Both the position numbers and the translations under genes were made by a program. This document shows positions 1 to 61,769 of a stretch of DNA of 61,769 nt, in pieces; position 1 is the first letter of the stretch, and each line of letters begins with the position of its first letter. The notes beneath the pieces are model-generated. The model was not told where the DNA came from and did not search any database. It saw only the letters and a list, made by a program, of their open reading frames with translations. The stretch is taken from the NCBI GenBank assembly GCA_949294455.1, contig CASFHD010000004.1:1-61769 (forward strand). The letters run 5' to 3'. Source of the stretch: an uncultured Christensenella sp. GTDB taxonomy: Bacteria > Bacillota > Clostridia > Christensenellales > UBA1242.

Positions 1-100
1 TTATTAATTTTTATATAAATTTATAATTTTTTTTGATTTTTAATAAATTTATTTATAATTATTAATGATATAAATTAAATTTTTACTTATTTTATTTATA

Positions 101-1357
101 TTATTTTTCTTGTTTTTTATAAATCTTTTTATAGCCAAAAGGTTGATGTGCTGTTATTACATTATAACAACAAGCCTGTACACATTTATAACAATATATA
201 CATTTTGAATAATCAATGTTTGCATATAATTCATCTTTTTCATCGCGTTGAATTGTTATTGCATGAGTAGGACAAATGTTATAGCATATTGAACAGCCTC
301 GACAATGACTTTTATTGATTTTAGGAATACAATTATGCGTTGAATTATAAATTTTAGAAGATATTTTATTCATTGAATTTGTTTTAGTATCAGAATTCAC
401 TTTTACTATATTAAAATCTTTGGTGGCTGGAGCAACAACTTCACTTAATTTTGAAAATTTTTCTATAATATTATAATTTGTTTGTACAATATTCATATTT
501 TCAAATTTTTCATTTGTAGCTGTTTTTATATCTTCGATAAGATTTGTATAAAATGGAAATTTATTTCGCTTTGCAGATGCGACTATTAAAGGCATTTTTA
601 CAATTGGATAACCTATTAATGATAAACTCATAAGGTCAGTTAAATATGGGTCAATCCCTAAAACTATTCTGTTTAATATTCTAGGTGTTCCATTAATTGG
701 ACCTTCGCCTTCCATACCCACTATTGCATCTACTAAATTTAATCTTATTTTATTATGTAAATATTCTTCTAAATCAATTAAATAATTTGTGTATCTATTA
801 AGGTCTGTATATAAACTTTTTATTTGTTTTTGGTGTGGATAAGGTACACAACCCATTAAATTTTCAACACAGCCGGTTATTCCTGTGTATATGCTTGTTT
901 TTAACTTTGATACATTTATAATCACTGTTGCTTCTTCTATTACAGATAAAATATTTAGAGATTTTGTTTGTTTGCCATCAAAATTAATTGTTTTGAAATT
1001 AAAATTTTTGTTTAATTTTATATTGGTAGATAATGCTAGATCGAACATTCCTGTTACTTCATATACTTTATCTATTTTATTATCATTATAAGAGACATTG
1101 GAACTATCGACAAGTGTACATTTTGCACCAATTTTTAAAATAGGTTCAACTATCGCTCTAATTACATTGGGGTGAGTTGTAATTGCTTTATCGGGAGAAT
1201 ATGCCCCACATAAATTTGCTTTTATAACAACTTTATCACTAGGTTTTACAAACTTTTTGATGCCACCTAGTTCATTTATTGCAGACAAAACACTACTACG
1301 CACATTATCTATTGCGTAGTCCTCAACATATTTCACTGATATGCTTGGTGTTTCCAT
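101..1357 (-). CDS. DUF362 domain-containing protein with C-terminal 2x[4Fe-4S] ferredoxin domain
   Basis: DUF362-type motifs (VVIKANL, TTHP, DAIVGMEGEGP) plus CRGCSICYNICP and CIYCYKCVQACC. Start moved to ATG 1357 because the track's TTG at 1393 is part of a TTGACA -35 box. Confidence 0.85.
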   Translation of the reverse strand: METPSISVKYVEDYAIDNVRSSVLSAINELGGIKKFVKPSDKVVIKANLCGAYSPDKAITTHPNVIRAIVEPILKIGAKCTLVDSSNVSYNDNKIDKVYEVTGMFDLALSTNIKLNKNFNFKTINFDGKQTKSLNILSVIEEATVIINVSKLKTSIYTGITGCVENLMGCVPYPHQKQIKSLYTDLNRYTNYLIDLEEYLHNKIRLNLVDAIVGMEGEGPINGTPRILNRIVLGIDPYLTDLMSLSLIGYPIVKMPLIVASAKRNKFPFYTNLIEDIKTATNEKFENMNIVQTNYNIIEKFSKLSEVVAPATKDFNIVKVNSDTKTNSMNKISSKIYNSTHNCIPKINKSHCRGCSICYNICPTHAITIQRDEKDELYANIDYSKCIYCYKCVQACCYNVITAHQPFGYKKIYKKQEK

Positions 1358-1459
1358 AATATTTAGTTTAATTAAATTAAAATTGTTTGTCAAATTAAAT
1401 GCTTTAAAAGAGATTGATTTTTTTGTAGAATATGTTTAAAATATTAAAAAGGAGTTAGA

Positions 1460-1714
1460 ATGTTAAAGATATGGTGTAGAATTACTTCAAAAGAAAAAAT
1501 TATTAAACAAAATATTGTTCAGTTTGACGAGCGTGAAGTTACATTTTATCAAATTGTAAAAACAATATGCGAAAGTTTAGATATTCCAACTCCTGTAATA
1601 CTAATGAAGCACTTGTATGATTTAAAAAAATTTGGAATTAGTCATTTTGGCAAGGGCGACTTTGTTGAAAAAATAGATTTTGATAAATTGTTGTTGGAAG
1701 TTGTAAAAGAATGA
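1460..1714 (+). CDS. small hypothetical protein (84 aa)
   Basis: AGGAG SD at good spacing. Abuts pfkA, so probably the same operon. Confidence 0.7.
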   Translation: MLKIWCRITSKEKIIKQNIVQFDEREVTFYQIVKTICESLDIPTPVILMKHLYDLKKFGISHFGKGDFVEKIDFDKLLLEVVKE

Positions 1715-1722
1715 GGGGGAGT

Positions 1723-2607
1723 ATGAAAATAGCAATTTTGACTAGCGGTGGTGATTGTCAGGGAATGAACGCTTGCATTTTATCAGCGTATCAGACTGCG
1801 AAAACAAAAAAAATAGAAATTTTTAAAGTTATAGGCGGATTTGATGGATTAATTGATAATAAAATTTATCCATTGAATGAAATTGATATTATAGGGCGAG
1901 AAAATTTAGGTGGAACTATTTTAAAATCAGCGCGCTCTAAAAGATTTTATGAAGATAAGTATGTAAAAAAGTCAGCAAAAAATTTAAAAAATTTAGGTAT
2001 TGAACATTTAATCATTTTAGGTGGTAACGGCAGTTTTAAAGCAAGTTTAGAATTACAAAATTATGGAATATCCTGTATTTGTTTGCCAGCGACAATTGAC
2101 AATGATTTAAATATGGACAGAACTTTAGGTTTTGATACTGCTTTAAACAATATAGTAAGTGCTATTGAAAATATTTCAGATTGTACAAAAAGTTTTGGTT
2201 ATGGTGCAATAGTAGAAATTATGGGCAGACATTGTTCTGATCTAACTGATATTTCATCTGTTTGCCTTCAAACAAAACTTGTCGTCAAGTCTAAAGAGGA
2301 TTTGCAAATAGTGGCAAATAAAATTAAAACAAAAAAGCCTCAAAATTTCTTAATTTTGCTTATGGAAAACACTGTAGAATTGGATTATTGTAAAGAATTT
2401 CTGCAAACTAATACAAAATATATTTATAAGCCTCACAGATTGGGCTACATTCAAAGGGGTGGAAGACCTTCTGCTTTTGACAGATGGTATGGAAGTGAAC
2501 TTGGAAGATTGTCTGTAGAGTATTTGTCTAAAAATAAATCAAATTTTGCTTTAGGTTATGTCGAAGGTAAAATTGCAGTTCTTGATATACAAAATTCTTT
2601 AAAATAA
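1723..2607 (+). CDS. pfkA: 6-phosphofructokinase (PfkA family)
   Basis: ILTSGGDCQGMNA, GGTILKSAR, GGNGS, TIDND, EIMGR and GYIQRGG motifs. GAGGGGG SD before ATG 1723. Confidence 0.93.
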   Translation: MKIAILTSGGDCQGMNACILSAYQTAKTKKIEIFKVIGGFDGLIDNKIYPLNEIDIIGRENLGGTILKSARSKRFYEDKYVKKSAKNLKNLGIEHLIILGGNGSFKASLELQNYGISCICLPATIDNDLNMDRTLGFDTALNNIVSAIENISDCTKSFGYGAIVEIMGRHCSDLTDISSVCLQTKLVVKSKEDLQIVANKIKTKKPQNFLILLMENTVELDYCKEFLQTNTKYIYKPHRLGYIQRGGRPSAFDRWYGSELGRLSVEYLSKNKSNFALGYVEGKIAVLDIQNSLK

Positions 2608-2619
2608 TGTAACAAATTA

Positions 2620-2648
2620 TTGACATTGTGTGATTAAAATGATATATT
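2620..2648 (+). promoter_or_regulatory. sigma-A promoter of greA
   Basis: TTGACA-17 nt-TATATT with extended -10 TG. Confidence 0.7.
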
Positions 2649-2663
2649 AAAGCATATATTAAT

Positions 2664-2697
2664 GAGAGGGCAATTATTCTTTAATATTGCTTTTTTT
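2664..2697 (+). terminator. intrinsic terminator-like hairpin in greA 5' UTR (putative attenuator)
   Basis: GAGAGGGCAAT-TATT-CTTT-AATA-TTGC followed by T7, lying between the promoter and the greA SD. Confidence 0.55.
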
Positions 2698-2721
2698 GTT
2701 GATTTATTTAGTGGAGGTCTT

Positions 2722-3195
2722 ATGGAAGAAAAAGTTTTTATGACAGCTAAAGGATTGGAAGACTGCAAAACCAGACTTGCTTATTTGAAAGAAACTAGAC
2801 GAAAAGAAGTTGCTGATAAAATAGCTGAAGCAAGAAGTTATGGTGATTTGTCTGAAAATAGTGAATATGATATTGCTCGTGCTGAAGCAGTGGCAGTGGA
2901 AACTGAAATTGAAGAATTGGAAGAAAAGATTAAAAATGTTTCTATCATTGATACAAAAAAAATTAATACTTCAAAAGTAAATGTTGGCTGTTCAGTTACT
3001 ATTTTAAATATGAAGGTAAATAAAGAATTTACTTACAGAATTGTAGGTGATACTGAAAGTGACCCTATGAATGGCTTAATTAGCAATATCAGTCCTGTGG
3101 GCGCTGGATTGCTTGGTAAAAAAGTTGGCGAAATTGCTAGCATTAATACCCCTGCGGGTGTAGTAGAAATGAAAATTTTGAAAATAAAAGCATAA
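2722..3195 (+). CDS. greA: transcription elongation factor GreA
   Basis: ARSYGDLSENSEY and ISNISPVGAGLLG motifs. GGAGG SD before ATG 2722. Confidence 0.96.
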   Translation: MEEKVFMTAKGLEDCKTRLAYLKETRRKEVADKIAEARSYGDLSENSEYDIARAEAVAVETEIEELEEKIKNVSIIDTKKINTSKVNVGCSVTILNMKVNKEFTYRIVGDTESDPMNGLISNISPVGAGLLGKKVGEIASINTPAGVVEMKILKIKA

Positions 3196-3303
3196 ATAAA
3201 GCAAAATCTAAAACTGTTAGAAAAAACTAACGGTTTTTTTATTTTAAAATATTTTGAAATTGATTTTTGATATGTTATAATATTAAAATTGAATAGAGGG
3301 GTT

Positions 3304-4074
3304 ATGTACGAAAGAGAATTAAGGTTTATGCTAAAAACCATAAAAAATTGTGGTATTATTGCAAAAAAAGGTGCGACGAGTGTTACTAAAAAATCAAAGC
3401 ACGATTATGTTACTGATAAAGATTTAATTGTTGAAGCATATTTGATAAGAGAAATTAAAAAGGAATTTCCGTCAGATAGAATTTTAAGTGAAGAATCTCG
3501 GCCATTAGAAAAATTAAAAAATAGAATATGGATTATTGACCCGATAGACGGTACTTTAAACTATATGTCTGGTAACCCTAATTGGTGTATTCAGATGGCT
3601 TTCTATGATGAGGGTGAAATTAAGGCAAGCGTTGTGTATTTGCCTGAATTTAATAAAACAATTCACGCATTAAAAGGGCAAGGGGCTTATATAAATAACA
3701 AAAAAATTATATTGAATCTACATAAACCATTAGATACTTGTTTAATTAATATGCCAACTTATCCTATAAAAAATTTTCAATTATACATTGATTTAATGCA
3801 GGGATTAATTAATGCAGGAGCAAAAATTAGAAGCGTAGGGTCATCAGGAATTGAAATTACAGGAATTTTATATGGTTATACAGATGTTAATATAACATTA
3901 AATCCTAACATTTGGGATTATGCCCCTGGAGATTTAATTTTATCAGAAGCGGGTGGTGTAAAACTTACAAGAAAACTAAAAACTGTTAGTCTAACTGTCT
4001 TTGCACTTAATCAAGAAATAGCAAATGATATTAATACTATCATTGAAAAGTGTTTTCGACAATCAAATAAATAG
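3304..4074 (+). CDS. inositol monophosphatase family protein (SuhB-like)
   Basis: DYVTDKD, LSEE, WIIDPIDGT and WDYAPG motifs. GAGGG SD before ATG 3304. Confidence 0.9.
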   Translation: MYERELRFMLKTIKNCGIIAKKGATSVTKKSKHDYVTDKDLIVEAYLIREIKKEFPSDRILSEESRPLEKLKNRIWIIDPIDGTLNYMSGNPNWCIQMAFYDEGEIKASVVYLPEFNKTIHALKGQGAYINNKKIILNLHKPLDTCLINMPTYPIKNFQLYIDLMQGLINAGAKIRSVGSSGIEITGILYGYTDVNITLNPNIWDYAPGDLILSEAGGVKLTRKLKTVSLTVFALNQEIANDINTIIEKCFRQSNK

Positions 4075-4108
4075 AACAATTATTATTAAACATTTGTTCT
4101 ATTTTTTT
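4069..4108 (+). terminator. intrinsic terminator
   Basis: AATAGAACAA...TTGTTCTATT inverted repeat followed by a T-run after the IMPase stop. Confidence 0.55.
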
Positions 4109-4189
4109 ATTACAATTTTGTAAAAAAATCTCGAAATGGTATTGAATTATGTATTTTTCATTGTTATATTGTCGATGCGTGAGGTTTTT

Positions 4190-4753
4190 ATGTGCGAAGT
4201 TAAAAATTTTGTAATTTATGATATTGATGATTTTAATGAATGTAGTTTAAAAGATTTTAAATGTGCGTTTAATTTGTTTAAATTTAATGATATTGTTTTA
4301 TTGAAAACATTTTTAGAACATAATACTTGCGATATGTTAATTGTTAGAAAAGATTTTATTATTTCATCTTTTAATTTATCAAAAGTGCTTTATGTTGTAG
4401 ATAGTTTTGATAAACTTAATCAGTGTAAACTTTATTTTAATAATGAATATTGGTCGAGTATTGATAAGAAGTTAAATAGTTTTGGTTTTATGAAAGGATA
4501 TAAAGGTTATTATTTTTTTTCGCTCATTATTTTAGAACTATTAAAAAATCATAACAATAAATTAGATACTATTTATAACAAAATTTCATTAGTTGAAAAG
4601 GTAGATAAAGAAAATATAATAAAAAATATTAATAGTATGATTAAGGCATCAATTTTAACTTCTGCTAAGTTTAGGAATTTTTTTTCATCATCAAAAAAAA
4701 TTACTCCAAAAGAAGTAATTTTTAAATCTTATTTTAATCTTATTGCTTGTTAG
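4190..4753 (+). CDS. divergent Spo0A-like protein (degenerate receiver plus Spo0A C-terminal-like domain)
   Basis: C-half (LNSFGFMKGYKGYYFF...IYNKIS...KITPKEVI) aligns by eye with the Spo0A DNA-binding domain. GAGG SD before ATG 4190. Confidence 0.55.
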   Translation: MCEVKNFVIYDIDDFNECSLKDFKCAFNLFKFNDIVLLKTFLEHNTCDMLIVRKDFIISSFNLSKVLYVVDSFDKLNQCKLYFNNEYWSSIDKKLNSFGFMKGYKGYYFFSLIILELLKNHNNKLDTIYNKISLVEKVDKENIIKNINSMIKASILTSAKFRNFFSSSKKITPKEVIFKSYFNLIAC

Positions 4754-5285
4754 AGTTTTGTTTTACAGCCAATCTTAATCTGTTTCTTATATTTGAAATG
4801 TCTAATTCATTTAAGGTTGTTTTGTTAATAACCACCATAAATGTATTTTCAAATAAAGCATATAGTCTTTTACTATCTTCACCTATTGATGATAAATTTG
4901 CAAATTTATATTCATTTTTACCTAACAATTCATTTTCATTTCCGTAAAATATTTCTGTTAATTTTGCGTTGTCAATTATAATTTCACATATCTTTACTTT
5001 GTCTAAATTTTGCTTGTAAAAATATTTCTTTTGTCTTTTCTGCATAATTTTTGGAAAAGATTTTTCAAATATAAATATTGAAATAAATATTGCTATAAAT
5101 ATTATATCTAAAACTACAGAACTTTTTGATACAATGTCAACTATTAATAAAGCAACTGATAAAATTAAGCCTATTGATAAAATTATTGGCATTATTTTTT
5201 CTTTTTTACCTTTTGTTGCCTTTACTGAAAATTTACTACCACTTAAATTGTCTTCGACTGAATATTCGTATCTTATTTTTGTCAT
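4740..5285 (-). CDS. two-TM membrane protein (YcxB-like architecture)
   Basis: Two hydrophobic segments followed by a soluble C-terminal domain. AAAGGG SD. Confidence 0.6.
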   Translation of the reverse strand: MTKIRYEYSVEDNLSGSKFSVKATKGKKEKIMPIILSIGLILSVALLIVDIVSKSSVVLDIIFIAIFISIFIFEKSFPKIMQKRQKKYFYKQNLDKVKICEIIIDNAKLTEIFYGNENELLGKNEYKFANLSSIGEDSKRLYALFENTFMVVINKTTLNELDISNIRNRLRLAVKQNSNKQ

Positions 5286-5429
5286 ATTACCCTTTTTGTT
5301 CTAATTTGTTAGTATATTTTTATTAATTGGAGTATAACATAACTTAATTATTTTGTAAACTTGATTGGAATATTTTATTGACTTTGCACATTTAAAATGA
5401 TAACCTTATATTAATTATTAGGAGGAAAA

Positions 5430-5882
5430 ATGGGCGGAGTTGATGTTTGGGTTTGGTTCGCTGTTTTAATCGTTGCAATTGTAGTTGAGGCAATGACTGT
5501 AGAACTAGTATCTTTGTGGTTTGCGTTTGGGGCAATCGGTGCTATAATTGCTGCAAGTTTGTCTAATTCGTTAATTTTAGAATTTTCTATATTTATAATT
5601 GTGTCTGTTTTAATGTTGATTTTTACAAGAAAATTCTTTATAAAACTCTTAAAAAAATCAGATTTGAAAAGTAATGTTGATACATATATTGGTAAAAAAT
5701 TTGAAATAGATAAAATCGAAGACGGCGGTTATGTATATCACAAAATTAATGGTATTGATTGGCGCGTGGTGTCAAGCGATAATTCAAAATTAGAGTTAGG
5801 GAAAACTTATGAAGTTGTATCAATTGATGGAAATAAATTAATAGTAAAATTATCAGATGAAAAAAATGAAATTAAAGGTTAG
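5430..5882 (+). CDS. NfeD family membrane protein
   Basis: Hydrophobic N-terminus and OB-fold-like C-terminus (INGIDWRVV, VVSIDGNKLIV). AGGAGG SD. Upstream of an SPFH gene. Confidence 0.88.
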   Translation: MGGVDVWVWFAVLIVAIVVEAMTVELVSLWFAFGAIGAIIAASLSNSLILEFSIFIIVSVLMLIFTRKFFIKLLKKSDLKSNVDTYIGKKFEIDKIEDGGYVYHKINGIDWRVVSSDNSKLELGKTYEVVSIDGNKLIVKLSDEKNEIKG

Positions 5883-5890
5883 GAGAATAT

Positions 5891-6781
5891 ATGACGGGTG
5901 TTTGGATTGTAGTTTTAATTATTGTAGCAATTATAATGGCTCTTATTATAGCAGGCATAAGACTTGTTAGACAATCAACAGCTATTGTTGTGGAAAGATT
6001 GGGGAAATTTAATAGGGTGTTAAATACTGGCATACATGTCATCATTCCTTTTATTGAAAGAACTAGCCCTAAAATTTCATTAAAAGAACATGTGGCAGAT
6101 TTTGAACCGCAAGATGTTATTACAAAAGACAATGTTACAATGAAAATTGATACTGTTGTTTACTATCAAATTACTGACCCAAAAGCATATTCATACGGGG
6201 TAGAAAATCCTATGCGTGCAATAGAAAATTTGACTGCTACAACTTTAAGAAATATTGTTGGTGAACTCGAACTTGATGAAACTTTAACATCTAGAGATAC
6301 TGTAAATAATAAAATGAGAATAATTCTAGATGAAGCGACAGACCCTTGGGGAATTAAAGTCAATCGTGTAGAGTTGAAAAATATTTTGCCACCAAAAGAT
6401 ATTCAAGAAGCAATGGAAAAGCAAATGCGTGCGGAAAGAGAAAGGCGCGAGCAGATTTTACGAGCAGAAGGCGAGAAAAAAGCAAACATTTTAGTTGCAG
6501 AGGGCGAGAAAGAAGCGGAAATCTTGCGTGCAGAGGCAAAGAAAATGGCTTTAATCACAGAGGCAGAAGGTCAAGCAGAGGCGATAGAGCGTATAATTAA
6601 GGCAAAACCTGATGCAAGCTATTTGACATTGCAAGGCTTTGATGCTTTGAAAGTAATGGCAAATGGTCAGAGTACCAAAATAATTGTTCCAAGTGATTTG
6701 CAAAATATCGCAGGAGTATTAACTTCACTTGCCGAAACATTGAAAAATCCAGAAAACACAAATAAAGATCAATTAAAATAA
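5891..6781 (+). CDS. SPFH/Band 7 (stomatin/QmcA-like) protein
   Basis: VVERLGKF, QDVITKDN, TDPWGIKVNRVE and MEKQMRAERERR motifs. Confidence 0.94.
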   Translation: MTGVWIVVLIIVAIIMALIIAGIRLVRQSTAIVVERLGKFNRVLNTGIHVIIPFIERTSPKISLKEHVADFEPQDVITKDNVTMKIDTVVYYQITDPKAYSYGVENPMRAIENLTATTLRNIVGELELDETLTSRDTVNNKMRIILDEATDPWGIKVNRVELKNILPPKDIQEAMEKQMRAERERREQILRAEGEKKANILVAEGEKEAEILRAEAKKMALITEAEGQAEAIERIIKAKPDASYLTLQGFDALKVMANGQSTKIIVPSDLQNIAGVLTSLAETLKNPENTNKDQLK

Positions 6782-6818
6782 TCCTTAATGTTATTTACAT
6801 TTAGGATTTTATTTTTTT
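6776..6818 (+). terminator. intrinsic terminator
   Basis: AATCCTTAATG...CATTTAGGATT stem followed by a T-run. Confidence 0.55.
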
Positions 6819-6871
6819 GTATTGACAATTTTCTTTTTAATGTTAAAATCTTTACAGTTATAGGAGATAAA

Positions 6872-7735
6872 GTGGAATTATTAGATAATGAGTTTAATTT
6901 TAATAAAGTAATAAATAAAAAAGATATTGAACAACTAGCAGTTTGTTATAGTAATGTTTTTTACGAATTAAATACGCTTTTATTGCTATTGAAAAAAAGT
7001 CGTTTTATATCTAATTCTAAATGGGTTTCAGAAAATTCACAATTTAAAGATACTCTTATAGGAACAATATGTTTTTCTGAAAATTATGATGATCAAAATT
7101 ATGTTCAAAATTTATTAAACGATAAAAAATTTGAGTTTTTGAGTCAAATTGAATTTATTACAAGAATATTTAATCTATCACATGCAAATATAAATATAAA
7201 TTATATTACAAGATTAAGAGAAGGAATTTCGAGTCTTGTAACAGGGTTGAATAAAATTGCAAATGATTATCAAAATTCTTTAATTTTAACGCAGAATGAA
7301 TTGGAATCTATAGATAATCCGCCTGAATGCAAAAAAGAACTAAGTCAAGAATTTGAAATATATTTAACAATTTACAAAGAGATTATGCAAGTAATAAATT
7401 TATTAAATAATAAAATTCAAAGTATTAACATTTTATATCAAAATATAATCAAATTAAAATATAAAAAAATACAAGATAAGATTGATAATAATGTTCTTCA
7501 TTTAAATGAATTGGAAAAACAAATCTTCAGATTGAATGGTAAAATAAAAGAAAAACAAAGAAGATTACGCTATGCAAATAAAAAAATAAGTAATGATATT
7601 GGTAAAGAGAATCTTTATAATTCTAATGAATTAAGACTAATACAAGAGATAGAAAAAATGAAAAAAGATTTAGAATTATTAATTGAAGAAAGCGAACGCT
7701 TGAAGATTGAAAATATCAAACTTTACAATCAATAA
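6872..7735 (+). CDS. hypothetical protein with C-terminal coiled coil
   Basis: Long ORF with AGGAG SD before GTG 6872. No recognisable motif. Confidence 0.6.
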   Translation: MELLDNEFNFNKVINKKDIEQLAVCYSNVFYELNTLLLLLKKSRFISNSKWVSENSQFKDTLIGTICFSENYDDQNYVQNLLNDKKFEFLSQIEFITRIFNLSHANININYITRLREGISSLVTGLNKIANDYQNSLILTQNELESIDNPPECKKELSQEFEIYLTIYKEIMQVINLLNNKIQSINILYQNIIKLKYKKIQDKIDNNVLHLNELEKQIFRLNGKIKEKQRRLRYANKKISNDIGKENLYNSNELRLIQEIEKMKKDLELLIEESERLKIENIKLYNQ

Positions 7736-8023
7736 GAAAATAACACCTATATAAAATCATGTATTTGTTAATTATATTAGGTATTATTATATAAAAAAAT
7801 TTTAATTAAATTTTTTAAAAAATATCTTAACAATGTTGCAATTAATAAATGTAAAAAAATTAAAACTTATAAAATAAATTCTATCTATAATTATAATTTG
7901 ATTTAATTTAATTAAAAATTTTTTGAAGATTTATTATGATATATTTAAAAATATCGTTAAAATATTTTGAAGAATAATAAACCAGAGTAAAGACGAGACG
8001 TTATCTGAGATTTTAAAATTTAT

Positions 8024-8051
8024 AAAAAACAACCAGTCCGGTTGTTTTTTT
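8024..8051. terminator. terminator downstream of tRNA-Leu (bidirectional type)
   Basis: AAAAAACAACC-AGTCC-GGTTGTTTTTT inverted repeat directly after the tRNA CCA end. Confidence 0.65.
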
Positions 8052-8133
8052 TGGTGCGAGTGATGGGACTTGAACCCATACTCTTTCGAACACGCCCCTT
8101 AAACGTGCGCGTCTGCCATTCCGCCACACTCGC
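8052..8133 (-). tRNA. tRNA-Leu(AAG)
   Basis: Minus strand GCGAGTG...CACTCGC-A-CCA. Anticodon stem CACGT/GCGTG with loop TT-AAG-GG, long variable arm, T-loop TTCAAGT. Confidence 0.95.
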
Positions 8134-8147
8134 ATATTAAATTTCAA

Positions 8148-8275
8148 TGTAGTTTAACGCCTTACTGGGCGGGGCGTGTTACACACTTTTTAAAAATTTA
8201 AATACTAATCTGTAGTATATTTTAATTTAATTATTTTAAATTTTTAAAACGGGGCTTACGCTACACGACTACCTC
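8148..8275 (-). ncRNA. candidate structured RNA upstream of tRNA-Leu (unassigned)
   Basis: GC-rich islands with nested pairings GTAGT/ACTAC, CGTGT/ACACG and CGCC/GGCG plus a 15-bp AT stem. Lies inside the predicted tRNA transcript. Confidence 0.45.
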
Positions 8276-8405
8276 TTTTCATAAAATGATCTTAAAAATT
8301 ATATTATTCTGTGTTTTTGTATTTTATAATTTTTTGTTTTTATTATTTTATCAGTTTTGATACATCATATTTTTTAAAATATCTTCTTGTATCTTATTCT
8401 CTCAC

Positions 8406-8434
8406 ATTATATAACATCTTTTTTTATATGTCAA
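8406..8434 (-). promoter_or_regulatory. consensus sigma-A promoter facing the RNA candidate and tRNA-Leu
   Basis: Minus strand TTGACA-17 nt-TATAAT. Confidence 0.75.
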
Positions 8435-8585
8435 TAAAATGTTTTGCTTTAGTATTTTATGTGTTTTTTGTTTTTCTGACAAATTATAAATTATAACAAA
8501 TCTTTTAATCGCGTGTCAAATGATTTTTGTAACTTTTTAAAAAAATATTGACAATTTGTAAATTTGTGTTACAATTTTGTCGAAA

Positions 8586-9476
8586 ATGAGTATGTCTAAG
8601 GGAATTAAAACTATTATTAATATTATAGTTTCTACAGTTTTACTAATATTCTGTATATATTTTTTAGTTTTGTTTAATCCTGACAAAGATATGGTTGTTT
8701 ATGCAGATAGCATTAAAATGTGTAAAAATAGTTTTACTATGTATGCGGGCGATTGTTTAGAAATTACTAAAGATGATTTTTTAATAACTCCTTCAGATTA
8801 TTCTGCAACTAGCAGTTTCAAGTGTGATGACAACAACGTTAAAATTTATAAAAACTTAATATATTCTGATGTCGTTGGTGATTATAATATCTCTGTTATT
8901 GCAAAATCTAGTTCAAAAAATTATATATCTGATAGTTTTACATTAAACGTTATAGATAAAGATGTTTCAGATGATTCAGATGATGTTATTTTTACTATAT
9001 CAAATATTTGTGTTAACTTAGGTCAAACTATTGATATTTCCAATTATATATCTAATGACATCAACATTGATGAAATATTTTTTAACACTTATGACAATTT
9101 ATTTTTATACGAGTTTGATTTAACTGCTTTTAAGGTTGGAAGTTTTAAACTTGAGGCAAGTATTTTAGTCGATAACAAGCTTGTATCTGATTCTATGATT
9201 ATTAAAGTTGAAACAAATGATTTGGCTCCTGTTATTTTTGATAGCAATTTTATGGAAATTAATTATGATGATAAGTTTTCATTGATTAAATACACTTTGA
9301 ATGATCTTGATTATCATAATCTTAGGGCTTATGTTTCTATGGAAGGTATTATTGAAATAGTTGAAATTGATTTTAATTGTGTTTATGTTAAAAAGTTAAA
9401 TCTTGGCGAAGTAGTTTTAACTATTTATGATAGAATAAGTAAATTCTCAACTAGTGTAGTTCTTAAAATTGTTTAA
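8586..9476 (+). CDS. membrane-anchored or secreted protein with probable Ig-like repeats
   Basis: N-terminal TM/signal segment, then about three beta-rich units (VVGDYNISV, KVGSFKLEA, NLGEVVLTI). Confidence 0.55.
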   Translation: MSMSKGIKTIINIIVSTVLLIFCIYFLVLFNPDKDMVVYADSIKMCKNSFTMYAGDCLEITKDDFLITPSDYSATSSFKCDDNNVKIYKNLIYSDVVGDYNISVIAKSSSKNYISDSFTLNVIDKDVSDDSDDVIFTISNICVNLGQTIDISNYISNDINIDEIFFNTYDNLFLYEFDLTAFKVGSFKLEASILVDNKLVSDSMIIKVETNDLAPVIFDSNFMEINYDDKFSLIKYTLNDLDYHNLRAYVSMEGIIEIVEIDFNCVYVKKLNLGEVVLTIYDRISKFSTSVVLKIV

Positions 9477-9493
9477 TTTATCTAAGTACTAGT

Positions 9494-9522
9494 TTGACAT
9501 AATATTTTTCAATGTGTATAAT
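9494..9522 (+). promoter_or_regulatory. sigma-A promoter (PHP-whiA)
   Basis: TTGACA-17 nt-TATAAT with extended TG. Confidence 0.75.
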
Positions 9523-9577
9523 ATATAGTATATTATTTTTAAATTTTTTTTGTTTTATTTTTTAATAAAGGAGTATT

Positions 9578-10351
9578 ATGGCATTATTTGGCGATTATCA
9601 TACACATACACCCTATAGTCACGGGAAGGGAACCATCGCTGAGAATGTTCAATCGGCTATAAATAAAGGGTTAAGACAGGTTGCAATAACAGACCACGGT
9701 TTTTCTCACGCTTTATATGCTATGAAGCGAGAGGATATCGTTTCAATGCGAAAAGAAATTGAAGAAGCTGAAGATAGAGCTCCTATTGATGTGTTATTAG
9801 GTGTTGAGGCAAATTTAATTTCTTATGATGGAGACGTTGACATTTTACCTGAAGATTATGATAAATTGGATATTATTTTATGTGGATATCATCAATTTGC
9901 AAAACCTAAGAAAAAAATCGGTTGGTTATCATTTAATGTTAAAAATTTAATTTGTAATAAAATTCATTTTAATACAAAAAGGCAAATAAAGAAAAATACA
10001 AATGCATTTGTTCAAGCTATGCGAAAGTATGATATTGATGTTATTACTCATTTAGGTAGGGGGCTAAAAGTTGATGTTAGAACAGTTGCTAGAGTTGCCA
10101 AAGAAACAAATACATATATTGAATTAAATAGTAAAAACCTTGGATTGTCAGAAAAAGATATAAAAATTTGTATGGAAGAAGGTGTTAAATTTATTATTGA
10201 TTCTGATGCACATACTGCAGAAAGAGTGGGAGAGTGTTCTTTGGGATTAAAAATGATGATTAAATTAAAAATCCCAGAAGAAATGATTGTTAACTATAAT
10301 AAAGTTCCAACATTTAAAAAAGAAAGGAGAAAAGCAAAATTAAATGCTTAA
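9578..10351 (+). CDS. PHP domain phosphoesterase (YcdX-like)
   Basis: DYHTHT, AITDHG, GVEAN and DSDAH motifs. Confidence 0.92.
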   Translation: MALFGDYHTHTPYSHGKGTIAENVQSAINKGLRQVAITDHGFSHALYAMKREDIVSMRKEIEEAEDRAPIDVLLGVEANLISYDGDVDILPEDYDKLDIILCGYHQFAKPKKKIGWLSFNVKNLICNKIHFNTKRQIKKNTNAFVQAMRKYDIDVITHLGRGLKVDVRTVARVAKETNTYIELNSKNLGLSEKDIKICMEEGVKFIIDSDAHTAERVGECSLGLKMMIKLKIPEEMIVNYNKVPTFKKERRKAKLNA

Positions 10352-11219
10352 AACGGTCTTTGATTATATTTTGGATTCTATAAAAGAGACTAATTGTTGT
10401 GCTTATAGTTTTATTCATACAGTATTGTTTAACTCTGCTAAAATTGACGGAAACGATTTGAGACTTGTAAATTTGAAGCCTTTATTTTTAAAATTTAAAA
10501 AAGTTATAGAGAATTTTTTGCCTAATATATTTATAATTTTAGAAAATGAAGATATTGTTATTAAAAATATAAATTTTCATTTGCTCAACAATGAATTCAA
10601 TTTGGAAAATGATAAACTGCCTTCTAGTTCGTTGGGAAATGATTGTTGTTTAATTACTCAAATCAAAACTAATCTTTTATTAAATGGAGATTTAATTTAC
10701 AATGACAAGTTTGAAGAAAATTCTAAAGGTTATTTATTGGAATTTTATTTTAAAACTGAAGATAAAAGATTAAATTTTGAAAATATTTTATCGAAAATAA
10801 ATATTTATCTTAAAAAGAGAGAAAGATTTGGACTGTTTTATTTGTATTCAAGTGGTGCTGAAGACATATATGATATTTTAGTGAAAATTGGACTATCGAA
10901 AATCGCTCTTGATATTGAAAATAATTTAATAATTAGACAAACCAAGAATGATACAAACAGAAAATTTAATTGTATGAAATCAAATATACAAAAAAGCGTT
11001 AATTCTAGCATCAAACAATTGGAAGCGATAGATACAATAAAGGATTTACCAGAATTTGAATTGTTAGATGAAGATAGCAAAGAAATTGCACTTTTAAGAC
11101 TTTCAAATCCTAATGCTACATTAAGGGAACTATGTCAATTGCATTCTAAAAAGATTTCACCAGCAGGTATCAAATATAAATTAGATAAAATTATTAATTT
11201 ATATAAAAATATTAAGTGA
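10344..11219 (+). CDS. whiA: WhiA-family DNA-binding protein (divergent)
   Basis: GYLLEFYF, TNRKFNCMKSNIQKSV and the HTH LRLSNPNATLREL...ISPAGIKYKL. Conserved position between PHP and dnaE. Confidence 0.8.
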   Translation: MLKTVFDYILDSIKETNCCAYSFIHTVLFNSAKIDGNDLRLVNLKPLFLKFKKVIENFLPNIFIILENEDIVIKNINFHLLNNEFNLENDKLPSSSLGNDCCLITQIKTNLLLNGDLIYNDKFEENSKGYLLEFYFKTEDKRLNFENILSKINIYLKKRERFGLFYLYSSGAEDIYDILVKIGLSKIALDIENNLIIRQTKNDTNRKFNCMKSNIQKSVNSSIKQLEAIDTIKDLPEFELLDEDSKEIALLRLSNPNATLRELCQLHSKKISPAGIKYKLDKIINLYKNIK

Positions 11220-11486
11220 TTTTAAAAAATGAATAAAAAATATCAGATGTGTTTAAAAACGTAAAAAGTTAAAATATTCCTTATAGAGTTTGATTTTTAA
11301 AAATTTAATTTATTATATTTATAAATTTTAACTATCAAAATTTAAAACTATATTAAACTCATTGAATCAAATGTATAAATTAATGCAACTATAAATATTA
11401 TCTATTAATGATTTGTCTGTTTAAGAATAGATAATATTTTTTTATGTAAACTATGATATAATTTATGCTTTAATTTTAACTTTAAC

Positions 11487-11515
11487 TTGACAATATTAGA
11501 CAATTTAAATATAAT
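11487..11515 (+). promoter_or_regulatory. sigma-A promoter of dnaE
   Basis: TTGACA-17 nt-TATAAT. Confidence 0.75.
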
Positions 11516-11532
11516 AACCTAAAGGTGAAATT

Positions 11533-14500
11533 ATGAGTTTTGTTCATTTGCACGTGCATACTGAATATAGTCTTTTGGATGGTGCAGCAAGGATAGATAA
11601 ATTAGTAAAAAAGTGTAAAGATTGTAATATGCCTGCAGTGGCAATTACTGACCACGGCAATATGTATGGTGCAATCACTTTTTATGATGAATGTGTTGCA
11701 AATGGAATAAAAGCTATAATAGGTTGTGAGTTTTATACAACAAAAGATTTAACTGAAAAAGTAGGAAAACAAAAATTAAATCATTTAATTTTGCTTGCAA
11801 AAAATGAACAAGGGTATAAAAATCTTTGTAAACTTAATTCTATTGCATTTAAAGATGGGTATTATTATAAACCCAGAATAGATAGAAAGACTCTTGAAAA
11901 ATATCACGAAGGTTTGATTTGTTTATCGGCTTGCGTGGCAGGTGAATTGCCACAATTGATTTTATCAAATGAATTAGACAAAGCGGAAGAGTTGGTGAAG
12001 TGGTTTAAAAATCTTTTTCAAGATGATTATTATTTAGAACTTCAAAATCATCATTTGGAAGAACAATTAATTGTGAATGAAAAATTAAGAGAATATTCAA
12101 AAAAATATAATATCAAAACGGTTGCTACTAATGACTGCCATTATATTGAAAGAGAAGATTCTCAGGCGCAAGATGTATTGATGTGTGTGCAAATGCAAAA
12201 GACTATTGATGACCCTGATAGGTTAAAATTTCCAAATGACGAGTTTTATTTTAAAACAAGGGAAGAAATGGAACAAGTTTTCCCTAATGATATTGAAGCG
12301 CTTGATACAACTTTAGAAATCGCTGATAAGTGTAATGTTAAATTTGAATATGGACATTATCTTTATCCTAAATACCAACCGCCAGAAGGTTATACACCAG
12401 CAGAATATTTAAGGAAACTAGCAATGGACGGGATTAAGAAAAAATACAAAGAACTAACAAAAACCGTTCTTGATAGATTTGAAATGGAATTTGGAGTAAT
12501 TCAAAAGCAAGGGTATATTGAATATTTCTTAATAGTTTGGGATTATATCAACGCCGCCAGAGAAATGGGAATTTCAGTAGGGCCAGGTAGAGGTTCAGGT
12601 GCTGGTTCCATTGTGGCTTATGCGATAGGTATTACAAATATTGATCCTTTAAAATACGATTTGTTCTTTGAAAGGTTTTTGAACACTGAAAGAGTGTCGG
12701 CGCCAGATTTTGATGTTGATTTTGAAGATAGTAGAAGACAAGAAGTTATTGAATATGTTAAACGAAAATATGGTGAAGACAGAGTTGTAAAAATTGTAAC
12801 TTTTGGAACAATGGCGGCTAAAAATGCTATAAAAGATGTAGGTAGAGTCTTAAGAGTACCTTATTCAGTTCTTGATAATGTTACGAAATTAATTCCAACA
12901 CTAAAAAAACCTGTTTTGCCTAAAGTTTTTGGTTTTTATCAACCTAAAGAAGGTTCAAAAGATTTTGGTAAAGATTTTAAAGTACCAGAACTTGTGGAAA
13001 TGTACAATACAAATCCTGATATTAAAAGGGTAATTGATATTGCAATGAAAATTGAAGATAGCCCTAGACAGTGTTCAACTCACGCTTGTGGTGTCGTTAT
13101 TGGGGCTGATGTACTAGATAAATATATTCCACTTTCTAGAAATGGCGAAGATATTACAACTCAATACAATATGGTACAAATTGAACATTTAGGTCATTTA
13201 AAAATGGACTTTTTGGGACTGAGAAACTTAACCGATATTAAGGAATGTATAAAGTATGTAAAAGAAAATCATAATGTTGACATAGATTTTGACAACAATA
13301 CTTATGATGACCCAAATGTATATAAATTAATTTCGTCAGGGGATACTAAAGGAATATTCCAAATTGAAAGTGCTGGCTTTCAAAAATTTATGAAAGAACT
13401 GCAACCAACTCTTTTGGAAGATATTATAGCCGCTGTGTCGCTTTATAGACCTGGTCCAATGGATTCAATTCCAAGATATGTTCACAACAAACATCACCCT
13501 GAAGATACTAAATATGACCACCCTCTTTTAGAGCCTATATTAAATGTTACTTATGGCTGTATCGTTTATCAAGAACAAGTTATGAAAATTGTTCAAGATT
13601 TAGCGGGATATACTCTAGGTCAAGCGGATAATGTTCGTCGTATGATGGGTAAGAAAAAAATTGATGCAATGCAAAAAGAAAAACAAGTTTTTTTGTATGG
13701 TAAGCCCGAAACTGTTGATTCAAATGGAAAGATTAACCGCGCTATTGATGGTGCAATAAAAAGAGGCGTCAGTGAAGAAGTCGCAAGTAAAATTTGGGGA
13801 GAAATGGAAACATTTGCTTCATACGCCTTTAATAAATCTCACGCTGCAGCATATTCGTTGGTAACTTATCAAACTGCTTATCTAAAATGTTATTATTTGG
13901 TAGAATTTATAACTTCTATCTTAAACAACCGAATAACTAAAATTGATGAACTTACCAACTATATCGCTTATGCAAAGGAAAAGAAAATCGAAGTATTGCC
14001 ACCAGATATTAACAAATCAGTAACCTATTTTTCTACTGATGGAAAAAGCATTAGATTTGGTCTTGCTGGACTTAGAAATGTTGGTATTTCTGTGATAGAT
14101 GAATTAATTGAAGAACGAAATAAATACGGCGAATTTAAAGATTTTATGGATTTTGTAAATCGTGCAAATCCTATGGCTCTTAATAAGAGATGTCTTGAAA
14201 GTTTAATATTGTCAGGAGCGTTTGATTGCTTTGGAAAAACTAGAAGTTGTTTGATGGGGTGTTATCCTAAAGCTGTCGAAATGGCGTTGAGCAAAAAGAA
14301 AAATGAAAGCAGTGGACAATTCTCAATGTTTGGCAGTTTGATAAAAGAAGAAGATGTCAGTGGGTTTAGTTATCCAAATATTCCAGAATTTACACCTAGA
14401 GTAAAATTAGCATACGAAAAAGAAATTGCAGGAATTTATTTGTCAGGACACCCTTTAGATGATTACAGAAATGCGATGAAAGATTTTACTTTAACCTCAA

Positions 14501-15111
14501 ATATGTTGTTGGTGGAAGAAGATGAGATTGAAGATCCGTATAATGAGCAACAAGATGGTTTAATTGTGGATTCAGGTTTTAAAAATGGAGATGCTGTAGT
14601 TTGTGGTGGTGCTATTAGTCAGATAAAATTACATTTATCAAAAAGTGGTAAACGAATGGCGTTTGGCGTGATAGAAGATTTATTCGGAAGTATTGAAGTG
14701 GTAGCATTTCCAAATGTTTATGAAAAATATAAAGATTTATTAGTCCAGGATAATCTTGTAAAAATAAAAGGAAAATATTCTGTCAGAGTTGGTCAAAAAC
14801 CTAGCGTTATGATTGATAGTGTACAATTGTTAGATGGAAGTGGCGAAGATGAACAACAAAGTCTTGAAGAAAAAATTGTGTTAAAACCTGTTAAACAAAA
14901 AAAGTTATGTATGAAGTATGATCTTACTGATATTAATTTGCATAATGCTGTAAAAAATATATTAAAAACTTATGAAGGTTTTAGCGAGGTGTATGTTAAA
15001 AATACAAGCGATAATAAAAGTTATAAGTTGAATTTAACTATTGAACCTAGAGAGGCATTGTTGTATGAATTGGAAACAGTATTAGATAAAGGAAACGCTG
15101 TATATTTTTAA
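11533..15111 (+). CDS. dnaE: DNA polymerase III alpha subunit
   Basis: FVHLHVHTEYSLLDG PHP domain, GRGSGAGS, PDFDVDF, KMDFLGL, YAFNKSH and an OB fold. Confidence 0.98.
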   Translation: MSFVHLHVHTEYSLLDGAARIDKLVKKCKDCNMPAVAITDHGNMYGAITFYDECVANGIKAIIGCEFYTTKDLTEKVGKQKLNHLILLAKNEQGYKNLCKLNSIAFKDGYYYKPRIDRKTLEKYHEGLICLSACVAGELPQLILSNELDKAEELVKWFKNLFQDDYYLELQNHHLEEQLIVNEKLREYSKKYNIKTVATNDCHYIEREDSQAQDVLMCVQMQKTIDDPDRLKFPNDEFYFKTREEMEQVFPNDIEALDTTLEIADKCNVKFEYGHYLYPKYQPPEGYTPAEYLRKLAMDGIKKKYKELTKTVLDRFEMEFGVIQKQGYIEYFLIVWDYINAAREMGISVGPGRGSGAGSIVAYAIGITNIDPLKYDLFFERFLNTERVSAPDFDVDFEDSRRQEVIEYVKRKYGEDRVVKIVTFGTMAAKNAIKDVGRVLRVPYSVLDNVTKLIPTLKKPVLPKVFGFYQPKEGSKDFGKDFKVPELVEMYNTNPDIKRVIDIAMKIEDSPRQCSTHACGVVIGADVLDKYIPLSRNGEDITTQYNMVQIEHLGHLKMDFLGLRNLTDIKECIKYVKENHNVDIDFDNNTYDDPNVYKLISSGDTKGIFQIESAGFQKFMKELQPTLLEDIIAAVSLYRPGPMDSIPRYVHNKHHPEDTKYDHPLLEPILNVTYGCIVYQEQVMKIVQDLAGYTLGQADNVRRMMGKKKIDAMQKEKQVFLYGKPETVDSNGKINRAIDGAIKRGVSEEVASKIWGEMETFASYAFNKSHAAAYSLVTYQTAYLKCYYLVEFITSILNNRITKIDELTNYIAYAKEKKIEVLPPDINKSVTYFSTDGKSIRFGLAGLRNVGISVIDELIEERNKYGEFKDFMDFVNRANPMALNKRCLESLILSGAFDCFGKTRSCLMGCYPKAVEMALSKKKNESSGQFSMFGSLIKEEDVSGFSYPNIPEFTPRVKLAYEKEIAGIYLSGHPLDDYRNAMKDFTLTSNMLLVEEDEIEDPYNEQQDGLIVDSGFKNGDAVVCGGAISQIKLHLSKSGKRMAFGVIEDLFGSIEVVAFPNVYEKYKDLLVQDNLVKIKGKYSVRVGQKPSVMIDSVQLLDGSGEDEQQSLEEKIVLKPVKQKKLCMKYDLTDINLHNAVKNILKTYEGFSEVYVKNTSDNKSYKLNLTIEPREALLYELETVLDKGNAVYF

Positions 15112-15404
15112 AATTCTTAATATATAATTAGAGCTATTTTTAAAATGTATATATTTTATTGCTCTAATTTTTTATTTTATTAAACGAAAAAATTTTGCAA
15201 CATGGGTGGTTTAATCTTATAATGGAAAAAAAGTTTAAGTTTTGTTTTTTGCCATAAATAAATCTTTAATGTTTTATTGCTGAAAAGAACTTAATTTTTT
15301 ATTTACATAATAAAAAAAGATAATGTATATTGAAATTACATTATCTTTCTGCTTGATTTCTGTAAAGAAATGATTAATCTTACAAATTAATATTATAATA
15401 TTTA

Positions 15405-15752
15405 TTATTCCGACCATTTTTTTACTAATCTGCCATCATTATCTTTTGCAGAGCCAACAATAATCATAATCAAATCTACCAAAACCCAAATAGATGTTAC
15501 AAAAGCACCAATTATTGTTATTGTTAAAATAAGTTGTGTAATACCAACACTTTTTTTACCCAAATAAAAGTTGTGAATTCCTAGCCCACCAACAAAAAAA
15601 GCAAGTAGAAGGGCGACTAGTCGAGATTTTGGACTGATGTTTAATTCTATTTCATTTGGTATAGTGGTTTCTGTAGATTTTAAATTACAACCACAATGAC
15701 CGCAAAATGTTGCATCGTCAGCGACTTCTTGTCCACATTGTTTACAAAACAT
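15405..15752 (-). CDS. zinc-ribbon plus TM2 domain protein
   Basis: MFCKQCG...FCGHCG followed by KSRLVALLLAFFVGGLGIHNFYLG. Confidence 0.9.
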   Translation of the reverse strand: MFCKQCGQEVADDATFCGHCGCNLKSTETTIPNEIELNISPKSRLVALLLAFFVGGLGIHNFYLGKKSVGITQLILTITIIGAFVTSIWVLVDLIMIIVGSAKDNDGRLVKKWSE

Positions 15753-15863
15753 ATTTTCCCCTTTTAAATATCATATTATCGATATGTATTAAATATAATC
15801 AAAATGACGAAATTTGTCAAATACATTAATATATTAATATATAATAAAAATAATTTATTTAAT

Positions 15864-16727
15864 TTAATAATCTAAAAATTCTATTTCAGGGTGTAATTCT
15901 AAGTTGTATTTTTTTTTAACTTTGTTTTGAATATATGAAATCAAGTTTTTGTAATCACTGCTTGTAGCATTGTTAAAATTTATTATAAAGTTAGAATGAA
16001 GATTTGAAATCATAGCGCCACCTATTTTGAATCCTTTTAAATTTAAGTTATCAATTAACTTGGCAGAATGGTAATTTTCGCCATTTAAAAATACACTACC
16101 TAAACTTTTTTCGTTTATTGGTTGTGTAGAACTTTTTAATTTTAAATACTTTTTTGTTAATTTTATTATATTTTCTTTTGATTTTTTAATTTTTTTAAAT
16201 TTTGCAGATATTATAAGGTAATTTTCATTTTTAAAAAGACTATTTCTATATTTAAATTGACATTTTTCTTTATTAAATATTTTTATTTTTTTATTATCTA
16301 TATCATAGACTTGAACACTTATTATGTTGTCGCTTATGTTGTGATTGAAACAGCTTAAATTATTTACTATCGCACCACCAACATTGGCTGGAATCGATAC
16401 AAAATATTCAAGTCCACCTAAATTTTGTTCTTTTAAAATTTGATTTACTTTTGATAATCTTGCCCCTGAATAAATTATAATATAATCATTTTTTACTATA
16501 ATATTTTCCTTTGTGAATTTGATAATGCTTCCATTAAATCCCTTGTCGTCAAATAATATATTAGAGGTATTCCCTATAATTTTGAATTTTGAATTTTTTT
16601 CGTATAATTCATTTAATTTTGATATAATATCTTTTATGCAGTTAGTGTAAAAATAAGTTTTGGCTTTTCCACCTATGCCTATTACTGAAATTTCATTTAA
16701 TGGAAAATCTTTATATTCTTTTATCAT
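15864..16727 (-). CDS. murB: UDP-N-acetylenolpyruvoylglucosamine reductase
   Basis: IGNTSNILFDD, GLEYFVSIPANVGGA, FKYRNS, SLGSVFLN, HSNFIIN and LHPEI motifs. Confidence 0.92.
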   Translation of the reverse strand: MIKEYKDFPLNEISVIGIGGKAKTYFYTNCIKDIISKLNELYEKNSKFKIIGNTSNILFDDKGFNGSIIKFTKENIIVKNDYIIIYSGARLSKVNQILKEQNLGGLEYFVSIPANVGGAIVNNLSCFNHNISDNIISVQVYDIDNKKIKIFNKEKCQFKYRNSLFKNENYLIISAKFKKIKKSKENIIKLTKKYLKLKSSTQPINEKSLGSVFLNGENYHSAKLIDNLNLKGFKIGGAMISNLHSNFIINFNNATSSDYKNLISYIQNKVKKKYNLELHPEIEFLDY

Positions 16728-16728
16728 A

Positions 16729-17640
16729 TTATTCCTTTTTAAAAACATTAGGCACAAAACATTTTTTTATTGCGCTTTCCATTTCCTTATATTCGTTTGA
16801 AAAATACAATGTAAGAGGTTTAGTGGAAAATAAAGAATATTCGCTTAATGTCATTTGATTTTCGTTATCTAGTAAAAATTCTAAAAAGTTTAAACTTATT
16901 TCGCTAGTTTTAATAATTCCAAAATATTGTATTAAATCAGTATAATAATCTATATAATTAAAACTTGTATCTAATCTGCCTAAAGTAGATAAATTTTTTA
17001 ATCTATATAAATCTCTGCCCGTACCTATTAGACTTGAAATAGTTGAGTTTACAAATTCTTTGTATGCTTCGTATTGAGTGTAAGTATTTTCTAATGTTGT
17101 TATAGACAATTTCTTTAAAATAGGTTCGCAACTTGTAAGAGTATTACTTGAATATACATAATCTAAATTATTTGAATTTGTTTTTCTTGCAATAATGTAA
17201 CCGCTAGATATGTATGGTATAGCATAAATTTTGTTATTGAAAGTGGAGGAGTTTATAAAATTATCATTAACACCATAATTGGAATTTATTGGATCTAAAT
17301 AAGGCAATATTATTTCTCCTACGCCATAACCAAATGATATCATATCTGCAGGTTCATTTTCTAAAGTCTTTTCTAGTTTATCAGGTGATATCATTTTTGT
17401 CATAATAAGTATACCTTTATTTTCTTTTTCAAATGCCCTTGCAATCTCGTTTAAATATGATAATCTACTTTTTCCGCCACCTTCAAAAGTTTCAATATGA
17501 TAAATAGTAAATATTTGTAATTCTTTTTTGCTGTTGTCTAACATGTAAATTTTTTTTGACGAAAAAAGAAAAAATATAGGAATTATTAAAAAAATTACTA
17601 CAAAAATGACAATATTTAGAATTTTTTTATATTTTTTCAC
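16729..17640 (-). CDS. extracellular solute-binding-protein-like protein
   Basis: N-terminal TM, HIETFEGG..SR and KIYAIPY motifs. No permease genes nearby. Confidence 0.55.
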   Translation of the reverse strand: MKKYKKILNIVIFVVIFLIIPIFFLFSSKKIYMLDNSKKELQIFTIYHIETFEGGGKSRLSYLNEIARAFEKENKGILIMTKMISPDKLEKTLENEPADMISFGYGVGEIILPYLDPINSNYGVNDNFINSSTFNNKIYAIPYISSGYIIARKTNSNNLDYVYSSNTLTSCEPILKKLSITTLENTYTQYEAYKEFVNSTISSLIGTGRDLYRLKNLSTLGRLDTSFNYIDYYTDLIQYFGIIKTSEISLNFLEFLLDNENQMTLSEYSLFSTKPLTLYFSNEYKEMESAIKKCFVPNVFKKE

Positions 17641-17772
17641 AAAATATTATATGTTTTTAAATAAATTTAAGAACTTTATAACAAAACATATTTGTTTTAA
17701 AACACAAGCGATTGTTTACAGATAAATAATATTTATTGTAAGCAATAATGATGCAGATAATAATTTTAAAAA

Positions 17773-17801
17773 TTGACTACAAAAATTTATTTGTATATAA
17801 T
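17773..17801 (+). promoter_or_regulatory. sigma-A promoter of uvrC (leaderless geometry)
   Basis: TTGACT-17 nt-TATAAT with 6 nt between the -10 box and ATG 17808. Confidence 0.7.
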
Positions 17802-17807
17802 TATGTT

Positions 17808-19598
17808 ATGAGAGAATTTGAAAGTAAATTAAAAGTTTTGCCTCACGAGCCAGGCGTGTATCTAATGAAAGATGAGTATGGACACGTTATTTATGTTGGC
17901 AAAGCAAAAGACTTAAAGAAAAGAGTATGGCAATATTTTCATAGAAAACAAGAAATTCAAAAAGTTAAAAATATGGTTGATAGTGTTAGAGATTTGGACT
18001 ACTTTGTTGTTACTAGTGAATATGATGCTTTGGCGTTAGAAAATAATCTTATAAAAAAATATCAGCCACATTACAATATCCTTTTAAAAGATAGTAAAAG
18101 TTATGCTTATATTAAGATAAATTTAAAACAAAAATTCCCAAGATTTGAGATTTCAAGAAAGTTAGGTAATGGAAAATACTTTGGTCCTTTTTTTGCTGGG
18201 TTAAAGGCTGATGATATTTTGGAAATTATAAATTATGCTTATCCGCTTAGAAAATGCAAATCTATGCCTAAAAAGGCTTGCTTGTACTATCAAATGGGAC
18301 TTTGTTCAGCACCTTGTGAAAATAAAATAAATGAAGTTGATTACAATTTAATTGTAAATTCTGCAATAAAATTTTTAAATGGTGATATTAAAAACATTGA
18401 AGATATATTAAAAGAAAAAATGATGAAAGCATCGAAAAGTGAAAATTTTGAAACTGCATTAAAGTTAAGAGATATGTTGAAAGTTTTAGAAAGGTTAAAA
18501 TCTAAAATTATAACACAACTTAGAACAGACGCAAATTATGATGTATTTGCATTTGAAACTATTGGAAGTTTAAGTGCTTTGTGCTTAATAGTTGTGCGCG
18601 GTGGAAAAATGTTGGGGGTTAGGACTTTTGATATATTAAATTTTATAAATGAAACTGAAGTATATGGCCAATTTTTAACTCAATATTATTCTTCTAATCC
18701 ATATCTGTGTGATGAAATTATTGTCTCTAACTTTTTTGAAGGAATTGATGCTTTTAAAGAATTTATATTTAACAAATATAAAGTAAAGCCAAATATTACA
18801 GTTGCTAATAAGGGGGTTAAATTAAATTTATTGAATATTTGCAAAAATAATGCGAAACTGCACATTCAAAAGAACATTGAAGAAAATCTAAAAAACGAAA
18901 ACTTAACGCTAGGTGCTTTACAAAAACTTAAAAATAGTTTGAATTTATCAGTTTTGCCAAAAAGAATAGAATGTTACGATATTTCAAATACTTTTGGTGT
19001 GGATACTGTTGCATCAATGTCTGTTTTAATAAATGGAAACAAAGCAAAATCGCACTATAGAAAATTCAGGATAAAAAATGTTGATTTTATTGATGATTTT
19101 AAAGCAATGGAAGAAGTTTTAACAAGAAGATTTGAAAAGATATCTAGTGATGATGAAAGTTTTTCTTCAATGCCTGATTTAATAATTTTAGATGGCGGTA
19201 AAGGACAATTAAACAGTGCTATTTCTATTTTAAAAAAATTTAACTATAAAAACGATGTAATAAGCATTGCAAAAAGACTTGATGAAATATTTATACCAAA
19301 TAAAACTGAATCTATATTTTTAAAACGCGGTGATGAGGCTTTAAGGTTGGTGCAATTAGCAAGAGATGAGGCACATAGATTTGCTATTACTTACAATAGG
19401 AGTCTTAGAAATAAAAATACTTATAAAGGAGGATTACAAGCAATCAGTGGTGTTGGTCCTGCTACAAGGCAACTATTGTTATCTCATTTTAAAACGATTT
19501 CCAATATTCAGTCTGCATCACTCGAAGAATTACAATCAGTTAAGGGATTAAATAAAAAAGTCGCCAAAAATGTTTTTGACGCCTTTCATAAATCTTAA
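17808..19598 (+). CDS. uvrC: excinuclease ABC subunit C
   Basis: GIY-YIG domain (PGVYLMKD...YVGKAK), RIECYDIS, DGGKGQL, RDEAHRFA and C-terminal HhH. Confidence 0.97.
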   Translation: MREFESKLKVLPHEPGVYLMKDEYGHVIYVGKAKDLKKRVWQYFHRKQEIQKVKNMVDSVRDLDYFVVTSEYDALALENNLIKKYQPHYNILLKDSKSYAYIKINLKQKFPRFEISRKLGNGKYFGPFFAGLKADDILEIINYAYPLRKCKSMPKKACLYYQMGLCSAPCENKINEVDYNLIVNSAIKFLNGDIKNIEDILKEKMMKASKSENFETALKLRDMLKVLERLKSKIITQLRTDANYDVFAFETIGSLSALCLIVVRGGKMLGVRTFDILNFINETEVYGQFLTQYYSSNPYLCDEIIVSNFFEGIDAFKEFIFNKYKVKPNITVANKGVKLNLLNICKNNAKLHIQKNIEENLKNENLTLGALQKLKNSLNLSVLPKRIECYDISNTFGVDTVASMSVLINGNKAKSHYRKFRIKNVDFIDDFKAMEEVLTRRFEKISSDDESFSSMPDLIILDGGKGQLNSAISILKKFNYKNDVISIAKRLDEIFIPNKTESIFLKRGDEALRLVQLARDEAHRFAITYNRSLRNKNTYKGGLQAISGVGPATRQLLLSHFKTISNIQSASLEELQSVKGLNKKVAKNVFDAFHKS

Positions 19599-19605
19599 AG
19601 TTATC

Positions 19606-20481
19606 TTAAATAAGCGGATAATCACTTACTGCAAGTCCTATTGCTACAGATTTTGCCCCTATGTGACAGGCTATGCTAAGAGGTAGAGGATCGACTGAAA
19701 AAATAGGTATTTTAGGTAGTGATTCAATTGCCATTTGTTTAAAGTGTTCAATTTCAATTTCGTTGTCACTATGAGCAAAAGCTAAATACAATTTATTTTC
19801 TTTATATTCATTTGAAAATCTTGTTTCAATTTCTTTTTTAATTTGAGCAATCATCTTTGTTTCTGCTTGCTTTACATTTAACACTTTTGCAAATGTATCA
19901 AGTTTTCCGCACTGAATAGTCAGTACAGGCTTTATTCCTAAAAGCGCTCCAAGTGCCGCTGCTGCTGGGGTTATTCGACCTCCTTTTTTTAAATATTTTA
20001 AGGTAGGTACCATTATATAAATCGAATTCAGTCCAGAATTTTTTTCTAAAATTTCCTTTATCTCTTTTGCAGTTTTAGATTCATTCGCCAAATATCTTGC
20101 CTCAATTAGTGTAGGCTTTAATGTAACGGATATTCGTTTGTTATCTACCACTTGAACTTTACCGTTATAGCGCTCTGCATATTTTTTTGCAGATTCTGTT
20201 GACATAGATAAGGCAGATGACATTGGTATGTGAACAATTTCATCATATTCTTTTAATAGTTCGTCCCAAACGCTTGTTACTTCATATTCGCTAGGTTGAG
20301 AGGTTGACACATCTTTGTTTTCCTGTAAATATTTATAAAATTCTTTATGTGTTAAATCTTTATTTTCGTGATACTCATTTCCGTCAACAATAAAGGGCAT
20401 TGGTATTATGTGAATATCATATTTTTTTTGTAAATTTTCTTCAAGACCAGAATTGCTGTCAGATACTATTGCAATTTTCAT
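19606..20481 (-). CDS. DegV/FakB fatty-acid-binding protein
   Basis: IVSDSNS, STSQPS, LKYLKKGGRI, IKPVL and HIG motifs. Confidence 0.94.
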   Translation of the reverse strand: MKIAIVSDSNSGLEENLQKKYDIHIIPMPFIVDGNEYHENKDLTHKEFYKYLQENKDVSTSQPSEYEVTSVWDELLKEYDEIVHIPMSSALSMSTESAKKYAERYNGKVQVVDNKRISVTLKPTLIEARYLANESKTAKEIKEILEKNSGLNSIYIMVPTLKYLKKGGRITPAAAALGALLGIKPVLTIQCGKLDTFAKVLNVKQAETKMIAQIKKEIETRFSNEYKENKLYLAFAHSDNEIEIEHFKQMAIESLPKIPIFSVDPLPLSIACHIGAKSVAIGLAVSDYPLI

Positions 20482-20605
20482 AACTTCTCCTTGTTTGCAT
20501 ATTCAGTAAATTTTAACATAAAATTTGTTTTTTTTAAAATAAATTCACAAATTTTAGTCAATTTTTTTAATTTTTTAACATTTTTTTTAAAATTTTTCAC
20601 TTTTT

Positions 20606-21352
20606 TTAAAGAATTACAAGTATTGCAGATAAAATTATCAAATATATTGCGAAAACTTTTAATTTTACTTTTTTAATAAATTTTAGCATAAATTTTATAG
20701 AAATTATTCCAAAGATAAACGATGTAATGAAAGCAAATATTAATGGCGTGATTTGACTTGATGATATTTGTGGCTGTTTGATAAAAATTTCGTATAATAG
20801 CGAACAAATTATTATCGGGATACTCATTATAAAGGAAAAGTCAGTTGCTTTTTCTTTGTCCAGCCCTATTATAATACCTGAAATTAGAGTGCTTCCGCTT
20901 CTGCTAATACCAGGAAATATTGCAAAACCTTGAACAGTCCCCATAATAAAAGCAGATTTATAATCTAACGGATTATTCCTTTGAGGCAAAAGGTCAACTA
21001 AAAATAAAAACATTGCTGTCAACAAAAAACTAATGACTAAAAGAGTCCCTGAAAAAATTGAATCAATGAAATTATTTAACAATAATACAATCAAAATTGT
21101 GGGTATTGTTGCGATTATTAATAGTTTAGAATTTTTTTTTGTTGGGTGTGAAATAATATCAAATACTTCTTTTCTGTATATAATCAATACAGCAATCAAT
21201 GTCCCTAAGTGTGCTACTATTGATAGTAGTAGATTGTCCGCATCAATATTTAAAAGTTTCGATAAAATTACAATGTGTCCGCTAGATGATACAGGTAAAA
21301 ATTCAGTCAATCCTTGTATAATACCGATTATAGAATATTTTATAATTTCCAT
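20606..21352 (-). CDS. uppP: undecaprenyl-diphosphate phosphatase
   Basis: QGLTEFLPVSSSGH and PGISRSGST motifs. Confidence 0.95.
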   Translation of the reverse strand: MEIIKYSIIGIIQGLTEFLPVSSSGHIVILSKLLNIDADNLLLSIVAHLGTLIAVLIIYRKEVFDIISHPTKKNSKLLIIATIPTILIVLLLNNFIDSIFSGTLLVISFLLTAMFLFLVDLLPQRNNPLDYKSAFIMGTVQGFAIFPGISRSGSTLISGIIIGLDKEKATDFSFIMSIPIIICSLLYEIFIKQPQISSSQITPLIFAFITSFIFGIISIKFMLKFIKKVKLKVFAIYLIILSAILVIL

Positions 21353-21494
21353 AGTTGTTTATTATGCTAAATTATAATATTTATAACAATTTATATAAAA
21401 ATTATTGCAAAAGTTTGACTTTTGTATTACAATAAGTGAAATTGATTTAATTTGTAATAAAAATTAAAAAATCAATGTATTTTTTGAGGATTTT

Positions 21495-21935
21495 ATGAAC
21501 GAATGTAAAATTGATGTCCCTGCCGATAAAGAATTAAAAATCGGGCTAAATCAATACAAAAAAGATGGGGATAAAAACTTATTAAGACTGCTTTATATTA
21601 GAAATGCAAATAAATTAAAACATATAATTGATAAATCAAAAGTTAAAATTAATGATTTGAATGAACAAAATAGAATTTTATCATTAGTAGGACTTTGTGA
21701 TTCTATACTAATTGTTCCATCATTTTTATGCGAAAATTTACTTGCTACGATTTTATGTGGAGCAGTAGGTGTTAGTGCGTATTTAAAAATGGCTTTAAAT
21801 AGCTCAAAAATTAAACATATTTTAGAAAAGGCTAGAAATTGCGAGAATTTATTAAAAGATGCTAAAAATATTTTAGAAATTAATACTGATAAATACATTG
21901 AAGATGATAACAAGTTGGTTTTAGTACAAAGTTAG
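21495..21935 (+). CDS. hypothetical protein with central hydrophobic hairpin
   Basis: GAGG SD and its own upstream promoter-like sequence. No known motif. Confidence 0.55.
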   Translation: MNECKIDVPADKELKIGLNQYKKDGDKNLLRLLYIRNANKLKHIIDKSKVKINDLNEQNRILSLVGLCDSILIVPSFLCENLLATILCGAVGVSAYLKMALNSSKIKHILEKARNCENLLKDAKNILEINTDKYIEDDNKLVLVQS

Positions 21936-22070
21936 AATCTAATTGATTAATTTAATTTTTATAAATTCAAAATTTTAAAATTATAAAATTTGTGTATTTC
22001 AATTTGAAATATTAAAATTACGACATAAAATGTTGTTTAGATTACATTATTTTAATTATTTAGGAGAAAT

Positions 22071-23162
22071 ATGGAATTAGGCATAGTTGGGCTTCCTAAT
22101 GTTGGGAAAAGCACATTATTTAATGCAATAACTCGTGCTGGGGCAATGAGTGCAAATTATCCTTTTTGTACAATTGAACCAAATGTGGGTATTGTTGATG
22201 TAAAAGATGAACGATTGAATGTTTTGGCAAAAATCTATAATACGGAAAAAATTACACCTGCTCAAGTTAAATTTGTTGATATTGCTGGATTAGTGAAAGG
22301 AGCAAGCGAAGGAGCAGGGCTTGGAAATAAATTTTTAAGTCATATTCGAGAAGTTGATGCTATAGTTGAAGTTGTCCGTTGTTTTAAAGATGACAACATA
22401 ATACATGTAGATGGCAGTGTAGATGCGTTAAGAGATATTGAAACAATAAATCTTGAATTGATTTTATCAGATATCGAAACAATTGAAAAAAGATTGTCAA
22501 GAGTCTCTAAAATTGCAAATGGCAGTAAAGATGAGTTGGCAAAAAAAGAAATGGACCTTTTACTAAAAATAAAAGAGGTTTTGTCTAATGGTATGCCTGC
22601 CAGAAGTCTTAAATTAGATGATGAGGAAGATTTGCTTTTGAAACAATTTTTTTTGATTACATCAAAACCTATCATATATGTTGCGAACACTTCTGAAGAA
22701 CTTGATGATTTTCAAAATCAAAATATACAAAAGATTAAAAATTATGCAAACGACGAAGGTGCTCAAGTGGTTGTGTTATGTGCAAAATTAGAAGAAGATT
22801 TGTTGAATTTAGATGATGACGAACGAGAAATGTTTTTAAAAGAATTAAACATTACAAATACGGGGCTTGATAAATTAATTGTTGCTAGTTTTGATCTTTT
22901 AGGATTGCAAACTTTTTTAACTGCTGGAGAAAAGGAAGTTCGTGCTTGGACTATAAAAAAAGGCACACTTGCTCCTCAGGCGGCGGGTGTTATTCATAGC
23001 GATTTTGAACGAGGATTCATTAGGGCTGAAATTGTAAAATATAATGACCTAGTGGAATGTGGTGATTTTAATAAGGCTCGAGAAAAAGGAAAAATGATTA
23101 GTGCTGGTAAAGATTATGTTATGCAAGATGGCGATGTTGTAAATTTTAAATTTAATGTATAA
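22071..23162 (+). CDS. ychF: redox-regulated ATPase YchF
   Basis: GLPNVGKST, NYPFCTIEPN, DIAGLV and a TGS domain. Confidence 0.97.
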   Translation: MELGIVGLPNVGKSTLFNAITRAGAMSANYPFCTIEPNVGIVDVKDERLNVLAKIYNTEKITPAQVKFVDIAGLVKGASEGAGLGNKFLSHIREVDAIVEVVRCFKDDNIIHVDGSVDALRDIETINLELILSDIETIEKRLSRVSKIANGSKDELAKKEMDLLLKIKEVLSNGMPARSLKLDDEEDLLLKQFFLITSKPIIYVANTSEELDDFQNQNIQKIKNYANDEGAQVVVLCAKLEEDLLNLDDDEREMFLKELNITNTGLDKLIVASFDLLGLQTFLTAGEKEVRAWTIKKGTLAPQAAGVIHSDFERGFIRAEIVKYNDLVECGDFNKAREKGKMISAGKDYVMQDGDVVNFKFNV

Positions 23163-23182
23163 AATAGTATGTAGAGGATTGT

Positions 23183-23704
23183 ATGAAAAAAGATAAAAAT
23201 CAAGAAATAGTTTTGGGAGAGAAAATAAAAGAAATAAAAATCAATAGGGAAATTTTTGTAAAAAAGCAGATTTTATTGTATGCTGTTTTATTGATAGCTC
23301 TTTCTAGTATAACCATTTCGGTAATGGTTATATGGAATAGTTTTTTGATGATTGCAATAGGCATTGTTATAATAATATTTTTTACTGTTTTATGTATGTT
23401 AAGTATTTATAAGTTTACAAGGAAAATTAGTTATACATTGTATTCTAATGCAATAGTTACAGAAATTGATACTATGGTTGAAAAAATTCCTCTTTTATAC
23501 CTAGTAGATGCTAAAATTTATTCTTCATTTTTATCAAAAGTATTGAATTATAACACAAAGCGAATTGTTTTATATTTTAATGACAAATCTCAAAGCAAAA
23601 AAACTCTATATAGCATAACAGAAGATGCTGAAGCTCTTGTGGAACAAATAAAAAATTTAGCAAACAATTTAAAAAAATCAGAAGAAATAAATAAAAATAA
23701 TTAA
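23183..23704 (+). CDS. two-TM membrane protein
   Basis: GAGG SD, two TM segments and a soluble C-terminus. Confidence 0.6.
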   Translation: MKKDKNQEIVLGEKIKEIKINREIFVKKQILLYAVLLIALSSITISVMVIWNSFLMIAIGIVIIIFFTVLCMLSIYKFTRKISYTLYSNAIVTEIDTMVEKIPLLYLVDAKIYSSFLSKVLNYNTKRIVLYFNDKSQSKKTLYSITEDAEALVEQIKNLANNLKKSEEINKNN

Positions 23705-23784
23705 TAAAAAATATAATAATTTTACATTTATCTTTATGGATAACATTTTTATCAATTTTACAAACTAAGCATAAAAGGATTTTT

Positions 23785-24471
23785 ATACTAAAGTTTTTAT
23801 ATTTTTTTATTATTGTTCCAATTCTATTTTGTCCTCCGACAAATGATATGATAGACTTATTTAGTGAGGCTAGTATGATTAAAGTTTATAACAATGGTCA
23901 AATCATTGAAATGACTGAAGAAGAACAAAATAAGTTTGATAAATTGTTTTGTGATGCAATCTCTAATTCAAGACAAATGCCTGCTTTTGGCGTAAGTTTG
24001 CATAATTCGACTATTGAAGAAATGCAATATGGTATATGGGTTAAATTTTTATTCAATAAAACTATAGTTAAATCTGAAATGTCTTTTGATGAACTTTTAA
24101 TTTGTGTGCAAAAAGATTGTCATGGCGTGAATGTTATTAGAGGTAACAAAGGTAGATATGAAGGCAGATGTTATTATTTAGATTTAGATAAGACTCTTGA
24201 TGATGTCTATGACTATCTTAATAGTTTAGATGGTAAACAGAATCTTGGAGTAAAAAAACAACAGCAAAGTCAAGAGATTGAAATCACTTTTAATTCAAGT
24301 TATTATACAGATAATAACAATAATTCAGGTGATAATTGTAAATCTGATAATAAAAATAATGTTTTAAATAAAGAACAAAGTGATAATTGCTCTTTGGTTA
24401 ATTATACATTAAATGATTATTACAATGGTTTAAATAAATCACAAAAAGAATTATTAAAATGTCTTAATTAA
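23785..24471 (+). CDS. hypothetical, probably exported protein (possible ATA start at 23785; first ATG at 23848)
   Basis: An in-frame hydrophobic signal-like extension begins at an ATA 5 nt after an AAGGA SD. Confidence 0.55.
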   Translation: MLKFLYFFIIVPILFCPPTNDMIDLFSEASMIKVYNNGQIIEMTEEEQNKFDKLFCDAISNSRQMPAFGVSLHNSTIEEMQYGIWVKFLFNKTIVKSEMSFDELLICVQKDCHGVNVIRGNKGRYEGRCYYLDLDKTLDDVYDYLNSLDGKQNLGVKKQQQSQEIEITFNSSYYTDNNNNSGDNCKSDNKNNVLNKEQSDNCSLVNYTLNDYYNGLNKSQKELLKCLN

Positions 24472-24552
24472 ACCTATCTATTGTTTAAATTTTTTTAAAA
24501 ATAATTTGTTTAATGTAGTTTAATATACTATAATTAATCTATGAGGTGTTCT

Positions 24553-26817
24553 ATGAAAGATGAAATGGTTTTTAATGATAATTTTATTGGCTGGAATGGA
24601 TTTAAAGGTGAAAAGTGGAAAAATGAAATTAATGTTTCAGATTTTATTGATTCCAATTATAAAGAATATAAGGGGGATGATAGTTTCCTAGTTGGTAAAA
24701 GTAAAAAAACGGCTAAAGTTTGGGCTAAATGTGAAAAATTGTTGGCTATTGAAAGAAACAAACATTTGTTAGATGTCGATTTAAAAAGAATTTCTGGCAT
24801 TAATAATTTTCCTGCCGGCTATATAGATAAATCAAATGAAGTTATTTTTGGTTTGCAATCGGATAAACCGCTAAAAAGAATTATTAATCCTTTTGGTGGT
24901 ATTAGAATGGTTGAAAATGCTTTAGATGCCTACAATAAAAAAATGGATTCTAAAACGAAAATGATTTTTGACCAAATGGTTAGAAAAACTCACAATGATG
25001 GCGTTTTTGATGCTTATACTCCAGACATTCGTAATGCTCGTCGTGCAGGCCTTATCACTGGTCTTCCTGATGCTTATGGTCGTGGGCGTATCATTGGTGA
25101 TTATAGACGCGTTGCTTTATATGGTATTAATAGATTAATTGAAGAAAAACAAAAAGACTTGAATTCTAAAGAGCTCCTTGAGATTGATTGTGAAGAAAAG
25201 ATTCGTTTAAGAGAAGAAGTTAGCGAACAAATCAGAGCTTTATATAAAATTAAAGATATGGCAAAGACATATGGTTTTGATATATCTCTTCCAGCAATTA
25301 ATGCTAAAGAGGCTTTTCAGTGGACTTATTTTGCATACCTTGCTTCAGTTAAAGAAAATAATGGTGCAGCAATGAGTTTGGGTCGAGTTTCTACTTTCCT
25401 TGATATTTATATCGAAAGAGATATTGAAAGGGGAATTTTAAATGAGGGACTTGCTCAAGAACTTGTGGATCAATTCACTATAAAACTCCGCCTTGTTCGT
25501 CATTTAAGAACTCCAGATTATGACGAAATTTTTGCTGGTGATCCTACTTGGGTTACTGAAAGTATTGGGGGTATGCTGGACGAAAAAAGAAGTTTGGTTA
25601 CAAAAAATTCATTTAGATTTTTACATAGCCTTATAAATTTGGACTCATCTCCAGAACCTAACCTAACTATTTTATGGTCAACTAGATTGCCTATGAATTT
25701 CAAGATGTACTGTGCTAAAATATCTATTTTAACTGATAGTATTCAATATGAAAGTGATGATGTTATGAATCCTATTTATGGGCACGACTACGCTATTGCT
25801 TGTTGTGTTTCTGCAATGAAAATTGGAAAACAAATGCAATTCTTTGGTGCCAGATGCAATCTCGCTAAATCATTACTATACTCTATTAATGAAGGCAAAG
25901 ATGAAAAAAATGGTGCTTTAGTTGTTAAAGGTATTGCAAAAATGAATGACGAAATCCTTGATTATACAAAGGTTAAAAAATCATATTTTGAAGTGCTCGA
26001 TAAAGTTGCAAAAACTTATATAGATGCTCTGAATATTATTCATTATATGCATGATAAATATGCGTATGAAGCAGGTCAAATGGCTTTACACGATACAGAA
26101 ATTGAAAGATTAATGGCTTTTGGCGTAGCTGGTCTTTCTGTCGCAACAGATTCTCTTTCTGCTATTAAGTATGCAATAGTTAAACCTATTAGAAATGAAG
26201 ATGGTATTGCTGTTGACTTTAAAGTAGATGGAGATTTCCCTAAATATGGTAATGATGATGATAAAGTAGATAAAATAGCAGTTGAAATTGTTGAACATTT
26301 TATTTCTTCTTTAAGAAAACATAAACTTTATAGAAATGCTAAACATACTTTATCTGCACTTACAATTACTTCTAATGTTATGTATGGCAAGAAAACAGGC
26401 AATACTCCAGATGGGAGAAAGGCTGGTGAGCCTTTTGCTCCTGGTGCTAATCCTATGCACGGAAGAGATTGCAATGGAGCACTTGCTTCATTAAATTCAG
26501 TTGCAAAAATTCCTTATTGTGATTGCTGTCAAGATGGAGTTTCAAATACATTCTCAATCATACCAAATGCCTTAGGACATAATGAAAAGGATAGAATTAA
26601 AAATCTTGTGGCTATCTTAGATGGCTATTTTCAACAAGGCGCACAACATATTAATGTGAATGTATTAGATAGAGAAAAACTTATTGATGCGATGAATAAT
26701 CCTGATAAATATCCAACTCTTACAATAAGAGTTTCTGGTTATGCAGTAAATTTTAACAAATTATCTCGTGCGCATCAGGAAGAGGTAATTGCAAGAACTT
26801 TCCACGAAAAAATTTAA
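24553..26817 (+). CDS. pflB: pyruvate formate-lyase (formate C-acetyltransferase)
   Basis: [17 protein letters not shown], active-site IACCVS and glycyl-radical RVSGYAV. GAGGTG SD. Confidence 0.98.
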
Positions 26818-26830
26818 CAAGTAGGTATAT

Positions 26831-27413
26831 ATGAATTTTAACAAAGATGAATATTTAGATTTTATTAATAATATAAAATATGACTATTAAAACAATATTA
26901 TTTGTCAAGAAAATCGTGAATTTTTCAATAAAAAGTTATCAGGTTTTTGTTTGATACAGTTAATAAAATTTTAAAAAGGTTCTACAGAAAATGTAGGCTG
27001 TAGTCTTAATTTTTCTTTATTTTTATTAGCAAAATACCCAGGTCTTTTTATGACTTTTAAGGACAAAGGTGGGATTCATTGCTCTTTTGTTTATCAAGAA
27101 GATGCTCGGTTATTTGTAGCTGACCCCGCAAGCGAAAAAATATGTAACACAAATGGAAAGTTTTATAAAATACCATTAAAAAATTATAATTATGAATTTC
27201 TCAATCAATAATATACTATTCATTATGATATTTATAGAACTTCTTAAAATCAATTTATTCCTAACATTCTTGCTCGGTGAAAAATTAAGAACTTCTGATT
27301 TGCAATTTTTAACTAATGAACAAATTAGTAATTTGATAGCTGTCATAGAAAAGAATGAAAAAAAAATTTGAAGAGGAGAGGAAAATTTATTATCAAATAA
27401 ATTGTCTTTTTTA
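26831..27413 (+). pseudogene. degraded gene, transglutaminase-like Cys-His-Asp fold remnant
   Basis: SD and ATG 26831, several stops and frameshifts. The open stretch 26981-27208 reads ..VGCS..GGIHCSFVY..LFVADPA.. Confidence 0.5.
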
Positions 27414-27419
27414 AAATTT

Positions 27420-28157
27420 ATGAATGAAAATTTAGAAAATATTACGGGAAATATTAATAGTGTAGAAACAATGGGACTTGTTGATGGTCCAGGTATTAGG
27501 TATGTTGTATTTTGTCAAGGTTGTCAATTAAGATGTTTATATTGTCATAATCCAGAAACCTGGGACATTAATAGTAAATGTATAAAAATTACACCTACAG
27601 AACTTTTAGAAAAAATAAAAAGGTATAAAAATTATTATGGAAAAGAAGGCGGGGTTACTTTTTCGGGCGGTGAACCTTTATTGCAACCAAAATTTTTAGC
27701 ACAATGCTTAAAACTTTGTAAAGCTGAAGGAATAAACACAGTTTTGGATACTGCTGGTGTTGGCTTTGGGGAATATGATGAAATATTAAAATATACTGAC
27801 CTTGTTATTTTAGATATTAAAGCAGTAAAAGAAGATGATTATCAGCATATAACAGGGCAATCAATGACACGTTTTAAAAAATTTCTATCTGCTTGTCAAC
27901 AACATAATGTTAAATTATGGTTACGACAAGTTATTGTTCCTTCTATAAATGACACTGTGGAAAATATAAATAATTTGAAAGAATTTATTTCTAAAATAAA
28001 AAATGTTGAAAAAGTTGAGTTGTTGCCGTATAAAACAATAGGTGTACATAAATATAAAGATTTAGATATAAGGTATCGACTTGAAGGTATTGAAGATATG
28101 GATGAGAGTAAATGTAAAGAATTAGAAAAAATATTAACAAATGAAAGCAATTTTTAA
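27420..28157 (+). CDS. pflA: pyruvate formate-lyase activating enzyme (radical SAM)
   Basis: VDGPGIR, GCQLRCLYCHNPETW and SGGEPLLQ motifs. Confidence 0.96.
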   Translation: MNENLENITGNINSVETMGLVDGPGIRYVVFCQGCQLRCLYCHNPETWDINSKCIKITPTELLEKIKRYKNYYGKEGGVTFSGGEPLLQPKFLAQCLKLCKAEGINTVLDTAGVGFGEYDEILKYTDLVILDIKAVKEDDYQHITGQSMTRFKKFLSACQQHNVKLWLRQVIVPSINDTVENINNLKEFISKIKNVEKVELLPYKTIGVHKYKDLDIRYRLEGIEDMDESKCKELEKILTNESNF

Positions 28158-28488
28158 TCTAAAAGATTAGAAATATTGCTATATTAAAACCTATAGAACA
28201 ATACACATAGTGTTTTGAAATATTTTTTAACTAGTTTCAAATGTACTAACCTTAATCTTTTATTTAATACTAATATAATATAAAATGCTACTTACTTTGT
28301 TAAGTAGTACTTTTTAGATAGTTTGAAATTAACTTTACATTGATTTATTATTTTAAATAAAACGACTTTTTTGTGTTAAAAGCATTTTGTATTTTTTGGT
28401 TTTCAAAAAATTTGTTATTAATTATAAATTCAATTTTAAATTTAAAACATAAACAGCATTAAAAATTTTTAAAATATATTATTATAAA

Positions 28489-29472
28489 CTATTGTATTTG
28501 CATATTGACTACATTTCCATTGGATGTGTTTTGAAAAATTAGAAAATAACCATCACTGAGTGGGTCCGAACTATTTATTGGCAACCATTGATAATTGTCT
28601 TTAAATTCTTCTGGAGGGTCTTCGTTGTATTTTCTAGGTACCCCATAAACTAGATATTTGTAAATATTATCTTCTATAATTACACCTAATATATAGTGCG
28701 AATTATCTTCATCTGCAATTTTTATAAACTTCGAATTTGGAATTAATGAGGTAATTTTATCGTCAAAAGGATAAATTGAGCACATTTCATCAAATTCATT
28801 TTTTATTGTGTCATAAAATGAATTAGTGTTTAACTTCTCTTTTGATTCATCTTGTTCAATATTATTTTTGTCATCTTTGTCCTGTGCCAAAATTTGACTA
28901 TTTAAGTTTAAATTTTTTGTATCTATTTCGTTTTTAACTTGTTCATTATTATTCGTTTTTATACTATTTTCTTTGTTTGGAATATTGTTTTGAATAGTAT
29001 TAGTATTATTGTCTATTTCTACACCTAATTTTATCGGGTCAGAATAAAATTGTTGTTTGTATGGACAATTTAAACATTTGTCTGTACTGCTTGACTCAAT
29101 AATTATATCGTTTTCTAAATTATCTTTTTCAGTTTCATCTTCAGTTTCATCTTCCTCTTGAAAGTAGCAATCATAAGAGCCACCTTTTAATATTACAAGT
29201 TTTTCTTTATCTATCATTTCTATTATTGCTACATACAAATCTTTTTTTATGTCAATATTTGAATCAAAACTAAATGTGTAACAATCGTAATCTTTTTTTA
29301 AAGTTGTAAAATTTACAGTCCCATCTATATAAATTCCTAATTTACATTTTGCTGGCAGTGTTTTTAAATTGTATAATCTTAGTTTTCCACAAACATTATT
29401 ATCATAAGTTAAGGTTAGTATTCCTCTCGAATTGTCATTATCATTTGATAAAATTATGGTTTTTTTGTACAT
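28489..29472 (-). CDS. hypothetical protein (two domains joined by an acidic/Asn-rich linker)
   Basis: AAGGGG SD. C-domain contains HYILGV...YGVP...GYF. Confidence 0.65.
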   Translation of the reverse strand: MYKKTIILSNDNDNSRGILTLTYDNNVCGKLRLYNLKTLPAKCKLGIYIDGTVNFTTLKKDYDCYTFSFDSNIDIKKDLYVAIIEMIDKEKLVILKGGSYDCYFQEEDETEDETEKDNLENDIIIESSSTDKCLNCPYKQQFYSDPIKLGVEIDNNTNTIQNNIPNKENSIKTNNNEQVKNEIDTKNLNLNSQILAQDKDDKNNIEQDESKEKLNTNSFYDTIKNEFDEMCSIYPFDDKITSLIPNSKFIKIADEDNSHYILGVIIEDNIYKYLVYGVPRKYNEDPPEEFKDNYQWLPINSSDPLSDGYFLIFQNTSNGNVVNMQIQ

Positions 29473-29696
29473 AGTGTCCCCTTGACTTAAATGATTTATA
29501 TAATTAATCTTAGCATTATGTTTATAGTGATTATTGTTTTATTTATGATAAATTTGACGAATTTGTTAAAAAATATAAAAATTTGGAATTTGTCAATAAT
29601 AAAACTATGTTTGTGTCGTTTTAATTAATTGACAAAAAATGGGGCGTATGGTAGATTATAATAGATTATTAGTAATTACACTATGTAGAGGGCTAT

Positions 29697-31109
29697 ATGA
29701 AATTATTTAAAAAATTAATGGTTGCAGTTCTTGTTTCAGTTTCCTTATTTGGTTTGACTGCTTGCAAAAAAAAGACTAATGAAAATGTTTCAACCTTAGG
29801 CTTATATAATGGCGGAATGGTGGTAAATGTTGGGGATTATTCTATTTTTGTAAATGGTTTTAAGTCGTATGAAACTATAGATGAGAGTAATAAAAACAAC
29901 AATTATCTAAACAGTGCAATTTTATCAGTAAAACGAGATGGATATAATGTTACAGTAGATGACAATGGTAGTATGGTTAATTATACTAAACTATATAATA
30001 AAATTTCTGGTTACGAAATAACTGATTTACACGTCTTTGGTGATTACTTATTTTTCACAACTCCTGTATTGGATAAATATGAGACAGGTTCAGGTATTGC
30101 TAATGATTTGACTGATTTTTATCGAATTAGAATTGATGGTAGTAAAAAGGCAGAAAGAATTATAAGGTCACAGGATACAGTTGATAATATTCAATTTGGA
30201 TATTATTGTGATGGAAGTTCTGTATATTTATTAACAGTTGAAAATTCAAATTTATATAGAACTATTTGTACGGGCAAAAATATAGGAAATAAAATATTAA
30301 TAGCAAGCGGTGTAACAGAAGTATTAATGCCAGATGAAGATAATTTTTCAGGTATTATATATTTTACAACAAGTTTAAGTGAAACTGACAACGAAGCAGG
30401 TTATTCAACAGGTAACAAAATTTGTTCTTATGAAATTGTGAAAAATATTGTAAGTGATGTAAAAATGGATAACAAAAATACATTTACACTTGTTGATGTA
30501 AAAGGTGGATATTTATATCTTTATGCAAAAAGTAGTAGCGATGAAAATCAATATCTTTATGCGGCAAAGGCAGAATATGATAGCATAAGAAAAAATGTAG
30601 ATGAATACTTTCAGATAACTTATAGTTACAATAGTTCAAACAAGGTTTATGTTTTAGGTGGAAAAAGCGATGGCATTATAATGTATGATGCTGATAGAGC
30701 AGGACTTTACAAAATTAATCCTGAACATTGGGGTGATACAAATTACAGGGTTGAAATATCAACTGATTATACTAATGTAGTTAAGATTCAAGATGAATAT
30801 GTATATTGTACAAATTCTGACAACAATGTTATCGTAAAAATAAATTATAAAAATGCTATAGTTAAAGAAGTTGCAGATTTTTCTGATGATGAGGATGGTA
30901 AAACAATTAAAACAGATGATTCAAAATTCTTTGATATAGATAATAGTTACATTTATTATTATGTAAAGATATCTAGTGATGAAAACGCAAATTATTATTT
31001 ATACAGGTCAAATATTTTGCAAGAAGAGTCAAATGCTAGTTTGTTTGGAGTTTTGGAAGAACAAGATATACCACAAGATGAAGAGGAAGAAACTAGTACA
31101 AATCAGTAG
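29697..31109 (+). CDS. lipoprotein, probable beta-propeller (DUF5050-like)
   Basis: Lipobox LTAC. Repeated units GDYLFF, GGYLYL, DEYVYC and NSYIYY. Acidic tail. Confidence 0.7.
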   Translation: MKLFKKLMVAVLVSVSLFGLTACKKKTNENVSTLGLYNGGMVVNVGDYSIFVNGFKSYETIDESNKNNNYLNSAILSVKRDGYNVTVDDNGSMVNYTKLYNKISGYEITDLHVFGDYLFFTTPVLDKYETGSGIANDLTDFYRIRIDGSKKAERIIRSQDTVDNIQFGYYCDGSSVYLLTVENSNLYRTICTGKNIGNKILIASGVTEVLMPDEDNFSGIIYFTTSLSETDNEAGYSTGNKICSYEIVKNIVSDVKMDNKNTFTLVDVKGGYLYLYAKSSSDENQYLYAAKAEYDSIRKNVDEYFQITYSYNSSNKVYVLGGKSDGIIMYDADRAGLYKINPEHWGDTNYRVEISTDYTNVVKIQDEYVYCTNSDNNVIVKINYKNAIVKEVADFSDDEDGKTIKTDDSKFFDIDNSYIYYYVKISSDENANYYLYRSNILQEESNASLFGVLEEQDIPQDEEEETSTNQ

Positions 31110-31111
31110 AT

Positions 31112-31142
31112 AAAAAAACGGACTATAGTAAGTCCGTTTTTT
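31112..31142. terminator. bidirectional intrinsic terminator
   Basis: AAAAAAACGGACT...AGTCCGTTTTTT between convergent genes. Confidence 0.85.
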
Positions 31143-31173
31143 GTTGCAAAAATTTTAACATTTTATTTTAAAT

Positions 31174-31950
31174 TTAAGATAATTCTTCTTCGTTTTGTTC
31201 TTCTTCAGTTTGTAGTTGTTTTGCTTTTAATTCTTTTATCTTTTCATAGTCAATGTCTTTTGTAAGTCGTCGTGCTATTTGTATTCTGCTTTCAAAAGTA
31301 GGTTGTAATTCTTTACAATATCTTTCTAATTTTGAGCACATATCTTCAAATTCTTCATCTGTTTCTTTGTTTGAATGTTGATAAATGGTTAAAATGTTTG
31401 ATTCTACTTTTCTGTTATTGTTTAAATTTAAGTATGAATCATTATCAAAAGCGTAAGTTGCTTTTAATCCGCTTCCGCTTAATGCTTTGTATTCTTTTGA
31501 ATTTGTAATTATTACATATTCTGGTTGAATTCTTCTCATTAAATAATCAGGGTCGAACATTAATCCTGTTAAAAACATATCTTTAAAACTATTTCTTAAA
31601 AATTCAGTATGTTCAAGTACTTTATCTGCAGGGTCTATGGTTATTTGACAATTTTTTTTGCTTACTAATGCTATTGTTGGAACAGATTTTTTATTGTCTT
31701 TATTCAAGTTTCTTTCTTTTACCATAGAAAGCCTACAAGTACCTTGTATAAATGATTTGTACAAGGCAACATTAGATTTATATAAATCTTTTGTATCGGT
31801 GTCATAATAAACAAATTCTTTTCTTAAACTCTCATCATAAATTAATTTATATCTCTGAAAAAAGTCTTGTATTTTTAATACAGAGTTTATTGTGTTTTTG
31901 TCAAACATAATATAACGCCTTTTGTTTCTTATAAGGTCAAATTCTTGCAT
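31174..31950 (-). CDS. CYTH-like (triphosphate tunnel) protein, degenerate
   Basis: VYYDTDTKDLYKSNVAL resembles the CYTH YYDT..L motif, but the N-terminal ExExK is absent. Confidence 0.45.
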   Translation of the reverse strand: MQEFDLIRNKRRYIMFDKNTINSVLKIQDFFQRYKLIYDESLRKEFVYYDTDTKDLYKSNVALYKSFIQGTCRLSMVKERNLNKDNKKSVPTIALVSKKNCQITIDPADKVLEHTEFLRNSFKDMFLTGLMFDPDYLMRRIQPEYVIITNSKEYKALSGSGLKATYAFDNDSYLNLNNNRKVESNILTIYQHSNKETDEEFEDMCSKLERYCKELQPTFESRIQIARRLTKDIDYEKIKELKAKQLQTEEEQNEEELS

Positions 31951-31958
31951 AACCCCTC

Positions 31959-32684
31959 CTAATCTTTTGAACCAGTTATTGCTAATATTGTCAATACAAA
32001 TCTTAATAAATTTAGCAATGAATATACAAATGCTGCAAGATATGTTAAAGCAGCAGAAGAAAGGACTTTTTTTGCACCATTCAATTCTTCTTGGTCTAAC
32101 TCGCCTGATTTTATTATCATATCGTACGCTCTATTAGAAGCATTATATTCAATAGGTAAAGTTATAAAATTGAAAAGCGTACTTAATCCAAATATACTAA
32201 CACCTGAAATTAAAATTACATTACCAAAAATTGGCATATATAGTAAAAAATCAAATATTAACCCAATAATAACTAAGGGTAATAAAAGTGTTGATGAAAT
32301 ATTACAAATAGGAATAATTATATTCCTTATTTTAATTGGAAAATAGTTATCTTTGTATTGATAAGCGTGTCCAACTTCGTGACAAGCGACAGCAATAGCA
32401 GATATTGATGTTGAGTTGTAAACATCACTTGACAAACTGATAGTTTTATTCTTTGGATTGAAATTGTCTGTCAAATTCCCAGAAATTTCAACAACATTAA
32501 TATCTTGTAAACCCTTATAATCTAATAATCGCCTTGCAACTTGATAGGCAGTTGAACCCGATTTTGATAAAGTTTTTTGATATTCAGAAAATGTTGATTT
32601 TACTTTCACTTCGGCATATATGCTAAGAATTATTGCAGGTATTAAAATAATGCCTAATATATAATATATAAAGTATGCAGTCAT
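31959..32684 (-). CDS. membrane zinc metallopeptidase (YugP-like)
   Basis: LTDNFNP, AVACHEVGHAYQ, TLPIEYNASNRA and AALTY motifs. Confidence 0.92.
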   Translation of the reverse strand: MTAYFIYYILGIILIPAIILSIYAEVKVKSTFSEYQKTLSKSGSTAYQVARRLLDYKGLQDINVVEISGNLTDNFNPKNKTISLSSDVYNSTSISAIAVACHEVGHAYQYKDNYFPIKIRNIIIPICNISSTLLLPLVIIGLIFDFLLYMPIFGNVILISGVSIFGLSTLFNFITLPIEYNASNRAYDMIIKSGELDQEELNGAKKVLSSAALTYLAAFVYSLLNLLRFVLTILAITGSKD

Positions 32685-32951
32685 AATATTTCCTTTTTAA
32701 TATGCTATCATTGTTTTTTTTTAAAGTCAAGAAATTTATTTTTATTTATTTTTATGTATATTATATATTTTTTTGTTTTTTATGTCTATTTAATCATTAC
32801 TTTCTGTATTTTAAAGAACAAATTTGCTGTTTTTGTATTATTTTAATAATAAAAAAATAATAAAAAAAATTAAATATTTATATTTTTTTGTTAGTATTTA
32901 AAGAATTTTTGTGGTATAATAAGGACAAACATATATTATAGGGGTGTAATA

Positions 32952-35363
32952 ATGGAGTTTTTTTTAGCAAGTGGGATTTATAATGGTTTGGGGAAATTGC
33001 TTGCTACTATAGGTAATAATTTACAGCCAAGTACTATTTTATATATAGCACTAGCTGTTTCTTTGCTGATAATTATAAGTATTTCTATAACTACTTCTAG
33101 GTCCTATGAAGTAAAGTTAATTAAAGCAATTGATTATTTGAATGAATTCTTTGTCGCAAATCCTCAAATTGATGAAGATAATTTAATTGCTTTCAACGAA
33201 AAAATGAAAGAAAAGCGTATTCCTAAAATTCTAAGAAAGCAGTGGCAACAGTATATGCTATATAGGGAACACAAGGCGAGTTATTATATGTCGTTTAAGC
33301 AGTGTGTTGAAAATCCTATTAGCGCAAGTACTTATAAGTATAATGTATCTTTAGCAAACAAAACATTTAACATTCTTTTAATAGTTGTACTATTATTAGG
33401 ATTTTGTTATTTTTCGCTAGTTGGTGAAGGAGCTCGTGCTATATCTTGGGGTGATGCTTTAACTTTTGTTTTGTCGCCTTTTGTTGTGATATTGATTAAA
33501 TATATTGTTGAAATAATTTTTGAAGCTAGGTTAAATGCTGTTACTTCTGATTTATTACAAAATTATCAATATTTTGAAATTAATTTAGACAAAGCAACAT
33601 CGACTATGCCTGAATTTGTTGACTATGAAGTTTTGTTTACTAAAAAAGAAATTAAACAAGGTATTCCAATTTTATACGAATATCTACAAAAGCGTGCCGA
33701 ACAAGAACAGAAGGAATTAGAAAGAGCAAGAAGTAAAGAAGTTGAACACGATAAATACAACTTTGATAAAGAAGATATTGAAGGTTCTTTAGTTTTGGAG
33801 CGTGCAGTAAACGAAACAGAATCATTTATTGCACAAAGACAAAAATATATGCAATTAATTGACCAGTTGACTACCGAACAAGCAAATATTGAATATAACT
33901 ATAAACAAAGTTCTAAAGACTATCAAAGAAAAATGCAATCTAGTAAAGAAAATTTAGAGAATTTGAATCAACAAATGGAACAAGCGTCTTCTAATATTGA
34001 AGCAAACTATATCAAAAAACAGCAAAGTGATGAAATATTGCGTCAACAAAACCTTGAAAAAGATTTTGATATAGCAACTGCAAAAATGAAAAATGATGTG
34101 CAAAATATTCAAAAACAAATTGATAAATATTATGAAGAAATTGATGCTAGCAAGAAATATTTAGAAACTGCTATGGATAGCGAGTTCGATAGTTATGCTA
34201 AAAAAGTTTATGATAAACTAGAAGTAAAGGTAAATGAAAAAGAAAAAGAAAAATATAAATCCACTTCTAGTAAAATAAAACAACTAGAAGAAAAACTTGC
34301 ACAAAAATCTGCTGAACTAGAAAATATGTACAGCAAATATCAAGCAAAGATTGAAGAACTACAATCTATCATAGACGGCGATGCTATTATTAGACAAAAA
34401 ACTGGTGAAATAGTAACTGCCATAGAATCTAAAAAAGATAAAAAGAAAAATAAGTCTGGACAATCTGACCAAACTGAAACTATAAACAATGTTGAGCAAA
34501 ATTTAGATTCAAAGAATCCTTTAGATAATACATATAACGCTGTTTCAACTAAATTAAATAATGATGAAAGTTATTTTGAACAATCAAATGAAATTGTTGG
34601 CGATATTTCATCTAATCAATCTGATGAATATAAAGAAAATGCTGATATAACTTTGCCAAATCAAGATATGTTTAATATTCAAGAAAACATCATTGAGAAT
34701 AAACCTACAACTAAAGGGACTATCAAAAAAGGTAGAGGTCGTCCAAAAAAGAAAATTGCAGAAAAACAAAGTAGTTTAGCCTCAACAAAGAAAAGAGGCA
34801 GACCTAGAAAATCTAATCAAGATATTCAAACTTTAAATAATGAAATAGCTGAAAAGAGAGGACGTGGCAGACCTAGAAAAGATACAAATAGTGAATCTAT
34901 CAAATCAACAGACGAATTAAATACACCAAAGCGTGGTAGAGGTCGTCCTAGAAAGGTGGAAAATGTAGAAAAATCTAAAAGCAGTTCGCCACAACAAACA
35001 AAAAAAAGAGGAAGACCTAAAAAAGTGGTTGAAAGCAATCAACAACTTAAACCTGCTAGTCAACCAAATGATATCGAACAAGAAATTAAGAATGAACCTG
35101 TTGAGAAGTTCTTGGGAAGTTTGCAAGAACTTTCAGATATAATAACATCTGAAATGAAAAGGGCAGACGAAAAGAAAGATGAATTAGAAAATTCTAGTTT
35201 GTCAAAAGATGAAATTGCTAAGAAAACAAGAAAACTAAGATTTGCAAAAAATCAATTAACTGCTCTTGATAAGTTGTTGTTGTCTGACGGTGAAGTTGAT
35301 TTAGATGAAATAAATAAAACTTTAAAAGGTATTTCAGAAAAAATAACTAAAATAGCAGAATAA
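32952..35363 (+). CDS. 3-TM membrane protein with long coiled coil and five AT-hook motifs
   Basis: TM segments near aa 25-48, 138-157 and 168-190. Coiled coil near aa 240-470. Five (K/R)xGRP(R/K)K motifs at 34725-35024. Confidence 0.75.
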   Translation: MEFFLASGIYNGLGKLLATIGNNLQPSTILYIALAVSLLIIISISITTSRSYEVKLIKAIDYLNEFFVANPQIDEDNLIAFNEKMKEKRIPKILRKQWQQYMLYREHKASYYMSFKQCVENPISASTYKYNVSLANKTFNILLIVVLLLGFCYFSLVGEGARAISWGDALTFVLSPFVVILIKYIVEIIFEARLNAVTSDLLQNYQYFEINLDKATSTMPEFVDYEVLFTKKEIKQGIPILYEYLQKRAEQEQKELERARSKEVEHDKYNFDKEDIEGSLVLERAVNETESFIAQRQKYMQLIDQLTTEQANIEYNYKQSSKDYQRKMQSSKENLENLNQQMEQASSNIEANYIKKQQSDEILRQQNLEKDFDIATAKMKNDVQNIQKQIDKYYEEIDASKKYLETAMDSEFDSYAKKVYDKLEVKVNEKEKEKYKSTSSKIKQLEEKLAQKSAELENMYSKYQAKIEELQSIIDGDAIIRQKTGEIVTAIESKKDKKKNKSGQSDQTETINNVEQNLDSKNPLDNTYNAVSTKLNNDESYFEQSNEIVGDISSNQSDEYKENADITLPNQDMFNIQENIIENKPTTKGTIKKGRGRPKKKIAEKQSSLASTKKRGRPRKSNQDIQTLNNEIAEKRGRGRPRKDTNSESIKSTDELNTPKRGRGRPRKVENVEKSKSSSPQQTKKRGRPKKVVESNQQLKPASQPNDIEQEIKNEPVEKFLGSLQELSDIITSEMKRADEKKDELENSSLSKDEIAKKTRKLRFAKNQLTALDKLLLSDGEVDLDEINKTLKGISEKITKIAE

Positions 35364-35385
35364 AAAAACCCGTTCGGGTTTTTTT
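35362..35385. terminator. bidirectional intrinsic terminator
   Basis: AAAAAAACCC-GTTC-GGGTTTTTTT touching both convergent stop codons. Confidence 0.8.
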
Positions 35386-35572
35386 ATTTATTGTTTAACT
35401 TTTTTAAAACTTCATTTACATCTATTCCGTGTACAAGACAAGCTTGTTCTAATGTTTCTTGATGTGCCATCATACAATGTAAACAATGCATTCCAAATCC
35501 TAACAAAATTGCTTCTGCGTCTTCTTTGTTTTTTACTATGTCTATAATCAAATCATCTTTTTTGAATTTCAT
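35384..35572 (-). CDS. DUF1858 domain protein (hybrid cluster protein-associated redox disulfide domain)
   Basis: GMHCLHC...ETLEQACLVHGID. GGAG SD. Confidence 0.88.
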   Translation of the reverse strand: MKFKKDDLIIDIVKNKEDAEAILLGFGMHCLHCMMAHQETLEQACLVHGIDVNEVLKKLNNK

Positions 35573-36335
35573 AACTACTCCTTTTTATACTTTTTCCACA
35601 ATATGGACAATTATTCATATCCTTATTTATTCGCTTTTCACATTGTGGACAATATGTGTATTTATTATCGTCTAAATTTTTATTATTGTCAAATGATATA
35701 TCTATATTTGCTCCTTGTTTTTTACCTTGAATATAAAATTCTAATTTTTTTGTATTTATACCTAACTTTAATAGTTCGCGTTTAAATTTATCTTTAAAAT
35801 TATATATATAAGATTCGCTTGTGTTAATAGTTTCAAGAGGGTATTTATTTATGAGTGTATAAAATATGTCATCAAATGTTGATTTTAGAATCTTTAAGGA
35901 CTTTAATTTTGTTATGCTTGTTCTATCCTGTAACATAAAACTTAAAAATTTTAAATCAGATGATACATTAAAAGTCAATTCATATTTAAACTGTATATTA
36001 TTTTTTAATCCATTTAAAAATGTGTATTTGATATTTTTATCAAAATAATAATGATTGTCAGATAACTTAACTATGTATAAATCGAAATCTATTCTTTTTT
36101 TCAATTTTTTATGTTTGCTTTGTTTTTCAATTAATTTATTTAAATTTTCATTAGAAAGTATGGTTTTGCCAGATGAAAGCTGTAAATATAATTTCTCTTT
36201 ATAAAAAATTAACCCTTCATAGCCATCTGCAATTTCTATTATACTACCTATTTTTACATTGGAATAAAAAGTTGAACTTATTAGTCCACCTTCATAATTA
36301 GGCAATCTTAATTTGTGATTTTTGAAAAAAAACAT
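35553..36335 (-). CDS. degenerate SPFH-like (YdjI-type) protein with C-terminal zinc ribbon
   Basis: GSIIEIADGYEGLIFYKEK...SGK..L resembles the YdjI-type N-terminus. CPQC...CPYCG at the C-terminus. Confidence 0.5.
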   Translation of the reverse strand: MFFFKNHKLRLPNYEGGLISSTFYSNVKIGSIIEIADGYEGLIFYKEKLYLQLSSGKTILSNENLNKLIEKQSKHKKLKKRIDFDLYIVKLSDNHYYFDKNIKYTFLNGLKNNIQFKYELTFNVSSDLKFLSFMLQDRTSITKLKSLKILKSTFDDIFYTLINKYPLETINTSESYIYNFKDKFKRELLKLGINTKKLEFYIQGKKQGANIDISFDNNKNLDDNKYTYCPQCEKRINKDMNNCPYCGKSIKRSSYEIQKR

Positions 36336-36478
36336 ACTTTAATATATCAAAAATTTTATATACTTGCAACAATTTATTTGTGAAGATTGACAGGTTTTAT
36401 AATATTTGATAAACTACACAATATAAAATTACATACTTTTAATTGTTCTATTTGTTGTATTTACTATTGTGAGGAAAA

Positions 36479-38584
36479 ATGTTTAATATAATAAAGTACA
36501 AATCTGCATTTGCTATATATTTTTTAATTATGGCTGTTTTGTTAGAAATTTCAACATTTATTTTGTTAGGTATAGGAGTCATTCCTGCATATTATTTATA
36601 TGATTTTGGATTGATGCTGATTATCGCTGGTCTAATTTTTTTAGTGCCAAGTAAAATTGCTCAAATGATTATTTCATTGGCAATTTTAATAGGACAAACT
36701 TTACTTATTTATGTTAATTATTCGTTAACCACTTTATATGGTGATGTATTTACTTTTGATATGATTAAATTATTCACTGCCGCTTTTCAAGCGATGGGCA
36801 ATGATTTTACTTTTGTTAGAATGATTATTTTTTTAGTTATTATAGATTTGGCAATTATTGCTGGAGCTATTTGGCTATTTAGAAAATTGAAAAAAGATGG
36901 CCACAAAGTGACATTTCATTCTAATTTGACTATTTCTTTGGTCGTTGTGTTGTGTATTATTTCTGGTTATGGATTAATTTCAACTACCTATAGCAATATA
37001 GTTAAAGATTCTATGACAGATGAATATGTTTTAACAGATAAGTTTTTGATTGAAAAAAGTATATTTAAATTAAAAGCATTCAAAAAGTTTGGTACATACG
37101 GATTTTATTTGAATGGATTTTATACAGATTTGAGAGATTCTTCAGATGATGAAATTCAAGATGCCATAGATTTTTTAAATTCAACAGATATTTGCGATGA
37201 AAGTGAAGTTTACGGCGTTGATACAGGAAATAATGTTATCTTTATTATGATGGAGAGTTTAGAGTGGTTCGCTTTTTCTGACGGAAGTTTTAACTCAAAA
37301 ATAATCTCTAATGAATTAACACCTAATATTTATAATTTAATTTATGGTTTTAGTGAAGATACTGCTAAAAATTTTTATGGCGTTGAACAATTAGATGACT
37401 ATAATTATTCGCTAAAGGGATATGCTTCTACAAGTTATTTTTCGAAAAGCAAAACTAACATATCTGAGGGTGGTGCTGTTTTGGGAAGTTATCCGGTTGG
37501 TGCTAATTTGTTTGACTATGCAAATGAAAAAACTAACAATGTAGGTCAGTATGGCTTTTCTCTTATGAATATGTTGGACACTAGTAACTATGATTATGTC
37601 TCTAGTTATGCTCATAGTAATGTCGCTTCTTTCTATTCGAGAGATGATTCGCATAAAGTTATAGGTTTTGACAATTTATATTTTAAAGACACAATACCGG
37701 AATTATCATCAGAAGATATGGGATGGGGAAATTGGATGAGTGAAGAAGAATTTATGCTGTCATTCATCGATGATTTTATTCCAGATGTAGATTATAACAA
37801 TAATGAAAGATTTTTTAGTTTCTATTTAAACGTTTCTACTCACGGAAATTATGATGATGTTAAAGGTATTGATGATAGATTAAATTATACAAATCTTGTT
37901 AAAAATTCTAATTGGTATCAAAATGTTGTAAAAGATTATTTCCAACTTGGAAATACTTTCTTAAATAGATTGGTTAATTATGAGGCGAGTGTTGTAGGGT
38001 TAGATAGAGCAATAGGCGTGATAATAAAAAATTTACTTGAAAAAGGGATATATGATGAAACAACAATAGTGTTATTCTCTGATCATAATGCATATTATCA
38101 CGAACTTTCTAATGATATAAAAGGTGTAGAAAATAGTGATTTCGCTAATATTGAATTGAATACTGTTCCTTTTATTATCAAAAGCAGTGGCCTTGCAAGA
38201 TTGGGAATAACTGTAAACGATTATAATAATCAAGAAGATTTGTCTAGTAATTACAAATATTTCGATAGATTTTGTTCAGTTTATGATATTTTGCCAAGTG
38301 TATTAGACTTGTTGGGAATTGAGTACCTGCCATCTGTTTATCTTGGTAAATCGCTGTTTAGTGAATTTGATAGTGAATATGTTCCAGTGTATTATTCGCA
38401 TACAGGTGGTATGTTTGGGAAATATGGTTATACCGATGATTTGGAAATTTTTAATTATGAATTAGAAAATATTGATGATTATAAGCAAATTTTTGAAAAA
38501 TCTTGTCTTGAATTTACTAAATTTTTGACAGCAAATCAGTTACTTTATTCAGACAATTTATTCTTAAAACTTAAAAAAAGTTAG
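36479..38584 (+). CDS. LTA synthase family (sulfatase/alkaline phosphatase fold) membrane enzyme
   Basis: Five N-terminal TMs, IMMESLE, catalytic-type Thr in KTNISE, STH, FSDH and DILPSVLDLLG. Confidence 0.88.
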   Translation: MFNIIKYKSAFAIYFLIMAVLLEISTFILLGIGVIPAYYLYDFGLMLIIAGLIFLVPSKIAQMIISLAILIGQTLLIYVNYSLTTLYGDVFTFDMIKLFTAAFQAMGNDFTFVRMIIFLVIIDLAIIAGAIWLFRKLKKDGHKVTFHSNLTISLVVVLCIISGYGLISTTYSNIVKDSMTDEYVLTDKFLIEKSIFKLKAFKKFGTYGFYLNGFYTDLRDSSDDEIQDAIDFLNSTDICDESEVYGVDTGNNVIFIMMESLEWFAFSDGSFNSKIISNELTPNIYNLIYGFSEDTAKNFYGVEQLDDYNYSLKGYASTSYFSKSKTNISEGGAVLGSYPVGANLFDYANEKTNNVGQYGFSLMNMLDTSNYDYVSSYAHSNVASFYSRDDSHKVIGFDNLYFKDTIPELSSEDMGWGNWMSEEEFMLSFIDDFIPDVDYNNNERFFSFYLNVSTHGNYDDVKGIDDRLNYTNLVKNSNWYQNVVKDYFQLGNTFLNRLVNYEASVVGLDRAIGVIIKNLLEKGIYDETTIVLFSDHNAYYHELSNDIKGVENSDFANIELNTVPFIIKSSGLARLGITVNDYNNQEDLSSNYKYFDRFCSVYDILPSVLDLLGIEYLPSVYLGKSLFSEFDSEYVPVYYSHTGGMFGKYGYTDDLEIFNYELENIDDYKQIFEKSCLEFTKFLTANQLLYSDNLFLKLKKS

Positions 38585-38650
38585 AATAATTTGTTGACAA
38601 TCGATATATTATATGATAATATACATATGTTACGAATATGTGACATATTT

Positions 38651-38725
38651 GCCTCGATAGCTCAATGGTGGAGCACTCGGCTGTTAACCGATAGGTTGTA
38701 GGTTCGAGCCCTACTCGGGGCGCCA
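38651..38725 (+). tRNA. tRNA-Asn(GTT)
   Basis: GCCTCGA...TCGGGGC-G-CCA, anticodon loop CT-GTT-AA, T-loop TTCGAGC. Promoter TTGACA-17-TAATAT at 38594-38622. Confidence 0.96.
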
Positions 38726-38750
38726 GATAGGTTTTTACCTATCTTTTTTT
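38725..38750 (+). terminator. terminator after tRNA-Asn
   Basis: AGATAGGT-TTTT-ACCTATCT followed by a T-run. Confidence 0.8.
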
Positions 38751-39117
38751 ATTTTATAAAATTGTTGAAAAAAACTTGTTGTTTTAATTCAACAAGTTTT
38801 TATACTGCAATTTATGATTAACTATTTATTTATAGTAAAATTTAGAAGGTGTAAAGTAACATTTATATTATTAGATTAATATTCTATTGCAATATAAATA
38901 TTTATATTTATAAACAAAATATTTATTTAATTAAATTTATCTTCTGTTTTTATAATTTTATTCATCTCATCATTTTAATAACTTATTTTACTGATTTGAA
39001 ACTGATTGATAAGACAATAATAGTTTAATTACAGTCGTTTTATTTTTATAATATTCATTTATAATTTTAATCAAACAATATAAAATTTAATTTTTCATAG
39101 TGTGAATGTAAAATTTT

Positions 39118-39921
39118 TTAATTGTTGTCATTTGTATATTTTAAAGGTTTATTATAAGTCTTTTCATATACTTCTTTACAAGCATTAAAGTTTTTATCTT
39201 TCATCATTTTAATATTTTCTTTGTCAGATAAAGCATCATTTTTGTATATAGGTTTTAATATGTTTACAGTTACATATTTTTTTTCTGCGCCACTGTCATC
39301 ATATTTGCCTGTTGGTCTAAATGTGATGTATATTGGTATTACAGGCACATTATTCATAACAGCGTAATGGAAAGCACCATCTTTAAATGGACGGAGTTTT
39401 TCGTAATTGTACCACATAGATTGTTCAGGATAGATAAGAACATAATGATTTTTATTTAAATGGTATTTTATTCCTTTATTAAACTCTTTCATAACACTAT
39501 ATTTTGAAGATAAAGGCAAAAGTCCGCCTGCTCGCATTAAATCGCCGAATTTCCCTTTTTGATTGTTAAATTCAGCACCTACAACCATTACCTTGTGACC
39601 TCTTAAAGCGTATTTATTTACCAAACAATCATATATAAAAACGTGGTTAGATGTTATGATTGCTCTTTTGATACCCTTTAAATTTTCTCTGCCCAAAACT
39701 ATTGTTTTATACTCTAATTTGTTAATAATTTTAGTAAATGGTTTTACCTTAAAATTGTTTAAAAAAAAGTCTTTTATAGATTGTTTAATACTCTTTTTAT
39801 AATATGGAAAATCTTTTTTTACTTCCAATGCATTGTCCCAATCAATAGGATTTATATGCTCATTAAATCTTCCTTCTTTTTCCATAATCTCATATTTATC
39901 TATTTGCTCTTTGTTTGTCAT
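39118..39921 (-). CDS. lysophospholipid acyltransferase (PlsC-like)
   Basis: NHVFIYD (HX4D), YPEQS, FKDGAF and VPVIP motifs. Confidence 0.88.
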   Translation of the reverse strand: MTNKEQIDKYEIMEKEGRFNEHINPIDWDNALEVKKDFPYYKKSIKQSIKDFFLNNFKVKPFTKIINKLEYKTIVLGRENLKGIKRAIITSNHVFIYDCLVNKYALRGHKVMVVGAEFNNQKGKFGDLMRAGGLLPLSSKYSVMKEFNKGIKYHLNKNHYVLIYPEQSMWYNYEKLRPFKDGAFHYAVMNNVPVIPIYITFRPTGKYDDSGAEKKYVTVNILKPIYKNDALSDKENIKMMKDKNFNACKEVYEKTYNKPLKYTNDNN

Positions 39922-39958
39922 ATTTGCTCCTATTAAAATTATATAAATGTAAATTATA

Positions 39959-41161
39959 TTATTTTAAAATTTTATTGACATATTTTGCTTCTTTTGATGA
40001 GTTTTTTTCTAATTCTTTATAAATTTTTACAACTAAATTAACATTATGAGTGTCAAGTGATTCATTAATATTTAAAAATAGATTAGTAAAAATCATATAA
40101 AATGCATATATCATTTTAAATTCTTTATCTGTTATATTGTCATTATTGGTTTTAATTAATAAATCTATAAATTTTTCTATTTTGTCGTTTGTGTGATTAT
40201 CAAAAGGTTTTAATGATACACCAAACTTGTTTTGCACTTCTACGCTTTTTATAAAAGGTGGCTCAAATATTATTGATTTTACAACTTCAATTAAACCTTC
40301 TTTGGGCGTTTTTAAGTATGTGTATGAAACTAATCCCCACAATAAAAAGTCGAACATTCTATAATGTGCAAGCTCATCAGGAGATTCAACACACAAATAT
40401 CCTTCTTTTAATGCGTCCGAAATTACTTTTTTACGAGTAACAGTATATATTTCAGTTAAATGCCATATTGTTTTTTTGTCTTTCCAAAAACTATTTGCTC
40501 CGACAATTTTTTCTATACAAGAACTACTGTTGTTGTCAAATTGGTTTCCAAAATTGTATATATATAAACTATCGGAAATGGTTACTATTTTTTTGACATA
40601 TTTAAAACTTGCTAAATTAAATATTTCATCTTCAGTAAAACTTATTGATTCATTAAATCTTAAATTTTTAATAGTTTCTTTTTTAAATAATTTATTCCAA
40701 GGAGTAGTTATGCCAAATGTTTCTTGATAAATTCTTATTGCATCGTATTGATTTTTTAAATCATAAACTTTGTTGGTAAGGTATGATTTAAACATTGGAT
40801 TATTTTCAAAATTACATATTGCAAGGTCAGCATTTGAAGTTTTTATTGCGTTTAGCATTTTTTCAAACATTTCAGGTTTTAACTCATCATCACAATCCAT
40901 AAATTCAATGTAATCACCAGTTGCTTTATCAAGTCCTAGATTTCTGGCACTGCTAACGCCGCCATTTTGTTTTGTGAATATTTTTATTCTGTTGTCAAGT
41001 TTTTGCAACTTATAAAGCAATTGTAGAGTACCATCTGTTGACCCATCATTAATTGCGAGTATTTCAAAATTTTTATATGTTTGATTTAAAATGCTGTTTA
41101 TACATTTTTCTATAGTTGACGCACCATTGTAAATTGGTACGATTATTGATATTTTATCCAT
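39959..41161 (-). CDS. glycosyltransferase family 2
   Basis: SIIVPIYN, NDGSTD, NGGVSSARN, FMDCDD, PWNKLF and ED motifs. AAGGAG SD before ATG 41161. Confidence 0.93.
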   Translation of the reverse strand: MDKISIIVPIYNGASTIEKCINSILNQTYKNFEILAINDGSTDGTLQLLYKLQKLDNRIKIFTKQNGGVSSARNLGLDKATGDYIEFMDCDDELKPEMFEKMLNAIKTSNADLAICNFENNPMFKSYLTNKVYDLKNQYDAIRIYQETFGITTPWNKLFKKETIKNLRFNESISFTEDEIFNLASFKYVKKIVTISDSLYIYNFGNQFDNNSSSCIEKIVGANSFWKDKKTIWHLTEIYTVTRKKVISDALKEGYLCVESPDELAHYRMFDFLLWGLVSYTYLKTPKEGLIEVVKSIIFEPPFIKSVEVQNKFGVSLKPFDNHTNDKIEKFIDLLIKTNNDNITDKEFKMIYAFYMIFTNLFLNINESLDTHNVNLVVKIYKELEKNSSKEAKYVNKILK

Positions 41162-41553
41162 CTGTTCTCCTTGATGTAGCAATATATTATACTAAATTTT
41201 TGATTGTTTTGCAAAGAATTTTTGTGTATTAATTTATAATAGATGTTATGTCTATTTTTTGAATATAAAATAAAAAACAATTAAAATATAGAAAAAAATC
41301 AAACAAAAAAATCAAACTAAAAGAATAAAACTAAAAAAATATAGAATGATTAAAATTAGAGCTATAATTAAAGCGACAAAATAAGAAAAAACAAACACAA
41401 CCAAATTAAGTAAAAGAATAAAAAACTTATAAAAAACAAAAATAATTAAAAAAATAATAAAAAACATTAAAAAATTGCAAAAACATACAAAAATTCAATT
41501 ATTTTTTAAAAAATACGCAAAATTATTTAATTTTTTATTATAAAATGAAATTA

Positions 41554-42246
41554 CTATAAAAGATTTGAATTTAAAATGGCTGTAATAATTCGCTTTTTGA
41601 CACCAGGATATGTTTTTTCCAAGTTTTTTAAATATTCATCAATTTCAGTCCTTTTTGAATGTTTGTCATTTGGACATTTGTTTTTTAATATAGGTAAGTC
41701 TTTACTAACTCGTATAATTTCTTTTTCTTCTACTAAAAATAGCGGTCTGATCAATGTTATTTTTGATTTTGACATATAAGATGTAGGAGTCATTGAGTTT
41801 AATCTTCCTTCAAAAAATAAAGACATTATAAAAGTGTTTACAACATCATCTAGATGATGACCTAGTGCTAATTTATTATATCCTATTTTATTTGCAACTG
41901 AATTTAATGCTCCTCGTCTCATTTTTGCACACAGTGAGCAAGGATTTTTTTCATTCCTTACATCAAAAATTATGCTTGCTATATCAGTTTTTTCAATTAT
42001 TAATTCAACATTTAATTCATTACAAAATTTCTGTAGTTTTAAATAGTCAACTTGCCCTGAAAACATGTCTATTATGCAGGCTTTAATTTCAAAATTTACC
42101 AGGTTGAATTTTTGGAAATTTACAAGACTTTTTAAAAGAATTAAGCTATCTTTTCCTCCTGATAAACCGACAAGTATTTTGTCGCCTTCTTGAATAAGAT
42201 TATATGTTTGAATGGCTCGTCTTAATTTTGATAATATTTTTTGCAT
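41554..42246 (-). CDS. ttcA: TtcA-family tRNA thiolase (PP-loop)
   Basis: SGGKDS, PCSLCAKMRRGAL, GHHLDD and IRPL motifs. Confidence 0.85.
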   Translation of the reverse strand: MQKILSKLRRAIQTYNLIQEGDKILVGLSGGKDSLILLKSLVNFQKFNLVNFEIKACIIDMFSGQVDYLKLQKFCNELNVELIIEKTDIASIIFDVRNEKNPCSLCAKMRRGALNSVANKIGYNKLALGHHLDDVVNTFIMSLFFEGRLNSMTPTSYMSKSKITLIRPLFLVEEKEIIRVSKDLPILKNKCPNDKHSKRTEIDEYLKNLEKTYPGVKKRIITAILNSNLL

Positions 42247-42433
42247 AATTTTCCTTTAAATTTTTAATAATATACAAAAAAATAATAAAAAAATCAATAT
42301 TATTGTTAAAAATTAATTATTTTTTTGATTTTTTGAATATTTTTAATAATTTTTTAATTGATTTATTGTGTTTTTTTCTTTTGTTTTCAGTAAAAAATTA
42401 TAAATTCGCTTTTTAATTTTTGTTTTTATTAAA

Positions 42434-42462
42434 TTGACTTTAAATATTATATTTTGTATAAT
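42434..42462 (+). promoter_or_regulatory. sigma-A promoter of the giant gene
   Basis: TTGACT-17 nt-TATAAT. Confidence 0.7.
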
Positions 42463-42532
42463 AAATTAATTATATAAATTATTTTATTGGGTAAAATAAA
42501 GTAATTTTATACGAATGAAGATGAGGGGTAAT

Positions 42533-45500
42533 ATGAAAAAATTAGGGATTGCATTTTTGATGCTTTTCACCATAATTTCTGGTGTCATTTTTTCAGCGTG
42601 TAAATCTGATTATGATGGAATGTATTTAGACATTTCTTATAAAACATTTTATTACCAAGATAACACAATGAATTACGACTTTGATGAGTATGAAGACTTA
42701 GATGAAGATGTCTTTAATTTTTCGTTGTATGAAGAAGTTGATGGACAGACAATAGATTATGTTGGCGTTGAATTTAAAGTCGAAACAAAGGGTAGTAAAA
42801 AAACTTCCAGCGTTGAACTTTGGACTAGAAGTAATACTAATTTTGAAGTCGTTTCAACAAGTTATTCAAATGGTGCGACTATAATAATAGTAAAATTTAA
42901 CAATGCGGGTATAAGTGTGGTTGATTTTACTGCAAAAGAAAGTGATAGTTGCAAAAGACAAGTAACATTTAATGTCGCTTATGAACTTGAAAGTTTAACT
43001 TTAAAAAATTTGGATAGTGCACCTGCTATGTTTATAGGCTCTAAAATTGACCTTAGTGAAATGAATTTGTTCAATTTCTTAGGAAAAGATGGGCAAACTG
43101 CTTTTAGCACAGATTTGTATTTTGAATTAAATTCAACTAATATGCGAGAAAAAAATTATAACAAGAATTACCTTACTTCAGTTAGTTCTGATGTGAACAG
43201 ATTGTTGTTGCCCGGAGATGTTAATGCTGACTACATTACATTCACTAATGATGGCGAACTCTCTGTTTCTAGTGCATATTTTGAATATAGCAAACAACAA
43301 ACTGCAAATAATACCCCTGACAACATTGTTTACTGGATTTGTTTTACTGTGCGACCTATGGTTTTGAATGATATTACAAAAGAATATGAACCTTCAAGAG
43401 AAATTTCGTGTGATGTTAATGTTTTAATTGTGGATAGTCTTGATAGTGCGGTTTTATCTTATAGCAATGTTTCTATGTCTTCCACTGATGGAAATATTGC
43501 TGATGAATACATATTGGAAAATGATAGTATTATAGATATTTTTACAGGCAAACAAGAAGATGTTTTTAGAACAATCAATACTTCTGATTCAAGCAAAGTT
43601 ATTGACTACACTAAAGCGGGAATAAGAGTTACTCCTTTTAATGATGATTACAATTTTATTAAACCATTAAGTAATATTAGTTCTGGTTCTGTATCATTGT
43701 TGGAAATATTTAATTACATTGACATTAGTTATTCTTATGCTGAAAATTACATAAAAGTTGAAAATGGTTTAGCGTCTGGTAGTTTTAAAGATTATACAAT
43801 TACATTTGGAGATGCTGGATTTACTGATGAATTGCAACAAATCACATTTAAAATTAAATATACTAATTTAATCTTTGACAAAAATGTATCAAATGAACAA
43901 GTAGTTAAAGATATCTCTTTGAATGTAAAATTAAATAAATTGTTAGATGGAAACTCTGCAATAAATGCTTATCAAGTTGATGAATTAGGTAATGCTTCTG
44001 TTGAAAGTATTGAAAGTTTTAAGTTGTACGATGAATATTCTAACAATTCTAGTCTAAAGATAAAATTCGAAAAGACTCCTACAGATGCGAATTTGTATGA
44101 TATTTATGGAAATTTATTATCTAACTTCCAATTGCTTTTAACTGAAAGTAGTTTTAATGCGATTAATGTTTTAGATAGTTTGGGAAGACTAAAAAATTAT
44201 TATTTAATTAATCTAAATATTGGTGGCAGGGTTGAAAGTTATTATGCTTTTAATGTGAATTTTGGAGAAACTGTTAGTTTTACATTAAAAGATAATTACA
44301 CAGGCAGTGATGAAATATTTAATTTGATAATGAAATATTCAAAATATCCTTTAAATTTCTGTAACGAAAATACGCCTATAACTGAAAGCGACATAATCAC
44401 TGAGACTTTTAGTTTGCGAGTAGTTAAGACTCCAACTAGTTTAAAGATTGTTAACCCTTTAGTTAGCGAAGAAATAGGTCTATCAAATGTCGATTTACCT
44501 ATTGGCAACGCTTTAAGGTTAAAATTATTGCTTGAAGGTGGGCAAGAATTTGAACTTAATGGAATAACAATTTCAAGTAAAAATGGAAGTTTGTTGTTTG
44601 GAACTACAAATAACATAAATAACTACACTGACCATTTAACTATTGATAGTTATGAAGTGGGTGCTTCATATTCGTTCTATGTATATGCAAATTCAGAACT
44701 AAATGATGAACAAATTATTGTGAATTATCCTAGTGGAAAATCTGTTTCTGTGATGTGTAATGCGGTTTTGACTGAATCTAGGGTCGATGTAGAAAACGCA
44801 GAATTCATTTATACAAAACAAGATATAGGTTATGAAACAACTTCTAATATTACCCTTGCTGACAATGCGTTAGGGCTTGCTTTATTAAAGGGTGGAATTA
44901 TTACGTTTAATCTGCCTGATGATTTAAATATAAATACTATTTCAACTAATGTTTTAGGTGCTGGGGATATTAATACTCAAATACAAAATTATTTGCCAGA
45001 TGCGATTAGTTTGGAAATGTTAAGTGGAAATTTAAACGAATTTAGAGTTTATGGTGTTAGAGCTGGCGCTACTGCTAAAATCAAAGTTGGTATATCTTTT
45101 TATATCGTTGAAAATGGTGTTGCAAAATTAGATGAAGTTTATAAATATATAGAAATTGCAGTTTATGAAAGAGTTTCAAATATATCAATTAGTAGAACTT
45201 CAGATAATTCATTTGTTTACTATCAAGATTCTTTAAGTCCTTATACCGAAAATTTAAGCAATGTTGATTATTTAGTCGATTACAATATTTCTTCAGCTAC
45301 AAGATTTGTAAACTTTTCGGGCGGACAAGTTGAAGTATTTAATATGTCATTTGCTGTAAATTATAAATCAAATGATAAATCTAATGTCAATTTTAAAGTT
45401 TATTATCTTGGAAATATTTATAATTCAAATGAGATTTTTGGTGTCCTTAATCCTTATGCTAGCAGAGATATAAGTTTGAATGTAATTACAAAGCCAGATG

Positions 45501-48500
45501 AAAATTTATCTAGAATTAGATTTGTTTTGACAACTACCGAGTTTGGTAAAAAGTTAGATGAGAGATTTATTGATACTGAAGTTTTAGAAGGTGTGAGAGT
45601 TGAAAATATTTTACTGAATGGTGTAGATTATAAAATTGTATCTGAAAATGGTGTAAATAAAATCAGATATAGCGAATACATTAATCTAAACGAATCTAAA
45701 TCTTTTGAAGCATTAATCAGTAATATTGATTATGCAACTTATCCAATTTTAGGTTATACTATTCAAGAATATGATGGTTCAGATTATATTAAGTTTGGTT
45801 ACACTTCAGAACAACTTGAAAAATACATTGCTGTTGATGGCTCGAATTATACAATAAATACTGTTGATAATGAAACTGGTGAGATTTTAGGTGGCGGTAT
45901 ATTTGTACTTACTATTGGAAGTCTTGATAGTTTTGATGGAAGTGTTTATAAAAACGCTGTACAAATTTATATTTATATTTCCGATGGAGTAAATCTTCCA
46001 TATTTTGTAGATAGTTTAGATGATTTGAAAAATATTTCAGTCGCTTCTGATAAAACATTCGCTTTAATTAAAGATATTGATGCAAGCGAACTTGACTCTC
46101 AAATTTGTGAAGAATTTTCTGGGAATTTGTTGGGCTATGTAAATGATGTTGGAACTAGCACAATAACTCAATATAAAATACACAACTTAAAATTGTCTGA
46201 AAGTTTTATAAGTGCAACTTCTACCGCAAATGGTAGCAGATTGTCGATGGGAATTTTTGGCAGAAATTTAGGTAAAATTTCGTCTATCACATTTGAAATT
46301 TCATCATTTAATGTTGATATTGAAAATCCTACAGAAGTGGTTTCATTGGGCTTGATTTGCGGTGTAAACGAAGCAGATGGAATTATTGAAAATTCTTCAG
46401 TAAAACTTCTTTGTGATGCCTTAATTAATTTACAAGCAGATATTAATACGAGTGATGCTAATATAAGTTTATTCGTGGGCGAAAATTATGGATTGATTTC
46501 TTCTGATTATGGAAAAATTATTGATTCTAATAATTATCAATTTGTTGTAAATTACTATAATCAAGCGGGTGAAACAAGAGGAATCAACATTTCAACAGGC
46601 GCTTTGGCGGGAGTTAATGCAGGCAGTATTTTAGGAGCGTATGATTATACTTCTTCTATTAAAGGGTCAGTGTATTCTTTAATTAATTTACAAGCAAACA
46701 TTAAAGTATCTTCTTATTCTGGCAGTATCTCAAATGTCGGAAATAATGTTGACCTCGCTAATTTTTATACGGCAGGTGCTGTCGGAATTAACTCTGGAAA
46801 AATCTCAAATATTTGTGCAAATGTTGTTGCAAATTCGTATGACTTTGTAGGCGGATTTATCGGTGTAAACGAAGGAGTAGAATCTGAAGCGTTTAATCTG
46901 TATCTTTTAGGTGCACAATTAACTTCTTTAAACAGTTCAGACAGTTTCGTTGGTGGAATTGCAGGAAAAATTTCATCAGTGCAAAACTTTGAAAACAACA
47001 GGGTGCAATTATTAAAAATAAATGGTCAAAATTCATTTATTCAAGGAGCACTAAATGTTGGTGGTATTGCTGGATTATTGGAAAACGGAAACATAAATTT
47101 CTGCTATGTTGAAAGATTTTATTCTGACACTTATAAAAATACTGATGACTCTATTAATTTAGTAGGAGAAAATTATAAATATTCTATTAGAAATTTATCA
47201 GGCTTTGTTGCAAATTTAGCTGGTATTGCAAATGGTTCTAACAATATAACTAATTCATTTATAAATACTAGTTTCTATACTGACAATGCATCAAATATAA
47301 AAACTATTCCAGATGGCTCAAATTACTCAATTTCAAAAGTTTACTATTCTGGAAATTTACCAAATGTCGATTTAAATGGTGCTTATTATACATTTGAAAG
47401 TATAGAGATAAATAGTTTAACTAGTTCGTTTGACAGCAAAAATTATTCGGGGGTAATTGATAGTTTTGTTACTCAATCAAATTCGGATAATATTATTCAA
47501 ATACATTTGAATGCGAATAATGGTCTTCCTATTATCGCATACGAGTTTGATGGAAATATAACTTATACAAACACAGTTGTTCCAACTAGTGCTAGCGCTG
47601 TAACAAATGATGATAAATTGTTTAAAGAAAACTTGCAAGACAACAGTTTGGTGGAAGAAATAAAAAATTCTAACTTGTTGTATAATGAAAATCATTTTAC
47701 AGGAATTAAGTTGCAAGACAGTGAAGCAGTATTATTCTATTATGAAAGTGATGAAATTTATAACGAAAATGCAGGTTTTGTAAAAGTTCAAAACGAACTA
47801 AATAAATATTATTTAGTGGTAGATGACTCTTTGATTTTGTGGAAAACTGAACCTGATGGCGCTAGTCTATCTTATGAAGTAAATATTTTAAGCGGTGAAA
47901 ATGTAGCAGATTTAGGCATTGATGAATTAGGAAATTATTATATTGTTTTGAAAAGAACAGGAGATGTTGTTCTTGAAATATCATCAATATTTAATGAAGA
48001 TATAAAATCTACTTTTATAGTACATTCAAGTTGCGGATTTACAAATCTTGATTTGTCATTGAACAATGATAATGAACCTATCAGTACTAATAATGAAAGA
48101 GTTGTTTTATATGTCAATCAAACTAAAAATTTAAAACCATTTATTGAAAATGTTTATAATAATTTTAAATTTAATTCAATAGAGTTTAATAATTTGAAAT
48201 TAAAAATTTATGCAGGCAATAATGTTGAGATAACAGGTAACGAGTTTGATTATTATAATTTTGATGATATTATAGGATTTACGGGAGTTAATTTTTACGA
48301 AGACGGGCAATATAAAGATTTCTCAATTATAGTTGAATACTATTACCTTGAAGACGGTAATTATTATTACTTATGTTCAAAGGAAATTGATTTTAGAACA
48401 TATAAAACTGCAATTTCGATAGAACTTGATGTAAATAAATTTGAAACTGAACCTAGCGAAGTGGTAGATTTTGTCGTTAATTTTAACACTTATTATGCAG

Positions 48501-51500
48501 TTGATGAATCAAGTTATTTATACTTAGATAATCAACTAGAAAATGGAGAAATTTCGTATTCTAGTGATGCATTAATATTGTCTATAATGGGCTCAACTGA
48601 TAAAGATAATGAACTAATTTTTGAAATCTTACAAAAGACTAACAAAAGTTCAGTTTATGATGTATTTGAAGTTGATTATACTGTGAGTAAACTTGGTTTT
48701 ACATACTCTTATCAAATATCTTTATCACTTGTTGATGATTTTAAAATTAGATATTTAGTTGACCAAATAAGTTTCAAATTAATGTTTAGAGCACTGACAG
48801 ATGAAGATGTTAAAAATGATAATTTAACTATTGTTTATAGTCCTGAAAATCTTTCAACTGTTAGAATTGAACATTATTCTAGCGGAACTATTGTTACTAA
48901 TTCTAATGCAAACAACAAAGTTGAATACATTAGTGGTACAACACAATCAAATGTTATTGTGCCAGGAAATAGTGGATTATTAAAATTTTATATCGAACCT
49001 AGTTATTCACTTGTTAACGATTTGGTTTTAAGGGCAAGTTATGGTCAAATTAGCGGTCAAAGAATTACCTTCCAACAAATGATTTATGACGGAACTAAAT
49101 ATATTTCTCTTAGCCATTCATCAAATTACGGTTTTATGTCAAACGGTAGTTATAGGCTTGAAAAAATATCATCTTATGATTCAACAACTAATTCTTATTC
49201 ATATAATGGTGTTATTTATGTTAGAACAATCTTAAATGATGCTGAAGGTAATAATGAATTATATGATATTTACTTAGATATTTATAAATCTAATATATAT
49301 GGTAATGGAAGTGCAGATGAAACGCTAACTAAAACTTTAATTTCACAATATTTACCAGGTGTTTATATTAGCGTTAGTGAAAATTCTTTATATACCTCTA
49401 TAGACGGCAATAACTATTACATTTTGCAAAGAGGTGCAGGTGCTAATTCTAATAATGCTTCATATATAGATGTGGCAGTTGTAGGATATGAACTTATAGG
49501 TCTTCCAAATTATCAAATAATTGGTGATAATATTTATGATAAAGTTTATCTTGTACAATCACAAGAAGCAGTTTACGATGAAACAAGTGGTAGATATAAC
49601 ATTAGATATTCTGTATTTGTAAGAAGTGATTTATTTGAAAAGTTTTCTATTAAATTTTCAATGGAACTTGTAAAAGACGGAATTACATATACTCAAGAAA
49701 AATTAGTAAACTTCATTACAACAGATTATATATTAGATTCAATAAATGTAACGAATTTGCACTCTACAATAAATTCAAGTTCTACTCTATTTATGAATTT
49801 AAATTCATTGAATGGAGAAATTGACCTTAATGAATTTTTAATAGATAATCAGGGTGTTATAGATGACAATAAAGTTATAAACTTTTTAAAGAATTTTAGA
49901 TTGTCAAACGGAGATTTATCTAATTATTATGTGCCTCAAAGTCAGTTGCAGTCGGCTTTGACTGATCCTAATAATGCAAATAAAGAGTTTTTAATCTATT
50001 ATGACAGCATTTCAAAAACATTTAGAATTTATGGTAGAATGATATCTAATTTCTCTGTAACTGTAGAAGTCCCATACACTTTCAAATTTGCAGATGATTT
50101 TAAAAATTATGTTGAATTGTCGTTTGATGTCTCTGGATTATCTTCATACTATGTGGCTGAAACGAATTTTAATATAACAATCTCTACAAGCACAGATGAA
50201 AATCAACCACGCGCAATTTATAACGCAGAACAATTTATGAATATGAATGCTGGTGGCGATTATATCTTGATGGAAGATATAAATCTCTATGGTTACAGTC
50301 CTATTAGTTTTAACGATAGCAACGTTATTTTCAGTTTAGATGGAAATAATAAAGTTATCAATATTTACTCATTTGATGTGAGCGGTAAAACTAATATAGG
50401 TCTATTTGAAAGTTTAGGTCAAAATTCTATACTTAAAAATGTTACTGTGAATATCGCAAATCTTCAAACTGTTAATATGTCTGGGGTCAATTCATTTAAC
50501 TTTGGTCTGTTAGCAGGATCAAATGAAGGTATTATTTACAATTGTGAAGTAATATCGTTTGATCCTAATCAAAATTCGAAAGTTGATTCAGTTATAAATA
50601 TTTTATCACAAGATAGTGTTTCATCAAGTGCGTCACACAATTTGATAGGGTTGTTAGTAGGTGAAAATTTAGGTAATATTATAAATTCACGAGTTGGCTC
50701 TAGTAGTTTTAAAAAAGTAACAGTGAGTGTAAATTCTTTAGGTGCTAACAACACTGTTGAAAATATAATAAGTTGCGGTACTATTACTTTAAATGCAAGG
50801 GGAGTAGTTGCAGGACTTGTCGCTGTAAATAGCGGTATAATATCATCGTGTTATGTAGCGAATACAACGGTTAATAATTTATATGAATTAAATAATTCGT
50901 ACAATATGACGGCGGGATTGGTCGCTGAAAATTCTAATAATGGTAAAATAATTTATTCTTATGTTGAAGGTTTGCAGTCAAGCATTAGTCAAACTTCTTT
51001 AAGGGCAAGCACAAATAAAATATACTCATATATAGGTAGCGTTGGTGCGTTTGTCTATACAAATTCAGGAACAATTTCTGATTGCTATGCAAATATTTTT
51101 GTAGAAAGTAACACTCAATTTGTTTCAGGATTTGCGTATATTAACGAAAATTCAGGCAAAATATTGCAGTCTTATTCGGTGGGAAATATTTCATCAAATT
51201 CTACATCTAATCAGCCATTTATAGGTGCAAATTTAAAAAATGAATTAAATTCATTTGGTGAAATTACAGATTGTTATTATCTCAAATTAGACAGTGATAA
51301 ATTTAGCGTTATAATAGACGGAAGCAAACCAAACGCAGTTGAATTAAATAGCGTAAATATTCAGTCAAGTGATAGTTTTAATAATTTCTGTTTTATTGAT
51401 GGCATTGAAAATAGTGAACAGGGAGTTTGGACTTTAAAAAATTCAGTCCTTCCTAAACTTGTTAGTGCAAATCAAATTGCAGTTTCTGTAAAATATTTTT

Positions 51501-54500
51501 ATGGAGGTGTTTCTTACTTTGCAGATGATTATGCTTATGGTAGCAGTATAAATCCTTATATAGTTAGAGATGTTGAAGAATTTAATACTTATATTGCTTT
51601 TGATAATGAAACTTCTGCTACTAGTAAATTCTTTAATGGATATATTAGACTTGTCGATGACATAGATTTCACTGGTCTTGATATGGAAACAAGGACTGAA
51701 ATGGATATGCAGGGCGTAATTGATGGTAATGGTATGACTCTATCAGGACTATATATTGGCCCTACACAAACTAGTCAATCTAGTATAGGCTTATTCTCTA
51801 CTATTACAAATGGTGTTGTGAAAAATTTGAACATAGAGTTTGACACAATTGAAGAAGCAAGGGGTTCTAGTTATGTAGGTGGACTTGCAGGTATAATTGA
51901 TGATTCAATTATATTAAATGTTACACTGAGTGGCGAAAACAAAATGCTTACAGGGGATAACTTTGTAGGCGGTCTTGCAGGTTTAGTAAGAGGGGAAAGT
52001 GTATTATTTAACATTTCTTCTAATTTAAGTGTAAAAGCAACAGTTAGAAACTTGGAAAATTATATAAGAAGTGGTGAAAATAATTTTGCTTATGAATATT
52101 TGAATGAAGAAGATTTTAATTATCAAAATTTTGGCTTTAGTTATAGCGGCTATAATACTTACAATGAATATCTTCGAAACTTAAGTTATGCAGGCGGTAT
52201 TGCAGGAGTGCTTGATTTAGACGAAAGTCCATTAAATGAAAATGCTAAACGATTACAAGTTTATGGCAATGTTCAAATTGTGGGCGTCAATGCAGGTGGT
52301 ATTGCAGGCTACACATCTATTGATACAAGTATTAAAAAGGGCTATGTTGAATTAAGTAATGGAAGTTTTGTATTGGGTGTTTATTCTTCTGGTGGTATTG
52401 CAGGAATTAATTATGGCGATATTTATCAGAGTAAAGTTCAGTACTCGGATAATGATAACTTTAGAGAAAGAATTCGAGAATATGAACAAAATCCATCTGA
52501 ATCAAATATTGAAATTTCTAATCAACGAATCGTTGAAAACGCTTACTATCAAGACCAAGTTAGAATTGGCAGTTCGAGTTATTATTCTTTGTTATTGGGT
52601 TCAGTCTATGTAGGTGGTGTTGCTGGTATTAATTTTGCAGGAGAAATTTACAATACATTATCTTCCGTTGTCGTTTATACAGATAGTGAATATTTATCTG
52701 GTTTTGTGGGACTAAATATTGGTGGTAAATTCAATTATGTTTATTCTAATTCTTTAGTTAAGTTGACTGAAAGTAATAGTTTTATGGGCGGAATGTTTGC
52801 GTATATAATGTCCGCTTCTAATAAAAAAATAAATATTGAAAATGGCTCATATTATTCAAATAGTATGAAAGCGTTGGAAGTCTATAACAAATTCTATAAA
52901 AATGTTGATGGAAATGATGATTTATCTGTAGATTTGTATTCAGTTGTTTCTGGTATTGCATATGATAATAAATTGATTTCTTTATTTAATTCTAATCAGT
53001 CAAAATCATACAAAAATTTATTTGTGGGATATATTGATGAAAATGTAGTGTTTGTAAATGATTCTGTTAATAGTTCAACTGATTTAGATACAAATACTTT
53101 CGTAACTGTTTATTATAAGGCTGAACAAAATGTTATAACAAATATTAGTTCGGTTTATAATTTCAATACTTATGATTCAAATCTTTTAAATACTAAAACG
53201 GATAGGTCTAGTGAACAAAAAGCTTTGTTTAGAAGAATGTTCGGGAATTGGCCTATTGAGTATTGGGATATTAATAATCAATCAAAAGAAATTTATTTCC
53301 CACCACTATTAGATAAGTCAATTAATAATTATTATGAAATTTCTAGTTCAGAAGATATGGGATTAATTGGCCTATATCCTGATGCTAACTTTGTAGTAAC
53401 TAACGATATAACTATTTCGGCATACAATTATGTTGCAGATGTCGTGTTTACAGGTAGCATTGTAGGGGTGGAAATTGAAGATGCTTCAGGTGTAAAGAGA
53501 TTACCAAAAATCACTATTGATTTGTCTCTTTCTAACTTTAATGGTGCAAAATCTATTACAGGTGCAGGTTTCTTTAAGCAAACTGAAAACGCTATAATTA
53601 GAAATTTAGATATTGAGTACATTATAAAAGAAGTTAATTCTAATCAGGAATTGCGTCAGTATTTTGGTGGTATCTCATCTATGGATATCGGTTCTAGTTT
53701 TGAAAATCTTTATGTGTCTTTTGAATTTGCTAGCGGAAATTCAGAAATTACGAATGTTAGTTTTGAACAATTCGGTGGATTAATTGCAAATTCAACTGAT
53801 TCGTTTATAACAAGTTGCGTTGTAAATATAGGAAGTAACGAAAACATTCAAGAAATTGATTTTATAAAGGCTGGTAATAATAAAAACGCAAGTTTTGGCG
53901 GTATTGTTGGACACGCAGATAGTTCAATAAAATTAGATGAAAACAATGAAAATTACGATTATGTAATTTTGTCAACTCAAGCAAATTTATATATTGATTT
54001 GCATATTGATGCTATAAATTCGTATGTGGGTGGCGTAGTTGGCGATATAAATAACAAAGTTTATTTGTCAAGCGCTACTGCTTCTGGTAAATTAAATGTT
54101 TATTCAGTTGACAACACTAATTCAAATCAAATTTCAATAGGTGGAATAATCGGATATGCTAAAAATGTTGTGTTTGATAATATTTATATATCGAATTTAA
54201 ACATTTCATTAAATATTAATTCTAATAAGAGTTCTCAATTTGACAAATCTATTGTGGTTGGCGGTATTGTTGGCGAAGCATTAAATATGCAAGGAGAAAA
54301 TTCTTACTCTAAAAATTCTACAATTACAAATAAGGTGTCATCTAATAATTCATATATTTACGGTGGTTTGATAGGAAAAATATCAGCTCAATCTTCACTT
54401 AAAAATTCTGTATCAAATATTGAAATTATTGACGAGTATTCTAAATATCTGACGGCGGGTGGTATCACAGGAAGCAATTCTACTGAAGTGGAATATTTAA

Positions 54501-57500
54501 ATGTATTCAGCAATACTTTGATGTCTTTAAAAACTGTTGATACTGTAGAAGATAGTTTGAACATATTAGTCGGTGGATTAATAGGTAATGTTTTAGGAAA
54601 TACTACTATATCAGATTCAATATCTGCAGGTAGAATAAACCTTGAAACGAACTCTTATCAAAATGTTGGTAAAATCAGTGTTGGTGGAATCATTGGCGTA
54701 ATTGAAAATGGTAAAATTTTAGTAACACGAACTATTACTATTTCAGTAATCTCAACATCTCAAATATCAAAAACTTATAAACAAGTTGATGCAGTCGATG
54801 TGTTTGTTCTAAATCAAGATGCTGTAATAGGTGAAAATTTAACTTCTGATTATAATATTGAAGTTTATTATTCAAGTGATTATACTTTATGCGATTCAAA
54901 TATAGGTTCTAACTATTCTGTAGATGCGCTTTTAAGCAAACAATTTGTTGCATCGTTAGAAGGGTTTACAAACAATTATGTAGGCAATGAAATAGTAAGT
55001 ATTCCTTATATGTCAAGCATTAAAAACTACCTTGTTTTGTCTGATGTTATGAATGAAGAAGGATTATTTGATTTGGGTAGTGCTATGCGTCCTATATCTA
55101 TAAATAATCAAAATAGAACAAATGCAATAACAGATAGTGGCTTTAATTATTATTATTTAAAAGAAAATCTAGACGATAAATTTAATTGTACATTTGCGTT
55201 TGAAGGAATTATTTTAGGTAACAATAAAACTATAAATATTACAAACTTTAATCTATTTAATGGATATATGGCATTAATTCCAGAAATCAGTAATAATAGT
55301 GCAATCTCAAACATTACATTGACTCTAAATAATGACATATCTTTAACACAAAAAACAGGACTATTAGTTGGCGTAAATAATGGTAATATATACTCTTGTT
55401 CAGTTGATTTTGATGGTATTAGTTTAACAAGCGGAAGTGAAACAGCATTTGTAGTGCATACTAATAATGGAAACATTTCTAATAGTTATTCTAGTGCAGA
55501 ATTAAAATCTGGTGTTGGTGCAACCTCTGGTTTTGTTTACTTAAATAACAATGTAATACAAAATTCATATTTCAACGGATATATAGGTGCATTAAATAGT
55601 TCAGGATTTATATTTGATAATGGTGAAAATTCATATCTTGAAAATTGTTATAGTGCAGGTGTAGTTCAAGGCTTAAAACAATTCGGAAATATTGCAGAAG
55701 TTAACACAGTTTGGAAAAATGTTTATTTTGATAAATACGCTACGAATTCATTATCAGAAGAAAACAATACTATTAACATAAAAGGTGTATATTCAGTAAA
55801 TTTAATTACATTAAACAACATTGATTTGGGTGATGAATTTACTGCAAACATTGTTGAAAATACTTCTGATGGGAAATTTAACAACACTTATACTATTAAA
55901 AATTTCGGTTTGAATTTCGGTTATCCTACAATTATAACCACTCAATACATTTTAAAATTAGATGATGAAACAAATAGTTTAAAAATTGTTGAAAACACTT
56001 ACTTTGGAGGAATTGAATCAGTTGTTGTAAAAAATGAGACAATTGATGAAAATGAATCAACTATCATAACAGTTTTAATTAATCATTTGGGAACACTTGA
56101 TAGCGTTAGAATGTATGAAAATAGTGGCAATTTTGCAAATGCTTTCACATACTTAAATACTAAATATGAAATCAATTCAAATAGGTCTATTAAATACAAT
56201 ATAATTTATGATATTTCAGCGACTAGTGATGTGGGCGGATTAAGTGGAAATTGGTTATCACTTGGATTAGAAAATTTGAAAACAGATGCTGGAAATATAA
56301 ATTATAAAGATTATGCATTTAGTTCAAATAATTTCAATTTCACAAAAGATTTGTCAGGCTTTAAATATAGAAAAATCTCTAATGAAATTTCTGCAATTTA
56401 CAATTTATCAGGACAAAGTTTATTCAACAGCATTTCGAATTCAAAAATTAGCAATATTAACTTTGGTGGGACTTCTAACTTTAGTACAGATGCTGGGCTC
56501 ATTGCTACAAATATGATAAGTTCTAGTGAAATTTATAACATTAAAGTTTTAAACAACGCTAGAATTAATTCATCACAAGCAGTTGGTGGTAATTTGGGTG
56601 GACTTGTAGGCAATATGTCAAATGGCTTAATTTATGACATAACCTATTTATCAAATGTAACTATAAGTGCAACTAATGGTTATATAGGTGCTATTGTTGG
56701 TTATATGTCTGGTGGTAATATAGGCAAAGTTGAGGCAAATACTATCTTATCATCAATAAGAATCGAAGATTTGAAATTTGACAATAATCAAAACACTTTA
56801 CACGGCGGTATAGTTGGTTATTTAGAAGATGGCAACATATATTTAGCAGATGATATAAATAAAACTAAAATCAATATAACTGCTGGTAGCAATGTTGGTG
56901 GAATAGCGGGTATTGCAAAAGTTCAAGGCGTCAAAAATGAGTATAGAGATGATGGCAGTTGGTTTGGGTTTAAAATTGAAAATGAATCTATCATTACAAT
57001 CCAAGGTACAGACTCGTTAGGCGGACTTTATGCAAAGGTTGAAGAATTAACTTTCACAAGTAATGTATCAATTAATGCTACATTAAATGGAGTTAGCAAT
57101 GTTGGTGGTATTGTAGGCCGTATTGAAGATAATTCATCAATGACTACCTCTTCAAACATTACAGTTGAATTTACAGGAAGCATAGGATTAAATGGATTTG
57201 CTTCTACATTTAGGGCTAATTTTGGTGGCATTGTAGGTTTACTATCAAATTCAAATTTATCTGCTGGTGAAAGCGGTGCTTTTGTAAACAATGGTAGTGT
57301 TGGTAATCAATATGAATATACATTAGTAAATATCGGCGGTATTGTAGGTCAAGCTAACGGAAGTTCTTCAGTTACAAATGTAACAAATAAAGGTAATATT
57401 TATGGTTTATACAATGTTGGTGGTATTATAGGATTATCAACAGGTGAAGAAAGTGCAAACATCAATGTAGAAATCACCAATGCTATAAATGAAGGCAATG

Positions 57501-60500
57501 TTTATGGCAATTTAGGTTTTACAGACTCTGGAGAAGAAATTGTTTTTGCAACAAATATTGGTGGTATAGTAGGTAGGGCTTACAAATCAATTTTTGTTGA
57601 CACTCAAATGAAAGGTAGAGTTGAATTACTGACAGAATTTAATGGTATCAATACATTAAAATCGGTAAAAAATAATTTTGTTGTCAACAATGCAATATCT
57701 AAACAACTCAATTCAGAATTAGAATCAGGTATCGGTGGTTTTGCAGGTAGTTTGTCAGATGTTCAATTTAGTGAAAATAATTCGATTTTGGGTGAAATTG
57801 ATGCAAGAAATGGTGTAAATGTAGGTGCTATTGCAGGTTATGTTTACGATTTATCAACAAGCATACCTACTATAAATACTATAAATGTAAGTGGTTCGTA
57901 TTATATTGGTGGTTATTTTGGTAAAATTGGCGAAGGAATTAATTTAGAATTAATGACCTTTAGTGGTTCAATTAATATAATGACAACAAATTATTCGGCA
58001 AACTATGTCGGCGGTATAATTGGTTATAGCAAGGTAGATATTTCTGGCTTATATATTGATGACACAACTTCAGGACAAATCAACATATTTAACAAAAATG
58101 TTTCGTATGCTGGAGGTCTAATCGGTTGCTTAGAAGACGCTAATATGGTCAATTTAATTGTAACTGATGATGATGGTCATTATTTGACTACTATTAATAA
58201 TGGTTATGCTGTAAACAAGGTGATTTTTGCAGATTCAGACAACTTAAATTATGGCGGACTTGTTGGTGTATTAAGGCAAACAGATGAAAATATAAATAGT
58301 TTAACTATAGAAGGTGAACATTACTCACAATTTACTGTTGATACAATTGAAGTAACTGGTATTAAAACTACATCTTCTTCAATGAGTTCTAAACAAACTG
58401 ATAATAATTTCATTTTGTCAGCAACTGCTAACTATACATTAAATACAGAGTTCAAAATATCTAATTCTAGCAACTTTACAGAAGATGTTATTAATGGTGG
58501 AAATCCATTCTACAATGGTAAAAATTGGTCAAGTGATTATACTAAATTTAGAAGAATGCAAAGGATTATAGATGATGAAGCGAACGATATTTATTCGCTT
58601 GAAGAAGTATTTAATTTTGAATCAGTCTATGATTATGATGGAACAAATACCACATTAATTTTAGATAGATATAATGCCGACTATATTGGTCAAACTGGCG
58701 ATAGGCAAGATTTAATTAAATATTCAGGTAAAATTTATTCGACCGAAAATATTTCTGAAAAACCTAATACTAGAAATATTTGGTATTATATAAAGGATAG
58801 TTTTAAAAAGTTTGCTAATTCAACTCTTACTGATGTAGATAGAATTAATAATTATACTAATACAGGTAAAGCAAGTTTAATCAATGATTATCTAAATCAA
58901 AATTCATCAATGTCTGGCGTTTTGTCTGCATTAAATTCTAGACAAATTGCATACGACAGTAGCGGTAGAATTCTTGCAACTACTGATAACTATATTGTCC
59001 TAAATGATGCAGAAGGAAATAATTTAGTTTACTATTTCTATTCTACTAGTGAACCTACAGATTTCGGTGAAAATGAAGGAAATTACATTTTAAGAAATGG
59101 TGTATATTACATTTATTCTGGTGCATATATATCAGACGAAAATTCATCTGAATCTAACTTTGTTTCAAATGTTCCTACTGTAAATAGCAGCAATATGCAT
59201 GAACTTTATTATGATGAAAATAAAGTTGTTTATGTTTACGAATTTAGTGAAGACTTTAAAGATTTTGTTTCAGATGACCCAGATGATCAAATTCAAGTTA
59301 ATTCTTATTATACTTTAGACTTGTCAGATGAAAATCAATCAGCATTTGAAGTACAAACATATTGGCAGTATATGGGCGTTTCTAATGAATTCGACTCACT
59401 TGAAACTGCGTTAAATTCTGTTCCAATTTATAAGACTTTATACAATGGTTTATCAGAAAATGAAAAGTTGTATGTTGAAGGGAAAATATTTACATCTAAA
59501 GTATTCTATAGATATTCAGATTCTATAAATAACACAAGACCTTCAAGACAAGTAACTGAAAATATTTATAAAGATTACAATAGTTATCTTGATGGCGAAG
59601 AACCAATTTCTACTTCTACAACTGCACAATATTTGACAACAAGTGATTATTATAAATTGGGTAATTATTATTACATTTACAACAAAACTGATTTAGTTGA
59701 ACAGTATAATAGTTATGAAGAATTGTCAAATGGAAATTATAAAGTAACAACTTATAATTCAGCGACTGAAGGACTAAATAAATATAAATTGTGGTTTGCT
59801 TCTGTTGATAGGTATGGAAAGTTATATAATCAAGATAATGATAGTGCAATAAATATCACCAATCAAATTTTACTGCAATATTTATTTACAGATGAGAGTT
59901 CAAATTATAATTTACCAACAATAAAAATAAATCAATATGTAGGACACGTTCATAATGGTTACGTAGTTGGTGCTCAAAGAACGCCTGTTTTAAAAGATGG
60001 CTATTCAGGTATTTATAGTTATTCAAAGAAAAGCAATAATGGTTTTGTTCAAGTTACACCTGTTGACGACTATGAATATGAACCAATAATTACTTTTGTT
60101 GAAAAATTGGATTATTTAAAATATGGCGAGGGTGAATCACAAATATATACATTGTATTTTGAAACAAGTTCTACCTTTATAAAATATGTTAACAATTCTG
60201 ATATGCTAATTGAAAAGAATGATAGTAAAATAAACACTTATATTAGTGCAACAACTAATGGTACTGATTTGACAATATTCGATGGAAATGGAAATGAAAA
60301 TGTTATAACATTCTATAGGGGTACAGGCATAAATGGTGCTGACCAGTACTCTTTAAATAACTCTTCGGTTATAAACGATATAACAGATAATTTTGTTCAA
60401 CAATATTCAAATTATTATTGCATAAATGATGGTAAAACAATTCCTTTTGTAAGTTCAGACGAAACTGTTTTGACTTTTATTAAAATTTCAGGAAATCGTG

Positions 60501-60874
60501 TATTTATATTGTCAACTGATTTTGTTGCAAATAATATTATTGAAAACGGTGAAACTAATTCTTCTATTTCAGGAGATGTAAGAAAAATTATATACAACAT
60601 CGCAGATACTGATACTGCTTACACTAACAGATATCGTTATACTATAAATGGTCAAGATTTCTACACAAGATATTATTATGATTACAATTCTGGTAATACC
60701 AACATAGACATAGAAGAATTATTGCAAGAACAATTAAATGAAAATTTGAATTATACATTAATTTATGGTATGAATTCAGATAATCTCGAAAGTTTATCAT
60801 TAAACGAATTATTAGTAAGAAATGTTATCTTTGCAGAAGGACTAGTCTTCAATTTCGCAGGAAATATTTCTTAA
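42533..60874 (+). CDS. giant (~6,113 aa) surface lipoprotein with Ig-like segments and GLUG/beta-helix modules
   Basis: GAGGGG SD, signal MKKLGIAFLMLFTIISGVIFSAC (lipobox FSAC), dozens of (N/Y)VGG(I/L)(V/A/I)G motifs and an uninterrupted 18.3 kb frame. Confidence 0.85.
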   Translation: MKKLGIAFLMLFTIISGVIFSACKSDYDGMYLDISYKTFYYQDNTMNYDFDEYEDLDEDVFNFSLYEEVDGQTIDYVGVEFKVETKGSKKTSSVELWTRSNTNFEVVSTSYSNGATIIIVKFNNAGISVVDFTAKESDSCKRQVTFNVAYELESLTLKNLDSAPAMFIGSKIDLSEMNLFNFLGKDGQTAFSTDLYFELNSTNMREKNYNKNYLTSVSSDVNRLLLPGDVNADYITFTNDGELSVSSAYFEYSKQQTANNTPDNIVYWICFTVRPMVLNDITKEYEPSREISCDVNVLIVDSLDSAVLSYSNVSMSSTDGNIADEYILENDSIIDIFTGKQEDVFRTINTSDSSKVIDYTKAGIRVTPFNDDYNFIKPLSNISSGSVSLLEIFNYIDISYSYAENYIKVENGLASGSFKDYTITFGDAGFTDELQQITFKIKYTNLIFDKNVSNEQVVKDISLNVKLNKLLDGNSAINAYQVDELGNASVESIESFKLYDEYSNNSSLKIKFEKTPTDANLYDIYGNLLSNFQLLLTESSFNAINVLDSLGRLKNYYLINLNIGGRVESYYAFNVNFGETVSFTLKDNYTGSDEIFNLIMKYSKYPLNFCNENTPITESDIITETFSLRVVKTPTSLKIVNPLVSEEIGLSNVDLPIGNALRLKLLLEGGQEFELNGITISSKNGSLLFGTTNNINNYTDHLTIDSYEVGASYSFYVYANSELNDEQIIVNYPSGKSVSVMCNAVLTESRVDVENAEFIYTKQDIGYETTSNITLADNALGLALLKGGIITFNLPDDLNINTISTNVLGAGDINTQIQNYLPDAISLEMLSGNLNEFRVYGVRAGATAKIKVGISFYIVENGVAKLDEVYKYIEIAVYERVSNISISRTSDNSFVYYQDSLSPYTENLSNVDYLVDYNISSATRFVNFSGGQVEVFNMSFAVNYKSNDKSNVNFKVYYLGNIYNSNEIFGVLNPYASRDISLNVITKPDENLSRIRFVLTTTEFGKKLDERFIDTEVLEGVRVENILLNGVDYKIVSENGVNKIRYSEYINLNESKSFEALISNIDYATYPILGYTIQEYDGSDYIKFGYTSEQLEKYIAVDGSNYTINTVDNETGEILGGGIFVLTIGSLDSFDGSVYKNAVQIYIYISDGVNLPYFVDSLDDLKNISVASDKTFALIKDIDASELDSQICEEFSGNLLGYVNDVGTSTITQYKIHNLKLSESFISATSTANGSRLSMGIFGRNLGKISSITFEISSFNVDIENPTEVVSLGLICGVNEADGIIENSSVKLLCDALINLQADINTSDANISLFVGENYGLISSDYGKIIDSNNYQFVVNYYNQAGETRGINISTGALAGVNAGSILGAYDYTSSIKGSVYSLINLQANIKVSSYSGSISNVGNNVDLANFYTAGAVGINSGKISNICANVVANSYDFVGGFIGVNEGVESEAFNLYLLGAQLTSLNSSDSFVGGIAGKISSVQNFENNRVQLLKINGQNSFIQGALNVGGIAGLLENGNINFCYVERFYSDTYKNTDDSINLVGENYKYSIRNLSGFVANLAGIANGSNNITNSFINTSFYTDNASNIKTIPDGSNYSISKVYYSGNLPNVDLNGAYYTFESIEINSLTSSFDSKNYSGVIDSFVTQSNSDNIIQIHLNANNGLPIIAYEFDGNITYTNTVVPTSASAVTNDDKLFKENLQDNSLVEEIKNSNLLYNENHFTGIKLQDSEAVLFYYESDEIYNENAGFVKVQNELNKYYLVVDDSLILWKTEPDGASLSYEVNILSGENVADLGIDELGNYYIVLKRTGDVVLEISSIFNEDIKSTFIVHSSCGFTNLDLSLNNDNEPISTNNERVVLYVNQTKNLKPFIENVYNNFKFNSIEFNNLKLKIYAGNNVEITGNEFDYYNFDDIIGFTGVNFYEDGQYKDFSIIVEYYYLEDGNYYYLCSKEIDFRTYKTAISIELDVNKFETEPSEVVDFVVNFNTYYAVDESSYLYLDNQLENGEISYSSDALILSIMGSTDKDNELIFEILQKTNKSSVYDVFEVDYTVSKLGFTYSYQISLSLVDDFKIRYLVDQISFKLMFRALTDEDVKNDNLTIVYSPENLSTVRIEHYSSGTIVTNSNANNKVEYISGTTQSNVIVPGNSGLLKFYIEPSYSLVNDLVLRASYGQISGQRITFQQMIYDGTKYISLSHSSNYGFMSNGSYRLEKISSYDSTTNSYSYNGVIYVRTILNDAEGNNELYDIYLDIYKSNIYGNGSADETLTKTLISQYLPGVYISVSENSLYTSIDGNNYYILQRGAGANSNNASYIDVAVVGYELIGLPNYQIIGDNIYDKVYLVQSQEAVYDETSGRYNIRYSVFVRSDLFEKFSIKFSMELVKDGITYTQEKLVNFITTDYILDSINVTNLHSTINSSSTLFMNLNSLNGEIDLNEFLIDNQGVIDDNKVINFLKNFRLSNGDLSNYYVPQSQLQSALTDPNNANKEFLIYYDSISKTFRIYGRMISNFSVTVEVPYTFKFADDFKNYVELSFDVSGLSSYYVAETNFNITISTSTDENQPRAIYNAEQFMNMNAGGDYILMEDINLYGYSPISFNDSNVIFSLDGNNKVINIYSFDVSGKTNIGLFESLGQNSILKNVTVNIANLQTVNMSGVNSFNFGLLAGSNEGIIYNCEVISFDPNQNSKVDSVINILSQDSVSSSASHNLIGLLVGENLGNIINSRVGSSSFKKVTVSVNSLGANNTVENIISCGTITLNARGVVAGLVAVNSGIISSCYVANTTVNNLYELNNSYNMTAGLVAENSNNGKIIYSYVEGLQSSISQTSLRASTNKIYSYIGSVGAFVYTNSGTISDCYANIFVESNTQFVSGFAYINENSGKILQSYSVGNISSNSTSNQPFIGANLKNELNSFGEITDCYYLKLDSDKFSVIIDGSKPNAVELNSVNIQSSDSFNNFCFIDGIENSEQGVWTLKNSVLPKLVSANQIAVSVKYFYGGVSYFADDYAYGSSINPYIVRDVEEFNTYIAFDNETSATSKFFNGYIRLVDDIDFTGLDMETRTEMDMQGVIDGNGMTLSGLYIGPTQTSQSSIGLFSTITNGVVKNLNIEFDTIEEARGSSYVGGLAGIIDDSIILNVTLSGENKMLTGDNFVGGLAGLVRGESVLFNISSNLSVKATVRNLENYIRSGENNFAYEYLNEEDFNYQNFGFSYSGYNTYNEYLRNLSYAGGIAGVLDLDESPLNENAKRLQVYGNVQIVGVNAGGIAGYTSIDTSIKKGYVELSNGSFVLGVYSSGGIAGINYGDIYQSKVQYSDNDNFRERIREYEQNPSESNIEISNQRIVENAYYQDQVRIGSSSYYSLLLGSVYVGGVAGINFAGEIYNTLSSVVVYTDSEYLSGFVGLNIGGKFNYVYSNSLVKLTESNSFMGGMFAYIMSASNKKINIENGSYYSNSMKALEVYNKFYKNVDGNDDLSVDLYSVVSGIAYDNKLISLFNSNQSKSYKNLFVGYIDENVVFVNDSVNSSTDLDTNTFVTVYYKAEQNVITNISSVYNFNTYDSNLLNTKTDRSSEQKALFRRMFGNWPIEYWDINNQSKEIYFPPLLDKSINNYYEISSSEDMGLIGLYPDANFVVTNDITISAYNYVADVVFTGSIVGVEIEDASGVKRLPKITIDLSLSNFNGAKSITGAGFFKQTENAIIRNLDIEYIIKEVNSNQELRQYFGGISSMDIGSSFENLYVSFEFASGNSEITNVSFEQFGGLIANSTDSFITSCVVNIGSNENIQEIDFIKAGNNKNASFGGIVGHADSSIKLDENNENYDYVILSTQANLYIDLHIDAINSYVGGVVGDINNKVYLSSATASGKLNVYSVDNTNSNQISIGGIIGYAKNVVFDNIYISNLNISLNINSNKSSQFDKSIVVGGIVGEALNMQGENSYSKNSTITNKVSSNNSYIYGGLIGKISAQSSLKNSVSNIEIIDEYSKYLTAGGITGSNSTEVEYLNVFSNTLMSLKTVDTVEDSLNILVGGLIGNVLGNTTISDSISAGRINLETNSYQNVGKISVGGIIGVIENGKILVTRTITISVISTSQISKTYKQVDAVDVFVLNQDAVIGENLTSDYNIEVYYSSDYTLCDSNIGSNYSVDALLSKQFVASLEGFTNNYVGNEIVSIPYMSSIKNYLVLSDVMNEEGLFDLGSAMRPISINNQNRTNAITDSGFNYYYLKENLDDKFNCTFAFEGIILGNNKTINITNFNLFNGYMALIPEISNNSAISNITLTLNNDISLTQKTGLLVGVNNGNIYSCSVDFDGISLTSGSETAFVVHTNNGNISNSYSSAELKSGVGATSGFVYLNNNVIQNSYFNGYIGALNSSGFIFDNGENSYLENCYSAGVVQGLKQFGNIAEVNTVWKNVYFDKYATNSLSEENNTINIKGVYSVNLITLNNIDLGDEFTANIVENTSDGKFNNTYTIKNFGLNFGYPTIITTQYILKLDDETNSLKIVENTYFGGIESVVVKNETIDENESTIITVLINHLGTLDSVRMYENSGNFANAFTYLNTKYEINSNRSIKYNIIYDISATSDVGGLSGNWLSLGLENLKTDAGNINYKDYAFSSNNFNFTKDLSGFKYRKISNEISAIYNLSGQSLFNSISNSKISNINFGGTSNFSTDAGLIATNMISSSEIYNIKVLNNARINSSQAVGGNLGGLVGNMSNGLIYDITYLSNVTISATNGYIGAIVGYMSGGNIGKVEANTILSSIRIEDLKFDNNQNTLHGGIVGYLEDGNIYLADDINKTKINITAGSNVGGIAGIAKVQGVKNEYRDDGSWFGFKIENESIITIQGTDSLGGLYAKVEELTFTSNVSINATLNGVSNVGGIVGRIEDNSSMTTSSNITVEFTGSIGLNGFASTFRANFGGIVGLLSNSNLSAGESGAFVNNGSVGNQYEYTLVNIGGIVGQANGSSSVTNVTNKGNIYGLYNVGGIIGLSTGEESANINVEITNAINEGNVYGNLGFTDSGEEIVFATNIGGIVGRAYKSIFVDTQMKGRVELLTEFNGINTLKSVKNNFVVNNAISKQLNSELESGIGGFAGSLSDVQFSENNSILGEIDARNGVNVGAIAGYVYDLSTSIPTINTINVSGSYYIGGYFGKIGEGINLELMTFSGSINIMTTNYSANYVGGIIGYSKVDISGLYIDDTTSGQINIFNKNVSYAGGLIGCLEDANMVNLIVTDDDGHYLTTINNGYAVNKVIFADSDNLNYGGLVGVLRQTDENINSLTIEGEHYSQFTVDTIEVTGIKTTSSSMSSKQTDNNFILSATANYTLNTEFKISNSSNFTEDVINGGNPFYNGKNWSSDYTKFRRMQRIIDDEANDIYSLEEVFNFESVYDYDGTNTTLILDRYNADYIGQTGDRQDLIKYSGKIYSTENISEKPNTRNIWYYIKDSFKKFANSTLTDVDRINNYTNTGKASLINDYLNQNSSMSGVLSALNSRQIAYDSSGRILATTDNYIVLNDAEGNNLVYYFYSTSEPTDFGENEGNYILRNGVYYIYSGAYISDENSSESNFVSNVPTVNSSNMHELYYDENKVVYVYEFSEDFKDFVSDDPDDQIQVNSYYTLDLSDENQSAFEVQTYWQYMGVSNEFDSLETALNSVPIYKTLYNGLSENEKLYVEGKIFTSKVFYRYSDSINNTRPSRQVTENIYKDYNSYLDGEEPISTSTTAQYLTTSDYYKLGNYYYIYNKTDLVEQYNSYEELSNGNYKVTTYNSATEGLNKYKLWFASVDRYGKLYNQDNDSAINITNQILLQYLFTDESSNYNLPTIKINQYVGHVHNGYVVGAQRTPVLKDGYSGIYSYSKKSNNGFVQVTPVDDYEYEPIITFVEKLDYLKYGEGESQIYTLYFETSSTFIKYVNNSDMLIEKNDSKINTYISATTNGTDLTIFDGNGNENVITFYRGTGINGADQYSLNNSSVINDITDNFVQQYSNYYCINDGKTIPFVSSDETVLTFIKISGNRVFILSTDFVANNIIENGETNSSISGDVRKIIYNIADTDTAYTNRYRYTINGQDFYTRYYYDYNSGNTNIDIEELLQEQLNENLNYTLIYGMNSDNLESLSLNELLVRNVIFAEGLVFNFAGNIS

Positions 60875-60928
60875 TATTAAAACTAATAGATTATTGAATA
60901 ACTTAATATTTTGAATTTAATTGATTTT

Positions 60929-60963
60929 AAAAAGATACTGACTTTTTGCAGTATCTTTTTTTT
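60929..60963 (+). terminator. intrinsic terminator of the giant gene
   Basis: AAAAAGATACTG...CAGTATCTTTTT followed by a T-run. Confidence 0.8.
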
Positions 60964-61181
60964 AATCTCATTACTATCTTTATTGACAATCTTGCATTGA
61001 GTAAATAGTGTCTTTTAATAAATAATGTTTTAGTGTCTATTTAAATTTTAGTATTAATTAAAATTATTGAAATAATTAAATCAAAAACAATTATATTAAA
61101 ATGGTAAAATTAACTAATAATATATTAATACTAAATAAATGTAAAGTTGTTTATATTCCTATTTATATATATTTATAATAC

Positions 61182-61280
61182 AATTATCTATAAAGTAATG
61201 TTAACCCAAACATCAATCAAAAAAATTAGAGAATTATCTATAAAGCAATGTTAACTTAAATATTAATCAAAAAAATAGAG
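61182..61280. repeat. imperfect tandem duplication (~50 bp x2)
   Basis: AATTATCTATAAAG(T/C)AATGTTAAC..AAA.AT.AATCAAAAAAAT(T)AGAG at 61182-61231 and 61232-61280. Confidence 0.8.
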
Positions 61281-61717
61281 ATTGTTATTTTAACGAAACA
61301 TTAAAAAAGCCTTATTGTATTATTATTTTAACTAAAATGATAATGAAAAGTTTTATTTGAATAATATCAACAAAAGAATTAAAGACTTATAAAAAATAAT
61401 TTAATTTTTGAGATATGATTTACAGTTTTTAAAAATTTAACATAAGCATAGAGTAAATGAATAGATTTTACAGTCGATGAATAAATTTTATTAGTTAATA
61501 TCAAAAATTTTGCTAATTATTTGTAATACATTGCAAATTACTGACAATATGTTGATAATTATCCTGTAGTACATTTTAATCTTATGAAAATAAGTTGTAT
61601 ATAAAATTTTCAGTATTGGATTAAGGTTAACCTTTATAGGTTATAGGTTTAAAATTCTAATTAAAAAACTTTTTAAAAAAAATTTGTCAAAATTTAAAAA
61701 AAACTTTTTAAAAACTG

Positions 61718-61746
61718 TTGACACAAATTTATTCTTGTGGTAATAT
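61718..61746 (+). promoter_or_regulatory. strong sigma-A promoter at window end (possibly for a stable-RNA operon)
   Basis: A-tract UP-like region, TTGACA-17 nt-TAATAT with extended TG, then GC-richer sequence running off the window. Confidence 0.6.
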
Positions 61747-61769
61747 TACCTTGCAACGTCAATGACGGG

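Follow-up and report, generated by a model that had tools for sequence, protein, structure and literature searches.

What does a membrane protein do with five AT-hooks at the far end of its tail, in a bacterial genome of 27.6% GC and only 1.13 Mb? The gene lies at positions 32952–35363 of the plus strand in the window, the whole 61,769-nt stretch of DNA analysed here, which comes from an uncultured Christensenella sp. of the family UBA1242. The first-pass annotation saw in it a candidate DNA–membrane tether or DNA sensor. The protein proves to be a genuine, hitherto undescribed variant of the stator fold that lacks the motor. It may serve as a passive membrane scaffold that couples DNA to AddAB near the membrane, a reading to which we give a probability of about 0.38.

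Layout of the gene and its protein

The 803-aa product consists of a ZorA-like head, a helical stalk, a linker, five AT-hooks and C-terminal helices, and the genes flanking it lie on the opposite strand on both sides. The open reading frame and its three TM helices, as first annotated, are real, with hydropathy peaks at aa 28–46, 139–157 and 164–194. The head (aa 1–223; 32952–33620, plus strand) is composed of an N-terminal helix, TM1 at aa 28–46, a soluble domain at about aa 50–135, TM2 at aa 139–157 and TM3 at about aa 166–190. The peak spacing matches the soluble domain of about 90 aa that had been placed between TM1 and TM2, and this membrane-proximal domain is the best-conserved part of the head. 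The AF2 model of aa 1–300, built with 110 sequences in the alignment, is all-helical with a mean pLDDT of 90 and a pTM of 0.74.

A conserved helical neck and a predicted coiled-coil stalk follow at aa 220–475 (33609–34376, plus strand), and they are present only in the UBA1242 long forms. The coiled coil is predicted for about aa 278–475, as judged from the sequence and the start of the AF2 model. Column conservation among 103 long forms is 0.42–0.67 over aa 201–440 and about 0.2 beyond aa 440. The linker at aa 480–590 (34389–34721, plus strand) is poorly conserved and likely disordered; it is net acidic as annotated, but mildly so, with 13 K/R versus 20 D/E. In many other long forms, L009, L013 and L018 among them, the linkers carry Tyr/Gly/Asp-rich, octamer-like repeats of a YYD type, reminiscent of the OCRE or the mycoplasma EAGR/HMW repeats.

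The five hooks occupy 34725–34754, 34788–34811, 34854–34880, 34929–34955 and 35001–35024 of the plus strand and start at aa 592, 613, 635, 660 and 684, so their spacing of 21–25 aa agrees with the roughly 20 aa read at first. Pfam PF02178 matches all five at E 1.7e-10, with a score of 39.9 bits where the cut-off is 17.4, and is the only Pfam match in the protein. The hooks have the R-G-R-P core with basic flanks that defines an AT-hook. By chance, RGRP is expected 0.001 times from the protein's composition and 0.35 times in the 930 predicted ORFs, among which just one further ORF carries one; a chance origin is thus excluded. The hook codons vary among the copies, so the array is not a fresh DNA repeat. 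The C-terminal helical domain (35094–35360, plus strand) is recognized from alignments and from its profile match to a minimal form of the protein.

A promoter is predicted at 32891–32920 of the plus strand, with a −35 element TTAGT at 32891–32895, TG at 32912–32913 and a −10 element TATAAT at 32915–32920, the call being a consensus match only and the −35 non-canonical. In relatives, an extended −10 occurs in 72 of the 103 gaps between addA and the gene, versus 10.8 expected by shuffling, and a terminator-like hairpin in nine of them. In 58 of 102 UBA1242 promoters, TTAGT or CTAGT precedes the −10 by exactly 24 nt, and TTGAC does so in none. A TTAGT-type −35 within the span scanned accompanies 7 of the 313 extended −10 sites in the host genome, and the orthologue promoters of other families mostly have TTG-type −35 boxes. 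The TTAGT element is possibly a regulator site. After the gene, a bidirectional terminator-like hairpin lies at 35358–35389 (plus strand), with 2 sites found versus 0.7 expected.

In an RNA run, 0.08 of the words were found. Contigs of a relative with 90–96% identity span parts of the gene and of the genes beside it, and transcription is not proven thereby. Elsewhere in the window, at 42515–60874 (plus strand), lies a 6119-aa ORF, neither half of which matches Pfam at E 0.001.

A ZorA-like head without an ion path

The head matches no family in Pfam, NCBIfam or PADLOC, and an ESM Atlas search returned only unnamed clusters, under 0.9. The literature searches, which covered main texts and few subscription papers, gave no description of this family. 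A layout like that of MotA/ExbB and ZorA had been read from the sequence, and Foldseek, VIA-align and the profile search together turn this likeness into a likely true homology.

With the AF2 model of aa 1–300, Foldseek puts ZorA at ranks 1–4 (E 2.1e-3 to 6.5e-3, none under 0.001; TMq 0.48–0.49), and TolQ and ExbB of the MotA/ExbB/TolQ family (PF01618) come next. VIA-align also ranks ZorA first with 254 residues aligned at an rmsd of 12.4, its Z of 11.8 being weak for helical proteins, as is any below 13. An unrelated bundle ties in Z (11.7) but over 110 residues only. A sequence profile from 52 sequences has ZorA at the top with an E of 0.015, and one from 53 more diverse sequences with 2.6e-5 (range to 1.1e-4). 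The match is colinear, running over profile 27–202 and ZorA 21–218. Taken together, the fold searches and the independent sequence profiles make the head likely to be a remote ZorA homologue, although neither fold-search score is decisive alone.

Beyond about aa 300, the long forms have a helical tail and the short forms lack it, and homology of this tail to the ZorA tail is at most putative. The PADLOC matches to ZorA3 and LmuB fall in the coiled coil at aa 216–475 and were discarded as effects of composition, and a class search with the PADLOC ZorA1 model gave mostly coiled-coil noise.

ZorA of the Zorya ZorA5B2 complex (PDB 8qyd, 8qyh, 8qyk, 8qyy and 8vvn) has the same colinear 3-TM head and membrane-proximal soluble domain, and an association with DNA-acting helicase or nuclease genes recurs in this family, as does a long helical tail in its long forms. 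The family differs in having neither zorB, whose product has a peptidoglycan-binding OmpA domain and an essential Asp, nor the T147/S184 filter, nor P136. It has also lost the Ca-site Glu and a 17-residue hairpin stretch. Moreover, it is a vertical core gene without recognized zorC/D/E, and the hooks and a C-terminal bundle replace the tail tip.

Of 170 members, 18 have Thr at the ZorA T147 column; at the S184 column most have Leu, Phe, Ile or Val, the Pro of the P136 column is not kept, and the GxxG[TS] motif occurs in five. All three residues matter for Zorya function, T147 and S184 in ion selectivity and P136 as a kink (PMC11946911). Conservation across the 170 members is instead concentrated in the soluble domain, away from the TM helices. 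In the profile alignment, the consensus opposite E86 of the ZorA Ca2+ site is non-acidic, and E89 lies within the 17-residue deletion. The AF2 head model has no strand, so the beta-sheet insert of the ZorA cytoplasmic domain is missing.

No B subunit was recognized either. PF01618 does not match the head, and no B-subunit gene adjoins the gene among the window neighbours by Pfam and NCBIfam. The lack of an adjacent MotB/ZorB partner, already noted at first, is thus borne out, and it extends genome-wide: MotA_ExbB, ExbD, MotB_plug and OmpA domains (PF00691, PF13677 and PF02472 included) are absent from the 98.8% complete genome. Likewise, zorC/D, zorE and zorF/G were not recognized among the window neighbours by Pfam and NCBIfam. 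A wall-less state was considered as the cause of the B-subunit loss and rejected, since the genome has two PBPs, one MraY-family gene and two Mur ligases. Four Mur ligases are the usual number. Only two Mur-ligase middle domains (G000:C15:13854–14405 and C6:11433–11819) occur in this 98.8% complete genome with its PBPs and MraY-family gene. The same 1.1-Mb genome has two tubulin/FtsZ-domain genes (G000:C2:71188–71670 and C2:114866–115330), one frame being only 247 aa.

In the cited literature, proteins of the MotA/ExbB/TolQ/ZorA fold work together with a B subunit and form ion-driven motors. Because the ion-filter residues are lost and no B subunit is found, the protein is not Zorya and, by its sequence, probably not an ion motor. 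An ion-driven 5:2 motor or channel with a too-divergent B subunit would keep the fold, as is the case, and ExbD/TolR-type B subunits often escape detection (PMC12505986). This rival is nevertheless very improbable, given the column counts above, the presence of the OmpA domain PF00691 in just 1 of 151 UBA1242 genomes and the lack of any small membrane gene consistently 3′ of the gene in relatives. The host genome also has no F/V/A-type ATPase nucleotide-binding domain, in accord with PMC12306168 for UBA1242.

Intact pairs do exist outside the order, where the two long matches examined are clostridial ZorAB/MotAB-like pairs (L221:427–2121, minus strand; L227:1312–3434, plus strand). Both keep the P-x-x-L-T-x-x-G motif of TM2 and a B gene, with OmpA in L227, whereas this family has neither motif nor B gene. 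Their helical tail is long, they lack the ZorA hairpin, and they are candidate ancestors of the family; L221 follows pilus-assembly-like genes as read from the sequence.

Vertical inheritance behind addA

With the first 457 aa as a query, 115 of the 151 UBA1242 genomes match, 112 of the 115 with a single match. Of the 36 genomes missed, a head profile retrieved 23, 22 of them solidly, for a total of 137/151; the match in G017 (E 8e-4 over 60 positions) was left out of the solid count. In the Christensenellales, 75 of 301 genomes match, and after two doubtful matches were dropped, the gene is found in UBA1242 and 13 further families. Among the rejected candidates, L210 is a false match, L209 was set apart as a different, L221-like relative, and the single other-family match of one search, in G025, is a false one across a stop.

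A scan of 1.84 billion representative proteins gave only 463 at E <= 0.001. The class search gave 26 matches outside UBA1242 and family f36, of which two were examined and the remainder are short, weak TM matches. One homologue is labelled Candidatus Onthoplasma faecigallinarum, and Candidatus Onthoplasma is a genus of UBA1242 in the Christensenellales (PMC12306168). Another homologue (P0288) bears the label Anaerocaecibacter muris, a cultured organism. The head and AddA trees of 127 loci share 44 of the 55 strong AddA splits with zero strong conflicts, and hence the gene is vertically inherited like a housekeeping gene. This agreement is one of vertical co-inheritance and not evidence of binding.

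In 79 of the 90 UBA1242 loci with at least 1 kb upstream, the gene directly follows addA in the same orientation, at a median gap of 106 bp, and in 21 of 22 further loci it comes directly after addB-addA. In other families it follows addB-addA in 31 of 37 loci and in L186 (32/38 in all), and it follows addA in 6 of 8 loci of family f8. Here addA and addB are identified by NCBIfam, and the loci are kin rather than independent. The downstream neighbours in relatives are highly variable. In the host genome, addAB is on contig C1, apart from the gene; the host clade of eight loci was separated from addAB in one event on the tree and accounts for 8 of the 11 exceptions among the 90 loci.

The corA gene also stays nearby, inside the sequence fetched, in 14 of 40 loci of other families, so part of the gene order may be inherited synteny. 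Having its own predicted promoter, the gene need not be co-regulated with addAB. Most gene-negative families of the order have AddAB without such a gene after it. We examined 20 addA downstream regions, 18 of them from genomes first scored negative, and found a family member or remnant in four; the others hold unrelated genes, so AddAB works there without the gene. Three UBA1242 genomes (G106, G113 and G416) have neither the gene nor a full addA match, and as the two are adjacent, their co-absence may reflect single assembly gaps or co-loss. In the UBA1242 genera without the gene (L334–L338; genera g3, g6 and g66), a short membrane protein gene follows addA (one gene further on in L334) and converges on spore-germination-receptor-like genes by sequence reading.

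The position after addA persists through drastic remodelling of the protein. A bundle of two to three helices ends most family members, long or short, in the alignments. It is weakly conserved across families, has no invariant column, and finds neither a Pfam nor a PDB sequence match. The C-terminal domain matches the minimal form of f8 with a profile probability of 89.8, and the model of that form has three helices there.

This minimal, 208-aa form (L341:3373–3996, minus strand; G031) has three TM helices but not the ZorA soluble domain, and it has 532 relatives. Its C-terminal bundle of 65 aa hardly varies across 43 aligned relatives. The TM part of this form aligns with no more than the first 43 columns of the head profile, so the kinship rests on the bundle and the gene position, and its fold search found nothing (best E 0.84). 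A 783-aa form (L339:1865–4213, minus strand; G217) is soluble and acidic, without the TM head, and ends in the bundle. Both forms follow addA. The core that lasts across the family comprises a membrane anchor, a flexible linker and the C-terminal helix bundle.

In families f23 and f19 the gene has moved away from addAB, and in f23 it precedes ftsA in all three loci examined (L198:4373–9076, L200 and L202), with ftsZ following and, in L198, a DivIVA-domain gene before it. Such placement bears on a rival function, that of a chromosome-to-membrane tether or a division/segregation scaffold, whose hooks or patches would bind the A/T-rich nucleoid and whose bundle would bind a division or segregation protein, the addAB order being merely inherited. 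The gene's near-core status and single copy in 112/115 genomes, its own constitutive-type predicted promoter and the sporulation of UBA1242 (PMC12306168) also suit the tether, as does the host clade, which kept multiple hooks though separated from addAB. On the other side, the ftsA link is seen in one family only, and members of the 13 other families keep the addAB position yet have no DNA-binding-like segment, for which a mere nucleoid tether gives no account. We consider the tether possible but somewhat unlikely.

A possible DNA grip and a possible station for AddAB

The hooks themselves are patchy. An RGRP is present in 33 of 96 complete long forms, with two or more in 29, and in 16 of 23 short UBA1242 forms, mostly as a single hook just before the C-terminal helices, but in none of the 37 complete members outside UBA1242. 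Of the 54 long forms without a GRP-type motif, 42 have a basic patch, defined as a net charge of +7 or more in 30 aa and often K/T/S/A-rich; outside UBA1242 such a patch occurs in 1/37 members. Conservation of the hooks in orthologues, which the first-pass annotation made a test of its DNA-binding proposal, therefore fails for the motif as such and stands for the broader property, as 84 of the 96 long forms have hooks or histone-H1-like basic patches. This property, too, suits the tether.

The median locus GC is 0.32–0.34 in UBA1242 versus 0.46 elsewhere, with hooked and hookless long forms alike. With hooks or patches in UBA1242 and almost none elsewhere, the putative DNA-gripping segments are a family-level addition. 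The AT-hook proteins HMGA and Myxococcus CarD, whose hooks bind the minor groove of A/T-rich DNA, have repeated RGRP cores flanked by K/R as here. They are soluble chromatin or transcription factors, whereas the hooks here end a membrane-anchored stalk.

On the scaffold reading, the three TM helices would anchor the protein so that its tail reaches into the cytoplasm, and several copies might form a ring like that of ZorA. The positive-inside charge count gave no decisive topology, and the cytoplasmic side is suggested by ZorA homology, by which the capture of extracellular DNA, one of the functions first proposed, becomes unlikely. The C-terminal bundle, carried on its flexible linker, would bring in a partner protein, with AddAB the likeliest candidate. 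The tail of ZorA would be a parallel, since it recruits ZorC/ZorD, effectors with DNA-binding and nuclease roles, or ZorE (PMC11946911 and PMC11890865). In the A/T-rich UBA1242, the added stalk and AT-hooks or basic patches would give a direct grip on A/T-rich DNA. The outcome would be DNA-end processing held at the membrane, for chromosome breaks or arriving DNA. In favour of this reading are the place after addA, retained even by the two remodelled forms, the shared inheritance with AddA and the three co-absences. Against it count the departures from addAB in the host clade and in f23 and f19, the gene's own predicted promoter, the partly inherited synteny, the families whose AddAB has no such gene behind it, the lack of hooks outside UBA1242 and the weak conservation of the bundle across families.

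Arriving DNA alone is the subject of another rival, a domesticated Zorya- or Kiwa-like catcher. Phage, plasmid or transforming DNA would be caught at the membrane and delivered to AddAB, to be destroyed, recombined or salvaged for its nucleotides. The closest fold is indeed that of an anti-phage protein, the host genome has a ComEC domain, and UBA1242 is without nucleotide biosynthesis (PMC12306168). Kiwa offers a precedent: KwaA/KwaB sit in the membrane as a complex, bind the DNA that phages eject and act beside RecBCD, the counterpart of AddAB (PMC11785009). Kiwa, however, has two mobile genes versus one core gene here, and its models do not match. A near-universal, vertical, single-copy gene is unlike mobile defence genes, no defence genes were recognized nearby, and the PADLOC matches come only from the coiled coil or single members. 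Furthermore, the Zorya sensing parts, ZorB and the ion path, are gone, and host DNA, at 27.6% GC, would be an equally good target for the AT-hooks. The catcher is thus unlikely.

As to origin, a Zorya motor subunit may have been domesticated at the root of a large clade of gut Christensenellales, losing the ion path and B subunit, adopting the housekeeping AddAB as its effector by way of the C-terminal bundle and, in the tiny A/T-rich genomes, gaining AT-hooks of a eukaryotic style, a scenario that we consider doubtful. If true, it would make the protein a membrane station for DNA-end processing and the first of the stator fold to work with neither B subunit nor ion flow.

The fold has been retained in about 90% of the UBA1242 genomes of about 1 Mb, and in 13–14 related families, without its partner or ion path. 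Its retention through extreme genome reduction suggests an important role. If the protein docks AddAB, double-strand-break processing would have a membrane address and a defence part would have turned housekeeping; if it tethers the chromosome, it would be a new nucleoid anchor.

Follow-up and report, generated by a model that had tools for sequence, protein, structure and literature searches.

Giant fibrillar surface proteins include Ebh of Staphylococcus aureus, SiiE and the LapA/BapA-type adhesins; Lactobacillus kunkeei, with genomes of 1.5 Mb, reportedly carries genes for giant surface proteins as well (PMC4494060). The Ebh/SiiE/LapA-type giants consist of near-identical tandem Ig-like or helical repeats and rely for their anchoring on LPXTG, on a membrane segment at the C-terminus or on a type I secretion plug. 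A different group of surface proteins, the M26 IgA1 metalloproteases of Streptococcus pneumoniae and Gemella haemolysans, is attached to the cell wall and carries one GLUG beta-helix module each; GLUG domains are also found in BACOVA_03286 of Bacteroides ovatus. Finally, the general right-handed parallel beta-helix fold occurs in PL6 alginate lyases (8bwk/7dmk/5gkd), GH28 polygalacturonases and the HK620 and CBA120 tailspikes.

The giant protein described here shares features with all three groups. Like Ebh, SiiE, the LapA/BapA adhesins and the L. kunkeei giants it is very long, secreted, repetitive, beta-rich, acidic and cell-bound, takes up a big share of a small genome and has a presumed role in attachment. 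In contrast to the Ebh/SiiE/LapA-type giants, it consists of highly diverged beta-helix modules and has a predicted N-terminal lipid anchor. With the IgA1 proteases and BACOVA_03286 it has GLUG in common, which scores above the Pfam cut-off, but it lacks the Peptidase_M26 domain and the HExxH motif of the ZmpA-type M26 enzymes, matches no PDB chain at the sequence level, not even by family profile, and strings at least six modules together in one chain of 6,113 aa that is predicted to be lipid-anchored. The carbohydrate enzymes and tailspikes share the general fold, and the PL6 lyases also the tandem of two helices, yet here the core appears to have no conserved set of catalytic-looking residues.

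The reading frame and its integrity

The window, i.e. the whole stretch of 61,769 nt that was analyzed (contig CASFHD010000004.1 of assembly GCA_949294455.1, an uncultured Christensenella sp.), contains 42 ORFs of at least 100 aa. The biggest runs uninterrupted on the plus strand from the first ATG at 42515 to 60874 (6,119 codons). The ATG at 42533 is the better start: GAGGGG lies 4 nt upstream and the database versions of the protein (6,113 or 6,114 aa) begin at the same ATG. Counted from there, the gene measures 18,342 nt, or 29.7% of the window, and is free of internal stops, just as a sequence-only reading of this DNA had described it (one intact ORF on about 30% of the window). The same reading had credited the gene with its own promoter and terminator. 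A promoter-like and a terminator-like site are present (see table); of terminator-like sites the region has 6, versus 3.9 expected. Promoter-like matches in the region are as frequent as in shuffled sequence (137 found, 141 expected), so it is by position that this one recommends itself. Between the gene and the end of the contig (895 nt) no further ORF of at least 40 aa was found. Near-identical DNA repeats within the ORF, whose absence had also been noted from the letters, were not found: the TRF search returned a single weak row (21-nt x 2.1), and direct-repeat families are 31-56 nt long and only 61-87% identical.

Features of the giant gene and its product (positions in the window, 5' to 3')
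Feature	Position	Strand	Remarks
Promoter-like site, TTGACT-17 nt-TATAAT	42434..42462	+	11/12 consensus match; 71 nt upstream of start codon
Shine-Dalgarno-like GAGGGG	42523..42528	+	4 nt upstream of ATG 42533; read from sequence
Coding sequence	42533..60874	+	6,113 codons + stop; no internal stops; product 6,113 aa
Lipoprotein signal peptide, aa 1-23 (MKKLGIAFLMLFTIISGVIFSAC)	42533..42601	+	lipobox F-S-A-C; predicted lipidated Cys at aa 23; pattern match
Membrane-proximal region, aa 24-800	42602..44932	+	lineage-specific; no detectable relatives outside genus
First GLUG-type beta-helix-like module, ~aa 1160-1700	46010..47632	+	inferred from motifs and weak profiles
Family-defining core, aa 2527-3308 (782 aa)	50111..52456	+	two consecutive right-handed parallel beta-helices; AF2 model from alignment
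GLUG-type beta-helix-like module, ~aa 3660-4085	53510..54787	+	motifs and profiles
Beta-helix-like module, ~aa 4188-4460	55094..55912	+	sub-profile bh1, iE 7.2e-9; covered by ~40 family representatives
Long GLUG-rich beta-helix-like stretch, ~aa 4530-5280	56120..58372	+	motifs and profiles
Distal C-terminal region, aa 5380-6113	58670..60871	+	orphan; fastest-evolving; without anchor motif
Terminator-like hairpin	60929..60960	+	12-bp stem, 8-nt loop, then T run; 55 nt past stop

The frame could be suspected of being an assembly artefact, or a decaying pseudogene that is open by chance. The genome is a metagenome bin of 44 contigs, a genome of the same genus carries the gene split across two contigs, and none of the contigs listed for four sequencing runs spans the whole gene. 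Against this stand full-length intact versions from two other assemblies, 98.2% and 94.7% identical, which differ by 107 and 325 residues, contain no stop and change in length by at most one residue. Strain differences are densest at aa 5700-6000, with 45. A chimeric assembly, named in advance as one of the observations that would overturn the sequence-only reading, is countered by three intact versions from different assemblies. In the same-genus genome codons 1-4387 are likewise free of stops, and dN/dS over this part is 0.127, with values of 0.08-0.21 in every block of 400 codons (0.08 at the N end); for codons 5575-6113 it is 0.18. The comparison covers these two stretches, codons 4388-5574 being without a partner. 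Short contigs that come from three further studies together tile the gene in all 30 bins, and hundreds of relatives fall into the same length class with a similarly placed core. The giant gene is real and intact, neither a chance frame nor a chimera; as far as these data go, the artefact or pseudogene reading is already refuted, and we regard its remaining chance as negligible. One metatranscriptome yielded 18 short contigs of 90-99% identity in 19 of the 30 bins, which, as the sample may contain DNA, are weak RNA evidence and no proof of transcription; bins that lack cover carry no information.

Anchor, modules and core fold

The first 23 residues fit a Gram-positive lipoprotein pattern (basic residues, hydrophobic stretch, lipobox Cys), and lipobox-like N-termini are present in 131 of 150 family representatives. 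Profile searches of the genome identified the two processing enzymes, Lgt (PF01790, 220 bits) and LspA (PF01252, 117.5 bits), both over their cut-offs; judging from the N-terminal sequence, Cys23 would be the lipid-modified residue. At 98.8% completeness the genome yielded no sortase (PF04203). The protein lacks an LPXTG-like motif as well as a hydrophobic segment at its C-terminus, which sets it apart from sortase-anchored wall proteins. Hydrophobic 19-mers (Kyte-Doolittle >1.6) occur in the signal peptide and once at ~aa 2757 inside a beta-helix, and nowhere else; of 129 full-length representatives, only 2 have a strongly hydrophobic 19-mer within their last 400 aa. These results bear out what had been proposed from the sequence, namely a giant protein of the cell surface whose N-terminus is tethered by lipid, with an FSAC lipobox and with neither LPXTG nor a C-terminal TM anchor. 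The mature protein has a mass of ~673 kDa and a pI of ~4.3 (706 D+E versus 372 K+R).

Two transpeptidase-type PBPs and two Mur ligases are encoded in the genome; the organism makes peptidoglycan, so the protein has to pass a wall. The sequence-only reading had called this crossing unexplained. In walled Gram-positives, membrane-anchored giants, Ebh of Staphylococcus aureus among them, cross the wall too, and by this analogy the passage would seem to be no special puzzle. A lipoprotein may also remain beneath the wall, and exposure beyond it is something we infer.

Most of the chain appears to consist of GLUG-type beta-helix modules. When the protein was scanned as ten 600-aa pieces at E<=10, Pfam GLUG (PF07581, gathering score 20.5 bits) was listed in five pieces and exceeded the cut-off in two, the other three reaching 20.3, 12.8 and 11.9 bits. 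Apart from chance rows no other Pfam family appeared in these pieces, SLH, NRPS and PKS included, in line with the earlier impression that such motifs are missing. NCBIfam gave two chance-level rows on the 600-aa pieces, Pfam and NCBIfam gave no matches on 2,000-aa pieces at E<=0.01, and PDB sequence searches with the protein or the core profile returned nothing credible (a single row, E 0.28). Outside the core, module boundaries were placed by motif counts and by sub-profile matches that are weak (i-Evalues 1e-9 to 1). The module at ~aa 1160-1700 holds a cluster of GG[ILV]xG motifs (1420-1516), weak sub-profile matches (1159-1592) and the 11.9-bit GLUG match of piece 3, which is below the cut-off. 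Further on, nine motif hits at 3754-4057, spaced ~32-44 aa, a sub-profile match (iE 2.8e-7) and GLUG at 21.0 bits, above the cut-off, in piece 7 (aa 3601-4200) support the module at ~aa 3660-4085, and thirteen motif hits at 4574-5247, together with sub-profile matches and GLUG at 36.3 bits (E 5.5e-9) in piece 9 (aa 4801-5400), the stretch at ~aa 4530-5280. When the protein was compared with itself, off-diagonal matches at E<1e-5 numbered only two, so divergence of the modules is too great for a count by sequence. The spacer at aa 1690-2545 aligned with 6 of 11 relatives over parts of aa 1944-2424, at 24-27% identity.

The core was modelled with AF2 at pLDDT 80.1 and pTM 0.84 as an all-beta structure, and this confident model covers 782 of the 6,113 residues. 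In the model the core has the right-handed parallel beta-helix fold of the solved GLUG domains (3n6z, 6xjb). For its first helix VIA ranks highest three non-catalytic beta-helix domains from IgA1 proteases (7uvk, 6xjb and 6xja; Z 24.7-25.5; 6xjb 24.9), the best with Z 25.5 at 3.5 A over 277 residues, and 3n6z (BACOVA_03286) follows with Z 22.6 and 21% identity. Taken together, these four structures match with Z 22.6-25.5, rmsd 3.0-4.7 A, 253-284 residues and 13-21% identity; generic pectate-lyase-type helices reach Z 14-17. Among 150 proteins, 102 core columns are conserved at 85% or more, of which 31 are G, 17 N, 11 F and seven charged (D2582, D2603, K2635, R2720, R2987, R3039, D3228). Read from the alignment, this conservation has the look of a structural ladder pattern without a catalytic signature. 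AlphaFold plus Foldseek had been suggested as a check, and the outcome is divided: the core resolved into two beta-helices, while the model of the C-terminal tip, built from a two-sequence alignment, failed (pLDDT 28.7). The protein is built mainly of known GLUG-type beta-helix modules.

A family with a conserved core and variable ends

A search with the core profile, which scores 870 bits on the giant protein itself, returned 1,598 cluster representatives at E<=1e-30. Most of the best 150 (E<=1.8e-169) are 4.7-7.3 kaa long. With its 782-aa double beta-helix core, a length above 3 kaa and a lipobox start, the giant protein has all the features by which members are recognized (a minimum of 3 kaa applies). 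The earlier suggestion of an undescribed system does not hold in this form, the modules being of a known type and the protein one of more than 1,500 relatives. It is a member of a family of giant GLUG lipoproteins that occur in gut Clostridia with tiny genomes (probably UBA1242, Christensenellales). The relatives are annotated in databases as ‘hypothetical protein’. In the papers found on giant surface proteins, GLUG and reduced-genome Christensenellales/UBA1242 we saw no description of the family, and term searches in the text of PMC11573180 and of bioRxiv 10.1101/2023.11.21.568195 turned up neither GLUG nor lipoproteins.

A survey of paralogues and orthologues, likewise proposed beforehand, traced the core to 224 of the 301 same-family genomes, and at genus level to 47 of 58, usually with 2-4 matches per genome. 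No match was obtained in 145 genomes from 41 other families of the order. In 77 of the 301 family genomes no core was found, and one genus lacked it in all 8 of its genomes that were searched, so the core is either dispensable or frequently lost in assembly. Per genome there is a long paralogue (~6-7 kaa) and a short one (~3.4-3.6 kaa). A divergent ttcA-like neighbour of the gene also adjoins a 6,650-aa counterpart in another genus, which speaks for orthology of the two.

Conservation along the chain is highly uneven. Across 129 full-length members (8,256 pairs) the core could be aligned in 100% of pairs, the first 600 aa in 22% and the last 600 aa in 7%. In these members the median start of the core is aa 2349, versus 2527 in the giant protein; the core is covered by BLAST in 143 of 148 family representatives, from which aa 1-500 receive no cover at all. 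The first 800 and the last 730 residues were found only within the own genus. Against 148 family members phmmer gave no match for aa 24-800 (E<=10) and none for the C-terminal region. The C-terminal 734-830 aa matched only their own cluster among 4,202 giant candidates, and for the C-terminal region there was no match among 7,999 candidates of 403-1,285 aa and no usable hit in the ESM Atlas.

A probable attachment fibre and its alternatives

We consider it rather likely that the giant protein serves in attachment, as a fibre tethered to the membrane and ending in a variable tip, a function deduced from the features above. The essential attachment or epibiotic role suggested by the sequence-only reading is a deduction of the same kind. 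The Sec pathway would export the acidic lipoprotein of 6,113 residues, Lgt would add diacylglycerol to Cys23 and LspA would remove the signal peptide, leaving the mature 673-kDa chain tethered by its N-terminus to the outer face of the cytoplasmic membrane. There the chain would fold into a long, mostly beta-structured fibre of at least six GLUG-type right-handed parallel beta-helix modules (~aa 1160-1700 and 2550-5290) with beta-rich spacers between them, reaching through and past the cell wall. The double beta-helix core (aa 2527-3308) is retained by all family members, the proximal 800 and above all the distal 730 residues varying by lineage. The conserved shaft would supply length and stiffness, and the variable C-terminal tip would set the binding specificity, whether the target is a microbe that serves as partner, mucus of the host or some particle in the gut of the animal.

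The same features could be accommodated by a coat or spacer without any particular target, in which the protein and other giants form a dense brush that repels phages, host antibodies or enzymes, or stands in for an S-layer. Giant ORFs are indeed plentiful in this genome, seven of them exceeding 2,800 aa and summing to 30,588 codons (8.1% of the genome), and GLUG motifs recur in further giant ORFs on contigs C7 and C13; the strongly acidic composition, the structural nature of the conserved residues and the origin of the nearest solved domain from an antibody-directed protein would all suit a brush. A mere spacer, though, needs no conserved core plus fast-changing ends, and the low dN/dS of the lineage-specific ends (0.08 and 0.18) reveals purifying selection, which points to specific folded functions; we therefore think a non-specific coat unlikely. 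A cell-bound multi-enzyme is less probable still. Its beta-helix modules would act as polysaccharide lyases or hydrolases, or as partners of a protease, on host mucus, dietary fibre or the wall of a partner, as tailspikes and PL6 lyases do. The fold alone leaves room for this, as beta-helices are also found in polysaccharide lyases, hydrolases and phage tailspikes: Foldseek, applied to the whole model, ranks two-domain PL6 alginate lyases first (E 7.6e-6 to 9.5e-4), and VIA lists GH28 polygalacturonases, alginate epimerases/lyases and phage depolymerases at Z 14-17. An organism that must import most metabolites (see also PMC12306168) would have use for such activities. The PL6 two-domain alignments have TM 0.12-0.16 and rmsd >20 A, however, and the best match, a non-catalytic domain, is ahead by ~8 Z units. 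Neither Pfam (E<=10) nor NCBIfam (E<=0.1) listed a family of lyases, hydrolases or peptidases, the chain contains no HExxH and just 19 His in 6,113 residues, and no more than seven charged residues are conserved in the core. The relation to PL6 and pectate lyases is one of fold likeness, with conserved columns that are mostly G/N/F.

The layout of a conserved shaft and a highly variable C-terminal end, here 734 aa without a known match, also recalls polymorphic toxins, and the filament might hand a variable effector to a neighbouring cell upon contact. This we hold to be very improbable. Usual polymorphic toxin tips are far shorter than the ~730 aa that vary here, and the N-terminal 800 aa are variable too. 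No immunity gene is seen downstream, given the lack of ORFs of at least 40 aa before the contig end, spare C-terminal cassettes are not present elsewhere in the genome, Pfam and NCBIfam list no toxin family, and the C-terminal dN/dS of 0.18 argues in the same direction.

If the attachment-fibre reading is adopted, the organism offers a setting for it. The genome of 1.13 Mb is reduced, as the sequence-only reading had supposed, and at 98.8% completeness neither ATP synthase alpha/beta nor PGI was found in it. This fits the UBA1242 family of Christensenellales, whose reduced genomes presumably go with dependence on a partner (PMC12306168). Such gut Clostridia are described, in PMC12306168 and PMC13155120, as common in farm animals and chickens, never cultured and suspected of living off other cells. 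A more specific version of the attachment fibre, tentative and in our eyes rather doubtful, makes it the organ with which a Clostridium that obligately depends on a partner docks: fibre and shorter paralogue would fasten the cell to another microbe or to host tissue, and the fast-changing C-terminal 730 residues would decide on the partner in each lineage. The cell concerned would make no ATP via ATP synthase and lack part of glycolysis. A docking organ of this kind would be, on the Gram-positive side, the equivalent of the apparatus by which epibiotic Patescibacteria attach.

The gene is not unique, being one member of a family with more than 1,500 cluster representatives. The GLUG beta-helix, hitherto an accessory domain of IgA1 proteases, can apparently be the main block of fibres of more than 6,000 residues that are held by lipid instead of sortase. 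If the conserved pair of giant lipoproteins is an attachment device, it would give a concrete handle on the lifestyle of reduced-genome gut Clostridia: a surface antigen for cell sorting or imaging, a marker whose variable tip tracks strains, and a candidate determinant of partner or host specificity.

An intact giant gene under selection

The giant gene is real and under selection. Its translation is stop-free, and the sequence-only reading was right to describe one intact ORF covering about 30% of the window (18,342 nt, 29.7%); it is the longest among 42 ORFs of at least 100 aa, with a G+C content of 29.0% versus about 27% for the genome. The ATG at 42533 is likely the true start codon, giving 6,113 residues, since GAGGGG lies 4 nt upstream and database entries for the protein start at this codon too. 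The 90% cluster of the protein has three members, all intact and full length: the window's own (6,113 aa, 61,769-nt contig), one on a 20,170-nt contig of a different assembly (107 differences, 98.2% identity) and one of 6,114 aa on a 51,291-nt contig (325 differences, 94.7% identity). In the same-genus genome G001, codons 1-4387 are found on one contig and 5575-6113 on a second, stop-free, and dN/dS against this genome is 0.127 overall (Nei-Gojobori), 0.08-0.21 in each 400-codon block and 0.18 in the C-terminal piece. The three intact full-length versions and the low dN/dS rule out an assembly artefact. Chicken-gut and faecal metagenomes from three further studies yield short contigs that cover all 30 gene bins at 90-99% identity. 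Eighteen short contigs from one gut metatranscriptome, falling in 19 of the 30 bins, are a weak hint of transcription.

A promoter and a terminator of the gene's own had also been proposed, and a candidate site for each flanks it (see table). Promoter-like sites were no more numerous in our scan than in shuffled sequences, so it is position that speaks for the candidate promoter. The claim that near-identical DNA repeats are absent was correct: tandem repetition in the ORF is limited to one weak 21-nt row, beside a few direct repeats (31-56 nt, 61-87% identity), and protein self-comparison gave two off-diagonal matches at E<1e-5. Past the gene, the promoter-like site at the contig end may belong to the leader of an operon missing from the assembly.

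Features of the window, the giant protein and a related genome; cover of the giant protein is the number of 148 family representatives aligning by BLAST
Feature	Position	Remark
Lipoprotein gene	29697-31109 (+)	470 aa, lipobox LTAC
803-aa protein gene	32952-35363 (+)	N-terminal membrane segments, long coiled-coil-like middle
Divergent PP-loop ATPase (TtcA-like) gene	41554-42246 (-)	adjoins giant gene
Promoter-like site	42434-42462	11/12 match; upstream of giant gene
Open frame	42515-60874 (+)	
Giant gene	42533-60874 (+)	
Core, best-conserved part	aa 2527-3308; 50111-52456	from relatives' alignment
Terminator-like hairpin	60929-60960	downstream of giant gene
50-nt direct repeat	61175-61274	two copies, 84-88% identity, 300 nt past giant gene
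Repeated A/T-rich 35-nt unit	61663-61746	ends in TTGACA-17-TAATAT promoter-like site, extended -10 TG; contig end
Cover	aa 1-500	0
Cover	aa 2000-2500	about 50
Cover	aa 2600-3200	143
Cover	aa 3300-3800	35-60
Cover	aa 4100-4500	about 40
Cover	aa 4800-5350	about 40
Cover	aa 5500-6113	0
Family paralogues in genome G068	C1:55286-74683 and C1:91228-101550	

A family with a beta-helix core

A profile of the core, the 782-aa double beta-helix that defines the family, was searched against 1.84 billion cluster representatives and matched 22,565 proteins at E≤1e-3, 8,725 at 1e-10 and 1,598 at 1e-30. The best 150 relatives all score E≤1.8e-169; most are 4.7-7.3 kaa long and have the core near aa 2,000-3,500. 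Across 129 full-length members the median core start is aa 2349, with a median of 3,360 residues behind it. “Hypothetical protein” was the sole source name encountered, and precomputed Pfam entries were GLUG and, once, Big_2. The survey of related genomes that the sequence-only reading had called for (matches counted at E≤1e-20) covered the window's family, probably UBA1242: 224 of 301 genomes hold the core, as do 181 of the 230 of high quality, and 47 of 58 genera are represented. Two to four matches per genome are usual, and the open frames reach 8,262 aa. Among genomes sampled across the order Christensenellales, the core occurred in the window's genome (G000) and in all five other genomes of that family, and in none of 145 genomes from 41 other families.

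Two forms tend to occur per genome, one long (6-7 kaa) and one short (3.1-3.6 kaa). In G000 the long one is the giant gene, the short one a lipoprotein of 3,599 aa encoded on contig C14, and an ORF of 1,054 aa on C6 gives a further, partial match. Long (6.2-7.2 kaa) and short (3.1-3.5 kaa) paralogues share a contig in five genomes of two genera (G068, G042, G109, G139, G164), about 20-37 kb apart by core-match positions. The short form of G068 directly precedes homologues of two large genes on G000 contig C8, taken by size to be rpoB/rpoC. These giant genes are set among housekeeping genes, with no obvious mobile island. In G014, of another genus, a homologue of the divergently transcribed TtcA-like neighbour (60.5% identity) also stands beside the 6,650-aa counterpart, and this kept neighbour supports orthology of the long forms.

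Pfam listed nothing for 2,000-aa pieces of the giant protein and GLUG (PF07581) in 5 of 10 pieces of 600 aa, above cut-off in two (aa 4801-5400, 36.3 bits; aa 3601-4200, 21.0 bits). Motifs of the GG[ILV]xG type occur 37 times, clustered at aa 1420-1516, 2766-2800, 3122-3425, 3754-4057 and 4574-5247 (6,119-residue numbering). Structure prediction and Foldseek comparison, also proposed earlier, succeeded for the core only. AlphaFold2, run on an alignment with eight homologues of other genera (31-39% identity), gave an all-beta model of short strands (pLDDT 80.1, pTM 0.84). With the whole core model, Foldseek found two-domain PL6 alginate lyases at E 7.6e-6, yet with TM 0.12-0.16, and reached probability 1.0 for 3n6z and the IgA1 protease 6xjb. 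VIA-align superposed model residues 29-460 on the IgA1 protease beta-helix domain (7uvk, Z 25.5, 3.5 A, 277 residues; 6xjb, Z 24.9; 6xja, Z 24.7), followed by 3n6z (Z 22.6, 21% identity) and other pectate-lyase-type helices, tailspikes and polygalacturonases (Z 14-17); this list bears on the first helix and scarcely covers the second (model residues ~478-782). Sub-profiles of both helices matched weakly at about aa 1160-1600, 3330-3470, 3660-4085, 4188-4460 and 4530-5280. Added to the modelled core, these matches suggest at least six beta-helix modules that together cover about 3,300 residues. A beta-helix coil takes about 35 residues and rises 4.8 A; on that assumption the helices, leaving aside the other ~2,800 residues, would span about 45 nm. 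The idea of an undescribed system did not hold up for the core, whose beta-helix/GLUG build is known, though no paper describing the family was found in the literature outside supplements.

Anchoring and the variable ends

Residues 1-23 (MKKLGIAFLMLFTIISGVIFSAC) match a Gram-positive lipoprotein pattern. Of 150 family representatives, 131 have a lipobox-like N-terminus, and several of the remaining 19 appear truncated or mis-started. The lipobox noted earlier is thus confirmed at the level of pattern. Equally sound was the statement that LPXTG and a C-terminal membrane anchor are missing: the giant protein has no LPXTG-like motif, its final 60 residues are polar, and no hydrophobic 19-mer was found besides the signal peptide and one within the beta-helix near aa 2757. 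Among 129 representatives, a simple hydrophobicity test detects a strongly hydrophobic C-terminal segment of the membrane-anchor type in only 2. G000 (98.8% complete) encodes Lgt and LspA, and no sortase was found in it. It also encodes two transpeptidase-type PBPs and two Mur ligases, and the cell therefore has a wall. The mature chain (~673 kDa, pI ~4.3) contains 11.7% Asn, 11.2% Ser and 7.0% Tyr. By a crude pattern, 15 of 1,036 G000 ORFs of at least 80 aa have lipoprotein-like N-termini, the two core-family members being the largest by far; the window holds a second lipoprotein.

The variable tip holds for the giant protein and across the family. Among the 129 full-length members, all 8,256 pairs align in the core, 46% and 42% in the 600 aa flanking it, 22% in the first 600 aa and only 7% in the last 600. 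Within the species cluster, differences are densest at aa 5700-6000 (45 per 300 residues). For the C-terminal 734 aa, no search returned a relative, G000 holds no spare copies elsewhere, and the structure model was unusable.

Possible role in a reduced organism

Genomes of the window's family measure 0.5-1.7 Mb, that of G000 1.13 Mb at 27% G+C. The ATP synthase alpha/beta family (PF00006) matched 14 of 14 control genomes and had no match in G000 (98.8% complete), which suggests that the cell lacks rotary ATPases altogether; PGI (PF00342) likewise had no match there, and FBA is present. These results fit the published description of UBA1242 (0.67-1.6 Mb, no ATP synthase, incomplete glycolysis), for which a partner-dependent life was proposed; that paper names “hypothetical membrane-bound proteins” with a possible part in cell interactions, and no giant proteins (PMC12306168). 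UBA1242 increases with age in chicken caeca, in a report whose consulted sections do not mention surface proteins (PMC13155120). Seven G000 open frames of 2,844-6,591 codons (contigs C12, C4, C7, C14, C10, C13, C1) total 30,588 codons, about 8.1% of the genome. Only those on C4 and C14 carry the core; the others (e.g. 6,591 codons on C12, 4,614 on C7) have a signal or membrane-anchor start and belong to other families, with GLUG motifs also on C7 and C13. The 803-aa protein of the window bears five AT-hook-like repeats (K/RGRGRPRK) near its C-terminus, an unusual feature mix for a bacterial membrane protein.

In 150 aligned family proteins, 102 core columns are conserved at ≥85%, including 31 Gly, 17 Asn, 11 Phe, 9 Ile and 7 Ser, and only seven are charged (D2582, D2603, K2635, R2720, R2987, R3039, D3228). 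The giant protein has 19 His in total and no HExxH, and neither Pfam nor NCBIfam lists an enzyme family for it. The few charged conserved columns and the lack of HExxH and of an enzyme family favour a structural or binding role, and an array of cell-bound enzymes is improbable. A coat covering the surface non-specifically is unlikely, if less so, and a filament delivering toxins is very improbable.

The best-supported picture, which we hold to be probable, is an attachment fibre. The proposal of a giant, lipid-tethered surface protein in a walled cell is supported by the gene, the lipoprotein signal and the Lgt, LspA and wall enzymes; that it forms a filament across the wall and serves in attachment is the probable part. 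The protein would be exported by Sec and processed as a lipoprotein by Lgt and LspA; its conserved beta-helix shaft would extend outward from the membrane across the wall, with specificity supplied by the variable distal end.
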